DNA from: an uncultured Acidobacteriota bacterium
GTDB taxonomy: Bacteria > Acidobacteriota > Thermoanaerobaculia > UBA5066
DNA: 64,000 bases
NCBI GenBank assembly: GCA_963779415.1
Contig: CAVZYA010000002.1
Span: 832,001 to 896,000, forward strand
Direction of reading: 5' to 3'
This document shows, one piece after another, positions 1-64,000 of this stretch; position 1 is the stretch's first letter, and each line of letters opens with the position of its first letter. The notes beneath the pieces are model-generated. The model was not told where the DNA came from, ran no database searches, and saw only the letters and a list, made by a program, of their open reading frames with translations. The position numbers and the translations under genes were made by a program.

Positions 1-517
1 CGATCGTCGCCGCCTCGTAGAGAAGGACGATTCCGACGGCCGGCGCCGTTCCGAGGGGCGCCGCCGAGAAGAGAAGCGGAATGACGGCGACACAGGGATC
101 GACCGAAAAGAGGAGGAAGAGCGACCACGCCGTGGCGCGCGACGGGTCGTGGACGTGGTCGTAGTGGGGATGCGGGTGACCGTGGACGCGCTTCCCGACG
201 GCGCGCCGGAGGCCCCAGACGGCGTACGCGAGGCCGAATCCGACGAGGAGAAGGCCGGCCACCGATTCCATCCGCTGGCCGAGCCTTTCGAAGAGCTGCC
301 GCCCGAAGAGGAGGCCGAGGAGGCCGAGGAGCGCGGAGACGGTGACGTGCCCGAAGCCGCAGAGAAACGTGACGAGGGCCGTCTTCCGCGCCGCCCATCC
401 CTGAGCACGGGCGAGGGCCGCGAAAGGGAGCCAGTGGTCGGGCGCGAGCGTGTGGAGAGATCCGACCGAGACGGCCGCTCCCGCGAGGGCCAGGAAAAGC
501 TCGCCGCCCCTCTCCAT
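1..517 (-). CDS. Ni/Co transporter-like membrane protein (UreH/NicO-type), truncated at window edge
   Basis: Not in the ORF track; read manually from ATG at 517: MERGGELFLALAGAAVSVGSLHTLAPDHWLPF...CGFGHVTVS, His-rich loop VHGHPHPHYDHVHD, multiple TM segments. Confidence 0.7.
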   Translation of the reverse strand, partial: MERGGELFLALAGAAVSVGSLHTLAPDHWLPFAALARAQGWAARKTALVTFLCGFGHVTVSALLGLLGLLFGRQLFERLGQRMESVAGLLLVGFGLAYAVWGLRRAVGKRVHGHPHPHYDHVHDPSRATAWSLFLLFSVDPCVAVIPLLFSAAPLGTAPAVGIVLLYEAATI

Positions 518-591
518 GAAGCGCGGAATCTTACCCGAGGCCGAACTTCTCGAGACGCAAGGCGATTCTCTCCCACGCTAGACTCGGAGGG

Positions 592-2014
592 GTGAGGCGC
601 GACGGGGCGACCGAGGATCTGGCCGGGGGAGTCCTCGCGGGACGGATCCCCGCCGTCGCCCGCGCCATCTCGTGGGCCGAGGGGAGCGATCCGCGCTTTC
701 CGGAGCTGCTCGCACGGCTCTTCCCTTCGGCTGGCCGCGCGCGCGTCACCGGACTCACCGGCTCTCCCGGGGCGGGGAAGTCGACGCTGACCGCGGCACT
801 TGCGCGGCGCTTCCGCGCCGAGGGGACGCCGCGTCGGGATCGTCGCCGTCGACCCGTCGTCTCCCTTCAGCGGCGGGGCGATCCTCGGCGACCGGATCCG
901 GATGCAGGACCTCTACACCGACCCGGGGGTCCTGATCCGCTCGATGGCGACGCGCGGCCATCTCGGCGGCCTCGCCCGCGCGACGGCCGACGCCGTCGAC
1001 GTCCTCGACGCCGCGGGCTACGACGAAGTCCTCGTGGAGACGGTCGGCGTGGGGCAGGACGAGGTGGAGGTCTTCCGTCTCGCCGAGTCGTGCGTCGTCG
1101 TCCTGACGCCCGGGATGGGGGACGACATCCAGGCCATCAAGGCGGGCCTGATGGAGGTCGCGGACCTCTTCGTCGTCAACAAGGCCGACCGCGACGGGGC
1201 CGACCGCGTCGTCCAGGAGATCCTCCAGATGCTCGAGCTGGGGGAGCACGGCGCGTGGCTCCCCCCGATCGTGAAGACCGTCGCGACGAAGGGGGAGGGG
1301 CTCGACGGGCTCGAAGCGAAGCTGCGCGAGCATCGGGCATACCTCGACGGGCCCGACGGCGCCGCGCGCCGCCGCGCCCGGACGAAGATGCGGATCGAGG
1401 GACTCCTCGAGAGAAGAAATCCTCCGAAGGGTAGAGACGCTGGCGGGCGACGGAGGGGCGCTCGACGAGAGGGCCGCGCGCGTCGAAGCGAGGATGGAGG
1501 ATCCCATTTCGGCTGCGCGACATCTGGCCGGCCGGCTGAAGCACGAGATCGGCGGTGCGGAAGCGCATTCACCTTCTAAGAAGACCCCCGGCGGCCTCCC
1601 CGGTCTCGTCTCCCGGATCTCGCACCTCGGCATCGCCGTGAATTCGATCGCCGGCGGGGGCGCCGTCTGGGACCTTCTCGGCCTTCTCGAGGAGCACCGC
1701 GAGGTCGTCGAGTCCCAGAAGGTCGCAACCTCGTTCCGGAGCGGTCGGGGAGTCGCATCTCGAGCTTCTCGAGCCGACCTCACCCGAGAGCCCCATCGCG
1801 AAATTCCTCGAGAAGAAGGGGCCGGGGATTCACCATCTCTGCCTCGAGGTGGCCGACATCGACGCGGCGCTCGCGACGCTCAAGGCGGCCGGCGTGAAGC
1901 TCATCAACGAGGATCCCGATCGACGGCGCGCACGGCTGCCGCGTCGCCTTCGTCCACCCCTCCGCGACCGGCGGCATCCTCCTCGAGCTTTCCGAGAAGA
2001 AGAAGACGTCCTGA
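592..2014 (+). CDS. meaB: MeaB/ArgK GTPase apparently fused to methylmalonyl-CoA epimerase (several frameshifts)
   Basis: GLTGSPGAGKST, AVDPSSPFSGGAILGDRIRM, VETVGVGQ, VNKAD; then RISHLGIAV, GPGIHHLCLEVADI, AFVHPSATGGILLEL; stop TGA 2012-2014; frame changes near 830, 1412, 1740, 1785, 1920. Confidence 0.8.
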
Positions 2015-2049
2015 CCTTCCCTCCCGGCCCCTTTCGAAAGGAGCCTCGT

Positions 2050-2619
2050 GTGGCAGACGACGACGTGAAGGAGACACCGGGGCGCCTCCGGATCGAAGGG
2101 AAGATCGGTGCGGTGCGTCTCTTCGGCCTCCCGTTCCTCCTGGTCGGCCTCTGGTTCCTGATGCAGTTCCTCGGCGGAGCCCGGGACGTCCTCCGGGGAG
2201 AGGTCAATTTCGGCGACTCGGTGGCCGGACTCGCCGGCATCCTCCTCGTGGCCGTCCTCTTCGGCCTGACGGGCTTTTTGATCTTCTTCCTTCGCCGTCA
2301 TGCCGATCTCGACGCCGGGAAGCGGCTCGTCGAGGAGGTGAAGGACTTCCACCTGTCGAAGAGCGTCCGGTCGACACCCTTCTCCGAGTTCGGCGAAGTC
2401 CTCGTCCGCTGGGAGGAAAGCGGCGCCACCGGCGGACGGCCGCACGAGAAGACGATCTGGCTCGCCACGGTCCGTCTCGTCCGGACGGACGGAAAGGACC
2501 TCTTTCTCTTGCACGACACGAACGGCCTCGTCCTCCCTCGACCTCGCGCAGAAGGCCGCCGCGATCATGCAGCTCCCCCTCCGCGACGAGACGGCCGAGG
2601 CGGCGGGACGGAGGAGTGA
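2050..2619 (+). CDS. Hypothetical membrane protein with 2 TM helices; 3' end uncertain
   Basis: GTG at 2050 after AAAGGAG; hydrophobic LFGLPFLLVGLWF and GILLVAVLFGLTGFLIFF; possible frameshift near 2540. Confidence 0.55.
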   Translation: MADDDVKETPGRLRIEGKIGAVRLFGLPFLLVGLWFLMQFLGGARDVLRGEVNFGDSVAGLAGILLVAVLFGLTGFLIFFLRRHADLDAGKRLVEEVKDFHLSKSVRSTPFSEFGEVLVRWEESGATGGRPHEKTIWLATVRLVRTDGKDLFLLHDTNGLVLPRPRAEGRRDHAAPPPRRDGRGGGTEE

Positions 2620-2699
2620 CAGGTCCGCAGGCACGATCTCCCTTCTGGCCGCGACCGAAAGGAATTGCGGGACTCCGCGGATTCCTCCCCTTCGTCGAA

Positions 2700-3040
2700 C
2701 GGCGTCGCGAAGCATTGGACGGAACCCGTCGGCATGCCGGTTTCGTCCGTTCCACTCGAAGACGATCACGTCGGCGCCCGACGGGTCCACAGGGACGTCT
2801 CCAGCACCCGGATGAAGAAATCGACCGGATCCTTCCGCCCGACGGGATCCTTCGTTCCGCACCCACGCCTCGTTCTCGACGTAGTCGTTGTTGCAGGACT
2901 GGATCAGGAGCGTCGAATGACGGGTGCGGTAGAGGCGCGGGAGGAACTTCAACTCGCGCACGGTCCCGAATTGGGCGAGTCCCGCGCTCAGCACGCGCTT
3001 TCCGGTCGCGGCGGCCAGGAGCGCGGCGAAGGCAATCCAT
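2700..3040 (-). pseudogene. SGNH hydrolase fragment
   Basis: FAALLAAATGKRVLSAGLAQFGTVRELK...TLLIQSCNNDYVEN resembles SGNH blocks II/III; GDS block absent; ends approximate. Confidence 0.4.
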
Positions 3041-3082
3041 TTGCCGTCCGCGGAGCGGTGGAATAGGATCGAGTTTGGGCGG

Positions 3083-4669
3083 ATGATCATCACAGCAGGT
3101 AGCGAAACGGCTCGGCTCCACGAGCAATTCGCGGGCTGCGGGCGGTGGTGCGCCGTTCTTCTGTTCCTCTTCCCTGCGGTTCTCTCTCGGCCGGCGTCCG
3201 GCGAAATTCGCGGCGGCTATCAAGTGATGCCGTCGGACCCGCCCGGAGGAATCAGTCAATTTTCGATTGTCGGTTGGGCTGTCTCACCATGCGGGAAGCC
3301 CGACTTGCACATTCTCCTCGACGGCAAGTCATACGCCGTGCTCGTGCCGAATTTGCGATTGCGGGAGATTCGCGACCGGTTCCCCGGACTTCCGGGGTCC
3401 GACTCCGCAGGCTTTTGGGCCTCGATCGATCCTGCCAGCCTCCCGTCGGGTCCTCACACGTTCGAAATCCGGGCAGTCGAGGCATCTTGCGGAGAAGTGA
3501 AGCTCGGCGAGATCCGATTCGTGGCCCGAGCGCCGATTCCGGCGGCAGCCGCTGTCCCCGCTCTCGCGATGCTCCTGTTCGTCGTTCCCTTCTTCCTGGC
3601 TCAGTGGCTCCCGCAGGAGAAGGATGGCCGAGCCCCGAGGATCCCCCTGCTTCCGGTCAGCGCATTGGTTCTCGCGGGCTTGGCATCGACGATCGTCCTC
3701 GCCGGGAGGTTCGGAGAGACCCTCGTTGCCGGGAAGCCCGGACTATTTTCGCCGCTCGGAAATTGGGACGGCGAAGAGTATCTTCAGATTGCCCGGTACG
3801 GATACGGCGGGCCCGGGAGCCATCAGGAGTGGGGGTGGCTCCCGCTGTTTCCGGCACTGCTCCGCTTGCTGACCGTCATCCCTTTTCCGCTCGCCCTTCT
3901 CGGCTCGATTTTCAACTTCAGTTGCGCCTTTGGCGCAGTCGCGCTCCTTCGGGATCTCTATCCGGACCGGACCAAGGGTGTCCTTTTTTACATCCTGTTC
4001 CCGTCTTCGATATTCTTCGTGGCCTGCTACTCCGAGGCGTCGTTCGTGCTTCTCGCAACAGGGGCTCTGGCGGCCGTCAAGAGGGGAAGGCCTTTCCCGG
4101 CGTCGCTTCTCGGGGCGCTTGCGGCTCTCACGCGACCCAGCGGGTTCCTCGTCGGTCTCTTTGCGCTCGAGTTCCTGCGCGCGCGGCGCTGGCGAGATTT
4201 CGTGATCACGGCTCTCGGCCCGGTCGCGGGACTCGGCTTCTGGTACGCGCTGCCGTCACGATGGACCGGGGATGCCGGAAAGTACCTGCAGATCCAGCAG
4301 GGCCTCGGGCGAGACCTCACGTTTCATCCGGGCCGTCTTCTCGTTGTGCTTCTGACGCCGATCGCCCATCCCGTATATGGGGACCTGACCGGACTTCTCG
4401 CGCTCCTCCTCGTTCTCGTCGGAGCCGCGGCGCTCCTTCGCCGAAGGCAATTTGCCGAAGGCCTCTTTTCGGCCTTCGTCGTGCTCTTCCCGTTTTTCAC
4501 GGGGGGTTTAACCTCAATGGCACGCTACGCCCTCGGCGCCTTCCCCGCCCTCGTTGTTCTCGGTAGCTCCGTGAAGAATCGCCCTCTTCTCTACGCTCTG
4601 TGGGCCCTCGAGCTGGGACTCGCCCTCTACTTCGCCCAGCGGTTCGGGAGGCACTGGTACGCCGGGTGA
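3083..4669 (+). CDS. GT-C fold PIG-V-like mannosyltransferase with N-terminal extracytoplasmic beta domain
   Basis: NWDGEEYLQIARYGY, LPLFPALLR, FFVACYSEASF, ALTRPSG, SMARY; many TM helices; codon usage less GC3-rich than the flanks. Confidence 0.75.
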   Translation: MIITAGSETARLHEQFAGCGRWCAVLLFLFPAVLSRPASGEIRGGYQVMPSDPPGGISQFSIVGWAVSPCGKPDLHILLDGKSYAVLVPNLRLREIRDRFPGLPGSDSAGFWASIDPASLPSGPHTFEIRAVEASCGEVKLGEIRFVARAPIPAAAAVPALAMLLFVVPFFLAQWLPQEKDGRAPRIPLLPVSALVLAGLASTIVLAGRFGETLVAGKPGLFSPLGNWDGEEYLQIARYGYGGPGSHQEWGWLPLFPALLRLLTVIPFPLALLGSIFNFSCAFGAVALLRDLYPDRTKGVLFYILFPSSIFFVACYSEASFVLLATGALAAVKRGRPFPASLLGALAALTRPSGFLVGLFALEFLRARRWRDFVITALGPVAGLGFWYALPSRWTGDAGKYLQIQQGLGRDLTFHPGRLLVVLLTPIAHPVYGDLTGLLALLLVLVGAAALLRRRQFAEGLFSAFVVLFPFFTGGLTSMARYALGAFPALVVLGSSVKNRPLLYALWALELGLALYFAQRFGRHWYAG

Positions 4670-4821
4670 GGAACCGGCACCGGAAAGGCCGGGCTTGACG
4701 CCGCGGAGGCTTCTATTACGGAAGCGCGATCCGGAGTTCACGGAAGTTCTGGGCGGAATCGATTCCAAGACGGCAAGCAAAGACGGGCTGAGGCTCTTTG
4801 CCGGGCTGGCGGACCGGACAG

Positions 4822-5119
4822 AGAGTCTCTGAACACTGGACACGAACTTGATCAAGAGTCCGGTAACCTCGTCGAGACCTCGAGACCAGCGAGGGAGGCC
4901 TTCCTCGAGCACGGCCGCGGTTTCGTCATTGTCGTCGAGGGCCGGGACGAGCCGCGCTGCCGACTACGGAGGACCAGATCATCGGGGTCTTGAAGGAGTC
5001 GGAGACCGGGGCGCCGACGAAGGCGTTGTGCCGGCGGCATGGGATCAGCGAGCAGAGCTTCTACCGCTGGAAGGCGAAGTACGGCGGGATGGACGTCAGC
5101 AACGCCAAGAAGCTGCGGG
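4822..5119 (+). mobile_element. IS3-family remnant (OrfA HTH fragment, possible degenerate left end)
   Basis: TEDQIIGVLKESETGAPTKALCRRHGISEQSFYRWKAKYGGMDVSNAKKLR is typical IS3 OrfA; truncated, no OrfB; CTGGACAC near 4836 resembles an IS3 end. Confidence 0.75.
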
Positions 5120-5120
5120 C

Positions 5121-5456
5121 TCAGTTCGGCCGTGTCCCCTCGCCGGGAAGCGGGGGGCGCGCGAGGAAGGAGCGGACGTCGCGGCCGACGATGTCGAGGA
5201 AGCGCTCGGCGTAGCTCGCGACGCTTCCGACCCGCGCGTCCTCGAACATCTTCTCGACGCGGTGCATCGGGACGAAGAGGGTGGTGACTCCCAGCTCCCC
5301 CTCGTCGGTGCCGCGGTGCTGCCGCGCCCATTCGTCGAAGAGCGCCACGTCGATTCCGCGCAGGGTCACGCCCGCCGGTCCCATCGAGAGGAGAAGCCCC
5401 CAGTACTTCTCCTTCGGCTCGACGAGGTGGAGGAGAACGAGAGTGCCCGGGTCCAT
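5121..5456 (-). CDS. Conserved-looking hypothetical protein
   Basis: 111 aa, host-like codon usage, LHLVEPKEKYWGLL...GVTLRGID; co-oriented with upstream gene. Confidence 0.65.
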   Translation of the reverse strand: MDPGTLVLLHLVEPKEKYWGLLLSMGPAGVTLRGIDVALFDEWARQHRGTDEGELGVTTLFVPMHRVEKMFEDARVGSVASYAERFLDIVGRDVRSFLARPPLPGEGTRPN

Positions 5457-5461
5457 TCCCG

Positions 5462-6226
5462 TCAGAAGATGACGCTGTCGACGAAGAACTTCGAGGGAGT
5501 GGTCCGTCCGGTGACGAGCGCCTCGGCGTCCTCGGGGGAGAGCTCGAACCGGCCGGCGGACTCGCCCGCCGAGGTGGCGAGGTACATGTCGACCTTGTCG
5601 AGCGACTTGCCGAGGGCGCGCGATTCCTTCAGCCCGCGGGCGGCGGCCGCGATGGCGCCGAAGACCTGCTGCTCGGTCTCGGTGATCACCTGAAGGCGCA
5701 CTCCCTGCGGGATGGTGACGAGGCGGACGCCGCGAATGCCGGCAGACTCGAAGGCCTGATTGAAGGTGTTCATCATCTGGAGGTCCATCGCTCCTCCGCC
5801 TCCGGAGTCGGCCGCCTTCAGGGCCGCGGCGAGGCGGGAGGAGGTGTCGGCGTCGCCCGGGGGGGCGTCCGGCTGCAGGGTCCTCATGATCTTCTTGTTC
5901 TTCTTGATGTAGTCCGAGAGAGACGGCCTCTTTCCCCCCGTATCGGGGATCACCTTCGGCTCGTTAGAAGAGTCGCTGAGAACGTACGCCCCGCCGAGCC
6001 CTTCCTGGTTGGCCTTCATGGTCCGGGTCTCGTCGTAGTCGGCGAGGGCCATCGACTGCTGGGCGCCGAGAGGCGTCCGGAAGACGAGCCGGTTCCCCTG
6101 GACGACGGGCTTCTCCCGGGCCGGGATCCGCTGCCCGTCCTTCGTGTAGATCACGTAGTCGGCGGCCAGGAGAGCCGCCGGGAGGAGAAGGAGGATCACG
6201 AGGGCGAGCCGTCTGAAGTGAGCCAT
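5462..6226 (-). CDS. Secreted hypothetical protein
   Basis: Signal peptide MAHFRRLALVILLLLPAALLA-ADYVIYTKDG; RBS GAGGA. Confidence 0.7.
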   Translation of the reverse strand: MAHFRRLALVILLLLPAALLAADYVIYTKDGQRIPAREKPVVQGNRLVFRTPLGAQQSMALADYDETRTMKANQEGLGGAYVLSDSSNEPKVIPDTGGKRPSLSDYIKKNKKIMRTLQPDAPPGDADTSSRLAAALKAADSGGGGAMDLQMMNTFNQAFESAGIRGVRLVTIPQGVRLQVITETEQQVFGAIAAAARGLKESRALGKSLDKVDMYLATSAGESAGRFELSPEDAEALVTGRTTPSKFFVDSVIF

Positions 6227-6285
6227 GGGATTCCTCATTTGAAGTATAAACGTCTGACTCCGGGGGGAGCCGGAGGGGAGGACCC

Positions 6286-7299
6286 TTGCTCATCGTCATG
6301 GACCGGTCGGCGACCGACGAGGACGTCGGCCGCGTCGTTCGCGCCGCCGAGCGCCTCGGGCTGAAGGCCCATCCGATTCCGGGCGCCCAGCGCACGGCCA
6401 TCGGGCTGACCGGGAACAAGGGCGAGATCGGCCCGGCGGCCTTCGAGAACCTTCCGGGGGTGAACGAGGTCATCCGGGTCTCCCACCCCTACAAGCTCGT
6501 CTCGAGGGAGTTTCACCCCGAGGACACGGTCGTCTCGATCGGCGGGGTGCCGATCGGCGGGAAGAAGCTCGCCGTGATGGCGGGTCCATGCGCCGTGGAG
6601 TCGCTCGACCAGACGATCTCCGTGGCGAAGGCCGTGAAGGAGGGCGGGGCTTCGATCCTCCGCGGCGGGGCTTTCAAGCCTCGGACCTCTCCCTACTCGT
6701 TCCAGGGGCTCGGGGAGGAAGGGCTCCGGATTCTCGACGCGGCGCGCCGGGCGACGGGCCTTCCCGTCGTGACCGAGGTCCTGGACACGGCGTCCGTCGA
6801 CCTCGTGGCCCGCTTCGCCGACGGGCTCCAGATCGGCGCGAGGAACATGCAGAACTTCGAGCTTTTGAAGATGGTGGGCCGGACGGGGAGGCCCGTGCTC
6901 CTCAAGCGCGGCATGTCGGCCACGCTCGAGGAGTTCCTCCTCGCCGCCGAGTACGTCATGGCCGAAGGGAACCCGAACGTGGTCCTCTGCGAGCGGGGCG
7001 TCCGCACCTTCGCCGACCACACCCGCAATACGCTCGACCTTTCCGTCGTCCCGGCCGTCGAGCGCCTCTCGCACCTGCCGATCATCGTCGACCCGTCGCA
7101 CGGGACCGGGCGGCGGGACAAGGTGACGCCGATGTCGTTCGCGGCGGTCGCGGCCGGGGCGGACGGCCTGATCATCGAAGTCCACACCAAGCCCGAGGAG
7201 GCGCTCTCCGACGGGCCGCAGGCGCTGACGCCGGCGCTCTTCCTCGACCTGATGGCGCGGCTCCGGCCGATCGCGGTGGCCGTGGGACGGAGCGTGTGA
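6286..7299 (+). CDS. aroF: DAHP synthase, type I-beta
   Basis: AGPCAVES, RGGAFKPRTSPYSFQG, QIGARNMQN, DPSHGTG; N-terminal regulatory domain. Confidence 0.95.
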   Translation: MLIVMDRSATDEDVGRVVRAAERLGLKAHPIPGAQRTAIGLTGNKGEIGPAAFENLPGVNEVIRVSHPYKLVSREFHPEDTVVSIGGVPIGGKKLAVMAGPCAVESLDQTISVAKAVKEGGASILRGGAFKPRTSPYSFQGLGEEGLRILDAARRATGLPVVTEVLDTASVDLVARFADGLQIGARNMQNFELLKMVGRTGRPVLLKRGMSATLEEFLLAAEYVMAEGNPNVVLCERGVRTFADHTRNTLDLSVVPAVERLSHLPIIVDPSHGTGRRDKVTPMSFAAVAAGADGLIIEVHTKPEEALSDGPQALTPALFLDLMARLRPIAVAVGRSV

Positions 7300-8390
7300 A
7301 GCCGGCGGCGCTCGTTCTCGAGGACGGCCGGCGCTTCGTCGGCCGAAACGTCGGGGCGGACGGGACGACGTTCGGCGAGGTCGTCTTCAACACGGGGATG
7401 GCGGGGTACCAGGAGACGCTCACCGACCCGTCGTACCGCGGACAGATCGTCGTCATGACGGCCTCGCACATCGGCAACTACGGCCTGAACGACGAGGACG
7501 TGGAGTCGGAGGGGATCCAGGTCTCGGGCTTCGCCGCACGCCACTTCCCGGACCGCTTCTCCTCCGTGCGGGGAAAGCGGACGATCGCCGAGAGCCTCGC
7601 GGCGGCGAAGATCGTCGGGATCGACGGACTCGACACGCGCGCCCTCGTCCGGCACCTCCGGACGGGGGGGGTCATGCGCGGAGCGATCTCGACCCAGAGC
7701 GTCTCGGACGCCGCCTCCGACGCCCTCGTCGAGGAGATCCGCAGGCAGCCGACGATGGCCGGCGCGGCCCTCGCCCTCACCGTCGGGACGAAGGCGCGGT
7801 ACGAGTGGACGGCAGGGCTCCCGGCCGACGGCGAGCGGAAGCGGATCGCGGCGATCGACTACGGCGTGAAGCGGAACATCCTCCGGATGCTCGCGGCGCG
7901 CGGCCTTCGGCCGTCGGTCTTCCCGGCGGCGGCCAGGGCGGAGGAGCTTCTCTCGGGCGGGTTCGACGGCTTTTTCCTCTCGAACGGCCCCGGCGACCCG
8001 GAGGCCCTGCCGACCTGTGTCGAAACGGTGAAGGCGCTCGTCGCCTCGGGGAAGCCGCTCTTCGGCATCTGCCTCGGGCACCAGCTCCTCGGCCTCGCCC
8101 TCGGCGGGACGACCTTCAAGCTCAAGTTCGGGCACCGCGGCGCGAACCACCCCGTCCGGAACCTCCTCGACGGGACCGTGGCCATCACCTCGCAGAACCA
8201 CGGCTTCGCCGTCGCGACCGATTCGCTCCCGTCGCACGTCGAGCCGACGCACGTGAACCTGAACGACGGGACGTGCGAGGGCTTCCGCGTGAAGGACGCC
8301 CCGGTCTTCGCCGTGCAGTACCACCCGGAATCGGCGCCCGGGCCCCACGACTCGGCCGTCCTCTTCGACGATTTCGCGCGGCTTCTCTAG
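7296..8390 (+). CDS. carA: Carbamoyl-phosphate synthase small subunit
   Basis: GEVVFNTGMAGYQETLTDPSY, SNGPGDP, GICLGHQ, QYHPES; GTGA overlap with aroF. Confidence 0.95.
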   Translation: MKPAALVLEDGRRFVGRNVGADGTTFGEVVFNTGMAGYQETLTDPSYRGQIVVMTASHIGNYGLNDEDVESEGIQVSGFAARHFPDRFSSVRGKRTIAESLAAAKIVGIDGLDTRALVRHLRTGGVMRGAISTQSVSDAASDALVEEIRRQPTMAGAALALTVGTKARYEWTAGLPADGERKRIAAIDYGVKRNILRMLAARGLRPSVFPAAARAEELLSGGFDGFFLSNGPGDPEALPTCVETVKALVASGKPLFGICLGHQLLGLALGGTTFKLKFGHRGANHPVRNLLDGTVAITSQNHGFAVATDSLPSHVEPTHVNLNDGTCEGFRVKDAPVFAVQYHPESAPGPHDSAVLFDDFARLL

Positions 8391-8456
8391 GCGATCGGCC
8401 CTCCCAGGGGCTGGTACGATCTCCAGAATTCACGGCATGAAAAGGGGGGAGAGGGT

Positions 8457-8972
8457 ATGCGCGCTGGTAACGGGATCTCTTTCTTTCTCGGCGTCCTGAT
8501 CGCTCTCGCGGGGCTCGCGGCTCCGGCCGGCGCGGCGGACGGCACGGCGAAGGGGACGATGACCGTCGGCGGGAAGACGACCCCGCTCACGTACGCCTAT
8601 GCCTGGGCCGAACCGGGCTTCTTCGACAAGACGAAGGAGGACGTCCACGTCGTCCTTTCCGACGTTCCGCTTTCGTCGAAGGCGCTGGCGGACGAGTTCG
8701 AGCGGATCCACATGGCGGAGGCCGGGAAGCTCCATGCCATGGAGATCATCTTCGACGCCGACGCGAAGCCGATCTCGACGACGTTCCGATCCGACGGCTT
8801 CAAGGCCAGCCCGAGCGGCATGTCCTCCGAAGACGTCTTCGAGAAGAAGACATTCGACGGAAAGACGGTCGCGGGGCGATTCGCGAGCACGAAGCCGCAC
8901 GAGTTCTTCGACGTCGTCTTCTCCTTCGACGCCACCTTCGAGGTGCCGATCACCCGGAAGTGGAAGAACTGA
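8457..8972 (+). CDS. Secreted hypothetical protein
   Basis: Signal peptide ending AGA-A; host-like codon usage; purine-rich RBS. Confidence 0.7.
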   Translation: MRAGNGISFFLGVLIALAGLAAPAGAADGTAKGTMTVGGKTTPLTYAYAWAEPGFFDKTKEDVHVVLSDVPLSSKALADEFERIHMAEAGKLHAMEIIFDADAKPISTTFRSDGFKASPSGMSSEDVFEKKTFDGKTVAGRFASTKPHEFFDVVFSFDATFEVPITRKWKN

Positions 8973-9112
8973 CGCCGGCAGCGGCGGGCTCGCGACCCCC
9001 GGGGCCGGAGCGGCGAGAAGCGCGAGGAACGGGACCAGGAGAGTGAACGGCCTGAAGGGCGTGCGTCCGGGCATCGTCGTCCTTTCCGCGCCTCCCGCCG
9101 AATTCGAAACGA

Positions 9113-11143
9113 TCAGTTCACGTCCGGCCAATTGCCCGGGGGTTTCTTGTCGGCGCAGTCCGATTCCGGCGTCCCCAGGCAACGCGCGCGGCGGACGCAT
9201 GCGGCCCAGGCCTCGTACTGGAGGTTCGGAAGAGCGTCGTCGAGGTCGCGGATGTCGTTCTTGAGCGAGTTGAACTCGGCCAGACTCGCGAGCGCCTCCT
9301 TGAAGGCCTCCACGCACGCGTCGGCGCTCAGTTTCGTCTCCGCGGAGACGAGGAACGCGCCCTGGCACTCCTCGAGGTCTTTCTCCATCTTGTCGGCGGA
9401 CCCTCCCGACATCAGCGTGGCCACCTTGTCCAGGACGGCCATCGTCTCGTTCCAGTTCTGCCACCCCTCCGGGCCGAGCGCCGACGTCGGGTCCTCGCCC
9501 GCGAGGATCTTCTCGACGATCTTCGCGACCTGCTGCATCCCCATCGGAGGGAGGAGCCCGTTCGCCTCGGCGTACTCGATGGCTTCTGCGACCTCGTGGG
9601 AGACCTCGGCTCCCTCCGCCTCCGGCGCCAGAAGGGAGATGATCGCCTTCGTCGCGAGGCTCTGGACCAGGCAGGCCTTGATGGTCTTCTTGTAGTCGTC
9701 GTAGTGCGCGCGCGCTTCCTTCATCTTCTCCTGGTACTCCCGGCCGGCCGTGTCCCGCTCCCGGACCTTCGCGTCCCGCTCGGCGCGGTTGGTCTTCAGC
9801 CGGCTGTCGGCTTCCAGCGTGGACGGGCAGGGTTCGCGGGGGGGCTCGGGCGGCGCGGACGGCGCGCCGCAGCCGCAGCAGACCTCCCACGTCATCTCCA
9901 CGCGCGGAAAGTCCGCGCCCCGTCGGGGGTCGGTGAAGACGGTGTGTCCGGCGAAGGGGATGACGGCGTAGCGGTCGGCCTCCCGGATGCAGGAGACGGA
10001 GTTCCCGGCGTCGGCGCACACCGTCGGCTGGACGCAGGTGACGAACGGGTTGAGCGCCGTGCACCGCGGGTCCCGGGGCCGGATGTCCCCGCCGGAGAGG
10101 CCGCCCGACCAGGTCGCCTTCAACTTTTCTCTTCCGCCCACGTCGGTGCACGTCAGCGGCGCGGTGACCGCATCGTGGATCTCCCGTGGCAGGACCGAGA
10201 AGTAGAGCTCGGGCTTCACGGGATAGAAGTGGAGGCCGCCCCGCGCCTGCGGATCCCTCCGGAAGCCCGTGGGCCCGGCTTTCCCGAACGTCACTGTTCC
10301 TGACTTGTGGCTCGCGGGCGCCTGACACGTCTCGCGATTGCCCGGCGTGTCCACGCAGCCGCCGGTGCTCACCTCCCAGGCGAGCTCCGTCGCGTCGAAG
10401 CCGGTCCAGAGGGTAGACGTCCAGGGTGACGTGGCCGGGACGGTCGCGACGAGCGGGAAGCGCAGGACCGTCCGGATCGTTCCCTGGCAGTCGTCGCCGC
10501 TGAAAGGATTGCTCACGTGGACGACCTCGATCCGCCCTCCGAGAGGCTTGTCGAAGGGGCAGGGCTTCACGCGGTCGTTCGGCGGGCGGGGGGGTCGCGG
10601 TCCGGAAGGCTCGCCCGGCGACGTCGCCGGCCCGCCGGATCCGGGACCGCGAGGCGGTTTCGGCGGTTGTGGAGGCTGGGTGCCGCCCTGCTCCCCTTCG
10701 CCGTCGTTCACGACGGGATGGCGGATCTCGCCGGCCACCGGAGTCGGCTCGGGAGCGGACGCGAGATGAATCCACGCGACCTTCTGCCGCGCGTACGAGC
10801 CCTTCGCGGTCTCGACCTCGTCGAGGCTCACCTCCACGAGATGCTCGCCGTGGACGCTGCCGTCTCGCAGATGCACTTCGTCCTGCGACGGGTCACCGAC
10901 GGACGGCGGCGAGGCGATCACCACGGCGAATCCGATCCAGGCGACCTGGGCCCGCGGCACGATGTTCGAGCCGATCCGACAGCTCGTCGAACAGGTCTTG
11001 AGCACGCCGCGATGGACCTGACCGTTGACCCGGATCACGACATCCGCCGGCCGCTGCGGGGCGCCGGCTTCGGCGGGTGCCGCCGCTCCGGCGGCGACTG
11101 CCAGGAAGGCGAGCACGCCGGCGAGTCGTCCCCCGAGACTCAT
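9113..11143 (-). CDS. Large secreted Cys-rich multidomain hypothetical protein
   Basis: Signal peptide, duplicated N-terminal module, Pro/Gly linker, about 20 Cys, helical C-terminus. Confidence 0.75.
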   Translation of the reverse strand: MSLGGRLAGVLAFLAVAAGAAAPAEAGAPQRPADVVIRVNGQVHRGVLKTCSTSCRIGSNIVPRAQVAWIGFAVVIASPPSVGDPSQDEVHLRDGSVHGEHLVEVSLDEVETAKGSYARQKVAWIHLASAPEPTPVAGEIRHPVVNDGEGEQGGTQPPQPPKPPRGPGSGGPATSPGEPSGPRPPRPPNDRVKPCPFDKPLGGRIEVVHVSNPFSGDDCQGTIRTVLRFPLVATVPATSPWTSTLWTGFDATELAWEVSTGGCVDTPGNRETCQAPASHKSGTVTFGKAGPTGFRRDPQARGGLHFYPVKPELYFSVLPREIHDAVTAPLTCTDVGGREKLKATWSGGLSGGDIRPRDPRCTALNPFVTCVQPTVCADAGNSVSCIREADRYAVIPFAGHTVFTDPRRGADFPRVEMTWEVCCGCGAPSAPPEPPREPCPSTLEADSRLKTNRAERDAKVRERDTAGREYQEKMKEARAHYDDYKKTIKACLVQSLATKAIISLLAPEAEGAEVSHEVAEAIEYAEANGLLPPMGMQQVAKIVEKILAGEDPTSALGPEGWQNWNETMAVLDKVATLMSGGSADKMEKDLEECQGAFLVSAETKLSADACVEAFKEALASLAEFNSLKNDIRDLDDALPNLQYEAWAACVRRARCLGTPESDCADKKPPGNWPDVN

Positions 11144-11255
11144 TCGCAAAAGCTATCGCCCGCGTCGTTCCGGATCAAGGGTTTTTCTCTGGCCCGTTCG
11201 CGACAGGCGATGGCCGCGACGTGCCAGACGTGCCCTCCGCCCTTAAGATCCTCCC

Positions 11256-12488
11256 GTGCGCGTTCCCCTTTTCCTCGCGCGACGCTTCCTCGGCGGCCGG
11301 CGCGGAGGGCTCCTCCGGACGGTCTCGGCTCTCGCGCTCTTCGGCGTCTCTCTCGGCGCGGCGGCCCTCGTCGTCGCGATGGGGCTGATGTCGGGCTACC
11401 GGCACGACCTCTCCGACAAGCTGGCCGGGACGAACGCCGAGGTTCTCGTGATGGTCGAGAGCGGCCGGGACCGCGCCGCCCTCGAGAAGAGCCTCGCCGC
11501 CCTTCCGGGGGTCGCCCGCGTCGCCGAGACGGGCTTCGCGTCGGGCATCCTTCTCTCGGCCGCGGCCCCGCGCGGGGCCGACGCGCTCGTGAAGGCGCTC
11601 GACCTTCCGGGGGGCACCGTCACGACCCCGCTCCTCTCGCGCGTGCCGGACCTGCCGGTGCTTCTCGGCGCGCCCCGCGCGGACGGGCGGACGCCCGTTC
11701 TTCTCGGCGCCGGTCTCGCGAAGCGCCTCGGGGTTACGGCGGGATCGCCGGTCGTCCTCGAGACGTCGTCGCTCGACCTCTCGAAGGGAATCTCGCCTCC
11801 GCGGCGGACGCTCCTTTCCGTCGCGGCCGTCGTGGAGACCGGGTTCTCGGAGGTCGACGACAACTGGGCCGTCGTCTCCCTCGCCGCCTTCTCGCGCCTG
11901 GCCCCCCCGGACGCGCGGACGGGGATCTGGGAGCTGAAGCTCCGGCACGTCTCGGACACCGACCGGACCGTCTCGGCGGCGCGCGCCGCGCTCGGCGAGA
12001 CGGTCACCGTCCTCGACTGGAAGGCGATGAACCGCGACCTCTTCGCGGCGCTCGCCATCCAGCAGACGCTCCTCTTCGTCGTTCTCGCCCTCATCGTCGC
12101 GGTGGCGGCGGGGACCGTCGTCTCCTCGCTCGTCGTCCTCCTCGCGGAGAAGACGCGCGACGTCGGCGTGCTTTCGGCCGTCGGGGCGACTCCGCGGATC
12201 ATTCAACGGACGTTCCGGCTGGCGGGTGCGCTCCTCGGCGGGGCGGGCCTCCTCCTCGGCATCGGTTTCGGCGTCCTCGTCTGCTTCGTCCTGACGACGT
12301 TCCGGCTCGTCCGCTTTCCTCCCGAGATCGCGAAGGTCTACTACCTCTCGTGGATGCCCTTCCGGCCGGAGCCCCTCCATCTCCTCGCGATCTTCGGCGT
12401 CGGGATGCTCCTCGTTCTCCTCGCCTCGGCCCTTCCGGCCCGCCGCGCCTCGCGGCTGAATCCTGCAGAGGCATTGAGGTATGAGTGA
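11256..12488 (+). CDS. LolC/E-family ABC transporter permease
   Basis: LFLARRFL..., GVSLGAAALVVAMGLMSG, VLDWKAMN, EKTRDVGVLSAVGA, PARRASRLNPAEALRYE. Confidence 0.85.
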   Translation: MRVPLFLARRFLGGRRGGLLRTVSALALFGVSLGAAALVVAMGLMSGYRHDLSDKLAGTNAEVLVMVESGRDRAALEKSLAALPGVARVAETGFASGILLSAAAPRGADALVKALDLPGGTVTTPLLSRVPDLPVLLGAPRADGRTPVLLGAGLAKRLGVTAGSPVVLETSSLDLSKGISPPRRTLLSVAAVVETGFSEVDDNWAVVSLAAFSRLAPPDARTGIWELKLRHVSDTDRTVSAARAALGETVTVLDWKAMNRDLFAALAIQQTLLFVVLALIVAVAAGTVVSSLVVLLAEKTRDVGVLSAVGATPRIIQRTFRLAGALLGGAGLLLGIGFGVLVCFVLTTFRLVRFPPEIAKVYYLSWMPFRPEPLHLLAIFGVGMLLVLLASALPARRASRLNPAEALRYE

Positions 12489-12572
12489 CCCGCGGTCACC
12501 CCACGCGGACCCGGGGGTCCGGGGGCGCGCGTAGCCAAGCTCCCGGCGAGCCATTGAGGTACGAGTAGCCCG
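12472..12572. repeat. Hairpin cassette copy 1 (12511-12551) between imperfect direct repeats of the lolE-like 3' end
   Basis: CATTGAGGTATGAGTGACCCG (12472) versus CATTGAGGTACGAGTAGCCCG (12552); core CCGGGGGTCCGGGGGCGCGCGTAGCCAAGCTCCCGGCGAGC. Confidence 0.8.
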
Positions 12573-12589
12573 GCGTAGACTTTCCGCGA

Positions 12590-13495
12590 ATGCACGCCGT
12601 CCGCTCGCCGGCGATCGACGAGGTCGCGCTCGAGGAGCGCGCCGCCTCGCTCGGGAAGAGGTCGATCAAGAAGGAGTCGAAGGTCGTCGGGATCCGGCTC
12701 GCCATCTCGATGTGCGACCTGACGACGCTGGAGGGAAGGGACTCGCCGGGCAGGATCCGGCAGCTCTGCGCCAAGGCGATCCGCCCCGATCCGGAGGACC
12801 CGTCGATCCCTTCCGTCGCCGCCGTCTGCGTCTATCCGGACCTCGTCGCCGAGGCGAAACGCGCCCTCGCGGGCTCGGACGTCAGGGTCGCCAGCGTCGC
12901 GACGGCGTTTCCGTCCGGGCGGTCGCCGCTTCCCGTCAAGCTCGCCGAAGTCCGCCGCGCCGTCGCGGCCGGGGCGGACGAGATCGACATGGTCATCGAC
13001 CGAGGCGCGTTCCTCGCAGGGGAATACGCCCGGGTCTTCGACGGGATCGTGGCGACGAAAGCCGCCTGCACCCGTCCCGACGGCTCCGCCGCGCACCTGA
13101 AGGTGATCCTCGAGACGGGGGAGCTGGAAACGTACGACAACGTCCGGCGCGCGTCGGACCTCGCCATCGCCGCGGGAGCCGACTTCATCAAGACGTCGAC
13201 GGGAAAGGTGCAGCCGGCCGCGACGCCCGCCGTGACGCTCTGCATGCTCGAGGCGATCCGCGACCACTGGCTCGGGACGGGCGTGAAGGTCGGAATGAAG
13301 CCGGCGGGCGGCATACGGACGAGCAAGCAGGCGCTCCACTACCTCGTCCTCGTGAAGGAGACGCTCGGGGCCGACTGGCTCAACGCCGACCTCTTCCGCT
13401 TCGGCGTCTCCAGCCTCCTCAACGACCTCCTGATGCAGCTGAGAAAAGAGAAGACGGGCCGTTATCAGACAGAGGAAGAATTCACGAAAGACTAA
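12590..13495 (+). CDS. deoC: Deoxyribose-phosphate aldolase
   Basis: DLTTLEG, VASVATAFPSG, DEIDMVI, LKVILETGEL, FIKTSTGK, KPAGGIRT, RFGVSSLL. Confidence 0.93.
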   Translation: MHAVRSPAIDEVALEERAASLGKRSIKKESKVVGIRLAISMCDLTTLEGRDSPGRIRQLCAKAIRPDPEDPSIPSVAAVCVYPDLVAEAKRALAGSDVRVASVATAFPSGRSPLPVKLAEVRRAVAAGADEIDMVIDRGAFLAGEYARVFDGIVATKAACTRPDGSAAHLKVILETGELETYDNVRRASDLAIAAGADFIKTSTGKVQPAATPAVTLCMLEAIRDHWLGTGVKVGMKPAGGIRTSKQALHYLVLVKETLGADWLNADLFRFGVSSLLNDLLMQLRKEKTGRYQTEEEFTKD

Positions 13496-13506
13496 GAGGC
13501 TGGAAA

Positions 13507-15027
13507 GTGAAAGAGAGACGTATTTCTCGAACGCCGGCTGCAACTGCAGCCGCCGCATATAAGAAAAAAGGTCCTTCTCCGGACTTCGACGGCGTTTGGG
13601 ATTACGCGCCCGCTCCGGAATCAACCTCGCATTTCGCGATCTCGCCGCGTTACGGCCTCTTCATCGGCGGAAGATTCGTCACGCCGAAGGCGGGGAGGTG
13701 GTTCGACACGATCAACCCGGCCACGGAGGAAAAGCTCGCCGAGGTGGCCGAAGCGGGGGAGGCCGACGTCGACGCCGCCGTCCGGGCGGCCGAGCGGGCG
13801 TACGAGAAGGTCTGGCGGCGGATGCCGGGGAAGGAGCGCGGGAAATACGTCTACCGCCTCGCCCGGATGTTGCAGGAGAAGGCCCGCGAGTTCGCCGTCC
13901 TCGAGACGAGGAACGGCGGCAAGCCGATTCGGGAGTCGCGCGATCTCGACGTCCCGCTCGCGGCGGCCCACTTCTTCTACTACGCCGGCTGGGCCGACAA
14001 GCTCGACCACGCCTTCTCCGGCCGGCGGGCGCGGCCGCTCGGCGTCTGCGGGCAGGTGATCCCGTGGAACTTCCCGCTCCTGATGGCGTCGTGGAAGCTG
14101 GCGCCGGCGCTCGCGGCCGGGAACACCTGCGTCCTGAAGCCGGCCGAGACGACGCCGCTTACGGCCCTCCATCTCGCCCGCCTCGTCGAGGAGGCCGGCT
14201 TGCCGCCGGGGGTCGTGAACGTCGTCACGGGGGGCGGCGCGACGGGGGCGGCGCTCGTTTCGCACCCGAAAGTCCGGAAGGTCGCCTTCACCGGCTCGAC
14301 GGAGGTGGGAAAGAAGATCCAGCGCGCCCTCGCCGGGACCGGAAAAAGGCTGACGCTCGAGCTGGGGGGTAAGGCGGCCAACATCGTCTTCGCGGATGCC
14401 GCGATCGACCAGGCGGTCGAAGGGATCGTGAACGGCATCTACTTCAACCAGGGACACGTCTGCTGCGCCGGGTCGCGCCTTCTCGTCGAGGAGTCCGTGC
14501 ACGACCTCGTCGTGAAGAAGCTCGCCCACAGGATCCGGACGCTTCGCCTCGGCGATCCGCTCGACAAGAACACCGACGTCGGGGCCATCAACTCGAAGGC
14601 GCAGCTCGAAAAGATCCGCGAGCTGGTCGACTCCGGCATCGCCGACGGCGCGATCCTGACGCAGGCCCCCTGCCGGATTCCCGCGAAGGGGTTCTGGTTC
14701 CCTCCTTCCTTCTTCACGAACGTGGCGCAGAGCTTCCGGATCGCGAGCGAGGAGATCTTCGGCCCCGTTCTCGCGATCCAGACGTTCCGGACGCCCGAGG
14801 AGGCGGTCGAGAAGGCGAACAACACGATGTACGGCCTCTCGGCCGGCGTCTGGACCGAAAAGGGGTCGAAGATCTTCAAGGTGTCGCAGAAGCTCCGCGC
14901 CGGCGTCGTCTGGGCGAACACCTACAACAAGTTCGACCCGACCTCTCCCTTCGGCGGCTACAAGGAGTCGGGCTTCGGAAGAGAAGGGGGCCGTCATGGT
15001 CTCTGTGCTTACCTTGAAGCCGTCTGA
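13507..15027 (+). CDS. Aldehyde dehydrogenase, catalytic chain
   Basis: PWNFP, LKPAETTP, FTGSTEVG, LELGGK, catalytic GHVCCAGS, EEIFGP, FGGYKESG; start approximate. Confidence 0.92.
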   Translation: MKERRISRTPAATAAAAYKKKGPSPDFDGVWDYAPAPESTSHFAISPRYGLFIGGRFVTPKAGRWFDTINPATEEKLAEVAEAGEADVDAAVRAAERAYEKVWRRMPGKERGKYVYRLARMLQEKAREFAVLETRNGGKPIRESRDLDVPLAAAHFFYYAGWADKLDHAFSGRRARPLGVCGQVIPWNFPLLMASWKLAPALAAGNTCVLKPAETTPLTALHLARLVEEAGLPPGVVNVVTGGGATGAALVSHPKVRKVAFTGSTEVGKKIQRALAGTGKRLTLELGGKAANIVFADAAIDQAVEGIVNGIYFNQGHVCCAGSRLLVEESVHDLVVKKLAHRIRTLRLGDPLDKNTDVGAINSKAQLEKIRELVDSGIADGAILTQAPCRIPAKGFWFPPSFFTNVAQSFRIASEEIFGPVLAIQTFRTPEEAVEKANNTMYGLSAGVWTEKGSKIFKVSQKLRAGVVWANTYNKFDPTSPFGGYKESGFGREGGRHGLCAYLEAV

Positions 15028-15084
15028 CCGTTCTGGAGCATCGGCACCATAGGCGCGCCGGCCGCGAGGAGCGAGATTTACGGC

Positions 15085-17508
15085 ATGGTCGAAGCCCTGC
15101 CGCCCGAACGCCTCCGGAACTCGTGCGACGCCTCGCGGTTCGACTTCGTGACAACGGCGGATCTCGGCGGGGACGCGGGTGTCCCCGGGCAGGGGAGGGC
15201 CGAGGATGCGATCCGGTTCGCGATCGGCATCGGGAGCGAAGGCTTCAACGTCTACGCGATGGGGCCGGCAGGTCTCGGGAAGCACGAGATCGTCCGCCGC
15301 CTCCTCGACGAGAGCGCGAGGACGAAGGAGACGCCGTCCGACTGGTGCTACGTTCACGACTTCCAGAGCGGGCAGAAGCCGAGGGCGCTGAAGCTCCCGG
15401 CCGGCCGCGCCGCGGCGTTCGCCCGCGCGATGGATCACTTCGTCGAGGTACTCCGGGGAGCCATTCCGGCCGCGTTCGAGACCCACGAGTACCGCGCCCG
15501 CCGGCACGAGATCGACGCCGAGTTTCAGGAGCGACAGGAACAGGCCTTCGACGAGCTGCGCGGGAGGGCCCGGACGCGCGGCCTCGATCTCGTCCGGATG
15601 CCGATGGGGATGGCGCTCGCGCCGTTCCGGGACGGCGAGGTGATGGACCCGGCCGTCTTCGCCAAGCTTCCCGAGGAGGAGCAGAAGCAGATCGGCGCGG
15701 CGATGTCGGAGCTCCAGGGGGAGCTGGAAAGAATCATCCAGGAGATCCCGCGCCTCCGGCGCGAGGCGGGGACGAAAGTCCGCGAGTTGAACCGCGTCTT
15801 GATCCGGACGGCGGTCCACGACCGCTTCCTCGAGGTGAGGAAGATGGTCGAGGACGTGCCGGCCGTGCAGGCGTACCTCGACGCGGTCAGCGAGGACGTG
15901 CTCACCCACGCGGAGGGCTTCCTCCCGGAGAAGGGGGGCGATCCGGCGACGCTGCGAGGCGTCCCGGCGCCGGAGCCCGACGGCAAGGAAACGGCCCTTC
16001 GCCGCTATCGGGTCAACGTCCTCGTGGACAACGCCGCGACGAAGGGAGCGCCCGTGGTCGCGCTCGACCACGCGACCTTCCCGAACCTGATCGGGCGAAT
16101 CGAGTACCTCTCCCAGATGGGGAACCTGGTCGCGGACTTCACGCTGATCCGCCCCGGCGCGCTTCACCGCGCGAACGGCGGCTATCTCCTCCTCGACGCG
16201 CTCGACGTCCTCTCGCAGCCTCTCTCGTGGGGGGGCCTGAAGCGGGCGTTGCGCGCCGGATCCATCTGCGTGGAGCTGCCGGGGCAGTCCCTGGGCCTCA
16301 TGACGGCCAGCTCTCTCGAGCCCGAGCCGATCCCGCTCGACGTCAAGGTCGTCGTTCTCGGAGACCGGACCCTTTACTACCTCCTCCACGAATACGACCC
16401 GGAGTTCGCCGGGCTCTTCAAGGTCGCGGCCGACTTCGAGGAGGACGCCCCCCGCGACGACGAGGGCGTCCGTGCCTTCGCGCGTCTCGTGGCCGCGTTC
16501 ACCCGGATGGAGAATCTCCTGCCGCTTCGGCGCGACGCCGTCGCCCGGCTCGTCGAGCACGCGTCACGGAAGGCGGAGGACGGCGAGAAGCTCTCGCTGA
16601 AACTGCGGGACCTCGACGACCTTCTGCGCGAAGCGGACTGTCTCGCGAGAAAGGAGGGCTCGACGTCGATGACCGCGGCCGACGTCGAGCGGGCGCTCGA
16701 GGGGCGAGAGCGTCGCGCCGACCGGATCCGGAAGCGGATCCTCGACGAGATGATGCGGGGAACGCTTCTCATCGACACCGCCAGCGCGACGGTGGGGCAG
16801 GTGAACGCCCTGTCGGTCCTCCAGGTCGGCGGAACCGCCTTCGGCCATCCCTCGCGAGTGACGGCCCGCGTGCGGCTCGGGAGCGGCAAGGTCGTCGACA
16901 TCCTCCGGGAGGTGGAGATGGGCGGCCCGAACCACACCAAGGGCGTCCTGATCCTCGGAGGCTTTCTCGCGGGACGTTTCTTGCCGGACCTCCCTCTGTC
17001 GCTCTCGGCCAGCCTCGTCCTCGAGCAGAACTACGGCGGCGTCGAGGGGGACAGCGCCTCGTCGGCCGAGCTCTATTCGCTCCTTTCCGCCCTCGCCGAC
17101 GTCCCGATCCGGCAGTCCTTCGCCGTCACCGGCTCCGTAAACCAGCGCGGCGAGGTGCAGGCGATCGGCGGCGTCAACGAGAAGATCGAAGGCTTCTTCG
17201 ACCTCTGCGCCCGCCGGGGGCTGACGGGAGAACAGGGTGTCCTGATCCCGAAATCGAACGTTCCCCACCTGATGCTCCGGAAGGATGTCGTGGCCGCGGC
17301 CGAGGCGGGACGTTTCCGGGTCTTTCCCGTCGAGACGATCAACGAAGGGATCGAGCTTCTCACCGGGCTCCCCGCCGGGGAACGCGGGCCCGATGGCCGG
17401 TTCCCGGAGACGAGCGTCAATGGACGGGTCGAGGCGCGGCTCCTCGCCTTCGCGAAGGCGGCGCGCGCCTCCGCCAGGCCGGAGGAGAACGCGAAGGAGG
17501 GAACGTGA
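15085..17508 (+). CDS. Lon-like (S16, LonC/AAA_32-type) protease
   Basis: GPAGLGK, PGALHRANGGYL, LEPEPIPLDVKV, catalytic GDSASSA and IGGVNEKIEGF. Confidence 0.9.
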   Translation: MVEALPPERLRNSCDASRFDFVTTADLGGDAGVPGQGRAEDAIRFAIGIGSEGFNVYAMGPAGLGKHEIVRRLLDESARTKETPSDWCYVHDFQSGQKPRALKLPAGRAAAFARAMDHFVEVLRGAIPAAFETHEYRARRHEIDAEFQERQEQAFDELRGRARTRGLDLVRMPMGMALAPFRDGEVMDPAVFAKLPEEEQKQIGAAMSELQGELERIIQEIPRLRREAGTKVRELNRVLIRTAVHDRFLEVRKMVEDVPAVQAYLDAVSEDVLTHAEGFLPEKGGDPATLRGVPAPEPDGKETALRRYRVNVLVDNAATKGAPVVALDHATFPNLIGRIEYLSQMGNLVADFTLIRPGALHRANGGYLLLDALDVLSQPLSWGGLKRALRAGSICVELPGQSLGLMTASSLEPEPIPLDVKVVVLGDRTLYYLLHEYDPEFAGLFKVAADFEEDAPRDDEGVRAFARLVAAFTRMENLLPLRRDAVARLVEHASRKAEDGEKLSLKLRDLDDLLREADCLARKEGSTSMTAADVERALEGRERRADRIRKRILDEMMRGTLLIDTASATVGQVNALSVLQVGGTAFGHPSRVTARVRLGSGKVVDILREVEMGGPNHTKGVLILGGFLAGRFLPDLPLSLSASLVLEQNYGGVEGDSASSAELYSLLSALADVPIRQSFAVTGSVNQRGEVQAIGGVNEKIEGFFDLCARRGLTGEQGVLIPKSNVPHLMLRKDVVAAAEAGRFRVFPVETINEGIELLTGLPAGERGPDGRFPETSVNGRVEARLLAFAKAARASARPEENAKEGT

Positions 17509-18338
17509 GGATCCGCCGCATCCTCGTTGCGCTCGACGGCTCCCCCGAGAGCCGTTCGACCCTGGCGGCGGCGGCGAGGCTCGGAATGGCGGCCGGTGCC
17601 GAGCTTTCCGGACTCTTCGTCGAGGATGTCGAGCTCCTCCGTCTCGCCGGCCTGCCGTTCGCCCGCGAAACCGGCGTGTCGTCGGGGGTCTTCCGGCGGC
17701 TCGACACGGCCGACGTCGAACGGAGATTCCGCATCGGGGCGGAGAGGGCGGAGGCGACGCTTCGCGAGGCCACCGCAACCGCGGGGCTTCGATCGTCGTT
17801 CCGCGTGGCCCGCGGACGGGTCGTTCCGGAGCTTCTGGCCGCGGCCCGGGAGGCGGACGTCGTCGCGACGGGAAAGAGAAGCGGCTACGGGCCCGCCGGG
17901 CGCCGGCTGGGTACGACGGCCCGCAGCCTCATCGCGCATCTCGAGGCCCCGGTCCTCGTGGGCGGCATGGAAGGCTCTTCCGAGGGGCCCGTGGTCGTCA
18001 TCTGCGCGATACCCGACGTGCCGGAGGAGGCTCTCGGGTTCGTGGCGCTCCTGGCGCGTGCCTTCGGAGCCCCGGAGGTGGTCGTCATCGCGGGCGAGCG
18101 CGGGGCCGGACCGAGCCGCGCGGAACCGGAGGGCCTTCGCATCCGTCGCCGCAGCTTTCCGTCGATCCCGTCCGGAGACGTGAAGGCGCTTCCGGAGATT
18201 GCGCTCGCCAGCACGGTCGTCCTCGTCCGTCCCGAGGGGACGGCCGGCCACGAGCTTCTCGTCGCGCTCGCGGAGACCGTCACCTGTCCGGTCTTCGTCA
18301 TCGCGCCTCACGGCTTCGCCGAGCTTCTTTCGGCCTAG
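17505..18338 (+). CDS. Universal stress protein-like
   Basis: IRRILVALDGSPES, LSGLFVED, LGTTARSLI; GTGA overlap with the Lon gene. Confidence 0.8.
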   Translation: MRIRRILVALDGSPESRSTLAAAARLGMAAGAELSGLFVEDVELLRLAGLPFARETGVSSGVFRRLDTADVERRFRIGAERAEATLREATATAGLRSSFRVARGRVVPELLAAAREADVVATGKRSGYGPAGRRLGTTARSLIAHLEAPVLVGGMEGSSEGPVVVICAIPDVPEEALGFVALLARAFGAPEVVVIAGERGAGPSRAEPEGLRIRRRSFPSIPSGDVKALPEIALASTVVLVRPEGTAGHELLVALAETVTCPVFVIAPHGFAELLSA

Positions 18339-18348
18339 GAACTCCGCC

Positions 18349-19491
18349 ATGAAAGACAGGCCCGACGTCTACCGGAAGCTCCAGGAGCACATCGACCGGA
18401 TGCCCGTCGGCTTTCCGGCGACGAAGAGCGGCGTCGAGATCCGTTTCCTGAAGCGGCTCTTCACCGAAGAAGAGGCCGAAGCCGCGCTCCTTCTCTCCGC
18501 CCTTCCAGAGCCCCTGGAGAAGATCTTCGCGCGCGCGCCAAAAGGGCGGTGGACGCGCGAGACGTTCGAGGCGCTCCTCGACGGGCTCGCGGAGAAGGGC
18601 GCCATCATGGGCGGGCGCTCCAGAGTCCCGCACGGCGGGACGAAGCGGTACAGCAAGGCGATGCTGGCCCTCGGCATGTACGAGATGCAGGTCGACCGGC
18701 TCACCGCCGAAATGCAGCGCGATCTGGAGCAGTACACCGCCGAGGGATTCGCGGGCGCCTTTCTCGGGCCGAGGACGAAGCAGATGCGAACGGTCCCCGT
18801 CGACGTCCGGATCGTTCCCGAGCGCCGGGTGGGCCGGTACGACGACGCGCGCCGGCTGATCGGGGAAAGCCCGGGCCCCTGGGCCGTCATCAACTGTGTC
18901 TGCCGGCAGGGGAAGGACCTCGTCGGCGAGCCTTGCCGCCAGACCGACGTCCGGAGGACCTGTCTCCTGATGAAGGGGATGGCCAGATACGCCCTCGAGA
19001 CGGGAGTCGGAGAGGCCCTGACGGCGGATCGGGTGCTCGAGCTCGTCGACCGGGCCGAGCGGGAGGGGATGGTCCTCCAGCCCGAGAACGCGCAGGACCC
19101 GCTCTTCGTCTGCTTCTGCTGCGGCTGCTGCTGCGGCGTCCTCCGGATGGCGAAGCAGTTCCCGAAGCCGGCCGAGGCGGTCGACTCCAACTTCCGGGTC
19201 GAGGTGGACGCCGGACTCTGCTCCGACTGCGAGACGTGCCGCCCGCGCTGCCCGATGGAGGCCCTGCAGACGGTGGACGGCAAGACGGCCGTCGACCGGG
19301 ACCGTTGCATCGGCTGTGGCGCCTGCATCACGACCTGTCCGTCGGACGCCCTCCGTCTCGTGGAGAAAGAGCGGCCGCACGTCCCGCCGAGGGACCAGTC
19401 CGCGCTCTACCGGAAGATCCTCGTCGAGCGGTACGGCGTTCTCGGGACGGCGGGGATGCTCGGAAAAGCGCTCCTCGGACGGAAGGTCTGA
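18349..19491 (+). CDS. 4Fe-4S dicluster protein
   Basis: CVCRQ, CFCCGCCCG, CSDCETCRPRCP, CIGCGACITTCP. Confidence 0.85.
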   Translation: MKDRPDVYRKLQEHIDRMPVGFPATKSGVEIRFLKRLFTEEEAEAALLLSALPEPLEKIFARAPKGRWTRETFEALLDGLAEKGAIMGGRSRVPHGGTKRYSKAMLALGMYEMQVDRLTAEMQRDLEQYTAEGFAGAFLGPRTKQMRTVPVDVRIVPERRVGRYDDARRLIGESPGPWAVINCVCRQGKDLVGEPCRQTDVRRTCLLMKGMARYALETGVGEALTADRVLELVDRAEREGMVLQPENAQDPLFVCFCCGCCCGVLRMAKQFPKPAEAVDSNFRVEVDAGLCSDCETCRPRCPMEALQTVDGKTAVDRDRCIGCGACITTCPSDALRLVEKERPHVPPRDQSALYRKILVERYGVLGTAGMLGKALLGRKV

Positions 19492-19501
19492 CCGGCGCCC
19501 T

Positions 19502-19891
19502 CTAGTCCCAGATTCGTTCCACGCCCTGGCCGTCGAGCGCTTCGTCGGCGCTCACGAGCTTCGATCCGGTGGCCGTGGCCGCGGCCAGGATGAGGCGGTC
19601 CATCGGGTCGCGCACGGCGGGAAACGACGCAAACGCCGTTGCCTGCTCGATGTCGAGAGCGAGAACTGCGTATCCGGCATGCCCGGCGAGTGTCTCGAGG
19701 ACGCGGGAGAGGCCGACGCGGAGGCGTCCTCTTTCGTAGAGGAGGGAGATCTCGACGAGCGAGATGGCGGGGACGTAGCAGAGCGAGCGGGCGACATCCG
19801 CCGAGCGGAAGGCGCGCTCCGCCGCCCGGCCGAGGCGCCGCCGGTCCGTCAGCTGCCAGACGAGGGCGTGGGTGTCGGCGACGAAGGTCAT
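19502..19891 (-). CDS. vapC: PIN-domain toxin, VapC family
   Basis: FVADTHALVW, ISLVEI, DPMDRLILAAA, LVSAD. Confidence 0.88.
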   Translation of the reverse strand: MTFVADTHALVWQLTDRRRLGRAAERAFRSADVARSLCYVPAISLVEISLLYERGRLRVGLSRVLETLAGHAGYAVLALDIEQATAFASFPAVRDPMDRLILAAATATGSKLVSADEALDGQGVERIWD

Positions 19892-20154
19892 GCGGGACGC
19901 GAGCGGCGTCCGAGCGAGCGCGACAGCTCGCGGCGGACGGCCCTGAAGTCCGCGAGGCCGGGCACCCTCGCCCCGGCGAGCGCGTCGGCGAGAGGACGTG
20001 GTGGGGGCGTCACGCCCCCGGCGGGAGCCTGCAGCGCGCGTTCGAGAAGCCGCTCGACCTGCTGGGAAAGAGAGCGCCCCTCGGTTCGCGCCAGGGCCTC
20101 GAGCCGCGCGCGCGTCACCCGGGGGAGGCGGACGGTCACGACGGCGTCTTTCAT
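19888..20154 (-). CDS. Ribbon-helix-helix antitoxin
   Basis: MKDAVVTVRLP...LEALARTEGRSLSQQVERLL; 4 bp overlap with the toxin. Confidence 0.8.
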   Translation of the reverse strand: MKDAVVTVRLPRVTRARLEALARTEGRSLSQQVERLLERALQAPAGGVTPPPRPLADALAGARVPGLADFRAVRRELSRSLGRRSRPA

Positions 20155-20232
20155 GTATTTGAATGTATGCGGAGCGCATCGGTCCGTCAAGACGAGGCAC
20201 CGCGACGCTCCGCGGCGGGCTAGAATCGGCCC

Positions 20233-21108
20233 GTGCCGCGTCTCGAAGTCCGGAAGACGTACAAGCTCCTGATCGGCGGGGCGTTCGTCCGGACGGAGTC
20301 GGGGCGGGCGTACCGCGCGACCTCCCCCGCGGGCGAGTTCCTCGCGCACGTTCCCCTCGGATCGCGGAAGGACGTCCGCGACGCCGTCAAGGCGGCCCGG
20401 GGCGCGTTCGGCGGATGGTCGGGGCGGACGGCTTACAACCGCGGGCAGATCCTCTATCGCGCCGCCGAGATGCTGGAAGAGCGCCGGGCCGAGTTCGCCT
20501 CGGCGCTCGTCCGATCGACGGGAGCGTCGCGCGGCGCGGCCGGGCGCGAGGTGGCCGTCGCCGTCGACCGGCTGGTCCACTTCGCCGGCTGGGCCGACAA
20601 GATCGCGGCCGTCCTCGGCTCCGTGAATCCCGTCGCGGCGCCCTACTTCGACTTCTCCGTCCCCGAGCCGACCGGTGTCGTCGGGATCGTCTCGCCGGAG
20701 AGCCCCGCGCTCCTGCCTCTCGTCACCCGGCTTGCCGCCGTGACCGTGTCGGGGAACACGGCCGTCGCCATCGCCTCCGGGAGGACGCCGATCCCGGCTC
20801 TTCTCTTCGGGGAAGTGATCGGGACGAGCGACGTCCCTTCCGGCGTCGTCAACATCGTGACGGGAAGGAAGTCCGAGCTGGTGCCGGCCCTCGCCGCTCA
20901 CCGCGACGTCGACGCCCTCGACGACGGTTCGGACGACCCGGCTCTCTCGAAGCGGATCGAGGAGGAGGCCGCCGACCGCGTTCGGCGGATCGCTCGTCCG
21001 AAGGCGACGTCTCGGGCCGACTGGTTCTCGGCGCGCGCGTGCGAGGGGATCGCCGCGGTCGAGCCGTTCGTCGAGATCAAGACGACGTGGCATCCCGCGG
21101 GAGCGTGA
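20233..21108 (+). CDS. Short aldehyde dehydrogenase-family protein (non-catalytic partner)
   Basis: VRKTYKLLIGGAFVRTESGR, SRKDVRDAV, EIKTTWHP; lacks the catalytic Cys domain. Confidence 0.88.
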   Translation: MPRLEVRKTYKLLIGGAFVRTESGRAYRATSPAGEFLAHVPLGSRKDVRDAVKAARGAFGGWSGRTAYNRGQILYRAAEMLEERRAEFASALVRSTGASRGAAGREVAVAVDRLVHFAGWADKIAAVLGSVNPVAAPYFDFSVPEPTGVVGIVSPESPALLPLVTRLAAVTVSGNTAVAIASGRTPIPALLFGEVIGTSDVPSGVVNIVTGRKSELVPALAAHRDVDALDDGSDDPALSKRIEEEAADRVRRIARPKATSRADWFSARACEGIAAVEPFVEIKTTWHPAGA

Positions 21109-21791
21109 CGAAACCCCTCTTTTTCTTCGATCTGGACGACACCCTCCTCGACCATCACGGAGCCGAGGAGGCGGCGCACCGCGCCACGCACGCGGAGCTT
21201 CCGGGGATCTTCGGCGCCGTTTCGTTCTCCGAATGGCTGGAGAGGTACCGGCGGAACAACCTCGCTCTCTGGGCTCTCTACGGAAGAGGAGAGATCGGCC
21301 GGCACGAGCTGAGCAGCCGCCGGTTCTCCGACCCGCTCCTCGAGCTGGACCTCGATCCGGCGCACGGGGAGACGGTCGGAAGGGTCTACCTCGACTTTTA
21401 CGCGCGGCACTGGCAGCTCGTGGACGGGGCCGAGGAGATCCTCGAGTTCGCGGCGCGGACGGGCGTCGTCGGGATCCTCTCGAACGGCCTCCGCGAGCAG
21501 CAGCGGAGCAAGATCCGGACGTTCCGCCTCGACCGCTGGGTCTCGCACGTCGTCCTCTCCGAGGACGTCGGAGCCATGAAGCCGGCGCGGGCGATCTTCG
21601 ACGCGGCCTGGCAGGCGGCCGGCGGCGGGAGCGTCCGGAAGGTCTACGTCGGGGACTCGTGGGAGACGGACGTCCTCGGCGCGAAGGCGGCCGGCTGGTT
21701 TCCGATCTGGTTCGACCGCCACGGCCGCGGCGCCCCGGCCCCGGTCGTCTTCGTCACGAAGCTCGTCGACCTCAAGCCGCTCCTCTCCTGA
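21105..21791 (+). CDS. HAD hydrolase, YjjG-like nucleotidase
   Basis: FFDLDDTL, ILSNG, MKP, YVGDSWETDVLGA. Confidence 0.85.
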   Translation: MTKPLFFFDLDDTLLDHHGAEEAAHRATHAELPGIFGAVSFSEWLERYRRNNLALWALYGRGEIGRHELSSRRFSDPLLELDLDPAHGETVGRVYLDFYARHWQLVDGAEEILEFAARTGVVGILSNGLREQQRSKIRTFRLDRWVSHVVLSEDVGAMKPARAIFDAAWQAAGGGSVRKVYVGDSWETDVLGAKAAGWFPIWFDRHGRGAPAPVVFVTKLVDLKPLLS

Positions 21792-21794
21792 GAG

Positions 21795-23372
21795 CTACTT
21801 CTTCGGCGGGACCGAGGGGGGCGTGAGCGTCGCGGCGTCGAGGAGGGTCTTCCGCATCGCGGAGTGGAGGGCCTCGTTGTCGGCGGGCGGGACGAATCCG
21901 TGGTGCTCGAGGATGTTCCAGAGCCGGCCCGCGATCGTCTCCGACTTGGAGTGGCGGAGGAGGTAGTCGGTGGCGCCCGACTGGATGGCGAAGGCGAAAC
22001 GGCTCCGGTCGATCCGGGGCGACATCAGGACGACCGGCAGGTTGGCCGTGGCGTGCTGCGACCGGAGGACCCGGGTGACGTCGAAGCCGTCCATGCCGGG
22101 GAGGTTCGTGTCCATCAGGACGAGGTCGACGTCCTCCTTGAGGAGGATCTCCAGCGCCTTCTCGCCGCTACCCGTCCCGATCGTCTCGATCGCATACTGT
22201 CCCAGCGCGTCGGCCAGCTCGTTCCGCGCCCGGACTTCGTCGGCGACGACGAGAAGGACGGGAGCCCGGGTCTTCTTCGGCGGCGCGGGCGGCACCTTCG
22301 CCGTCACGGCAGAGGGGATCTTCGCGACCGGCATCGCGGCGGCGGAGACCTCGAAGGAAAGTCCGGCGGACGGCGGGATCGGCGTCCCGGCTGCGGACGG
22401 GAGCGGCGAGAAGTCCGGCTCGATCGGCGGCCACTCGGGTCCTGGTAGAGGCGCGGCCGGAGGCGGGGGCAGGAAGGCGGAGGCCTCCGGCGTGAGAGCG
22501 GCCTGCGGCTCCTCGAGAGGGGCGGCGGGAGCGAAGGGGCGCAGCATCGCCATCTCCGCCTCGAGGTCGGCCGCCGACGCGAACCGGTCGTCCGGGTTCT
22601 TCGCGAGGGCCCTGAGGACGATCGCGTGCAGCCCGGGCGAGATGTCGGAGAAGCGCGCGAGGTCGTCCGGGATCGGCTCCGAGACGTGCTTCATCGCGAT
22701 GATGAGCGGGGACTCTCCGTCGAACGGGACTTTTCCCGTCAGCATCTCGAAGGCCATGACCCCGATCGAGTAGACGTCGCTTCGCGCATCCGTGGGCCGG
22801 CCGAGCGCCTGCTCGGGCGACATGTAGTGCGGCGTCCCGACCATGACGCTGTCGAGCGTGAGGGTGACGCTCTGCTTTCCCCGGGCGAGGCCGAAGTCGA
22901 GGATCGCGACTGCGCCGCTCTCCTCGACCATGACGTTCTGCGACTTCAGGTCGCGATGGATGATCCCCAGCCGGTGCGCCGCCTCGGTGCCGAGCGCGAT
23001 CTGCCGGAGGATCGAGATGGACGGCGCCGGCGCGATCCGCCCCTCGCGCTGGATCAGCGTCCGGAGGTCGATCCCCGGGACGAACTCCATCGTGATGAAC
23101 GGGTAGTCGCCGCTCATCCCGAAGTCGTGGATCCGCGCCACGTTCGGATGCTTGATCTTCCGGTTCAGGTTGATCTCGCGCTTGAACCGCGTCAGGAGCT
23201 GCTGGTCGTCCGTCTCCCAGTCGGGCGAAAGGACCTTGATCGCCACCTCCTCGTCCAGCTCGAGGTCGTTCGCCCGGAAGACGATTCCCATCCCCCCGCG
23301 GCCGATCGTCTCGATCCAGCGGTATCGGGGAATTCCCTCGAAGAATCGGTCTCGAAGCCGGTCGAGATTCAT
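21795..23372 (-). CDS. Hanks-type Ser/Thr kinase with C-terminal receiver domain
   Basis: GRGGMG, VAIK, HRDLKSQN, DFG, GTPHYMSPEQ; Pro-rich linker; DLVLMDTNLPGMDG. Confidence 0.9.
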   Translation of the reverse strand: MNLDRLRDRFFEGIPRYRWIETIGRGGMGIVFRANDLELDEEVAIKVLSPDWETDDQQLLTRFKREINLNRKIKHPNVARIHDFGMSGDYPFITMEFVPGIDLRTLIQREGRIAPAPSISILRQIALGTEAAHRLGIIHRDLKSQNVMVEESGAVAILDFGLARGKQSVTLTLDSVMVGTPHYMSPEQALGRPTDARSDVYSIGVMAFEMLTGKVPFDGESPLIIAMKHVSEPIPDDLARFSDISPGLHAIVLRALAKNPDDRFASAADLEAEMAMLRPFAPAAPLEEPQAALTPEASAFLPPPPAAPLPGPEWPPIEPDFSPLPSAAGTPIPPSAGLSFEVSAAAMPVAKIPSAVTAKVPPAPPKKTRAPVLLVVADEVRARNELADALGQYAIETIGTGSGEKALEILLKEDVDLVLMDTNLPGMDGFDVTRVLRSQHATANLPVVLMSPRIDRSRFAFAIQSGATDYLLRHSKSETIAGRLWNILEHHGFVPPADNEALHSAMRKTLLDAATLTPPSVPPKK

Positions 23373-23478
23373 GACGCTGTTCGTGGCCTTCGGCCGCGGA
23401 AGGAGAGCGTAGCAGGCCCGGGCGCCTCGCGGAAACGGGTCGCGGCCGGAAGACGGGAAGGGGGATAATCGGCGCCTC

Positions 23479-24048
23479 GTGGGCCTGCACTCCTCGATCG
23501 CCGGGATCGCGATCCTCCTCGTGGCGGGGGACGCCGCGGGACAGGCGCTTTCGCCCTCGCAGGGGCACTCCACCCATCAGGTGGCCGAGTTCACGCTCCC
23601 GGACGTCGAAGGCCGCCCCGTCAGCCTGTCGTCATATCAGGGGAAGTCGGGCGTCCTGATCGCCTTCGTGAAAGGGACCTGGTGCCCGCATTGCCAGGAC
23701 CTCATCCTCCAGCTTCAGCAGCTCAAGGCGACCGACCTCATCCGGATCCCCGTCCTCGTCGTCTCGCCCGAGCCGGCGTCACAGACGATCGGATGGGTGA
23801 AGAAGGTCGAGGCCGAGCGGGGGATTCGCCTCTCGATGCGGTTCGTCGTCGACTCGGCTCTCCGCTTCGCGCCCCGCTACGGCCTGACGCGGGAGATCAG
23901 CGGCACGCAGGGGCGCCCGCCGAACATCGTCCTGCTCGATCCGACGGGACGGCAGGTCTGGTCGTCGGCCGAGGGGCACGACAAGAACGTCGCGATCGGC
24001 CCGTCGCTCCATGCGCGGATCGAGGAGATCCGGGCGAAGGCGCACTGA
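23479..24048 (+). CDS. Secreted redoxin/AhpC-TSA family protein
   Basis: Signal peptide, FTLPDVEGRPVSLS, WCPHC. Confidence 0.8.
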   Translation: MGLHSSIAGIAILLVAGDAAGQALSPSQGHSTHQVAEFTLPDVEGRPVSLSSYQGKSGVLIAFVKGTWCPHCQDLILQLQQLKATDLIRIPVLVVSPEPASQTIGWVKKVEAERGIRLSMRFVVDSALRFAPRYGLTREISGTQGRPPNIVLLDPTGRQVWSSAEGHDKNVAIGPSLHARIEEIRAKAH

Positions 24049-24088
24049 CGCCGCCGAAGCGCCGGAGGAGCCTCCGCCTCGACCAACC

Positions 24089-25168
24089 TCAGTACTTGGG
24101 GGGCTGAGGCGTGCTGCTGTCGGTCACGACGACGTTTGTTGCGACGGTGGAGCCGCCGGAGTCGTTCGTCACCGTCAGGATGACGCGGTACGTCCCCACT
24201 GCGGCGTACGTGTGCGACCGGGACAACTCGGGGCCCGTCTCCGTCGGGCTGCCATCGCCCCATGTCCAGCCGAGGGAGAGCGGGTTGTTCGTCGGCACGG
24301 CCCCGAAGAGAACGGCGTCGCCGGCCACCGGCTTGGACGGCTGGTAGCCGATGGTGGCGAAGGCGGCGCCGGCAGGCGGCGGGACGGCCACGACGGCGAA
24401 CGGGTCGCCCGACGCGTTGTTGATGACGGAGGCGTAGGAGAGAACGGGGGTGTCGCTCACGAACTCGAGCCAGAGATTCGTGTCGGTCGTGGAGACCGCA
24501 GGCTGGAAGTCGGTCAGGAAGTTGTTGATCTGCTTGAAGCCGTTCGGGTCGAGCTTGAGGATCGCCTGCGAGAGGAAGGAGCCGTCTCCCCGACGGAGCG
24601 TGGCGACGACGGTGGCCGTCACCTGGTCGCTGGGATTCACGAAGACGACGTTGGACCGGTAGCCCGTGAGGGGTTCCGTGCTCGTACCGAGCTGGACGAG
24701 CGAGCCCGCCGGCGCCGCCAGCGAGACGTCCAGCCCGGGGATCCACTGACCGGAGACCGAGCCGTTGCCGCAGCCGTTGTAGTTGTTCGTGCCGGACGAG
24801 ACCACGAGGGGGGAAGACGCCTGAAACCGGACCGGGCCGAAAGAGCCGTGCGGCTGGTTGAAGAGGACGCCGATGATGTTGTCGAAGGCGACCTGCCCGC
24901 GCGCCGGAACCGTGAAGTTCCCCTGAGTGACCGTCGCGGCGGTGATCTGCGCGGCCGGGTTCGCCTGTCGGTAGAAGACGGGCGTCACGAGGACGGGGAG
25001 CCCCGTCGCGTTGTAGATCCGGACATCCGTCCGGTAGTCGGCGCCTCCCCCTCCGGACGTGTAGCCGGTCGACGGGATGATGACGTCGGCTCGCAGGGGT
25101 CCGCGGGCGGCGAGTGCGGCCCCGAGCACGGTGGCGAGACGAAGGAATCGATTCGACGTGAGGACCAC
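24089..25168 (-). CDS. Secreted protein with C-terminal PKD domain
   Basis: RBS AGGAGG then GTG; signal peptide; YRTDVRIYN and YRSNVVFVN repeat modules; WTWGDG...SHTYAAVGTYRVILTVTN. Confidence 0.82.
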   Translation of the reverse strand: MVLTSNRFLRLATVLGAALAARGPLRADVIIPSTGYTSGGGGADYRTDVRIYNATGLPVLVTPVFYRQANPAAQITAATVTQGNFTVPARGQVAFDNIIGVLFNQPHGSFGPVRFQASSPLVVSSGTNNYNGCGNGSVSGQWIPGLDVSLAAPAGSLVQLGTSTEPLTGYRSNVVFVNPSDQVTATVVATLRRGDGSFLSQAILKLDPNGFKQINNFLTDFQPAVSTTDTNLWLEFVSDTPVLSYASVINNASGDPFAVVAVPPPAGAAFATIGYQPSKPVAGDAVLFGAVPTNNPLSLGWTWGDGSPTETGPELSRSHTYAAVGTYRVILTVTNDSGGSTVATNVVVTDSSTPQPPKY

Positions 25169-25331
25169 CTTCTGCCTCCTTTTCCCGGGAAGGATCGCGG
25201 CGTCCTCCCTCCCGCGCCGGAGGGGGCGTCGTCCCATATTGCGACACATTCTCAAGCAAAGGCGAGGCCAGAGCCATCGTCCCTTTTTGCGGATGTGGGA
25301 ATCGTGACCCCTCCGGTAGACTGCCCGGGCG

Positions 25332-26276
25332 ATGAGCTTCTGGGCGTCGCGCCGCGTCCTCGTCACCGGGGGAGGAGGCTTTCTGGGCCGCGCTCTTCTC
25401 CGGACGCTTTCCGAGCGCGGTGCCGCGCACGTCTTCGCCCCGGGAATCGACGAGCTGGACCTTCGGGAGAAGCCGGCGATCCGCCGGTTCCTCGCCGGGA
25501 CGAAGCCCGATCTCGTCCTCCACGCGGCCGCGGTCGTCGGCGGAATCGGGGCGAACCGCGCCCACCCCGGGCGCTTCTTCTACGAGAACGCCGCCATGGG
25601 GATCGAGCTGATCGAGGAGGCGCGGCGGGCGGGCGTCGCGAAGCTCGTCTGCCTCGGGACGATCTGCGCCTATCCGAAGCTCACGCCCGTGCCGTTCCGC
25701 GAGGAAGAGCTCTGGAACGGCTATCCGGAGGAGACGAACGCGCCGTACGGCCTCGCGAAGAAGATGCTCCTCGTCCAGCTCCAGGCCTACCGCGCCGAGT
25801 ACGGCTTCCGTGGCGTCTTCCTCCTCCCGGTCAATCTCTACGGCCCCGGGGACAACTTCGACCTCGAGACGAGCCACGTCATCCCCGCCATGATCCGGAA
25901 GTTCGTCGAGGCGAAAGCGGCGGGCGTGGCGGAGGTGACGCTCTGGGGGGACGGCTCGCCGACGCGCGAGTTCCTCTACGTCGACGACGCGGCCGACGGG
26001 ATCGTGACCGCCGCGGAGAAGTTCGACGGCGGCGAGCCAGTCAACCTCGGGTCGGGAGAGGAGATTGCCATCCGCGATCTCGCCTCCCTCGTCGCGAAGG
26101 AGACCGGCTACGCGGGCGAAATCCGGTGGGACACGACGAAGCCGAACGGCCAGCCCCGCCGCCGCCTCGACGTCTCCCGGGCCGAGCGCCTATTCGGCTG
26201 GCGGGCTCGCACCCCGTTCTCCGAGGGGCTCGGGAGGACTGTCGCGTGGTATCGGGGGAACCCGGCCGGGGCCTGA
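25332..26276 (+). CDS. fcl: GDP-L-fucose synthase
   Basis: [56 protein letters not shown]. Confidence 0.93.
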
Positions 26277-27305
26277 GCCCAGCAGCTTCTCGCACCTCCA
26301 CTCGAGGTAGTGCCCGAAGAACCAGAGCCAGCGGAAGGCGGGGTTCTTCGATTCGCCGCGGTGGTAGCGCAGGTAGATCTGCTGCGCGATGACGGCGAGG
26401 CGGAAGAGGCCGTAGACCTCGTAGAAGGCCCAGTTCCCGGGCGAGTAACCCGTCTTCGAAAGGTAGTAGTCGACGACCTCGCGGCGCGTCGGCATGCCCG
26501 GAAGATGGGTCGGCTGACGGCGCGTGGCGCGCGCGACGGGGTCGTCGCCGGCCTCGACCCAGTACGCGAGGCTGTTGCCGAGATCCATCAGCGGATCGCC
26601 CAGCGTCGCCATCTCCCAGTCGAGGATCCCGACGACGCGGGCGGGGTCGGCCGGATCGAGGACGACGTTGTCGAGCCGGTAGTCGCCGTGGACGACGCAG
26701 GTGGCGACGTCCTCCGGTGTGTTCTCCTTCAGCCAGCCGATGACCCGCCGGAAACGCGGGGCGTTCCACGTCCGCGCCTTTTCCCACCGGTCGCTCCACC
26801 CGTCGATCTGCCGCCGGGCGTAGCCGGCTCCCTTGCCGAGCCCTTCGAGGCCGGCGGCTTTCGGGTCGATCCGGTGGAGGTCCACGAGTCGGTCGAGGAC
26901 GGAAAGGCACATCCGCCGCGCACCCTCGGGATCGAGGGAGAAGCCCGCCGGAAGATCCCTCCGGAGGATGACGCCGGGGATCCGGCGCATGACGTAGAAG
27001 TCGCCGCCGAGGACGGCCGCGTCGTCGCAGAAGGCGATCATCTCCGGAACGTACGGATAGAGCGGGCGGAGCGCCTGCTGCACGCGGAACTCCCGCCCCA
27101 TGTCGTGCGCCGACTTCGCCTTCGTCCCGGCGGGCGGCCGGCGGAGGACGAGGTCGTGGCTCTCGTATTCGATCCGGTAGGTCCAGTTGGAGGCGCCCCC
27201 GGAATATTGCGTCACGCGCGGAGTCCCGGAGAGCCCCGGAAGACGCGCCTTGAGCCACACGTCGACGGCGGCGAGATTCAGCTCCTCGCCGGGGCGGGAT
27301 CTCAC
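26190..27305 (-). CDS. APH-family phosphotransferase (ACAD10/11 kinase or LvaA-like)
   Basis: [41 protein letters not shown]. Confidence 0.88.
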
Positions 27306-28508
27306 CGGTCCTTCATTCCGTATCCGCGCAGGATCCGCCTCGCCACGCACTCGATGTGGACCTCGTCGGCGCCGTCGTAGATCCGGGCCGCCCTCTCGTG
27401 GGCCCACCACCAGGCGAGCGGCGTGTCGTCCGTCATCCCGAGGCCGCCGAGACCCTGAAGGGCGCGGTCGAGGACCCGCTGCATCGTCCGCGCGACCGTG
27501 AACTTCAGGAGCGAGATCTCCTCCCGCGCCGCGCGTGCCCCTTCCTCCTCGATCTTCCACGCGGCGTGGAGGACCATGAGCCGCGCCGCGTGGATCTCGG
27601 CGCGGCTCTCGGCGATTCCCTGCTGGACGATCTGCTTCGTCCCGAGCGGCCGGCCGGGGGAAAGCTCGCGCGTCGCCGCGTGGCGGCAGAGGATGTCGAG
27701 CGCCCGCTCGCAGACGCCGATCCAGCGCATCGCGTGGTGGATCCGGCCGGGTCCGAGGCGCTCCTGCGCCATGGCGAAGCCCGCCCCTTCCTCGCCGAGC
27801 AGGTTCGAGAGAGGGACCCGGGCGTCCTGATAGCTCACCTCGCCGTGGCTCGCCCAGCCGGCCCCCCGCTCGCCCATCACGGAGATGTTCCCGACGAGGA
27901 CGAAGCCTTCTGTTCGCGTCGGAACGAGGATCATGCTGGCGCGGCGGTACGGATCGGGGGCCTCGGGGCTCGTCACCGCCATGCAGACGGCGAAGGCCGC
28001 GCCGTCGGCCGAGGACGCGAACCACTTGTGCCCGCGGAGGACCCACGAATCGCCGTCCCGCCGGGCGGTCGTCCCGAGCCAGACGGGGTTCGAGCCGGCG
28101 AACTCGGGCTCGGTCATCGTGAAGCAGCTCCGGATCTCGCCGCGGACGAGGGGAAGAAGGAAACGCTCCTGCTGCTCCGGCGTGCCGTGCCCCATCAGGA
28201 TCTCCATGTTCCCGACGTCGGGCGCCTGCACGTTGAAGACGAAGTGTCCGAGCGGGCTCCGTCCCAGCTCCTCGCTCATGTGGGCGAACTCGACGAGGGA
28301 GAGCCCCGCGCCGCCGTACGCCTCCGGGACATGCGCCGAAAAGAGCCCGGTCGCCCGCGCTTTCTTCCGCGCCTCCTCGAGGGCCGGCATCAGCGCCGCA
28401 AAATCCGCCATGCCGGAGACCGGCCTCGAGCGGGAGGATCTCCTTCTCCACGAACTCGCGGACGAGGCTTCGAATCGCCTGAACCTTCGGTGACTCGGAG
28501 AAGTCCAT
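27302..28508 (-). CDS. Acyl-CoA dehydrogenase (ACAD10/11 or LvaC-like), frameshift near 28405
   Basis: QAPDVGNME, RSCFTMTEP, AQERLGPGRIHHAMR, ARIYDGADEVH. Confidence 0.9.
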
Positions 28509-28522
28509 CCCCGCGATTATCG

Positions 28523-28633
28523 GCCGGCACGCTTCTCGAAGAGGCCGAGCGGCGTTTCCCGAAGGCCCGGTACATCTTCCTCTGCGTCTCGTCGTTCAAT
28601 CCGCGCGTGCGCGCCCTCTACGAGCGGCACGGC
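28523..28633 (+). pseudogene. GNAT acetyltransferase C-terminal fragment
   Basis: LLEEAERRF...IFLCVSSFNPRVRALYERHG; no start codon. Confidence 0.6.
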
Positions 28634-28820
28634 CGGTGGCGTAATGAACATGGGGAGCAATCTCGGAGGGCTCGTCTCGCCGGCGCTAACGCCGGTCCTA
28701 GCAGCCGCGGTCAGCTGGGAAAACGCACTCCACGTCGCGGCCGCTCTCTCGGTCGTCGGTGGCCTCCTCTGGCTCGGGATCGGGGAGCCGCCCGGGGCGG
28801 CCGGTCCGGCTACAGCTTGA
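28632..28820 (+). pseudogene. MFS transporter C-terminal fragment
   Basis: AGGVMNMGSNLGGLVSPALTPVLAAAVSWENALHVAAALSVVGGLLWL matches the last two TM helices of an MFS. Confidence 0.65.
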
Positions 28821-29439
28821 GCCGGAACCCGGCCGACAGGATCACGGGATTCAGCTTCAGCGTCTGAGTCGACCCGGATGCGCCGTACGAGTCGACCTTC
28901 AGCGGAAGGTAGCGTCCGTCGACCCCGAACGACAGGAGCCCGAGGAGCGTGAGGTCGACGCCGAGCGCCGCCTCGAAGGCTCCTTTGCTCTTCACGGTGA
29001 TCGCGCCGATGCCGGACGCCGTCAGGTCGTCGCTGCTCAGGTTCCCCATCCAGACCCAGGCTCCGCCCACCCCGGCCCAGACGTCGAGGAACCCCGGATG
29101 GAGCGGGTGGATCTTCAGGAGGAGAGAGACGGGGCGCATCTCGAGACTCCCGAGGTCGATGGCCTTCTGCCCGTAGACGTCGAGCGCCCCCTTCGACCAG
29201 AGGTTGAAGACGGAGACCTCCCCCTCGAGGAGGTTCGTGAAGCCGTAGCCGAGGGTCCCCCCGACGCCCCACCCCGAGTCGAACTTGACGTCGACGCCGT
29301 TGGCGGAATCGACGGTGGTCGTCCCGTTCATCAGGACGCCGGAGCCCCAAACGCCGATGGAGAGCTTTCCGGCCTGGGCGAGCGCGGAGCCGGAGGCCAC
29401 GAGAAGCCAGAGTACGAGGAGCGGCCGAGCCAACTTCAT
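28810..29439 (-). CDS. OmpW-family outer membrane beta-barrel
   Basis: Signal peptide, alternating beta strands, C-terminal LKLNPVILSAGFRLKL. Confidence 0.8.
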   Translation of the reverse strand: MKLARPLLVLWLLVASGSALAQAGKLSIGVWGSGVLMNGTTTVDSANGVDVKFDSGWGVGGTLGYGFTNLLEGEVSVFNLWSKGALDVYGQKAIDLGSLEMRPVSLLLKIHPLHPGFLDVWAGVGGAWVWMGNLSSDDLTASGIGAITVKSKGAFEAALGVDLTLLGLLSFGVDGRYLPLKVDSYGASGSTQTLKLNPVILSAGFRLKL

Positions 29440-29569
29440 GACCTTTCCCTTTCCTTCGAGTCCCGCGGCGGTGTCGCGCGAATTCGGCGTTCGATTGGCG
29501 CGCGAAAGTGTAGCATCGCGGTCGAAGCGGCGGACCGGGAGCGTTTCTGAAGCGAGGAGGTTTTCGGCG

Positions 29570-32430
29570 ATGCGGCGATATCTGGCGGTCTCCCTTCTCT
29601 GTGCGGCCGTCGCGGGGCTCAGTGCACCGCAGGCGGACGCCCAGACCAACCCGACCCTTCTCAGGCTTCCCGGGATGAGGGCGGCCGGGTCGATCTCGCG
29701 GGATACCTACGGGATCCCGTCGATCTGGGCGCTCAACGCGTGGGACCTTTTCTACCTCCAGGGCTATGTCCACGCGAACGACCGTCTCTTCCAGATGGAT
29801 ACCCTCCGCCGGCAGGCCTCCGGAACGCTGGCGGAGCTGCTCGGGCCGGGCGCGCTCGCGAGCGACGTCCAGCTCCGGACGATGGGACTCCGCCGGGCGG
29901 CGATGGGCTCGCTCGCGGCGCTCTCTCCCCAGGCGATGGAGGCGATGGAGGCCTATTCGGCCGGTGTCAACCAGTGGGTCGCCACCCACTCGCTCCCGCC
30001 GGAGTACGCCGCCCTCAGCCTGACGAAGTTCGCTCCGTGGACGCCGCTCGACAGCGTCACCGTCGGCAAGGCGCTCGCCTTCCAGCTCTCGTTCGACCTC
30101 GACACGACTCCAACCATCGCGCTCCTGACGTATCAGGCGGTCGGGAAGGTCGTCGGGTTCGACGGTACGGCTCTCTTCGCCGAGGATCTCTGGCGCTCCT
30201 CGCCGTTCGACCCGTTCACGACGCTCGGCAGCGCCAACACGCCCCGTTCGACCGCTCCGGGGAAGATGGAGTTCACGACCCACCAGGCCGTCGCAGGCGA
30301 AACGGAGGAAGCCCGTGCCGCGGGTCTCGAAGCGCTCTCGAAGGCCGCCGACGACATGCTGGCCAGCGGGACGCTCGATCTCGCGCTCGCGTTCGAGCAG
30401 AAGGCGCGGCAGGTGCCGCTCCTGGTTGACATCCTCGACAACAGGCGTCCCGCCAGCTCGAACGAGTGGGCCGTGGTTCCGGCCCTGACGGCCGACGGCC
30501 AGCCGCTCCTCGCCAACGACCCGCATCTCACGCTCTCGACACCCGCAATCTGGTATCCGATCTCCCTCCGGGGGGGCGGATTCAACGTCGCCGGGAACAG
30601 CTTTGCCGGAGCGCCGTTCGTCATCCACGGCCAGAACGAGAACGTCGCCTGGGGCTCGACCGTCCATCCGATGGACGTGACGGACACGTTCCAGGAGACG
30701 GTCATCCCGGCTCCCGGCTCCCCGGTGGGATACGCGACCGTCTACAAGGGGACGGCGGAGCCCATCATCGCGATCGCCGAGGTGTTCAAGACCAACAACC
30801 CCGGATCGGGGATCAAGGACAACATCACGGTCGTCCCCCCGAGCGGCTCCATCCCCCCGGCCTCGCTCGTGATGCCGCGCCGCGACTACGGTCCGATCAT
30901 CACCCCCGACACCCTCGCCTCCGGCTCGGTTCTCAGCGTCCAGTACACGGGATGGAGCCGGACGCGTGAGCTCGAGGCGTTCATGCGGATCGACCTCGCA
31001 ACGTCGGTGGCGGAAGTGAAAGCCGCCCTCCAATACTTCGACTGCGGCTCGCAGAACTTCGCCGTCATCGACACCTACGGAACCGTCGCGTACCTGACGA
31101 GCGCCGAGCTGCCGATCCGCGAGGACCTCCAGAGCAACACCGTCAACGGGTCCCCCCCTGGCTCATCCGGAACGGCTCGGGCGGAAACGAGTGGCTGTCC
31201 CCTCCCTCCCCGCTTCCCGAGGACCAGGCCGTCCCCCACCAGATTCTTCCGTACGCGGAAATGCCCCAGGCCGTCAACCCGGCCGCGGGGTGGTTCGCCA
31301 ACGGAAACAATGACCCCGTTGGCACGTCGCTCGAGAACAACCCTCTCGGCACGCAGAGGCCGGGCGGGGGCATCTTCTATCTCGACGTCGGCTACGGATA
31401 CGACGGCTTCCGGGGAGGCCGGATCGCGCAGCTGATCAGGCAGAAGATCGCCGCGGGCGTGAAGTTCACGCGGGCCGACTTTGCCCAGATCCAGGCCGAC
31501 AGCGGGATGATCGACGCGCAGGTCTTCGTCCCGTACATCAGGACGGCGTTCGCCGACGCCAACGCCCCCGGAGCCGATCCGACCCTCGCCGCCCTCGGCC
31601 AGGACCCCGCGATCGTCGCGGCGGTGGCACGGCTCGCCGCGTGGGACTTCTCGACGCCGACGGGTCTCAAGGCCGGCTACGACGCGGGGAAGGCGGCGGG
31701 GGTCGACCCGACTCCCGCGCAGGTATCGGCCAGCGTCGCCGCGACCCTCTATGCCGTCTGGAGGAGCGAATTCGTCGCGAACACGATCGACGTCGTCCTG
31801 AACGCCATGCAGCTGCCGATTCCACCGGACTCGACGACCCTGGTGGCTCTCCGGCACCTCCTGGACACCTTCTCGACGGGCGGCGGCGTCGGAGCGTCGG
31901 GCCTCGATTTCTTCAACGTTCCCGGCGTGGCCAATGCCGCCGACCGGCGCGACATCCTGATCCTCAAGAGCGTGGCGGACGGGCTCGGGCTCCTCTCCAG
32001 CAACGCCTTCGCCCCGGCCTTCGCGGGCTCGACGAACCTCGATGACTACCGCTGGGGCAAGCTCCACCGGATCGTCTTCGATCACATACTGGGAGAGCCG
32101 TTCAGCATACCGATTGCGGGAGGAGCCTTCCCGAACCCGCTCGGCGACGCCCTCCCGGGCATCCCGCGGCAGGGGGGATACGAGGTCGTCGACCGCTCCG
32201 ACAACGCCGTCCGCGCGAAAACCGTGAACGGGTTCATGTTCAGCCACGGGCCTTCGAGACGGTACCTTGGCGAGGCGACCCCGACCGGGATCGTCGGCCA
32301 GAACACCCTCCCGGGCGGCGTCAGCGGCGTCCTCGGGGACCCGAACTACTTCAGTCTCCTCCCGCTCTGGCTTGTCGACGCGTACTACTCGCTGACCGTC
32401 CAGTCGGGTCCCGTGATCCCCTGGCAATGA
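29570..32430 (+). CDS. Penicillin/AHL acylase family Ntn hydrolase (frameshift near 31155)
   Basis: RDTYGIPSI, QGYVHANDRLFQMD, nucleophile SNEWAV, LANDPHL, QNF, WGKLH, GPSRRY. Confidence 0.9.
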
Positions 32431-32458
32431 GGAGATAGCCGTCCGGCTTCCGGCGAGA

Positions 32459-32487
32459 GCGGCGGGTCACCCCGCCGCTTTTTTCTT
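32459..32487 (+). terminator. Rho-independent terminator
   Basis: GCGGCGGG-TCAC-CCCGCCGC followed by a T tract. Confidence 0.75.
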
Positions 32488-32538
32488 CGCGGCTCTCGTG
32501 GTCCCTGGATCTCCGGGTCGCGCGGGGGGGGAAGTAAG

Positions 32539-32615
32539 TGGTGGAGCTGAACGGGATCGAACCGTCGACCTCCTGAGTGCGATTCAGGCGCTCTCCCAAA
32601 CTGAGCTACAGCCCC
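32539..32615 (-). tRNA. tRNA-Ala (anticodon CGC)
   Basis: GGGGCTGTAGCTCAGTTTGGGAGAGCGCCTGAATCGCACTCAGGAGGTCGACGGTTCGATCCCGTTCAGCTCCACCA; G3:U70 pair, encoded CCA. Confidence 0.96.
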
Positions 32616-32681
32616 ACCTGTTCGGGACAGGACCGCGGAGCGTAGCGGGAAGCGCCCGGGGCGTCAATTCACGGGGAATCG

Positions 32682-33914
32682 TCAGCTCCGGATCGTGGAG
32701 ACGGCCGGAACGGGACGGAGGAGGTCCTTGAGGCTCGTCCCCTGGAGGACGCCACGCTCCTCGCGCGTCGCGCGAATGAAGACCTCGCGGAGCGTCGTCG
32801 CGACCCGGTCGTCCTCGCCCGGCACGGCTCGCGGCGCGGACTCGCCGATGGCCCGCGCGACCGCCCAGACGGAGATCTCGTCGGGCGGGCGGGCGAGAAC
32901 GTAGGCCCCGGAGGGGTCGCGCCGAACGAGGCCGTCGACGACGAGGCGCGCCAGGACGGTCTCGACCTGGTCCACGGGACGCTCGACGGCCTCGACGATC
33001 GCGGGGAGCAGGCGAGAGGCGCGGTCCGCCTCCCAGGCCGTGGCGAGCGGCATGAGAATCGAGACGGCCTCGTAGAGGCGGAGGCCGTGCCCGGTCCGGG
33101 CGGGGGCGTCCTGGCCGGAAAGCTCCTCGCGGTACTGGACCGCATGCGCGAAGGCCACGCCGAGAAGGATGATGGCGAAGGCGATGCCGACCGCGAGGAT
33201 GAAGATGACGGCCGCCGAGATCGGGCCGTAGATGTACGACATCGTCGACCGGAACGACGTGAGAATGCGCGCGCTTCTCGCGAAGACGATCCGGAGGATC
33301 GTCAGGCCGGCCGCGGAGAAAAGGGCAGCGGCGGCCGCCGGTCCCCACCGGACGCGAGCGCCCGGAAGGACACGGTAGAGGAGCAGCAGGACGGCAGAGG
33401 CCACGACGAGCCCGAGCCATCGGAACTCGTCGAAGGAGGCACCGCTCTCGAGAAGGAATGACGTGAAGATGCCGACGGCGACGGGGCCGACGACCATCAG
33501 CGCGAGCGCGATGGCGAGGCGCACGAGGAAGGGGCGCGGGTGCACGGTGGTCCCCCAGATGCTCTTGGCGGCCCCCTCGATCTGGAAAAAGGTGCGGATC
33601 GAGGCCGCGAGGAAGAAGACCGACGCCCCTCCGGCGAGCCTCGCGGCCTGGTGCGCGAAGGTCTGGATGGCGTCGAGGACGTCGCGCCCGGCGCCCGGGA
33701 CGACCCATCGGATGACCCGGTAGAGGCCCGTGCCGCTCGCGCCGAGGACCGTGGAGGTGAGAAACGTGACGGCCGCCATGAGCGGGACGATCGTCAGAAG
33801 CGAGGAGTAGGCGAGCGAGCCGGCGAGGTCGAGCCCCCGCGCGTCCTGGAAGCGGTGGAACGTGCCGCGGAGGACGGCCCGGACCCGGCCGGCGGTCTCG
33901 CGAATGGGGGACAT
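32682..33914 (-). CDS. YihY/BrkB family membrane protein with C-terminal Rrf2-like wHTH
   Basis: LAGSLAYSSLLTIVP, LLYRVLP, IYGPISA; C-terminal YVLARPPDEISV. Confidence 0.85.
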   Translation of the reverse strand: MSPIRETAGRVRAVLRGTFHRFQDARGLDLAGSLAYSSLLTIVPLMAAVTFLTSTVLGASGTGLYRVIRWVVPGAGRDVLDAIQTFAHQAARLAGGASVFFLAASIRTFFQIEGAAKSIWGTTVHPRPFLVRLAIALALMVVGPVAVGIFTSFLLESGASFDEFRWLGLVVASAVLLLLYRVLPGARVRWGPAAAAALFSAAGLTILRIVFARSARILTSFRSTMSYIYGPISAAVIFILAVGIAFAIILLGVAFAHAVQYREELSGQDAPARTGHGLRLYEAVSILMPLATAWEADRASRLLPAIVEAVERPVDQVETVLARLVVDGLVRRDPSGAYVLARPPDEISVWAVARAIGESAPRAVPGEDDRVATTLREVFIRATREERGVLQGTSLKDLLRPVPAVSTIRS

Positions 33915-33998
33915 GGCGCTGCGATCGTATCGCCGCGGGGGCTCCCCCTCCGGTCCGGGTGTGAGAACATTCCGTCCCGTCGACAGGAGGATCCGTCC

Positions 33999-34292
33999 AT
34001 GGCCGACACGCCCAATCTCGAGAACGCGGCAAAGGTGGTCGAAGAGAAGATCGACGCGACCCGCGAGAGCCTCGCGGACCGCGGCGCCAGGGTCCGCTCG
34101 AAGCTGGACGACGTCGCGGGTGACGTCCGGCAGAAGGCGCGCGAGCTGCGCGACCGGATCGCGGACACCTCGTGGGACGACGTCGTCGACAAGACGTCGA
34201 GCTTCGTCCGGGACAATCCCGGCAAGGCGATCGGAATCGCCCTCGCGGCCGGTTTCGTCCTCGGCTTCCTGCTCCGGCGGAGAGACGACTGA
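33999..34292 (+). CDS. DUF883 (ElaB/YqjD) family protein
   Basis: FVRDNPGKAIGIALAAGFVLGFLLRR tail anchor; RBS AGGAGG. Confidence 0.85.
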   Translation: MADTPNLENAAKVVEEKIDATRESLADRGARVRSKLDDVAGDVRQKARELRDRIADTSWDDVVDKTSSFVRDNPGKAIGIALAAGFVLGFLLRRRDD

Positions 34293-34579
34293 TGCCCGCT
34301 CCCGAGGTCCGTCCGCCGGCCCCGCACGGGGCGTCGCCGGAGGGGCCTGTCGGTGGCGCCACCGGCGCCTTCGAGTTCCTGCCGCGGGACTTCGACTGGA
34401 AGGCGAGCGCGATCTCGACCGTGCAGCGCTACCCGATCCCGTGCCTTCTCGGCGCGGCCGTGGCCGGTTTCTGGCTCGGACGAACGCGCGGCCGCGCGAT
34501 CGCGGGCGTCGCCGTCGGCGCTCTCGGGAACCTTGCCGTCAAGGAGATCTCAAGGCTCGTCCAGAGCAGGGAATTCTGA
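34292..34579 (+). CDS. Small membrane-anchored hypothetical protein
   Basis: TGATG overlap; VQRYPIPCLLGAAVAGFWLGR. Confidence 0.65.
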   Translation: MPAPEVRPPAPHGASPEGPVGGATGAFEFLPRDFDWKASAISTVQRYPIPCLLGAAVAGFWLGRTRGRAIAGVAVGALGNLAVKEISRLVQSREF

Positions 34580-34628
34580 CCGGCCGGAAGTCCGGGACTG
34601 CGGTCCGCCGGCGTCGTAGACTGGCGGC

Positions 34629-35750
34629 ATGGAGCGGATCGCGCGCGCGCACCCCTCGATCCTGGTCTTCGCCGCGTCGGCGGGGTGAGCGTGCAAGCTG
34701 GGTCAGTCTGACCTCACGAGGCTGCTGGAAGCTCTGCCGCGGGTTTCGGACCCGCGCGCTCTCGTCGGATACGAGTCTTCCGACGACGCGGCCGTCTTCC
34801 GCCTCGGCCGGAGGGGCGACCCGGACGCCGAGACGATCCTCTCGACGCTCGATTTCTTCACTCCCGTGGTCGAGTCGCCCTTCGACTTCGGACGGATCGC
34901 GGCGGCGAACGCTCTCTCCGACGTCTGGGCGATGGGGGGCGAGCCCCTCTTCGCGCTGAACGTCGTCGGCTTTCCGACGAAGGCGCTTCCGCTCGAGGTC
35001 CTCGGCGAGATCCTGAGGGGCGGCGCGGAGGTCGCCGCAGAAGCCGGCATCCCGATCCTCGGCGGACATTCGATGGACTTCGACGTCCCGGTCTACGGGA
35101 TGGCGGTGACGGGGCGGGCGAAGGCCTCCGCGATCCGGCGGAACGTCGGGGCGCGCCCGGGCGATGCGCTCGTCCTGACGAAGGCGCTCGGCACCGGCAT
35201 CGTGACGGTGGCTCTCCGCGCGCGGGCTCTCGCCGCGGCGGAAGGGAAGCCGTTCGACGAGGAGACCGCCCCGACCCAGGCGGAGGAGGCGGCCGCGGTC
35301 GCCTCGATGGCGCGCCTCAACCGGAACGCCTCCCGGGTGGCGGCGCGCTTTCCGGTCTCGGCCGGGACGGACGTGACCGGCTTCGGCCTGCTCGGGCATC
35401 TCGGACCGATGCTCCGCGGTTCGGGCGTCGCGGCGGAGATCTCGGCCTCCGCGGTGCCGCTTCTTCCGGGAGCGCGCCGGCTCGTTTCGCGGGGTCGAGT
35501 GCCGGGCGGGACGAAGAAGAACCTCGCCGCCGCCAAAGGCGTGCTCGAAACGACGGGCGTCTCGGAAGAAGACCTCCTTCTCCTCGCCGACGCACAGACT
35601 TCGGGCGGGCTTCTCCTCTCCGTACGCGCCGACGAGGCGGGTCCCTTCGTCTCCGCGCTCCGGGAAGCGGGTGATACCGCCGCGGCACGAATCGGGAGCA
35701 TCCTTCCCTCCGGCACCTTGCCCGAGGGGCACGCGAAGGTCCTTCCCTGA
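34629..35750 (+). CDS. selD: Selenide, water dikinase, selenocysteine-containing (UGA at 34686-34688)
   Basis: MERIARAHPSILVFAASAG-U-ACKLG, SSDDAAVF, DFFTPVV, AANALSDVWAMGG, DVTGFGLLGH, DAQTSGGLL, all in one frame across TGA. Confidence 0.92.
34701..34713 (+). promoter_or_regulatory. Putative SECIS hairpin
   Basis: GGTCA-GTC-TGACC stem-loop starting 13 nt after the in-frame UGA. Confidence 0.55.
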
Positions 35751-35766
35751 AGAGAAGGAGGCGACG

Positions 35767-36110
35767 ATGAGCGAACCGGAAAAGAAGGACGAGCAGGACT
35801 GGGTGGCGGTCAAGGCTGTTCCGAACGAGACGGAGGCCGCCCTTCTCGCGGGATTCCTCGACAGCGAGGGGATCCCGGCGCGCGTCGTGGACCGGAGCTT
35901 CCATCTCACGCCGACGGTGGAGGACAACGAACTCTCGCCGATCGCCGTGGCCGTTCCGAGGAACCGCCTCGCCGAGGCCGAGGCGCTTCTCGCCTCCCGC
36001 GAGTCGGGTTTTCCCCGGCCGGGGCGGACGAGGAGGCCCTCCTCACGGACGAGGGCCCGATACACGTCGATCCGGAGGGCCCCAAAGGAAAATCGGGCTC
36101 CCGCGGGTAG
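35767..36110 (+). CDS. DUF2007-like putative signal-transducing protein (3' end uncertain)
   Basis: WVAV...NETEAALLAGFLDSEGIPARV...VAVPRNRLAEAEALL; RBS AAGGAGG. Confidence 0.7.
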
Positions 36111-36125
36111 AATCCGCCGTCTCGG

Positions 36126-38095
36126 ATGGAAAAGGCTCCCGAACGAATCGGCCGGTACCGGATCCTTCGCGTCCTCGGAAAAGGCGCCATGGGGGTCGTG
36201 TATCTGGCTCACGACCCGCAGATCGACCGTGAGATCGCGCTCAAGACGATCCGCTTCTCCGAAGCGGAAGGGAGCTTCAACCCCGAAGAGGCGAAGGCCC
36301 GCTTCCTGAAGGAGGCGCGCATCTCGGGGCGCCTCCAGCACCCGAACATCGTGACCGTCTTCGACGTCGGCGAGGACGGCGGGACGCTCTTCCTCGCGAT
36401 GGAGTACGTGCCGGGCGGGAGCTTCTCCCAGCGGCTCGCCGACCCGGACTCGCTCCCGATCCACGAGCGGATCCGGATCACCGCGGAGGTGGCCGATGCG
36501 CTCGCCCACGCGCACGACCGGGGAGTCCTCCACCGCGACGTGAAGCCGGCCAACATCCTCCTGACGCCGCACCTCGACGCGAAGGTCACGGACTTCGGCA
36601 TCGGAAAGCTCCTCACGGGCGACACCGACCTCACCTCGACGGGCCAGATGGTCGGGTCGCCTGCCTACATGTCCCCCGAGCAGATCAAGGGAGACAAGCT
36701 GGACGCCCGGACGGACATCTTCTCCCTCGGCGTCGTCCTCTATCAGGCGATCACGCTCCGAAAGCCGTTCCCCGCCGACACGCTGACGACCCTCGTCTAC
36801 CAGATCCTCCACGAGGAGCCGCCGGACCCCTCCACGCTTCACGAGAATCTCCCCGCGGAGTACTCGCCGATCCTCCACAAGTGCCTCGCGAAAAAGCGGG
36901 AGGAACGCTATCAAGGCGCCGCGGAGCTGGCGGCGGACCTCCGGCACGCCCTCGGCGACGCGCCGGTGTCGAGGACGACGGGGCTGACCGCCTCCTGGGC
37001 CCCTCCGGTCCCCGACGCGACGGCCACGTCGGAAACTCCGACGCAGGCGACGCCGGCCGTCGATGCGGAATCGCCGACGATCACGGCCGGCCGCCGGATG
37101 GGCGAGGAGGCCGCGAAGGCCGAGAAGGCCGCGGTCCCGGCCTCCCGCCAAAGGGGCGCCGAAGAGGAAGAGCCGGAGCGCCGGTCGCCCTCCTTGCGAT
37201 CGGGGCCGTCGTTCTCGCGGGAATCGTCGGGATCGTCGCGCTCCGCCGGGGCGGCTCGCAGACAGCGGAGACCGGCGCGGAAACCACTCCGACGGCGGCC
37301 CCGGCGGTGGAAACTCCTGCCGCCGCGACAGCGGCGGAGCTCGCCCCCACGGTGACCCCGTATGTCCCGGCTCCTCCGACCCCTGAGGCCGCGACGACCT
37401 CTGCGAAAAAGGCCGCGAAGACGAAAGAGCCGAAGGAGCCGAAATCCGCTGCCACCACGCAGCCCTCCCCGACGGCGTCTTCGAAGAAACCCTCGTCCGC
37501 TTCGGCGGCCGCCACGGGCGCGCCGACCCGGCACACCGCCGACGCGACCTATTCCGTTCGCCGGCTCGTTAAGCTCGGCGTGACGCCGATCCAGGCCCGT
37601 GTCTTCCTCGACGGGAAGTACATCGGCGTCTGCGACGACTGGGACGACTCGGGGGGCGGGGCTCTCCTCTACTTCCGCGGCGAGGCGACGCACCGGCTCC
37701 GCTTCGCCTATCCCGGCTACAGGGATCTCCGGGTCGACATCCAGATCCGGAGCAACGCCCCCGACGACAAGATCGACGTGGAGCTGCCGTTACAGGCCGG
37801 TACGGGCGAAGGCCCGCCGGGTCCCTCGGGCGACTTTCGCCGGCCGAACTACCGGACGGTCGGCCCGGCCTTTTTTAACGTCGAGCCGCCCGACGCGTCC
37901 GTCAGCGTCGACGGCACGGTTCTCGGTTCCGCCTCGAAGTGGGCGACGGAGGAGCTGGCCCTCGACGGGCCGGCGGTTCACGAGGTCGTTCTCTCGGCCC
38001 CGGGGTACGAGACGGTCACCCTGCGCGTCCTCGTGGCCCAGACGGCCGGCGAGGCGCGGGCTTCCATCAAAGAGAAGCTGAAGAAGACGAACTGA
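36126..38095 (+). CDS. Membrane Ser/Thr kinase with C-terminal PEGA-like domains (frameshift near 37170)
   Basis: GKGAMG, ALK, HRDVKPAN, DFG, GSPAYMSPEQ; TM PVALLAIGAVVLAGIVGIVAL; VTPIQARVFLDG and VEPPDASVSVDG. Confidence 0.87.
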
Positions 38096-38177
38096 CCGTC
38101 GGCAGGCGTGTAGCCGGGGGTCCGGGGGCGATCGCGTTCGCAGCCAAGCCCCCGGCGAGCGAGAAGCTGAAGAAGAC
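38072..38177. repeat. Hairpin cassette copy 2 (38114-38160) between perfect 17 bp direct repeats of the kinase 3' end
   Basis: GAGAAGCTGAAGAAGAC at 38072 and 38161; core CCGGGGGTCCGGGGGCGATCGCGTTCGCAGCCAAGCCCCCGGCGAGC. Confidence 0.82.
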
Positions 38178-38206
38178 CCCGTAAACCGGGCTTCCCGGCT
38201 TGGAGG

Positions 38207-38235
38207 TTGACGCCCGGGGAGCGCCGTCCTATCGT
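38207..38235 (+). promoter_or_regulatory. Sigma70-like promoter of the gcv operon
   Basis: TTGACG-17 nt-TATCGT. Confidence 0.6.
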
Positions 38236-38249
38236 GGCTCGGCTTCACG

Positions 38250-39362
38250 ATGGATGCGCCTCCTTCCACGCCTCTGAAGCGGACCCCTCTCTACGACGCC
38301 CACAAGGCTCTCGGTGGGAAGCTGGTCTCCTTCGGCGGCTGGGAGATGCCGGTGGAGTATTCGGGCCTCGCGGACGAGCACCGCGCCGTCCGGGAGCGCG
38401 CCGGGGTCTTCGACGTCTCGCACATGGGCGAGATCCGCGTGAAGGGGCCGGGAGCGCTCGCCGCCGTCCAGCAGCTGACGTGCAACGACGCCGCGGCGCT
38501 CGTGGACGGGCAGATCCAGTACTCAGCCTTCCTCACCGAGCGCGGCACGTTCGTGGACGACCTTCTGACGCACCGCCTCGCCGCCGACGACTACCTCATC
38601 GTCGTGAACGCCGCCAACACGCCGAAGGACGTCGCGTGGGCCCTTCGCGCCACGCGGCCGGACGCCACGGTCGTGGACGAGTCTCCGGTGTGGGCCCAGA
38701 TCGCCCTCCAGGGTCCGAAGTCGCTCGCGATCCTCCAGCCGCTGACCGACGTCCCGCTCGAGAAGATGAAGTACTACCACTTCGGCACGGGACGCGTCGT
38801 CGACGTTCCCTCGATCGTCTCGCGGACGGGCTACACGGGGGAGGACGGATTCGAGGTCTACTGCCCGCCCGAGGCGGCACGAAAGGTGTGGGACGCGATC
38901 CTCGACGCCGGGCGCCCGCGCGGCGCCGTGCCGGCGGGGCTCGGGGCCCGCGACACGCTGCGGCTCGAGGCGAAGATGGCGCTCTACGGGAACGACATCG
39001 ACGACACGACGACCCCGTGGGAAGCCGACCTCGGGTGGATCGTGAAGATGAAGAAGGGGGAGTTCAACGGCCGCGCCGCGCTCGAGGCTCAGAAGGCGGC
39101 GGGGGTGACCCGGAAGCTCGTCGGCTTCGAAGTCACCGGTCGCGGTATCGCCCGCCACGGCCACTCCCTTACGGTGGACGCGACCGGAAAGTCCGGCGTC
39201 GTGACGTCGGGAACGCAGACCCCGACTCTCGGAAAGGCGATCGGGCTCGCGTACGTCCCCGTCGAGTCGTCGGCGGTCGGCACGGCCCTGACGATCGACG
39301 TGAGGAGCCGGAAGGTCCCGGCCGTGATCGTCCCGACCCCCTTCTACAAGCGGATGAAGTAG
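38250..39362 (+). CDS. gcvT: Glycine cleavage T protein
   Basis: LKRTPLY, FGGWEMPV, FDVSHMGE, SRTGYTGEDGFE, GLGARDTLRLEA. Confidence 0.96.
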   Translation: MDAPPSTPLKRTPLYDAHKALGGKLVSFGGWEMPVEYSGLADEHRAVRERAGVFDVSHMGEIRVKGPGALAAVQQLTCNDAAALVDGQIQYSAFLTERGTFVDDLLTHRLAADDYLIVVNAANTPKDVAWALRATRPDATVVDESPVWAQIALQGPKSLAILQPLTDVPLEKMKYYHFGTGRVVDVPSIVSRTGYTGEDGFEVYCPPEAARKVWDAILDAGRPRGAVPAGLGARDTLRLEAKMALYGNDIDDTTTPWEADLGWIVKMKKGEFNGRAALEAQKAAGVTRKLVGFEVTGRGIARHGHSLTVDATGKSGVVTSGTQTPTLGKAIGLAYVPVESSAVGTALTIDVRSRKVPAVIVPTPFYKRMK

Positions 39363-39384
39363 ACCGACCCTGCAGGAGAGAGCG

Positions 39385-39783
39385 ATGACCTCCTACCCGG
39401 ACGACCGCCGCTACACGAAGAGCCACGAATGGATCCGCCTCGATGGCGACATCGCGACAGTCGGTATCTCGGACCACGCGCAGAAGGAGCTGGGCGAGGT
39501 CGTCTTCGTCGACCTGCCGGAGACTGGTGAGCTCTTCGACGCCAAGGAGGAGTTCGGGACGATCGAGTCGGTCAAGGCCGTCTCGGAGCTGTTCCTGCCG
39601 GTGGCGGGGGAGATCCTCGAGACCAACCGGACGCTCGTCGATGAGCCCGCCGCGGTCAACGAGGACCCTCACGGGGACGGCTGGCTCGTGAAGATCAAGA
39701 TCTCGTCGGACGCGGAGTTCGACGAGCTGATGAACGCCGCCGCCTACGAGAAGTTCCTCGAAGAGGAAGAGAAGAAAGCCTGA
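39385..39783 (+). CDS. gcvH: Glycine cleavage H protein
   Basis: YTKSHEW, GISDHAQ, IESVKAVS lipoyl Lys, GDGWL. Confidence 0.96.
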   Translation: MTSYPDDRRYTKSHEWIRLDGDIATVGISDHAQKELGEVVFVDLPETGELFDAKEEFGTIESVKAVSELFLPVAGEILETNRTLVDEPAAVNEDPHGDGWLVKIKISSDAEFDELMNAAAYEKFLEEEEKKA

Positions 39784-39829
39784 CCCCGCCCCCCGCCCCC
39801 CTCCGAGCCGGGGGCCAAGGATTGGATCC

Positions 39830-41195
39830 ATGCGCTACATCCCGCACAGTCCGGAAGAGCAGGCGTCGCTTCTCGCGGCCATCGGCGTCTCGTCGATGGA
39901 CGACCTCTTCGCCACCGTCCCCCCGCGAGGTCTACCGGCGCGAGCCCCCGGACCTCCCCCCGCCCGCCTCGGAGATCGAGGTGCGAAAGGCGATGGGGCG
40001 CTCGCCGCGCGGAACGCGAACCTCTCCGAGTGGACGTCGTTCCTCGGCGCGGGGCTCTATTCCCACCACATGCCGGCCTTCGTCTCGCAGCTCCTGTCGC
40101 GGGGCGAGTTCCTGACCGCGTACACGCCGTACCAGCCCGAAGTCTCGCAGGGGACGCTCACGGCGATCTGGGAGTTCCAGACGCACATGGCCCTCCTGAC
40201 GGAGCTGGACGTCGCGAACGCCTCGATGTACGAGGGGGCCTCGGCCTTCGTCGAGGCCGTCCTCATGGCCGAGCGCCTCACGAGGAAGCGGACGAAGGTC
40301 GTCGTCTCGAAGGGGATCCACCCCGAGTACCGGCGCTGCCTCCGGACGTACCTCGCGAACTTCCCCTTCACGATCGTCGAGGTGCCCGTCGGCGAGGGCG
40401 GTGCGACCGACCGGGCGGCCCTCGCGGCGGCCGTGGACGAGACGACCTTCGCCGTCGCCGTCCAGTCCCCGAACGTCCTCGGCGTCGTCGAGAGCTGGCA
40501 GGCCGCGGCCGACGCCGCGCACGAGAAGGGCGCGATCGCGATCGGGGTCGTGAACGAGATGTTCTCCCTCGCGCTCCTGAAGGGGCCCGGAGCCTTCGGG
40601 ATCGACATCGCCGCGGGCGAGGCCGCCTCGTTCGGCGTCCCTCCCTCGTTCGGAGGCCCTCTCGTCGGGTTCCTCGCCTGCCGGGACGCGATGAAGCGGC
40701 AGATCCCGGGGCGCCTCGTCGGCCGGACGACCGACGCCGAGGGGAGGACGGCCTTCTGCCTGACGCTCTCGACGCGCGAGCAGCACATCCGCCGCGAGAA
40801 GGCGACGTCGAACATCTGCACGAACCAGGGGCTCTTCGCCCTCGCGGCCACGATGACGATCTCGGTTCTCGGCAAGCAGGGGCTTCGCGAGACGGCGCTC
40901 CAGTGCCTCTCCAAGGCGGAGTACCTCAAGACGGGCGTTCGCGGCCGTTCCGGGGCCCTTCTCGGTCGCCTTCTCCGGCCGGACGTTCAACGAGTTCGCG
41001 ATCCGGTGCGGCCCTCCGGTCGAGGAGGTTCTCCGCCGCTGCGAGGCGAAGAAGATCCTCGGAGGAGTCCCGCTTTCGCGGATCGCCCCCGAAGAGAAGG
41101 GATGGCACGACCTCCTCCTCGTGGCCGTCACCGAGCGGACGCCGCGGGAGGGCCTCGACACGTTCCTCGACGTCCTCCGGAGCTACGAACGATGA
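39830..41195 (+). CDS. gcvPA: Glycine dehydrogenase subunit 1 (frameshifts near 39925, 39995, 40950)
   Basis: MRYIPH, FLGAG, TAYTPYQPEVSQG, NASMYEG, REQHIRREKATSNICTNQ, LLVAVTE. Confidence 0.92.
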
Positions 41196-42719
41196 GTGAC
41201 CAGAGCGCGCCCGTAAGACCCGTCACCGGCGACCCGGCCCTCGACCGCCGCCGCCGCAACATCTCCCTCTTCGACGAGCCCCGGCCCGGCCGGCAGGGCG
41301 TCCTTCTCCCGCCGCTCGACGTTCCGGCCGCCGACCCGGGTTCTCTCTACGGCGCCGCTCACCGCTCCGAGGTGCGCGGGGAGGTGGAAGCCTCCGAGGT
41401 GGACGTCGTCCGGCACTTCACGCGCCTCTCGCGGCTGAACTTCGCCATCGACACGGCGCTCTACTCGCTCGGCTCGTGCACGATGAAGCACAACCCGCGG
41501 CTGAACGAGGAGACGGCGCGCCTCGCGGGGTTCAACGAGACGCACCCCTACGCCCCGGAGCACCTCTCGCAGGGAAACCTCGAGATGATGTGGCGCCTCG
41601 AGGAGGCGCTCAAGGTCCTCACCGGCTTTTCGCGCGTCACGCTCCAGCCCTCGGCCGGCGCGAACGGCGAGCTGGCGAGCGCGCTGATGATCCGGGCGGC
41701 CCACGTGGCGCGGGGGAACCCGCGCAAGCCACGTCCTCGTCCCCGACTCGGCTCACGGCACGAACCCGGCCTCGGCGCATTTCGCCGGCTACGAGGTCGT
41801 GGAGATCCACTCCTCGCCGCGGGGGACGGTGGACCTCGCCGCGCTGGACGCGAAGCTGGACGAGGACGTCGCGGCCCTGATGGTCACGGTTCCGAACACG
41901 CTCGGCGTCTTCGAGGAGGAGATCCTCGAGATCGCCCGGTGCGTCCACGCGAAGGGGGCGTTCCTCTACCTCGACGGGGCGAACTTCAACGCCTTCGTCG
42001 GGAAGGTGCGTCCGGCCGACATGGGTGTCGACGTGATGCACATGAACCTCCACAAGACGTTCTCGACGCCGCACGGCGGCGGCGGCCCCGGCGCGGGGCC
42101 CGTCGGCGTCGCCGAGGCGCTCGTCCCGTTCCTTCCGGTCCCGACGGTGGAGCGGCGGGGCGACCGGTTCGTCCTCGACCACGACCGCCCGAAGTCGATC
42201 GGGAAGATGCGGTCCTTCTACGGGAACTTCGGCGTCCTCGTCCGGGCGCTCACGTACATCCTCTCGTACGGCCGGTCGATCCACGAGGTGGCGGAGAACG
42301 CCGTCCTGAACGGCAACTACCTCCGGAAGCGGCTCGCGCCCTTCTACCACCTCAAGTACGACGCGCCCAGCTACCACGAGGTCGTCTTCGACGACAAGAG
42401 GCAGGCCGCGCTCGGGATCCACAACGTCGACATCGCGAAGCGCCTCATGGACTACGGCTTCCATCCGCCGACGATGTCCTTCCCCCTCATCGTGCCGGGC
42501 GCGCTGATGATCGAGCCGACCGAGACCGAGCCGAAGGAGGAGCTGGACGCCTTCGCGGACGCGATGATCGCCATCGCCCGCGAGTGCGAGGAGCGCCCCG
42601 ACCTCGTGAGGACGGCGCCGCACACGACGCCGGTGACGCGGCTCGACGAGGCCTCGCTCGCCCGCGAGGCGTCCAAGGTCGGGAACTTCGCCCCCGTCCT
42701 CCGCGCGAAGACCGGCTGA
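41192..42719 (+). CDS. gcvPB: Glycine dehydrogenase subunit 2 (frameshift near 41730)
   Basis: VVRHFTRLS, LGSCTMKHNP, LQPSAGANGE, HMNLHKTFSTPHGGGGPG, MIEPTETE. Confidence 0.92.
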
Positions 42720-42766
42720 CCAGCGGTCGCGCGAACGCGCCGGGACCCGTCTAGACTCCGGGGCCG

Positions 42767-44668
42767 ATGGCCCCGGTCCGGATCTCGTACATCGACGGGC
42801 GAAGGCTCGCGCGGGCGCTTCTCGCCGGAGCGCGCGCCGTCCGGGCCGCAGAAGGAGCCGCTGAACCGGATCAACGTCTTCCCGGTCGCGGACAACGACA
42901 CCGGCTCGAATCTCGTGGCGACGCTCGACCGCGTCGCGGAAAGCGTGGGCGAGGCCCCCTCGCCGAGCGCCGAGGACGTGGCGCGCAAGGCGGCCGACGA
43001 GGCCCTCATGGGGGCGCGGGGGAACTCGGGGGCCATCTTCGCCCAGTTTCTCGAGGGGCTCGCCGAGGCGCTGAAGGGGGTGCGGCGGATCGGCGCCCGA
43101 GCGATTCGGCCGGGCGGTCCGTGCGGCGGCGGAGGCGGCGAAGGGGGCGATGGCCCAGCCGCGGGAGGGGACGATCCTCTCGGTCATCCGGGAGTGGGCG
43201 GGGTGGGTGGAGCGGCGCGACGACGCGAGACGCGCGACTTCGCGGAGATCGTCCCGGACTCGATGCCGGTGGCGCAGGAGGCGCTGGAGAGGACGCCCGA
43301 GCATCTCGCCGTCCTGAAGGAAGCCGGCGTCGTCGACGCCGGGGCGCAGGGCTTCGTCCATTTTCTCGAGGGGGTCGCCCGGTCGCTCGGGGATCGCGTC
43401 CGTCCGGGCGCCCCGGAGCACGTCCCCGGCGAGATGGTCGAGGCGCGGATCCGCGAGGCCCGCGCGTCCATCCTCTTCCGCTACTGCACGGAGGTCCTCC
43501 TCTCCGGGGACCGGATCGACCGGGAGGCGATCCGCCGGGCGGCCTCGCCTCTCGGCGATTCGCTCGCCATCGCCGGAGGAGCCCGAAGGGTCCGCCTCCA
43601 CCTTCACGTGAACCGGCCGGAGGACGTCTTCGAGGTGGCCCGCCGCTTCGGCCGGGTCGAGCAGACGAAGGTCGAGGACATGCGCGAGCAGCACGTCGGC
43701 CGGTTCGCGCGGCACGGCCGGGTCGCGGTCGTCACGGACTCGGCGTGCGACCTCCCGGCCGCCATGGCGGAGGCGCTCGCGGTCACGATCGTCCCGCTCC
43801 GGCTGATCCTCGGAGACGAGACCTATCTGGACGGCGTCACGGTCACGCCGCGCGAGTTTCACGCGATGCTCGCCTCGTCGCCGCTCGCGCCCCGCACCTC
43901 CCAGCCTCCGCCCGCCGACTTTCGCGAGGTTTACCGCGCCCTCGCCTCGCACGGGGCGCCGGTCCTCGGCGTCCACGTCTCGGGCGGGCTCTCGGGGACG
44001 CTCGCGGCCGCGCAGACGGCCGCGCGGTCGCTCCTCGGGGAGGAGGGTCTCGCGCGCGTCGACGCGTCGACTCGAGAAGCCTCTCCATCGCACAGGGGCT
44101 CGTCGTGCGCGAGGCGGCGCGGGCCGCGGCCGAGGGAAAGGACCTTTCCGGGGTGGCCGGGGTGGCGCGGCTCGCGGCGGCACGGGCGCGGATCTTCGCG
44201 GCGGTCCCCTCGCTCGACTTCCTGATCCGGGGAGGGCGGCTCGGACACCTGCCGGGGCTCGTGGCGCGGGCGATCGGGTTCTGTCCGGTCCTGACGATCG
44301 GGCCCGACGGACGGGCGGCGAAGGGGGGAGGCGGACGGGGCTTTCCCCGGGCGGTCCGGAAGGTCGTGGAAGCGGCCCTCGCGGGAGCTCGGGGCGAGCC
44401 GGCGCCGACGTTCGGCGTCGCGCACTTCGGCGCGCCGGAGCTGGCGGACGAAGTGGCGGCGGAGCTTCTCTCCCGGCATCCCGGGGCCGAGCATTTCGTC
44501 AGCGAGCTGGCGCCCGTCCTCGCCGCGCACACCGGACCGGGGGCCATCGCGGTCGGATTTCTCGCTGGCAGATCGGGACAAACGCCGGGAATTGCCTTGA
44601 CGGGAGGGCCGCGGGTCGAAAAAATAGGCCGGTCGTTCAAAGGCTTGTGTGTCAGTTTCTTCAGCTGA
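42767..44668 (+). CDS. DAK2/FakA-DegV/FakB fused fatty-acid kinase-like protein (several frameshifts)
   Basis: LNRINVFPVADNDTGSN, GARGNSGAI, EGTILSV, GVVDAGAQG, FRYCTE, HLHVN, KVEDM; DegV part VVTDSACDLP, TSQP, SGGLSGT, RGGR, AHTGPG. Confidence 0.85.
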   Translation: MAPVRISYIDGRRLARALLAGARAVRAAEGAAEPDQRLPGRGQRHRLESRGDARPRRGKRGRGPLAERRGRGAQGGRRGPHGGAGELGGHLRPVSRGARRGAEGGAADRRPSDSAGRSVRRRRRRRGRWPSRGRGRSSRSSGSGRGGWSGATTRDARLRGDRPGLDAGGAGGAGEDARASRRPEGSRRRRRRGAGLRPFSRGGRPVARGSRPSGRPGARPRRDGRGADPRGPRVHPLPLLHGGPPLRGPDRPGGDPPGGLASRRFARHRRRSPKGPPPPSREPAGGRLRGGPPLRPGRADEGRGHARAARRPVRAARPGRGRHGLGVRPPGRHGGGARGHDRPAPADPRRRDLSGRRHGHAARVSRDARLVAARAPHLPASARRLSRGLPRPRLARGAGPRRPRLGRALGDARGRADGRAVAPRGGGSRARRRVDSRSLSIAQGLVVREAARAAAEGKDLSGVAGVARLAAARARIFAAVPSLDFLIRGGRLGHLPGLVARAIGFCPVLTIGPDGRAAKGGGGRGFPRAVRKVVEAALAGARGEPAPTFGVAHFGAPELADEVAAELLSRHPGAEHFVSELAPVLAAHTGPGAIAVGFLAGRSGQTPGIALTGGPRVEKIGRSFKGLCVSFFS

Positions 44669-44691
44669 ATCGAGATAAGGAGGAACCGGTG

Positions 44692-45995
44692 GTGAAATCA
44701 AGAGATGTGCGCCTGCTCGCGGGGACGCTGCTTCTTGCGGCGCTCGTCGCCGCGCCGCGAGGCGACGGGGCCGGGTACGCCCTGTTCGAGCAGGGGACCA
44801 AGGGGATGGCGCTCGGAGGAGCCTTCGTCGCTCAGGCGGACGATCCGTCGGCGATGTTCTACAACCCGGCCGGAAACGCCTACAACGAGAAGTTCACGCT
44901 GTACGGCGGCGCCGTCGGCGTCCTCCGCCCGACGACCAACTTCACGGGGTCGAGCCCGTATCCCGGTGACGGCTACTACACGGGCATGTCAAAGCCCCTC
45001 TACTACTTTGGGAACGGCTACGCCGTCGTGCCGCTCCAGCCGGGCAAGCTGAACCTCGCCGCCGGCTTCTGGTCTCCGGCCGGCCTCGGGACCCCCTGGG
45101 CCAACCCGGATCAGTGGGCTGGCCGCTACATCTCCCAGCGGGCCGACATCCGCCAGGTCGCTGCCTCCGTGCAGATCTCGTGGAAGGTGGCCGACTGGCT
45201 CGCGATCGGCGCCGGACCGGAGATCCGCCTCAGCGACGTGAAGCTCTCGAAGAACGTCGGGATCTTCAACCCTTACACGGGCCACGTCACCGGACGTGGC
45301 CCACCTCTCCCTCCAGAGCAAGGGAACCCCGGTCGACTGGACGTGGAACGCGGGAATCATGCTCAAGCCGTGCGACCGGCTCCGCTTCGGCGTGGCGTAT
45401 CACGGGAGCGTGAGCGTCGACTACAGCGGGATCGCGCATTTCTACCAGCTCACGACGGGACACGCGGACCTCGACGCCCTCGTCGCCGCAGAAGATCCCG
45501 GTCAACCAGGACGTGGGCGGCGCGGCGAACATCAAGTTCCCCGCGCTTCTCCTCTTCGGGGTCTCGTACGACCTGAGCCCGTCCCTGACGCTGAACGTGG
45601 ACGGGAACTACACGTGGTGGGACATCCTGGAACAGATCCCCATCAACATCGACGGCGTTGCGCCCAAGGTCATCCCGGAGAACTGGAAGAACACCTGGAC
45701 GATCCGGGCGGGACTCGGCTGGCAGGCCTCCAAGACCGTCTGGCTGGGCGGCGGCTACGTCTACGACCAGACGCCGCAGCCCGATGCTGCCGTCGGCCCG
45801 CTCCTGCCGGACGCCAACCGGGTCGGCGGATCGATCGGCGCCGGCTTCCAGATCTCGAAGAACTTCCGGCTCGAGGTCTCGAGTCTCTTCCTCTGGTTCA
45901 AGGACCGGACGACGACGACGAACGACAACAACTTCAACGGTACGTACAAGACGTTCGCGATCCTCCCCGCCATCGGCTTCAAGAGCAACTTCTGA
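44692..45995 (+). CDS. FadL/OmpP1 outer-membrane long-chain fatty-acid transporter (frameshifts near 45290, 45490)
   Basis: GYALFEQGTKGMALGGAFVAQADDPSAMFYNPAG, NWKNTWTIRAG, YDQTP, LLPDANR, terminal Phe. Confidence 0.88.
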
Positions 45996-46012
45996 AGCGA
46001 GGAGCAGAGAAC

Positions 46013-47523
46013 ATGAAGACTTCCAAACTCCTCCGCACCGCCGCGACGCTTTCGGTCGCACTCCTCCTCGCCTCCTTCCCGGCCAGCCGCCCAGCAGGCC
46101 GACTTCACGACGCTTCGTCGCGACTCGGCGACTCCACTGCGGCCGGGACTGCTCGACGGATGCCTCGTCGACTACGGCCAGAACGACTCGTTCGGTGCCA
46201 TCCTCGCCCGGACGGCCGGGCACGGCGTATCGAGCAGCCGATCATCGGGAAGCCCGGGCTCGGAGCCTCGGCCGCGCTGCATGTACCTGACCAATCTCGC
46301 CCCGACGCTCGGCAACCGGCCGAGCACGGGGGTGCCGATCCAACGCGACGCTCCCGCGTCCCTACAACAATCTCGCGGTCGCCGGATTCACGATCCGCGA
46401 CATCGTCGACAAGAACTCCGCGACGACCGGACGGCGACAAGAGGGCGTATCTGGTCCTTCGAGGGCAGGGACGGCCGCCCAGCAGGCGGCGGCCCTCCAG
46501 CCGACGTTCCTCCTCGTGTCGGCCGGAGCGAACGACGTTCTGGGCGCCGCTGGAATACGCGACGCCGATCGACGGCGTCACGATGACGCCGATGCCGTCT
46601 TCCAGGCGAAGACCGTCAGATCATGGCCGACCCTCAAGGCCGCGCAGGGGGGGACCGCGAAGGGGTTCTTCGTCATCCCATCCCCACCTCGACGTCCCGT
46701 TCAGCGATACCATTCCGCTCGATCCTCGCCATCAACCCCTCAACCGGCGCGCCCATCTACGCGCTCTACGACAGCTGCGGCGGCCTCGCGCCGGCCTGCC
46801 CGGTGCCGGCGGGCTCGAAGCTGACGCTCTTCGCAGCCGACCTACTCCAGGCCGGGTACGGGATTCCGTGCGCCATCCTCGCCGAGCGACCCGAGGCAGG
46901 CCAACTGCAACAAACCCCTGCCCGACAACCTGAACATCAACCCGCAGACCGGGGCGATCACGCCGGGTGTCGTCCTGACGCCGACGGAGGGGGCCGTCAT
47001 CCTCCGGCGGGTCAACGACATCAACAACACGATCGCCTCGCAGGCCGCGGCGGCGGGATACAAGTTCTTCGACAGGGCGGCGCTGCTGCGGCAGGTGGGA
47101 ACGACCGGCATGACGTACGGCGGCGTCACCATCGAGCGCCTTCCTCTCCGGCGGCTACTATCGACACGACGGCCTCCACGAGTCGTCGATCGGACAGGCC
47201 ATCAAGGCCGACGCGATGGTCCAGTTCATCAACGACAACTGGGGGAACAACCTTCCGCACGTCAACATGTATCCCTACCTCTTCAACGGGGACACGTCGT
47301 CCGGCGGCTACCCGATCGGGGCGGCGCTCTCGCCCTGCCGACGCAGCTCGACTGGGCGGCGGCGATCTTCGGCCCCGAGAACGTCGAGTACGCCGTCCAG
47401 CACAGCTTCCCGCTGCCGGCGCTCGAGCGCCGTGCCAACCGGACTCCGCACGGGATGCCGATCTCGCTCGACCCGACGGCTCCCGCCGGCGGGCCGAGAC
47501 GAGTTAAACTGACGCGGTTGTGA
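46013..47523 (+). CDS. Secreted SGNH/GDSL lipase-esterase (heavily frameshifted)
   Basis: Pieced across frames: signal peptide, RFVALGDSTAAG, YNNLAVAG, GANDVLG, DGLH...FINDNWG. Confidence 0.7.
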
Positions 47524-47537
47524 CCAAGGAGGACAAG

Positions 47538-48362
47538 ATGGTTTCGAAACGATTCCGGGCGGGCACGATGGGAATCCTTCTCGTCGGAGCGGCCGCCCTC
47601 ATGCTTTCGGCGTGCTCCACGGCAATGAAGGACTGCGCCAGCGGCTTCGCCATGGTCTCGCCGAAGGACGGCGCGAGCTTCGAGGTCGGCAAGGACGTCA
47701 AGGCCGAGGCGACGCCTCTCACGGCGACGTTCTGCACGTTCGCCCCGGCGGTCTACGAATTCTCCGTCGACGGCCACGCGCCGCTGACGGCGCCCGGCTC
47801 GGCCGCGAACCCGTCCGTGACGTTCGGATGCCCCGCCGCCGGCGACCATACGGTCACGGCCGTGGCCAAGGATGCCAACGGAAAGGTCCTCGCCCAGTGC
47901 GCCGCGAAGTTCAAGTGCGTCGCGCCGCCGCCGCCGGCCCCCGTGCCGGCCCCGGTCGCGCCGCCGCCGCCGCCGGCTCCGGTCTCGGACCTCGTCGCCG
48001 AGGCGACGAAGTACCTGCAGGACATCTTCTTCGACTTCGACAAGTCGGACATCCGGGCCGACCAGAAGGAAAACCTCGACAAGAACGCCAAGTGGCTGCG
48101 CGAGCACACGACGGTGGGGATCACGGTCGAGGGGCACTGCGACGAGCGCGGCACCCGCGAGTACAACCTCGCTCTCGGCGAGCGGCGTGCGGGCTCCATC
48201 CGGGACGCCCTCGTCGCCCTCGGGGTCGACCCGGCGCAGATCAAGACGATCTCCTACGGCAAGGAGCGCCCGTTCTGCACCGAGCACCCGAAGGAGAAGG
48301 CGGAGCAGGAAGCCTGCTGGCAGTCCAACCGCCGCGGTCACTTCGTCCCGGCGCTGCGGTAA
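47538..48362 (+). CDS. Pal/OmpA-family lipoprotein with N-terminal Ig-like domain
   Basis: Lipobox LSAC; DIFFDFDKSDI, VEGHCDERGTREYNLALGERRA, SYGKERP, NRR. Confidence 0.88.
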   Translation: MVSKRFRAGTMGILLVGAAALMLSACSTAMKDCASGFAMVSPKDGASFEVGKDVKAEATPLTATFCTFAPAVYEFSVDGHAPLTAPGSAANPSVTFGCPAAGDHTVTAVAKDANGKVLAQCAAKFKCVAPPPPAPVPAPVAPPPPPAPVSDLVAEATKYLQDIFFDFDKSDIRADQKENLDKNAKWLREHTTVGITVEGHCDERGTREYNLALGERRAGSIRDALVALGVDPAQIKTISYGKERPFCTEHPKEKAEQEACWQSNRRGHFVPALR

Positions 48363-48390
48363 ACGGTAGCCGGGTCAACGCAACTCGTTG

Positions 48391-48427
48391 GCAGCGGGGC
48401 CCTTCACGGGCCCCGCTTGCCTTTTTT
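48391..48427 (+). terminator. Rho-independent terminator
   Basis: GCGGGGCCC-TTCAC-GGGCCCCGC then a T tract. Confidence 0.75.
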
Positions 48428-48537
48428 CCGACGCGTCGGTTAGGCTTCCCGCGCTTTTCATGGCGAGCCGCGGAATCTCTCTCCAGCCCGGATCGGCCTT
48501 TTCTTCCCCCGACTAGCAGAGACAGGATGCCGAAGGA

Positions 48538-49098
48538 ATGATTTCCGCCACCGAACTCCGCCCGGGAATGATCGTCGTCCACAACGGCGAGCTGTTCCGG
48601 ACCCACAGCGTCGTCCACAAGACCCCCGGGAACCTCCGCGGCTTCGTCCAGGCCAAGCTCCGGAACCTCCGCTCGGGCTCCATGAACGAGCACCGGTTCC
48701 GCTCGGAGGACCGGATCGAGAAGGCGTCGCTCGACACCCACGAGATGCAGTACCTCTACTCGGACGGCTCCGGGCACCACTTCATGAACCAGGAGACCTA
48801 CGACCAGGTCACGCTCACGGAAGAGGTCGTCGGCGAGTCGATGAAGTACCTCCTTCCGGAGACGGTCATCACCGTCGACTTCCACGAGGGGAGCCCGGTC
48901 TCGGTCGAGCTGCCGACGACCGTGAGCCTGAAGATCGTCGAGACCGATCCGGGGATGAAGGGGGCCACGGCGTCGGCTTCGTACAAGCCGGCGAAGCTGG
49001 AGACGGGCCTCGTGGTCCAGGTGCCGCAGTTCGTCGAAGCGGGGACGGTCGTCAAGATCGACACCCGCGACGATTCCTATCTCGAGCGTGTGAGCTAG
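48538..49098 (+). CDS. efp: Elongation factor P
   Basis: ISATELRPG, HKTPGNLRGFVQAKLRN, MQYLY, KPAKLETG, VPQFV, IDTR. Confidence 0.95.
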   Translation: MISATELRPGMIVVHNGELFRTHSVVHKTPGNLRGFVQAKLRNLRSGSMNEHRFRSEDRIEKASLDTHEMQYLYSDGSGHHFMNQETYDQVTLTEEVVGESMKYLLPETVITVDFHEGSPVSVELPTTVSLKIVETDPGMKGATASASYKPAKLETGLVVQVPQFVEAGTVVKIDTRDDSYLERVS

Positions 49099-49103
49099 AA
49101 CGG

Positions 49104-50006
49104 ATGCTGCGGCGCGTCGTCCCGGTCCTGACGATCCTGTTCGCGGCCGGGCTCGCGCGCGGTGCCGCCGCCTCGGACGAGACGGCGGTCACGGAGACAC
49201 TTTCGCAGGAGGAGGCGTCGGACCGGGCTTCGCTCGCGGCCGAGCTGGGGCTTGCGGAGGTGGAATCGGCTCCGGCCCCCGAGGTCTCGGCTCCGCCGGC
49301 GCCCTGTCCCGCCCGCGACCCGGAGGACGGGCGGTGCTACGCCTCGGCGGACGCCGCCGATCTCGCCTGGCTCTCGCGCCAACCCCGCCGCACGGCCGCC
49401 GACTCGGAGGAGGAAGACGAGGAGGAAGGGCTCGAGGACATCGAGACGTCCGGGGCGCCGGTGACGCCCGGATTCTGGCGGTCCCTCGGTGACCGGCTCC
49501 GGAGCCTCGTCGTCCGGCGTTCCGACAGCCGGCCGGTCGCGATCCCCGAGGAGGAGATCGCGGAGCTCTTCTCCACGACGTTCCCTCTCCCGCTCGGCGT
49601 CTACGACCCGGCGCGGCTTCGGGACACGTTCCTCTCCCGGCGCGGCAGGACGAAGAAGCATCACGCGATCGACCTCGGCGCGCCCCGCGGGACGCCGGTC
49701 GTCGCCGTCGCGGACGGCGTGATCGAGCGGCTCGGCCGCGACCGCCGCGGAGGGAAGGTCGTCTACCTTCGCGACGTGACGGGACGCTACACGTTCTACT
49801 ACGCGCACCTCAGGGTCCACGAGAAGGGGCTGAAGGCGGGCGACCGGGTCTCGAAGGGGCAGAAGCTGGGCGAGGTGGGCGCGACCGGCCGCGTGATCGG
49901 CGGGCCGCACCTCCATTTCGCGATCTACCGGAACGAGCCCGCCACCGACTCGCGCCTCTTCGCCGTCAACCCCTACCTGATCTTCTCGACGATCCTGCCG
50001 CGCTGA
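49104..50006 (+). CDS. M23 family metallopeptidase
   Basis: HHAIDLGAPRGTPVVAVADG, YYAHL, GATG, PHLHF. Confidence 0.88.
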   Translation: MLRRVVPVLTILFAAGLARGAAASDETAVTETLSQEEASDRASLAAELGLAEVESAPAPEVSAPPAPCPARDPEDGRCYASADAADLAWLSRQPRRTAADSEEEDEEEGLEDIETSGAPVTPGFWRSLGDRLRSLVVRRSDSRPVAIPEEEIAELFSTTFPLPLGVYDPARLRDTFLSRRGRTKKHHAIDLGAPRGTPVVAVADGVIERLGRDRRGGKVVYLRDVTGRYTFYYAHLRVHEKGLKAGDRVSKGQKLGEVGATGRVIGGPHLHFAIYRNEPATDSRLFAVNPYLIFSTILPR

Positions 50007-50018
50007 CGGCGCGTCTCC

Positions 50019-53000
50019 CTAGACGGTCCGGAGATCCCGGAGCGAGAGCCCGCGCTCCAGCCACTGGTTCGAGATCTTCTCCGGCAGGGCGTTCTGCGCG
50101 AGGCGCGCGCGGAGATGCTCCCAGTCGAGGTCGTCGAGGCACTGGTCCTGGTTCATGCAGGTGAAGACGAAGGACTCCTTCTTCGTCACCGGATCGACGT
50201 GCCGCTGGAGGCACTGCGCGCAGACCTCCTTCATCATGCACTGCATCGGCGAGTTGATCGACCCGATGCCGACGTGCTCGTCGCGGAGATACGGCTTCAG
50301 GACGCCGTGCCGCGCCGCCGTGACGGCGGCCATCATCCGGTCCGAGCCGATGGCGATGACGCGCTCCGCGTCGGCGAGCGGGATCGGGATCGCCCCGAGC
50401 TTTCCGGTGGCGTAGGCGGTCATCGCCTCGACGATGTTCCCGACGAAGGCGAAGTCGCTCTTCCGGCGGGCCGGGATCCCGGGCTCGCGGTCGACCGTGA
50501 AGACGACGACGTCCGCCCCCGCCTCGATCTCCTCGCGCTTGTAGAAGTCCTCCGCCTTCTTGTAGCCGGCGAAGTAGAGGACCTTGTTGCCGCGCTGGCG
50601 GGCGGCGCGGCCGATCGAGAAGAGGACGGCGTTGCCGAGGCCCCCGCCGCAGAGGACGACGGTGGAGTTCTCCGGGAGCTCCGTCGGGGCGCCCGTCGGG
50701 CCCATCACGACGACGGGCTCTCCGGGACGGAGGACGCCGACGAGGCGCGTGGAGACGCCGATCTCGAGGGCGATCATCGAGAGAAGCCCGTTCTCCTTGT
50801 CGACCCATGCTCCGGTCAGGGCACACGGCTCGATCAGGGCGGGGATCTCGGGGCCTTCCCGGCGCGCCCGGGAGGAGCGGTGCGTAGGCCTCGTAGTTCT
50901 GGAGCCGGTAGAACTGCCCCGGCTGGAAGTTCCGGGCGGCCTGCGGAGCCCGGACGAGGACCTCCACGATCGTCGGCGTCAGCCGATCCACCTTCACGAC
51001 GCGGGCCCGGAGAAGGTCATCGGTCATCGCCGCGAGGAGCGCCCACGCGGCGTCCCGCGCCGGCTGGCCGGCGGGATCGAGCGCGTCCAGCTCGTCGGCG
51101 AAAAGCTCGCGGATTCTCGGCGCGCCGTCGCGCGCCGAAGCCATCGCCTTCACGACGGAACCGGCATAGACGGGATGGTTGTCGCCGAAGTACGTCAGGA
51201 ACTTCCCCTTGTACTCACCGCCGGTGAAGAACGCGCCGACCCCGTCGTCCTTCGGCACCAGCCGAAAAACCGTCTTTCCGTCTGATCCCGACTTTTCGAC
51301 GACATGCGGACGGAAGAACTTCTGTTTCGCGTCGAGCGGAAGAGTCCCGGGAAACTCCTTCCCGTAAGTTATGTTCGGCGTCGTCCCGGCCGCGATGAGG
51401 AGAGTCCGGCAGGGGAGCGTGACGGTGGACCTGTCTTTCCGGCGGCAGACGACGGCCGAGATCGCCCCGAACTCGTCCGGGACGCACTCGACGGGCTCGA
51501 GGTTCTCGGCGAAGCCGATCCCTTCCTCGAAGGCCTTGACGATCTCCTCGTGGTTGAGACGGTAGGCCGGCGACTCCTCCATCGACCGCCGGTAGGCGAG
51601 CGTCGAGCCCCCCCATCCCTTGAGAAGGCGGAGGAGGTCCGGCGTCCGCCCTTCCGCCTCGGCTTGCCTCCGTTCGGCGCGGATTTCGCGCGCATGGGCG
51701 ATCTGACGCGCGAGAATGGTCCGTTCCTCCGGGTTCATGGCGGAGAGGACGGCCTCCTCTCCCTTCTCGGCCGCGAGCGCCTCGAAGCGGGAGAGGATCT
51801 TCTCGACGTGGATCGGGTAGTACGCCAGCGACTCCGTCGCCGTGTCGATCGCCGTCAGGCCGCCGCCGATGACGACGACGGGCAGTTCGAGGTGGAGGTT
51901 CGCGAGGGCGTTCTGCTTGAAGGCGCCGGTCAGCTGGAGCGCCATCAGGAAGTCCGAGGCCTGCCGGACCCCCTTGATCAGGTTGTTCTTCATCTCGACG
52001 AGGGTGGGCCGTCCCGCCCCCGCGGCGATCGCGACGTGGTCGAAGCCGAAGTCGAACGCCTGGGCGTGCGTCAGCGTTCCGCCGAACCGGACGCCGCCGA
52101 AGATCTTCAGCGTCCGGCGCCGCGCGAGGTTCAGGTAGAGGATGTCGAGGAAGTTCTTGTCCCACCGGACGGTGATGCCGTACTCGGAGACGCCGCCGAA
52201 GCCCGTCAGCGGCCGCTCGTCGAGCCTCCGGAAGAGCGGCGCAGCGTCGCGCACCGGCTCGGGGGGCGTCGTGGCGGACCCCATCAGGCGCTCGGGGAGC
52301 GGCTCGATCTTGAGCCCGTCCACGGCGACGACGCCGAAGCCCTCGTTCAGGAGGTGGTGGGCCAGGGTGTACCCGGCGGGGCCGAGCCCGACGACGAGAA
52401 CGTTCCTCCCGTTGTAGGGAAGGGCGACGGGGCGCCGGACGTTCAGCGGGTTCCAACGCGTCAGGAGCGACCAGATCTCGAAGCCCCACGGCATCGAGAG
52501 AACGTCGGTGAGAACCCCCGTCTCGGCCTGCGGGATGTCGACCGGGTCCTGCGTCTGGAAGATGCAGGCCTTCATGCAGTCGTTGCAGATCCGGTGGCCG
52601 GTGCCGGGGAGCATCGGATTGTCGATGCAGATCAGGGCCAGCGCGCCGAGGGCGTCCCCGTCCCGGCGGAGCGCGTGCATCTCGCCGATCTTCTCCTCGA
52701 GAGGGCAGCCGGCGAGGGGAACGCCGAGAGGATTCGACTTCACCTGGCCGTCCTTGTTCCGGAGCCCCTTCGTGCAGGAGTCCTTGTCCCGCTCCTGGCA
52801 GAGGAGGCAGTAGAACGTCTCGCCCGTCACCTCGCGGCGCGACTTCCGGCGGTCGGTCAGGTCGAATCCGTCGCGGTGACGCACGTGCGTCGGGAGGCCC
52901 GCCCGAAGCTCCGGGAGCGCCGGGTCGGGACGGGTCGTCGGGACGAGGGCGTCGAACCGGAACGGCTTCGGCAGGGCGAACGAGGCCCAGCGCTCCGTCC

Positions 53001-53661
53001 GCTCGCGGAGGGCGGGATCGACGCGAAGGAAGCCGACGTACGCGTCGAACGCCTCCGTCCACGCGGTGAGGAGCGCGGCGTCGCCCCCGGGGAGCGGCAG
53101 CTCCGTCCCCGTGGCCGCGGCGCGGAGGGCCGCCGTCCGTTCCCGCGCCGCCTCGGGAGAGAACGAGGCGTCCTTTCCCCTCGGAACGGCGAGCGAAGAG
53201 GAGAGGTCGAGGAGCGTTCCGCCGGCGCGCGCGACGCCGAGCTCTTCGTCCGGCGCCCTCTCCCCGAGGAGGGAGACGAGCGTGGCGCCGCGGCGGAGGA
53301 CGGCGGCGCGGTCGAGAGGCGCGAGCGACGCCACGTCCGGGAACTTTTTCGCGATCCGCTTCTGGAGGATCGAGAAGCGGAAACGGAAGAGGACGGCTTC
53401 CTCGCCGGTCCGGGCAAGAAGCGCCTCGCGCTCGGGGGCGACGCCGAAGAGTTCGGCGACGAAGCGCGACAGCTCCCGCGCCGCCTCGACGAGAAGGACC
53501 GAGAGGTCAACGGCGGGAAGCGCTTCGCCGGCACGGTAGCGCTCGAAGCGTGCGGCAAGGGGAGGAGTCGTCGCCTTCAGGCGTTCCCGGAAGAGCTTGT
53601 CGAGGTCGTCGAGGCGCGCGGGGTCGTGGAGGTCGGCATCGGAGAAACCGAGGTTCATCAT
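50019..53661 (-). CDS. Large Fe-S flavoprotein: GltD/NfnB-like domain fused to PyrK/NfnA-like domain (frameshift near 50850)
   Basis: CLLC..DSC, GCP, GTGHRICNDCMKAC, GLGPAG, GGGLTAID; then FQPGQFYRL, MGPTG, GGGLGNA, SPMQCMMKEVCAQC..FTC. Confidence 0.85.
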
Positions 53662-53714
53662 TGCTCCCTGGCATCAGGCTGGGGCGGAGCCGAAGCATAA
53701 TCTCATCCCGCGCC

Positions 53715-55547
53715 GTGTACGAGCCAAGTGGTCCACCGTACTCCATCTCCCCGCCGGAGATTCGCGCCGAGCGCGACCGGTTCCTCTCCGATTTCTCCCT
53801 CGAGCTCGTCGGAACCGAGGACGAGGCCGGGCTCCTCGGCTGGGCGGTGGGCGAGATCGGGCGCCTTCTCTCCGTCGACCGTGTCGGGCTCTTTCTCTTC
53901 GAGGGCCCGCCCGAGGAAGGGGTGATGGCGCTGCGCGCGACGTGGCACGCCGACGGCATTGCCCCTCTCCCGCAGAACGTGGAGAGCGAGAGGACCGAGA
54001 GCTGGGCGGAGGTACTCCGGAACCGGGTCCCGATCCTCGCGGCCGACGCTCTTTCCGAACCCGCCCTTTCGTCGATCGCGACCTGGCTCGAGCAGCTGGG
54101 TACGAAGTCGCTCCTGGCGGTTCCTCTCCTCGCCGGGGAAAGGTCGCTCGGCTTCGTGTCGGCGGCAGCCGTCCGCGAGAGGCGTGTCTGGACGGCGGAG
54201 GAAGCCGACTTCCTCCAGTCGGCGGCGCGGCACGTCGCGGCGGCGCTGAAGCAGGGCGAGCTTCTGGAGGAGCTCTCGCTCCAGCGGGACCGTCTCTCCG
54301 TCCTGCTCGACGTCGCCGCCGCCGTCCAGCAGTCCGGGACTTCGGAGGAGGTCATCCGGACGGCGCTCGAAAAGCTCCGGACGACGCTCGGATTCCGGGC
54401 CGGATTCTTCGCGCTTCTCTCCCCGGCCGGAGACGAAGCGGTGAGCGTCGGGATGTACGCTGCCGACGCCCGAAAGGCCGAGGAGCTTCCGACGACCTGG
54501 AGGCGCCGGCTCGACCCGGCCGTGCCGGGACCGAAGGAGCTGACCGTCCAGGTCATCGAGTCCGGACAGGCCATCGTCGTGGATGACCTGACGACCGATC
54601 CGCGGGCGGCGGCCTCGCGCCCTCTTCTCGGAAGGCTCGGCGTCGGCTCGACAGCGGTCTTTCCGATGCGGGCCGCCGGAAGGCTCGTCGGGATCATGTC
54701 CGTGGGGGGCCCGGCCGAGACGTGGAGCCTCGCCGCGGAGGATGCCGACGTCCTTCAGTCCCTCGCGGACTTCGTCGGTGTCGCGCTCGACCAGCGGCGG
54801 GTGACCGAGGCGCTCGAGCGCTCGAACCGCTTGAAGGACGACTTCCTCGCGAACCTTTCGCACGAGGTCCGGACACCCCTGACGGGGATCGTCGGCTGGA
54901 CGGAGGTTCTCCTCGACAGCGCTCCGGCGGACCCCGCGGCGCGCCGGGGGCTCGAGGCGATCCTCGCCCAGGCCTCGACCCTCTCCCGGATGCTGACCGA
55001 CCTGATCGACCTGTCGCGGATCGACAACTTCGGCCTCGAGCTGCGCCGGACGGCCGTCCGTCTCGGCGAGACGGTCGCCGCCGCGCTCGACACCGTCACG
55101 CCCGCGGCTTCGAAGAAAGGAGTCCCGATCGTCTGCGACGTCGCCCGGGACCTTCCGGATCTGGATGGCGATCCGGCGCGCCTTCAGCAGGTGGTCTGGA
55201 ACCTCCTGACGAACGCGGTGAAGTTCTCGCCGCCCGGCAAGCCCGTCCGGCTCGAGGCCCGGAGCTCTCCGGGGGGTGGCGTCGAGCTGATCGTGACGGA
55301 CGAAGGAGCGGGAATCGACCCGGGCTTCCTGCCGCACGTCTTCGACCGGTTCCGGCAGGAGGAAAGCTCCTCAAGCCGCCGGTACGGCGGCCTCGGCGTC
55401 GGTCTTTCCATCGCGCGCGCCATCGTGGAGGCGCATGGAGGGACGATCGAGGCGGCGAGCGAGGGTCGAGGCCGAGGCGCCCGTTTCTGCGTCACCTTCC
55501 CCCGGCGCACGGACGCGCGGGAAGCCCGGAGCGTTCTTGGTCCCTGA
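53715..55547 (+). CDS. Soluble GAF-GAF sensor histidine kinase
   Basis: SLLAVPL and STAVFPM GAF motifs; LSHEVRTPL, NLLTNAVKF, DEGAGI, GGLGVGL; start approximate. Confidence 0.88.
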   Translation: MYEPSGPPYSISPPEIRAERDRFLSDFSLELVGTEDEAGLLGWAVGEIGRLLSVDRVGLFLFEGPPEEGVMALRATWHADGIAPLPQNVESERTESWAEVLRNRVPILAADALSEPALSSIATWLEQLGTKSLLAVPLLAGERSLGFVSAAAVRERRVWTAEEADFLQSAARHVAAALKQGELLEELSLQRDRLSVLLDVAAAVQQSGTSEEVIRTALEKLRTTLGFRAGFFALLSPAGDEAVSVGMYAADARKAEELPTTWRRRLDPAVPGPKELTVQVIESGQAIVVDDLTTDPRAAASRPLLGRLGVGSTAVFPMRAAGRLVGIMSVGGPAETWSLAAEDADVLQSLADFVGVALDQRRVTEALERSNRLKDDFLANLSHEVRTPLTGIVGWTEVLLDSAPADPAARRGLEAILAQASTLSRMLTDLIDLSRIDNFGLELRRTAVRLGETVAAALDTVTPAASKKGVPIVCDVARDLPDLDGDPARLQQVVWNLLTNAVKFSPPGKPVRLEARSSPGGGVELIVTDEGAGIDPGFLPHVFDRFRQEESSSSRRYGGLGVGLSIARAIVEAHGGTIEAASEGRGRGARFCVTFPRRTDAREARSVLGP

Positions 55548-56229
55548 AGCCGCAACGCTTCTCGCGATCCTCCTCGCCGCCCCGGCCGGCGATCCGTCCG
55601 GCCCCTGGGACCGCTGGCACTTCGTCTTCGGGAAGGAGGTGGAGATGTCGATTCTCTTTCGCCGCGACGCGGCCGGCGACGAGACCCGCCTTCTCGTCAG
55701 GAGCGAAGCGGGGAGCTTCGAGCTTTCCTCGCATCAGGACCCGTCGGGTAACGACTCGACGGAATCCGTGAGATGGCTGGCAACGGGGGAGACCCTGGAG
55801 CGGAGGATTCTTCTGAAAGGATGGGAAGCGGTGGCGGGTTGCGAGGACACGCATCGACCCGATGCCTGCCTCCTGTGGAGGGGAGCAAACGGCAGCGTCG
55901 CCTCGAGGATGTCGCAATTCTCGGGAGAGGCCGCACGCGCGGCAAGGCATCAGGTGGCCGCCATCGTCTCTCCGGCCTTCAAAGAACATCTCTTCTCCCT
56001 CGCGGAGATCTTTCCCTTGATGGCCGAGTTCGGCTCGTACACGAGCGACTTCCTCGGCCTCGTCTGGCCCGACCCGTTCCGCCGCCCGGCGGCCTTGCGA
56101 AAGGGGACGCGAACGCGCGGCTGCGACTTCGATGCGCTCTTCGGCCATCCCTGCTCGGCGGTCGAGCGTGAGCGGGAGGAGAAGCGGCCGGGGGCCGGCC
56201 CGCAAAGGGTCCCCGGCTCCGCGGGGTAA
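55537..56229 (+). CDS. Hypothetical secreted protein
   Basis: Hydrophobic N-terminus, fills the gap between kinase and helicase, paired Cys; start uncertain. Confidence 0.5.
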   Translation: MVPEAATLLAILLAAPAGDPSGPWDRWHFVFGKEVEMSILFRRDAAGDETRLLVRSEAGSFELSSHQDPSGNDSTESVRWLATGETLERRILLKGWEAVAGCEDTHRPDACLLWRGANGSVASRMSQFSGEAARAARHQVAAIVSPAFKEHLFSLAEIFPLMAEFGSYTSDFLGLVWPDPFRRPAALRKGTRTRGCDFDALFGHPCSAVEREREEKRPGAGPQRVPGSAG

Positions 56230-56238
56230 TCTCGCGGC

Positions 56239-58341
56239 ATGTCCGACGAGAAGCCTGCGCCGCGCCGCTACGTCCTCCGGCGGACGGGGAGCGCGAAGAG
56301 CTACCGCGTCGACTACGGCCGCGAGCTGAACGACGAGCAGCGGGCCGTCGTCTTCGCGCCGGACGGCCCGACCCTCGTCGTGGCCGGAGCCGGATCGGGG
56401 AAGACGCGGACGCTCGTCTACCGCGTCTCGCGCCTCCTCGAGGACGGAGTCGACCCGGCCTCGCTCATGCTCCTCACGTTCACGAACCGCGCGGCGCGCG
56501 AGATGAAGCGGCGGGTGGAGGGGCTCGCCGGCGCGGACCTCGTCCGAATGACGGCGGGGACGTTCCACGCCGTCGGAGCGCGGCTCCTCCGGCCCCACGC
56601 TGACCTTCTCGGCTACCGCCCGAACTTTTCCATCCTCGACTCGGAGGATGCGAAGGACCTCCTCGAGTCGGCCACGTCGGACCTCGGGATTCCGGTGACC
56701 GAGCGCCGCTTCCCGAAGGGAGACCTCCTCCACGCGATCGTCTCCTTCTGCGTCAACACGGAACGGCGGCTCGACGACGTCCTCGCGGCCGACTACCCGC
56801 ACTTCCTTCCCCAGATCGACGCGATCCGGGCGGTCGTCGAGCGGTACCGCGAGCGGAAGGTCGCCGCGAACGGGATGGACTACGACGACCTCCTTTTGAA
56901 CTGGCGGCGGCTGCTCGTGGAGCACGAGGGGGTCCGGAAGACGCTGGCGCATCGCTTCCGGCACGTCCTCGTCGACGAGTACCAGGACGTGAACCGGCTG
57001 CAAGCGGATCTCGTCGACCTCCTCGTCTCGGACGCGCCGACGAAGAACGTCATGGTCGTCGGCGACGACGCGCAGTCGATCTACTCGTTCCGCGGCGCCG
57101 ACTTCGAGGCGCTCCTGACCTTTCCGGACCGCTACCCGGGGGCGGCCGTCTTCAGGCTGGAGACGAACTACCGCTCGACGCCGGAGATCCTCCGCCTTGC
57201 CGATGCCTCGATCGCGCACAACACGCGCCGGTTCGAGAAGACGCTCCACCCGGTCCGGCCGCCGGGGGTCCCGGTCTCCGTCGTCGGGACGGCCGACGTC
57301 GCGCAGCAGGCGGAGTTCGTGGCCCAGCGGGTTCTCGAGCTCCGGGACGAAGGGCTGCCGCTCACCGAGATCGCGGTCCTGTACCGGGCGCACCATCAGG
57401 CCCTCGAGCTTCAACTGGAGCTGTCGCGGCGGGGGATCCCGTACGAGGTCCGCTCGGGGGTCCGCTTCTTCGAGCAGCAGCACGTCAAGGACGTCCTCGC
57501 CCATCTCCGACTCCTCGTGAACCCGAAGGACGAGACCTCGTTCAAGCGGGCGCTGAAGCTCCTGCCGAAGGTGGGGGAGCGGACGGCGGCGACCCTCTGG
57601 ATGGCGGTCTCGGGTTCGGCGGATCCGATCGCCGGCTTCCTCGGCCTCGATCTGGGGCGAGCGCCCGCCGGCGCTCGGGCCGGGCTCGAGCGCTTCGCTT
57701 CGGCGCTCCGGACGCTCCGGAAGGCGTCCTATCTCTCCTCGCCGGCGGAGGCGATCCGCTTCGTCGTGGAGGAAGGGGGCTACGCGGAGCTCTCCCGCTC
57801 GCGCTTCCCGAACTGGCAGGCCCGGCTGGACGACCTCGAAGCGCTCGCGCAGTTCGCGATGCCCTACGACGGGGTGGAGAGCTTCCTCTCGGAAGTGACG
57901 CTTTTCGGGGAGCCGGCCGGCGAGGAGACGATCGCGGGAGAGAACGAAGACGAGCGGCTCGTTCTCTCGTCCATCCATCAGGCCAAGGGACTCGAGTGGC
58001 GGGCGGTCTTCGTCATCGGCCTCGTCGAGGACCGGTTCCCGAACGTCCGCGCCTCGAAGACCGCCGAAGGGCTGGAAGAGGAGCGGCGGCTCTTCTACGT
58101 CGCCGCGACGCGGGCGAAGGACGAGCTGGCCCTCGTTCATCCGCTCGCCTCCTTCGACCGGTACGGGATGATCATCGTCACGGAGCCGTCCCGCTTCCTG
58201 CGCGAGCTTCCGGACGGCCTCTACGAGCGGTGGGTCCTCGAGCCGGGGCCGCCGTCTCTCGAGGCGCCGTCCGCGCCGCGCGCACTCGCCGCGCCGGACG
58301 ATCCGACCGCGATTCCGGACGACGAAGAGCCCGTGAACTGA
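56239..58341 (+). CDS. UvrD/PcrA/Rep-family DNA helicase
   Basis: AGAGSGKT, LTFTNRAA, VDEYQD, VGDDAQSIYSFRGA, NYRS, IHQAKGLEW, EERRLFYVAATRA. Confidence 0.93.
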   Translation: MSDEKPAPRRYVLRRTGSAKSYRVDYGRELNDEQRAVVFAPDGPTLVVAGAGSGKTRTLVYRVSRLLEDGVDPASLMLLTFTNRAAREMKRRVEGLAGADLVRMTAGTFHAVGARLLRPHADLLGYRPNFSILDSEDAKDLLESATSDLGIPVTERRFPKGDLLHAIVSFCVNTERRLDDVLAADYPHFLPQIDAIRAVVERYRERKVAANGMDYDDLLLNWRRLLVEHEGVRKTLAHRFRHVLVDEYQDVNRLQADLVDLLVSDAPTKNVMVVGDDAQSIYSFRGADFEALLTFPDRYPGAAVFRLETNYRSTPEILRLADASIAHNTRRFEKTLHPVRPPGVPVSVVGTADVAQQAEFVAQRVLELRDEGLPLTEIAVLYRAHHQALELQLELSRRGIPYEVRSGVRFFEQQHVKDVLAHLRLLVNPKDETSFKRALKLLPKVGERTAATLWMAVSGSADPIAGFLGLDLGRAPAGARAGLERFASALRTLRKASYLSSPAEAIRFVVEEGGYAELSRSRFPNWQARLDDLEALAQFAMPYDGVESFLSEVTLFGEPAGEETIAGENEDERLVLSSIHQAKGLEWRAVFVIGLVEDRFPNVRASKTAEGLEEERRLFYVAATRAKDELALVHPLASFDRYGMIIVTEPSRFLRELPDGLYERWVLEPGPPSLEAPSAPRALAAPDDPTAIPDDEEPVN

Positions 58342-58370
58342 AGCGCCCCCGGGGATTGCCCGGAGGCGCT
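58342..58370. terminator. GC hairpin between convergent genes
   Basis: AGCGCC-CCCGGG..CCCGGA-GGCGCT imperfect inverted repeat; no T tract. Confidence 0.4.
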
Positions 58371-58393
58371 CGGAAGGCGGGAAGGCGCGAGGA

Positions 58394-60370
58394 TTACTTG
58401 CCGCCGACGACCTTCACGACGGCGGTGGAGCCGGGGATTTTCTCCCCCTCCATCGGTTCGAAGCGGCCGCCGAGACAGCCGGACAGGAACTTCTCCGCCC
58501 GGGCGTTGAAATCGATCCGGTTCTCGGGGCGGGCGAAGCCGTGCCCCTCGTCCGGGTAGAGGACGTAGGTCACGCTCCCCCTGTTCTTCTCGATCGCCTC
58601 GACGATCTGCTCGGATTCCTTCACGTTCACGCGCGGGTCGTTGGCTCCCTGACCGATCAGGAGTGGCTTCGTGATCCTGTCGGCTTTGAAGAGCGGCGAG
58701 GCGTTCCGGATCAGCTCGGCGTCCTTCGGGTCGTCGACGTTCCCCATCCGGACGTCGAACTGGGCGCGCATCGGTTTCCAGTAGGGCGGAATCGAAGCGA
58801 TGAGCGTCTTCAGGTTGGACGGGCCGACGATGTCGACGTTGCAGGCGAAGAACTCCGGCGTGAAGGCGGCCGAGGCGAGGGCGGCGTAGCCACCGTACGA
58901 GCCGCCGAAGGTCGCGATCCTCTTCGGGTCGGCGACTCCCTCGGCGATGGCCCATTTCGCGGCGTCGATCAGGTCGTCGTGCATCTTCAGGCCCCACTGC
59001 CTGTTTCCGGCATTGAGGAACGCCTTCCCGTAGCCGGTCGAAGCGCGGTAGTTGACCTGGAGGACGGCGTAGCCGCGGTTCGCGAGCCACTGGGCATACG
59101 GGTTGTAGCCCCAGACGTCGCGGCCCCACGGGCCGCCGTGGACGAAGAGGACCATCGGGAGGTTCTTCGGCGGAAGGCCGGCGGGGAGCGTCAGGTAGGA
59201 GTAGAGATTCAGGCCGTCGCGGCTCCTGATGACGACCGGCTTCATTGCCGAGAGGGCGAGGCCGGAGAGCTTCGGCTGCGAGAAGAACATGAAGTCGCCC
59301 TTCTTCGCCGTCCGGTCCCAGCGGTAGAAGGCGGTGGGCCCGCGGTCGGAGGTGAAGGCGACGAGCCAGACGTCGTCCTTCGACGTCCGGTTCACGAGGC
59401 TGAAGTCGCCATCGTGGAGCTTCCTTATCCCTTCGAAGTCGGCCTTCACGGCCGGATCGGTCACCGTCCACTCGGCGCGCCCCGGGGCGAAGAGAACGGC
59501 TTCGAGAGTCCGCGTCTTCGGATTGACGAGAAGCGTCTCGGCGTCGACGACCTCCGAGGAGGCGAGGACGGTCTCGGCGCCCGTGGCGATGTTGCGTCTC
59601 ACGGCCCGCGCCTTGTCGCTGCCGATGGAGGAGATCAGGTAAGCCTCTTTTCCGTCGGCCGTGAAGTCGACGAAGACGAGGATCTCCTCGGGGCCGACCT
59701 TGATCCATGGCCTGAAGGGCGATTTCGCGTCGTCGCGGATCCGGATCTCGGTCCCGCCGTCTCCTGTCGAAACCGTGGCCGCGCGGACCTGGAGCTTCGC
59801 GTCGGTGTCCCAGCCGGCGACGTCGCCCGGGTTCTCGGCGTCGAGGACGAGGCCGCCCGTCCTGAGATTCAGACGATGCACGTCCATGAGCTCACGGTTC
59901 CGGAGGTTCATCTCGACCAGGACCTCGTCGGGGAAGTCGGGGTTCGTGTCGACGAGCCCCGCGCGCACGCCCTGGAACGGCGTGTAGTCGCGCACGTTGC
60001 CGGACGCGAGATCGACCCCGTAGAGGTGGAAGTTCTCGTCGCCGTCGTTGTCCTGCACGTAGAGGAGGGTCCGGTTGTCCTTGGCCCAGGAGTACTGGCG
60101 GATGCCGCGCTTCCTGTCGGCGGTCACGATCTTCTCGTCGCCCTTGCCGACCGTCTTCACCCAGACCTGCAGGACGTTCTTCTTGTCGGGCGCGAGCCAG
60201 GCCAGGCGCGTCCCGTCCGGGGAGAGCCGGGGAGAGGTCCTCTCCGGGTTCCCGAAGAGGACGTCGCGGGAGATGAGCGGGGGCTGCTGGGCCGAGGCCG
60301 TCGCCGTCGGGAAGGCGAAGGCGGCGAGGATCAGGGCCGGCAGCGCCCTCCAGAACCGGTGGGTTTTCAT
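58394..60370 (-). CDS. Secreted S9 prolyl oligopeptidase family peptidase
   Basis: Signal peptide, VHGGPW, GGSYGGY, GANDPRV, PDEGHGF. Confidence 0.93.
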   Translation of the reverse strand: MKTHRFWRALPALILAAFAFPTATASAQQPPLISRDVLFGNPERTSPRLSPDGTRLAWLAPDKKNVLQVWVKTVGKGDEKIVTADRKRGIRQYSWAKDNRTLLYVQDNDGDENFHLYGVDLASGNVRDYTPFQGVRAGLVDTNPDFPDEVLVEMNLRNRELMDVHRLNLRTGGLVLDAENPGDVAGWDTDAKLQVRAATVSTGDGGTEIRIRDDAKSPFRPWIKVGPEEILVFVDFTADGKEAYLISSIGSDKARAVRRNIATGAETVLASSEVVDAETLLVNPKTRTLEAVLFAPGRAEWTVTDPAVKADFEGIRKLHDGDFSLVNRTSKDDVWLVAFTSDRGPTAFYRWDRTAKKGDFMFFSQPKLSGLALSAMKPVVIRSRDGLNLYSYLTLPAGLPPKNLPMVLFVHGGPWGRDVWGYNPYAQWLANRGYAVLQVNYRASTGYGKAFLNAGNRQWGLKMHDDLIDAAKWAIAEGVADPKRIATFGGSYGGYAALASAAFTPEFFACNVDIVGPSNLKTLIASIPPYWKPMRAQFDVRMGNVDDPKDAELIRNASPLFKADRITKPLLIGQGANDPRVNVKESEQIVEAIEKNRGSVTYVLYPDEGHGFARPENRIDFNARAEKFLSGCLGGRFEPMEGEKIPGSTAVVKVVGGK

Positions 60371-60523
60371 CCGTTTTCCTCCTGAAGGTTCCTTGAATTC
60401 AGCCACTTGCGGCTTGGGACCAACCCGGGGGTCGCGGGAACCTTTCCGGGCCGGTCGCGTATCTCAAATTAACGTGGTCGGTGGCGAAATGTTTCCGGAA
60501 CCCGTGAACTGAGAAAGGCCGCC

Positions 60524-61627
60524 ATGGGCAAGCTCTTCCGGCTCCTCCTCGTCCTTCTCGTCCTGGTCGGCGCGGCGACCGGCGTCTACGCCTTCACGAG
60601 GTCGCAGAAGAAGGAGAACGGCCTGAAGCTCGTCGAGGCCACGGTCGGCTCCATCACGGAGAAGGCGGTCGCCGTCGGCCAGATCCAGCCGCGCCAGAAA
60701 TTCAGCGTGAAATCGAAGATCTCCGGCATCGTGAAGAGCTGCCGGATCGAGGTGGGCGACTTCGTGAAGGCGGGCGATTCGCTCTTCGAGATCGCCCCCG
60801 ATCCGACTCCCCTCGAGCAGACGGAGGTGGATCGGCAGGTCGACTCGGCGCAGGCCTCCTTCGTTCGGGCGAAGGTCGATTTCGAGCGCGCGGTGGAGCT
60901 CCAACGGCAGGGGATCATCCCGAAGTCGGACGTCGACAGCCGCCGCGAGTCGTACGAGCTCGCGAAGATCGCGCTCGAGAAGGCCCAGCAGAACCGGGCC
61001 CTGACGCGAAGCGGCCGGGTCGTGACCGCCAGCGCCGACATCGACTCGATCATCCGGGCTCCCTCCGCCGGGACGATCCTGACGCGCATGGTGAACCCCG
61101 GCGACCCGGTCGTCCCGCTCACGTCGTACCAGCCCGGGACCGAGATGGCGACGATCGCGGACATGAAGGACCTGATCTTCAAGGGGACCGTCGACGAGAT
61201 CGACGTCGGCAAGCTGCGCGTGGGGATGCTCGCCCGGATCAAGGTCGGCGCGCTCCCGACCGACGTCGTCACGGGACACGTCTCGCGGATCGCGCCGCAG
61301 GCGCAGCAGAAGGAGGGTGCGACGCTCTTCGACGTGGAGATCGAGCTCGACCCGTCGGCCGGCGTCACGCTCCGGGCGGGCTACTCGGCGAACGCCGACC
61401 TGATCATCCGCGAGAAGAAGGAGATCCTGACGATCCCCGAACGACTCGTCATCTTCGAGGACGGCGGGAAGAAGACCTTCGTCGAGCTTCCGGCGGAAAA
61501 CCCCAAGGCCGAGCCGAAGAAGGTCTCCGTGAAGATCGGTATCTCCGATGGCCTCAACGTGGAAGTCCTCGAAGGGTTGAAAAAGGGGGACAAAGTCGTG
61601 CAGAGACCCCCGAAGGAGATTTCTTAG
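60524..61627 (+). CDS. MacA-like periplasmic adaptor subunit
   Basis: N-terminal anchor, VKSKISG, IRAPSAG, VDEIDVGK, GISDG..VEVLEGLKKGDKV. Confidence 0.88.
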   Translation: MGKLFRLLLVLLVLVGAATGVYAFTRSQKKENGLKLVEATVGSITEKAVAVGQIQPRQKFSVKSKISGIVKSCRIEVGDFVKAGDSLFEIAPDPTPLEQTEVDRQVDSAQASFVRAKVDFERAVELQRQGIIPKSDVDSRRESYELAKIALEKAQQNRALTRSGRVVTASADIDSIIRAPSAGTILTRMVNPGDPVVPLTSYQPGTEMATIADMKDLIFKGTVDEIDVGKLRVGMLARIKVGALPTDVVTGHVSRIAPQAQQKEGATLFDVEIELDPSAGVTLRAGYSANADLIIREKKEILTIPERLVIFEDGGKKTFVELPAENPKAEPKKVSVKIGISDGLNVEVLEGLKKGDKVVQRPPKEIS

Positions 61628-61652
61628 AAGGGTGAGTGAGGCAGGCTGATCG

Positions 61653-62885
61653 ATGGAGACTCTGAAGGAGGTTCTCCTCCAGCTTCACCGGGATCTCCGG
61701 AGCCAGAAGCTCCGGACCTTCCTGACGGTCTTCGGTCTCGTCTGGGGAACCGTCGCCGTGACGCTTCTCCTCGCGTTCGGGACGGGCCTCAAGAAGCAGC
61801 TCGTCAAGAGCACGGCGGGGCTCGGCGACCGCATCTGCATCGCGTGGCCGGGGCTGACCTCGATCCCGTATCAGGGTCTCGGAAAAGGGCGGCGGATCCG
61901 GCTGACGGAGGAGGACATCGACTTCGTCCGCGCGCGCGCCGAGGGGATCCGCGGCATCTCGAGCGAGTACTCGGAGACGGTGAAGCTCCATTACGCGCTG
62001 AAGACCTGGCCGGTCGACGTCTCCGGCGTCTCGGCCGACTTCGGCTGGATGCGAAACCTGATCCCGGAGGAGGGGGGGCGCTTCCTCAACCCGATCGACA
62101 TGGACGAGCAGCGACGGGTCGTCTTTCTGGGGGACAAGCTGGCGAAGAACATCTTCGGGAGCGAGCCGGCCGTCGGGAAGACCGTGATGATGTGGAACTC
62201 GCCTTTCCTCGTCGTCGGGGTCCTGATTCCGAAGGAGCAGGACTCGAGCTACAGCGGGCGCGACAACGACAAGGCCACCATCCCGGGGACGACCTTCCGG
62301 GCTTTGACCGGCGACAAGTACGTCAACAACGTCATCTATCAGCCGGACCCGGCGATCAGCTCGAAGAAGGTGAACGAGAACGTCCTCGCCTCCCTCGGGG
62401 CGAAGAAGAAGTTCGACCCGAAGGACAAGGAGGCGCTTTCGGTCTGGGACACGACGGAGGAGTTCGCCTTCTTCGACACGTTCATGCTCGCCTTCAACCT
62501 CTTCCTCGGGATCGTCGGGTCGCTGACGCTCGTCGTCGGCGGAATCGGCGTCTCGAACATCATGAACGTCGTCGTCGAGGAGCGGACGAAGGAGATCGGG
62601 ATCAAGATGGCCCTCGGGGCCCGACAGGGCTTCATCCTGAAGCAGTTCCTCCTCGAGACTCTCCTGATCACGGCGATCGGCGGGGCCATCGGCTTCGCCA
62701 TCTCGCTCGCGATCTGCGCCGTCTTCCCGAAGGCGGGTCTCACCGAGTACGTCGGCATCCCGGAGGTGTCGCTCCCGGTCGCCACCATCACGACGGCCGT
62801 CCTCGGGACGATCGGCCTCCTCGCCGGCTGGTTCCCCGCCCGGGCCGCGTCGCGCCTCGATCCGGTCGTGGCGATGAAGCTGTAG
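61653..62885 (+). CDS. MacB-like ABC transporter permease
   Basis: RTFLTVFGLVWG, GRF, VGGIGVSNIM, ERTKEIGIKMALGA, PARAASRLDPV. Confidence 0.9.
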   Translation: METLKEVLLQLHRDLRSQKLRTFLTVFGLVWGTVAVTLLLAFGTGLKKQLVKSTAGLGDRICIAWPGLTSIPYQGLGKGRRIRLTEEDIDFVRARAEGIRGISSEYSETVKLHYALKTWPVDVSGVSADFGWMRNLIPEEGGRFLNPIDMDEQRRVVFLGDKLAKNIFGSEPAVGKTVMMWNSPFLVVGVLIPKEQDSSYSGRDNDKATIPGTTFRALTGDKYVNNVIYQPDPAISSKKVNENVLASLGAKKKFDPKDKEALSVWDTTEEFAFFDTFMLAFNLFLGIVGSLTLVVGGIGVSNIMNVVVEERTKEIGIKMALGARQGFILKQFLLETLLITAIGGAIGFAISLAICAVFPKAGLTEYVGIPEVSLPVATITTAVLGTIGLLAGWFPARAASRLDPVVAMKL

Positions 62886-62895
62886 GAGCGTCGCC

Positions 62896-64000
62896 GTGAA
62901 CGTCGTTCTCCACCTCTTCCTCCAGTCGTCGCGGCTCGCGAAGAAGCGGGCGTTCCTGACGATTGCGTCGATCGCGTGGGGGACCGTTTCGATCCTCCTC
63001 CTCCTCTCGTTCGGCGAGGGGATGAAGCGGCAGTTCTCGAAGAACCGCAACTCGACCGGCGGGAACATCGCCGTCATGTGGCCGGCCGAGACGTCGAAAC
63101 CCTGGAAAGGGATGCCCCCCGGGCGGCCGATCCGTCTGACGCTCGACGACGTCGATTACGTGAGGGAACGGATGCCGGAGCTTCAGAGCGTCCTCGGCGA
63201 GGTCACCTCGTGGCGGACGAACCTCGCCTACGGGCCGAAGACGGTGAACGGCCGGGTGACCGGGACGCAGTCGGCCTACGGCGAGACGAGGCGCCACTAC
63301 GCCGTGGCCGGCGGGCGCTTCTTCAACGCGAACGACGAGGCCGAGAAGCGTCGCGTCCTCTTCCTCGGCGACGAGATGGCGAAGGATCTCTTCGGAAAGG
63401 AAGACCCCGTCGGCAAGACGCTCCTCGTCAACAACTCTCCCTTCACCGTCATCGGCGTCATGATCCACAAACGCCAGATGGGGGTCTACGGCGGCCCGGA
63501 CCAGAACCACGCCGTCATCCCCTCGTCGACGTTCAAGGCCCTTTTCGGGCGGGACCGGCTGAACGTCATCGTCATCGAGACCTGGCAGCCGGAGGAGATG
63601 GCGGGCGCGCTCCGACGCCTCAACGAGATCCTCGGGGCGAAGTACGGCTACGACCCGACCGACGAGAGGGCGCTCGCGACCTGGAACATCGTGAAGACGA
63701 GCCAGATCAACCGGAACGTCGTCCTCGGCCTCCAGCTCTTCCTCGGAATCATCGGCGTCCTGACGCTGATCATCGGGGGGGTCGGCGTGGCGAACATCAT
63801 GTACGCGGTCGTCAAGGAGCGAACGCGCGAGATCGGCGTGAAGATGGCGCTCGGGGCGCGGACGGCGTGGATCACGGGACCGTTCGTCCTCGAGGGGCTC
63901 GTCTACACGCTCCTCGGCGGCGCGGCCGGGATGTTCCTCGCCCTTCTGATCGTCACGCCGCTCGGATACGTTCCGATCGAGAAGAATGCGGTTCTCGAGT
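62896..64000 (+). CDS. Second MacB-like ABC permease, truncated at window edge
   Basis: Read manually: KRAFLTIASIAWG, GGRFFN, IGGVGVANIM, ERTREIGVKMALGA. Confidence 0.88.
   Translation, partial: MNVVLHLFLQSSRLAKKRAFLTIASIAWGTVSILLLLSFGEGMKRQFSKNRNSTGGNIAVMWPAETSKPWKGMPPGRPIRLTLDDVDYVRERMPELQSVLGEVTSWRTNLAYGPKTVNGRVTGTQSAYGETRRHYAVAGGRFFNANDEAEKRRVLFLGDEMAKDLFGKEDPVGKTLLVNNSPFTVIGVMIHKRQMGVYGGPDQNHAVIPSSTFKALFGRDRLNVIVIETWQPEEMAGALRRLNEILGAKYGYDPTDERALATWNIVKTSQINRNVVLGLQLFLGIIGVLTLIIGGVGVANIMYAVVKERTREIGVKMALGARTAWITGPFVLEGLVYTLLGGAAGMFLALLIVTPLGYVPIEKNAVLE

Follow-up and report, generated by a model that had tools for sequence, protein, structure and literature searches.

Elements of the IS200/IS605 type depend on a hairpin, act in a strand-specific manner and insert directly 3' of a short motif that resembles their own cleavage site; they leave no target duplication. 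MITEs produce short, fixed duplications, IS1634 and IS1549 long direct repeats, and the integration of CRISPR spacers duplicates a repeat. To our knowledge, the mechanism of REPs is poorly understood and no duplication has been reported for them. One article states that REP termini often overlap stop codons (PMC3733652); its text contains neither the word "duplication" nor "duplicated". Furuta 2010 (PMC2853133), which cites Nobusato et al. 2000, describes inserts on both sides of which more than 30 bp of a unique target are directly repeated, including two Haemophilus cases in which 46-bp duplications overlap the 3' end of a gene. The same text gives 19-26 bp for the target duplication of IS1630.

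Here we characterized a hairpin element of a kind without earlier description. It occurs twice in the window, i.e. the whole stretch of 64,000 nucleotides that was analysed, each time between two copies of a gene end.

Two hairpins between duplicated gene ends

A first-pass annotation had noticed the core CCGGGGGTCCGGGGGCG-loop-AAGC(T/C)CCCGGCGAGC at 12511-12551 (site 1) and 38114-38160 (site 2), and both copies were confirmed (genes, target copies and hairpins are all on the + strand). For the right half of the core (19 nt) the window has two matches, compared to 0.24 expected.

At site 1 the 41 nt long hairpin lies between an FtsX/MacB-type permease gene (11256-12488) and a DeoC/LacD-family aldolase gene (12590-13495), both taken from the list of open reading frames and assigned with Pfam. 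The domains of the former, FtsX and MacB_PCD, agree with its initial description as lolE-like. Its functional 3' end is located within the left copy of the duplicated target (12472-12510, 39 nt), which comprises the last codons LRYE, the TGA stop at 12486-12488 and the decayed counterpart of the native sequence behind the stop. CATTGAGGTATGAGT at 12472-12486 recurs as CATTGAGGTACGAGT at 12552-12566 with 14 of 15 positions identical, the sole mismatch being synonymous (TAT/TAC). The right copy (12552-12591), to which 12472-12510 aligns best when anchored, holds the native gene end (LRYE and an in-register TAG at 12566-12568) and the native stretch as far as the start of deoC; it matches what empty sites have as their single copy. 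Such empty sites were obtained by comparing orthologous lolE-deoC loci, as had been proposed: 2 of 30 are filled, and the remaining 28 have one gene end and no core. In the public run X5 one contig skips exactly 12475-12554 (80 nt), which corresponds to the empty site 1.

At site 2 the hairpin has 47 nt, its apical stem being 6 nt longer. It is preceded by an open reading frame with a C-terminal PEGA domain (36881-38095). This gene had been taken for a Ser/Thr kinase, an assignment that has to be dropped, since Pfam gives the PEGA domain only and no kinase domain. Downstream follows gcvT (aminomethyltransferase, 38250-39362; open reading frame and Pfam), with a predicted promoter-like site ahead of it at 38207-38235. 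GAGAAGCTGAAGAAGAC at 38072-38088 recurs exactly at 38161-38177. The left copy (38072-38113, 42 nt) contains EKLKKTN, the TGA at 38093-38095 as functional end of the reading frame, and a decayed tail. It aligns best with 38161-38205, where an orphan gene end (EKLKKTP and an in-register TAA at 38182-38184) is followed by native downstream sequence.

At both sites the last codons of the upstream gene are repeated directly 3' of the hairpin (...GAGC), and each right copy has its in-register alternative stop, TAG at site 1 and TAA at site 2, as first noticed. The stretch between stop codon and hairpin looks like a variable spacer but is the decayed tail of the duplicated piece: similarity between the copies continues beyond the stop codon to the hairpin, and the left spacer is homologous to native post-stop sequence.

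Family, target duplication and structure of the hairpin

The search of the window's assembly and of related genomes suggested in the first-pass annotation revealed a family. The window genome has six copies (four strong, two weaker or variant). Cores are present in 7 of the 8 genomes of the genus and in 33 of 63 family genomes, distributed over 4 of 10 genera, with 1-11 matches per genome. Altogether 92 distinct copies were collected; the exact pattern was found in 11 copies on genome contigs and 12 on metagenome contigs. All data are MAGs and metagenomes, and the hosts form one family of soil and sediment Acidobacteriota, the named ones being Thermoanaerobaculia. Other assemblies show the same anatomy, which excludes both chance and an artefact of a single assembly. 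Insertions are polymorphic: the window genome is empty at pstB, ALDH and further sites at which relatives are filled.

The element consists of nothing but the hairpin, and on either side of it lies one copy of a directly repeated target piece of 16-48 nt (median 39). The duplication was initially estimated at 15-17 nt, so that its presence is borne out while its extent was underestimated. We scored 91 copies using a cut-off of 18 (95th and 99th percentile of the null distribution 12 and 20, respectively). A score of at least 18 was found for 42 copies, 38 of which have duplications of 31-48 nt. The lengths cluster at 39-45 nt in g1/g2 and at about 35 nt in g5. No significant duplication was detected for the other 49 scored copies; these copies may have diverged or be embedded in mosaic repeats. 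The boundaries of the core are alike in nearly all copies.

The duplicated piece is preceded by a short motif, with A at position -3 in 20 of 24 independent clusters and purines at -2 and -1 (A-R-R), and the sequence adjoining the left end of the hairpin is variable. The piece spans a stop codon, which is located 6 to 39 nt inside it, or the start codon of an opposite-strand gene, and the orientation of the element relative to the genes varies. Because the stop position varies over 6-39 nt and some sites duplicate a gene start, the association with gene boundaries looks largely like survival of harmless insertions. The idea that the element targets gene ends thus holds only in part; in addition, the short target motif (A at -3) is real, and some gene ends (pstB, FtsX-type permeases) were used repeatedly. 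Repeat insertions at slightly different junctions, seen at pstB, at one operon boundary in genus g5 and at a third gene, call either for a target preference that goes beyond A-R-R or for very strong filtering by survival.

Some loci (L124, L143, L142 and L127) carry tandem arrays of hairpin plus target copy, in which 30-36-nt pieces separate 43-nt hairpins. The element also occurs at times within mosaics with other small hairpins. The array spacing, together with an insert of 41-45 nt and a duplication of about 35-45 nt, would fit the sizes expected if Cas1-Cas2 or a casposase-like enzyme integrated one fixed 41-nt DNA into non-CRISPR targets with a ruler-defined duplication of 35-45 nt. However, none of the 8 genomes of the genus has a hit for Cas1 (PF01867), and cores are present in 7 of them. 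Among the 63 family genomes only 12 have Cas1, and the array-bearing genome G108 has none. This distribution speaks against CRISPR-type integration, and we regard the Cas1-Cas2 route as highly improbable.

Regarding its structure, the GC-rich element is 41-45 nt long (47 nt with a longer tip). It is built on a G/C stem of 8-9 bp with an AA bulge; a short inner stem ends in a variable tip, the stem arm is directly repeated on the 5' side, and the 3' tail CGAGC is fixed. In the 41-nt core 11 pairs are formed, with 99.6% of cells paired; T8, AAG and CGAGC are invariant and unpaired. One stem pair covaries (GC 11, CG 10, UA 1), and pairing is kept in variants with 9-bp stems, in C-G to T-A changes (L086 and L139) and in an ACA/TGT exchange (L094). 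The minimum free energy fold may involve the one or the other 5' arm of the direct repeat, and it is energetically no more favourable than the folds of shuffled sequences. The 8-bp stem noted earlier is therefore supported by covariation, not by energy. Since the G-U pairs found in 7 cells would be A-C on the opposite strand, the hairpin folds on one strand only. Between orthologous insertions (25 pairs) the core is 92.8% identical, while the gene body reaches 84.8% and the spacer 70.5%. Two checks on known structures, both raised in the first-pass annotation, gave no assignment: curated Rfam covariance models had 0 matches at E up to 10 for site 1 (12300-12800), and no terminator-like site (G/C stem plus T run) was found at either window copy. 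No RNA run was found that contains the stretch.

No transposase partner and no gene-bearing version of the element were found, and neither a nuclease nor a recombinase partner lies close by. The one inverted core pair that was checked flanks a membrane-protein reading frame, which by eye we take to be cytochrome bd subunit II. A profile search of the window genome detected no reverse transcriptase (PF00078), no TnpB-type zinc ribbon (PF07282) and no Cas1. Its four Y1_Tnp (RAYT-like) genes have repeats of the GGGTCAGGTC type on their flanks instead of the core, and its three IS110-type (PF01548) genes (C2:1589362, C1:807310 and C1:690520) are distant from every core. These results bear on the suggestion that the hairpin acts as the handle of an RNA, with the neighbouring gene-end copy as a programmable guide for a nuclease or recombinase. 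The right copy does begin exactly at the fixed 3' end of the hairpin, and folding is restricted to one strand. On the other hand, the right copy is native DNA that runs on into the downstream gene, and the empty sites of relatives have this copy alone; the duplication carries on beyond the far side of the hairpin; orientation relative to the genes is not constant; and Rfam matches at site 1, TnpB and reverse transcriptase in the window genome, and nearby IS110-type genes are all lacking. We therefore consider a guide RNA very improbable and see no support for this part of the original proposal. Its other part, a tiny non-autonomous element making unusually long duplications, agrees with the family, the presence/absence polymorphism and the median of 39 nt.

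Possible routes of insertion

We think it somewhat probable that the hairpins are a protein-less, REP-like family of mobile DNA that inserts with a long target duplication. One insertion would place a single hairpin between two target copies of 16-48 nt (mostly 31-48 nt) right after A-R-R, presumably through an enzyme acting in trans whose cuts in the two strands of the target lie about 35-45 nt from each other. Both neighbours would stay whole only if the duplicated piece spans a gene boundary, so that surviving copies would hold a stop codon or an opposite-strand start codon within the piece, and insertions elsewhere would be lost. The gene would then use the copy attached to its body, the other copy becoming an orphan beside the upstream signals of the neighbour. 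Subsequently the untranslated tail of the left copy would decay and its silent sites drift to A/T, while the hairpin would be retained by selection, possibly for a role at the level of the host or of the element. The variable duplication length of 16-48 nt counts against this reading; classical transposases differ in this respect. The search of the window genome that yielded no enzyme, the 49 scored copies lacking a significant duplication, the repeat insertions at shifted junctions and the divergence pattern of the orphan copies described below count against it as well.

Variable lengths would be expected if no dedicated enzyme were involved and a stalled nascent strand switched to a hairpin copy elsewhere, copied it to ...GAG and returned via microhomology to A-R-R about 40 nt behind its departure, re-copying the stretch. 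The native bases ahead of the duplicated piece, with A at -3 and R at -2, are similar to the hairpin 3' end GAGC, the final core base in L117 and L094 is A like the native base at -1, and tandem arrays are present. Yet the core boundaries are constant in nearly all copies, including a final C that native sites do not have, homology to the 5' arm of the core is not enriched at or in targets, and the length clusters (39-45 nt in g1/g2, about 35 nt in g5) are tighter than free switching predicts. Such copy-choice appears rather unlikely to us.

A further aspect is the divergence of the two target copies. Left and right copies differ at 78 synonymous versus 15 non-synonymous codons, such that the orphan does not decay like a free pseudogene. 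The differences are mostly G/C versus A/T at silent sites, are not adenine-specific, and include Ser AGY/TCN switches (L101, L136). This near restriction to synonymous changes is accounted for only partly. It would be expected if hairpin plus left gene end were exchanged as a unit between related genomes, with homologous recombination inside the gene on one side and, at ...GAGC, a joint that is illegitimate or specific to the hairpin. The left copy would then be a foreign functional allele and the right copy the recipient's former end. The same gene ends recur as insertion sites in different genera, and in genome G424 the right copy is the native allele of empty relatives (22 of 22). There the 300 nt right of the hairpin are 98.7% identical to one empty relative compared to 93-95% elsewhere, i.e. 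the ancestry changes at the hairpin. At site 2, however, three lineages have spacer and hairpin in common, while the residues that the left coding copy shares with the right one are specific to each lineage (SD/SD, LN/LN, TN/TP), which fits an old insertion with later exchange rather than recent import. Moreover, in the young copies L112, L117 and L124 the left and right pieces are near-identical throughout the non-coding tail, as local duplication predicts. Recombination as the origin of the structure is thus, in our estimate, unlikely.

A distinctly doubtful variant is a self-guided DNA cassette, formed by the hairpin and the left gene-end copy of about 40 nt. This copy would direct the hairpin by homology to the corresponding gene end of another genome, become the working end there and leave the host's own end as orphan. 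Such a cassette would account for the synonymous-only differences, the repeated hits at pstB and other genes across genera and the ancestry change in G424, and would amount to sequence-programmed insertion without a guide RNA. Finally, orphan copies with retained frame, in-register stop and synonymous-only differences at many sites might suggest that ribosomes bypass or read through the hairpin and still translate the right copy. We find this hardly credible: the spacing of the two copies (80 nt at site 1) is not divisible by three, the right-copy frame relative to the core end differs among sites (by eye), the right copies have a 1-nt deletion in G088 and a Y to D change in G405, and gene-start duplications show the same pattern.

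A mobile sequence that duplicates the gene boundary can settle harmlessly in operons whose genes overlap or are tightly packed. The orphan gene ends left behind mislead gene callers and readers alike.

Comparison with known systems

Several classes were considered and rejected. A MITE does not match a single hairpin with unlike tails, a duplication of 16-48 nt and no gene-bearing version found. A diversity-generating retroelement is contradicted by the lack of PF00078 in the window genome and by differences that are not adenine-specific. For TnpB omega-RNA or IS110 bridge RNA, no effector was found beside the scaffold in the window genome.

Closest in appearance are REPs (BIMEs; RAYT, TnpA-REP), with which the element shares short G/C-rich imperfect palindromes, fixed unpaired tails, an extragenic position near stops and a fold on one strand; the 41-nt core corresponds to the 20-40-nt G/C-rich imperfect palindrome by which REPs are recognised. 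It differs from them by its 1-11 copies per genome among 63 family genomes, compared to hundreds for REPs (criterion about 100 or more). It also lacks a GTAG/CGTC tag (of the 4 strong copies of the window genome, just 2 have GTAG ahead of the core), the RAYT-like genes there are flanked by another repeat, and a target duplication of 31-48 nt is the rule. With IS200/IS605 and its miniature derivatives the element has hairpin, strand specificity and a short target motif in common, but it duplicates the target, and the motif is located before the duplicated piece and not at the left end of the hairpin. IS1630, IS1634 and IS1549 also make long target duplications of variable length, but each of them is a complete insertion sequence that encodes a DDE transposase and ends in inverted repeats, and neither such a parent nor inverted ends were found here.

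The inserts of Furuta 2010 (PMC2853133) resemble the present element in the empty site of relatives and the absence of a transposase from the insert. Here, likewise, the duplication exceeds 30 bp, the target is single-copy in relatives and no mobility gene lies inside. Those inserts are, however, described there as kilobase restriction-modification gene units, each found once, whereas the present element, a single non-coding hairpin of 41 nt, occupies dozens of sites, with its boundary fixed and a motif in the target. The signature of the family is clean: a fixed hairpin of 41 nt, about 40 nt of duplicated target and the short motif A-R-R. None of the known enzyme classes in these genomes accounts for it. 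An enzyme cutting 35-45 nt apart, if it exists, would be of a kind without description in bacterial transposition.

Anatomy of the duplicated gene ends

Two sites in the window, 12511-12551 (site 1) and 38114-38160 (site 2), share a GC-rich core with hairpin potential, as the first-pass annotation had noticed. The 19-nt right half of this core occurs twice in the window while 0.24 occurrences are expected. At both sites the 3' end of the gene upstream is repeated in the bases that directly follow ...CCCGGCGAGC. At site 1, located between genes for an FtsX/MacB-type permease (lolE-like) and a DeoC-family aldolase (both Pfam), 14 of 15 bases of the repeat are identical and the single change is synonymous. 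At site 2, located between a PEGA-domain ORF and gcvT (both Pfam), the identity is 17 of 17 bases. Both right copies carry a second stop codon in register, in agreement with the earlier reading of the sequence. The gene upstream of site 2 had been taken for a Ser/Thr kinase; however, window 36881-38095 gave a PEGA domain only (Pfam, E up to 1e-5). No canonical promoter was detected within the right copy of site 1 at the thresholds of the tool. By eye, this copy contains TTGAGG-16-TAGACT with 8 of 12 matches, and a promoter-like site (TTGACG, 17 nt, TATCGT) is found at window 38207-38235, just past the right copy of site 2 and ahead of gcvT.

Orthologous empty sites, whose comparison had been proposed, were found at the lolE-deoC junction. 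Only 2 of 30 family loci are filled there, namely those of the window's own genome (G000) and of G052, while the other 28 have one gene end and no core. Some of the empty loci are from genomes of the same genus, and their single copy resembles the right-hand one. G000 itself lacks the element at pstB, at genes for an aldehyde dehydrogenase and a sigma-54-type regulator, and at further sites where relatives are filled. A 440-nt contig from the public run X5 (~94% identical) maps to 12210-12474 and 12555-12721 and thus omits exactly 80 nt, corresponding to the hairpin and one repeat copy. An assembly artefact, a concern raised in the first-pass annotation, is therefore excluded as the source of the feature, and of the two copies it is the right one that is native.

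The spacer that separates the hairpin from the stop codon on its left is variable at first sight. Its origin is a duplicate, since decayed, of the native sequence behind the stop codon of the right copy (~61% identical by eye for site 1 and G052). In young copies hardly any differences are seen in the spacer, as far as the hairpin (32/34 at locus L112, similar at L117, L124 and L030), and at L001 and L030 the match follows an in-frame gap of 36 nt. Given this origin of the spacer, the element consists of the hairpin only, placed between two copies of the target piece.

The duplication was scored in alignments that were anchored to the core at its left and right sides, with 150 mismatched left/right pairs serving as null (95th and 99th percentiles of 12 and 20). 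For 42 of 91 copies a score of at least 18 was obtained. In these the duplication is 16-48 nt long with a median of 39 nt (31-48 nt in 38 of the 42), and the lengths cluster at 39-45 in genera g1 and g2 and near 35 in g5. Duplications of 17 bp or more had been anticipated, which is borne out, the actual extent being longer. The anticipated match of the 15-40 nt after the core to upstream sequence reached this score in these 42 copies but not in the other 49, which are diverged, alike only at protein level (aldehyde dehydrogenase site), or located within mosaics of other small hairpin repeats.

Distribution and targets of the family

G000, in which the window spans C2:832001-896000, contains four strong core copies. 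Two others are a weaker copy at C1:376238 and, near C2:436737-436812, a variant whose apical insert is long. All six lie on a gene boundary, each with a flanking repeat that reproduces the end or the start of the gene. With the exact pattern, 11 copies were recovered from genome contigs and 12 from metagenome contigs. All of the former carry the title Acidobacteriota or Thermoanaerobaculia except for one MAG titled Acidithiobacillales, from which the three loci L004, L005 and L010 originate. Since every other titled record of the element is from Acidobacteriota or Thermoanaerobaculia, the label or the binning of this MAG looks odd. At class level the exact pattern matched 8 of 401 genomes; among the 13 places listed, four (L011, L012, L013, L017) were discarded as chance matches within coding DNA. 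A search of the whole genome for direct repeats of any 13-mer at distances of 30-160 nt returned 496 matches and was too noisy for use.

Following the suggestion to search more widely and to build a covariance model, we made such a model from 25 cores. It found copies in 7 of 8 genus genomes (1-11 per genome) and in 33 of 63 family genomes, such that the family extends beyond the two copies of the window. By genus, matches were obtained for 5/7 genomes of g1 (under stricter filters), 12/29 of g2, 1/1 of g3 and 14/17 of g5, and for none in six other genera. In total 92 distinct copies were gathered; the cores form subfamilies of a 41-nt and a 43-45-nt type. A suggested Rfam search around site 1 gave no match at E up to 10.

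Certain gene boundaries have received the element repeatedly. The end of pstB (DYITGRFG stop) is filled in g1, g2 and g5, with the right copy beginning at three different positions, and in G108 it carries two hairpins and three gene-end copies. Several genes with the ending EALR(Y/H)E are also filled; apart from the window's own gene, this motif is the sole basis for classing them as FtsX-type. At an overlapping-gene boundary in g5 (L144-L159), 7 of 16 genomes have the core or part of it, at no fewer than three different junctions, and 9 are empty or have another repeat. This operon boundary, at which the stop codon overlaps the GTG start of the next gene, is an insertion hot spot; depending on the genome it carries the core, a core that is truncated, or a RAYT-associated type of repeat (GGGGTC(A/T)GGTCTAC). 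Some cores (L078, L082 on the right, G000 C1 near 1723741) are directly followed by a second family of hairpin repeats (GGGG.GCGCGGGGGGT.CGA...CGC.CCCCCC), and no target duplication is visible there. At five g2 loci (L102, L110, L130, L131, L135) the core lies inside a ~170-nt mosaic, with a GGCTGC...GCAGCC hairpin and GATTGGAC on its left side and a GCGCGC...GCGCGC hairpin followed by a TTGACA-containing module on its right side. Such a mosaic amounts to a BIME-like composite element.

In most clusters the flanking gene runs in the same direction as the core, and the duplicated piece contains its last 2-13 codons and the stop codon. In about 5 of 24 clusters, as well as for the G000 copy at C2:134029 (classified by hand), the gene is on the opposite strand and the piece comprises the start codon and the first codons. 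The stop codon can be as close as about 6 nt or as far as 39 nt from the start of the piece, so that the two have no fixed register. The earlier view that hits lie at stop codons therefore holds for most clusters in that the stop is within the piece, but neither for the gene starts nor as a fixed position. An association with gene ends is expected if the survivors are those insertions whose piece spans the boundary and which leave both genes intact. At the duplicated gene starts L085, L094, L095 and G000:C2:134029-134069 the orphan start codon opens, by eye, a short ORF through the reverse-complemented hairpin. This ORF stops at or just before the working start codon (at L085 TGA overlaps ATG), which suggests translational coupling.

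Three positions ahead of the duplicated piece (-3), 20 of 24 independent clusters have A, the genome being 68% G+C, and positions -2 and -1 are mostly purines. This target motif resembles the core's own end, GAGC. At the right boundary of the piece a motif was looked for and none was found. A core-arm-like motif in or after the targets was not enriched (mean best match 6.54 vs 6.40 for random genome windows). The core-like motif GGGGTCTGG after the L112 target turned out to belong to another repeat family. A replication-strand rule was likewise dropped: three of four G000 copies are on the leading strand and one is not, which is confounded with gene direction.

Hairpin conservation and possible exchange between copies

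In the specified structure 99.6% of the cells are paired. One inner pair covaries (GC 11, CG 10, UA 1), and subfamilies with a 9-bp stem have added G and C on both arms. Further stem changes are C-G to T-A (L086, L139) and GCG/AGC to ACA/TGT (L094). G-U pairs occur in 7 cells on the strand as written, indicating that it is this strand that folds. Thermodynamic support was sought and rejected, as z-scores of 0.36, -1.77, 1.02 and 0.80 are no better than for G/C-rich shuffles. Only the covariation argues for the hairpin. No T run follows the stem at the window sites, which speaks against an ordinary terminator, considered earlier. None of the public runs holding the stretch is listed as an RNA run. 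For 25 pairs of orthologous insertions the cores were on average 92.8% identical, the gene bodies 84.8%, either coding copy 79% and the spacers 70.5%. What maintains the hairpin is either selection or exchange among copies.

Left and right copies were compared by codon, using a reading frame set from the GC3 of the gene body and thus independent of the right copy. Of the 42 sites 33 were scorable and nine were not. Over the 33 sites we counted 147 identical codons, 78 synonymous and 15 non-synonymous differences (41 synonymous and 11 non-synonymous with one site per cluster). Three non-synonymous calls come from a 1-nt deletion in the right copy of G088, and two serines are encoded by AGY in one copy and by TCN in the other. 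Where the copies differ, A/T on the left with G/C on the right was found 54 times vs 15 times for the reverse (14 vs 2 by cluster). A free pseudogene should not behave like this right copy. Three readings could each account for part of this: signals belonging to the downstream gene may overlap the orphan copy, tracts recombined in from empty alleles may overwrite it as far as the hairpin, or the left copy may have come with the element.

One case supports exchange. The right copy of G424 is identical to the native allele found at the empty sites of two relatives. Compared with the empty site of G248 (L154 vs L156), the 300 nt right of the hairpin are 98.7% identical, while identity is 93-95% further out and on the left, which looks like a recombination tract ending at the hairpin. 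At the site-2 locus left and right copies share lineage-specific residues and the spacer is common to the lineages, which points to exchange after an old insertion.

Candidate enzymes and known systems

Among the enzyme classes searched, no partner for the hairpin was found. Cas1, TnpB-type proteins and reverse transcriptase gave no match in G000 (92% complete), and Cas1 is absent from all 8 genus genomes. The three IS110-type genes of G000 lie far from all cores. Its four RAYT-like Y1 transposase genes (~320 aa; C2:1647136-1647456, C1:1391112-1391432, C2:1274029-1274349 and C2:1690907-1691227, all outside the window) were rejected as well, since their flanks carry another repeat. Inverted GGGTCAGGTC / GACCTGACCC-type repeats border each of these genes and make up a distinct REP-like system of G000. 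A larger element with the same ends and a transposase had been proposed as a search target. The candidate, an inverted core pair 1.7 kb apart in G140, encloses a membrane-protein ORF, presumably cytochrome bd subunit II-like (by eye), and no transposase.

Of the two readings offered in the first-pass annotation, a mobile element is supported by the family, its presence and absence at orthologous sites and the duplicated target. A scaffold RNA with a guide matching the gene end is not supported, since the right copy is native sequence at empty sites and neither TnpB nor reverse transcriptase is matched in G000. Insertion of the mobile hairpin may be due to an enzyme, to copy-choice or to a recombination-borne cassette.

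The literature searches did not turn up any account of a REP-like hairpin that makes long target duplications. The form of the element comes nearest to that of REPs, which had been considered earlier; it lacks their copy number, tag and cognate RAYT. The text of a REP paper (PMC3733652) makes no mention of a long duplication, whereas the hairpin element makes one. Insertion with long target duplication, which PMC2853133 describes for restriction-modification gene units and which there includes 46-bp duplications overlapping gene 3' ends, is the same insertion mode as that of the hairpin element. Unlike those gene units, the insert here is one reusable 41-nt hairpin.
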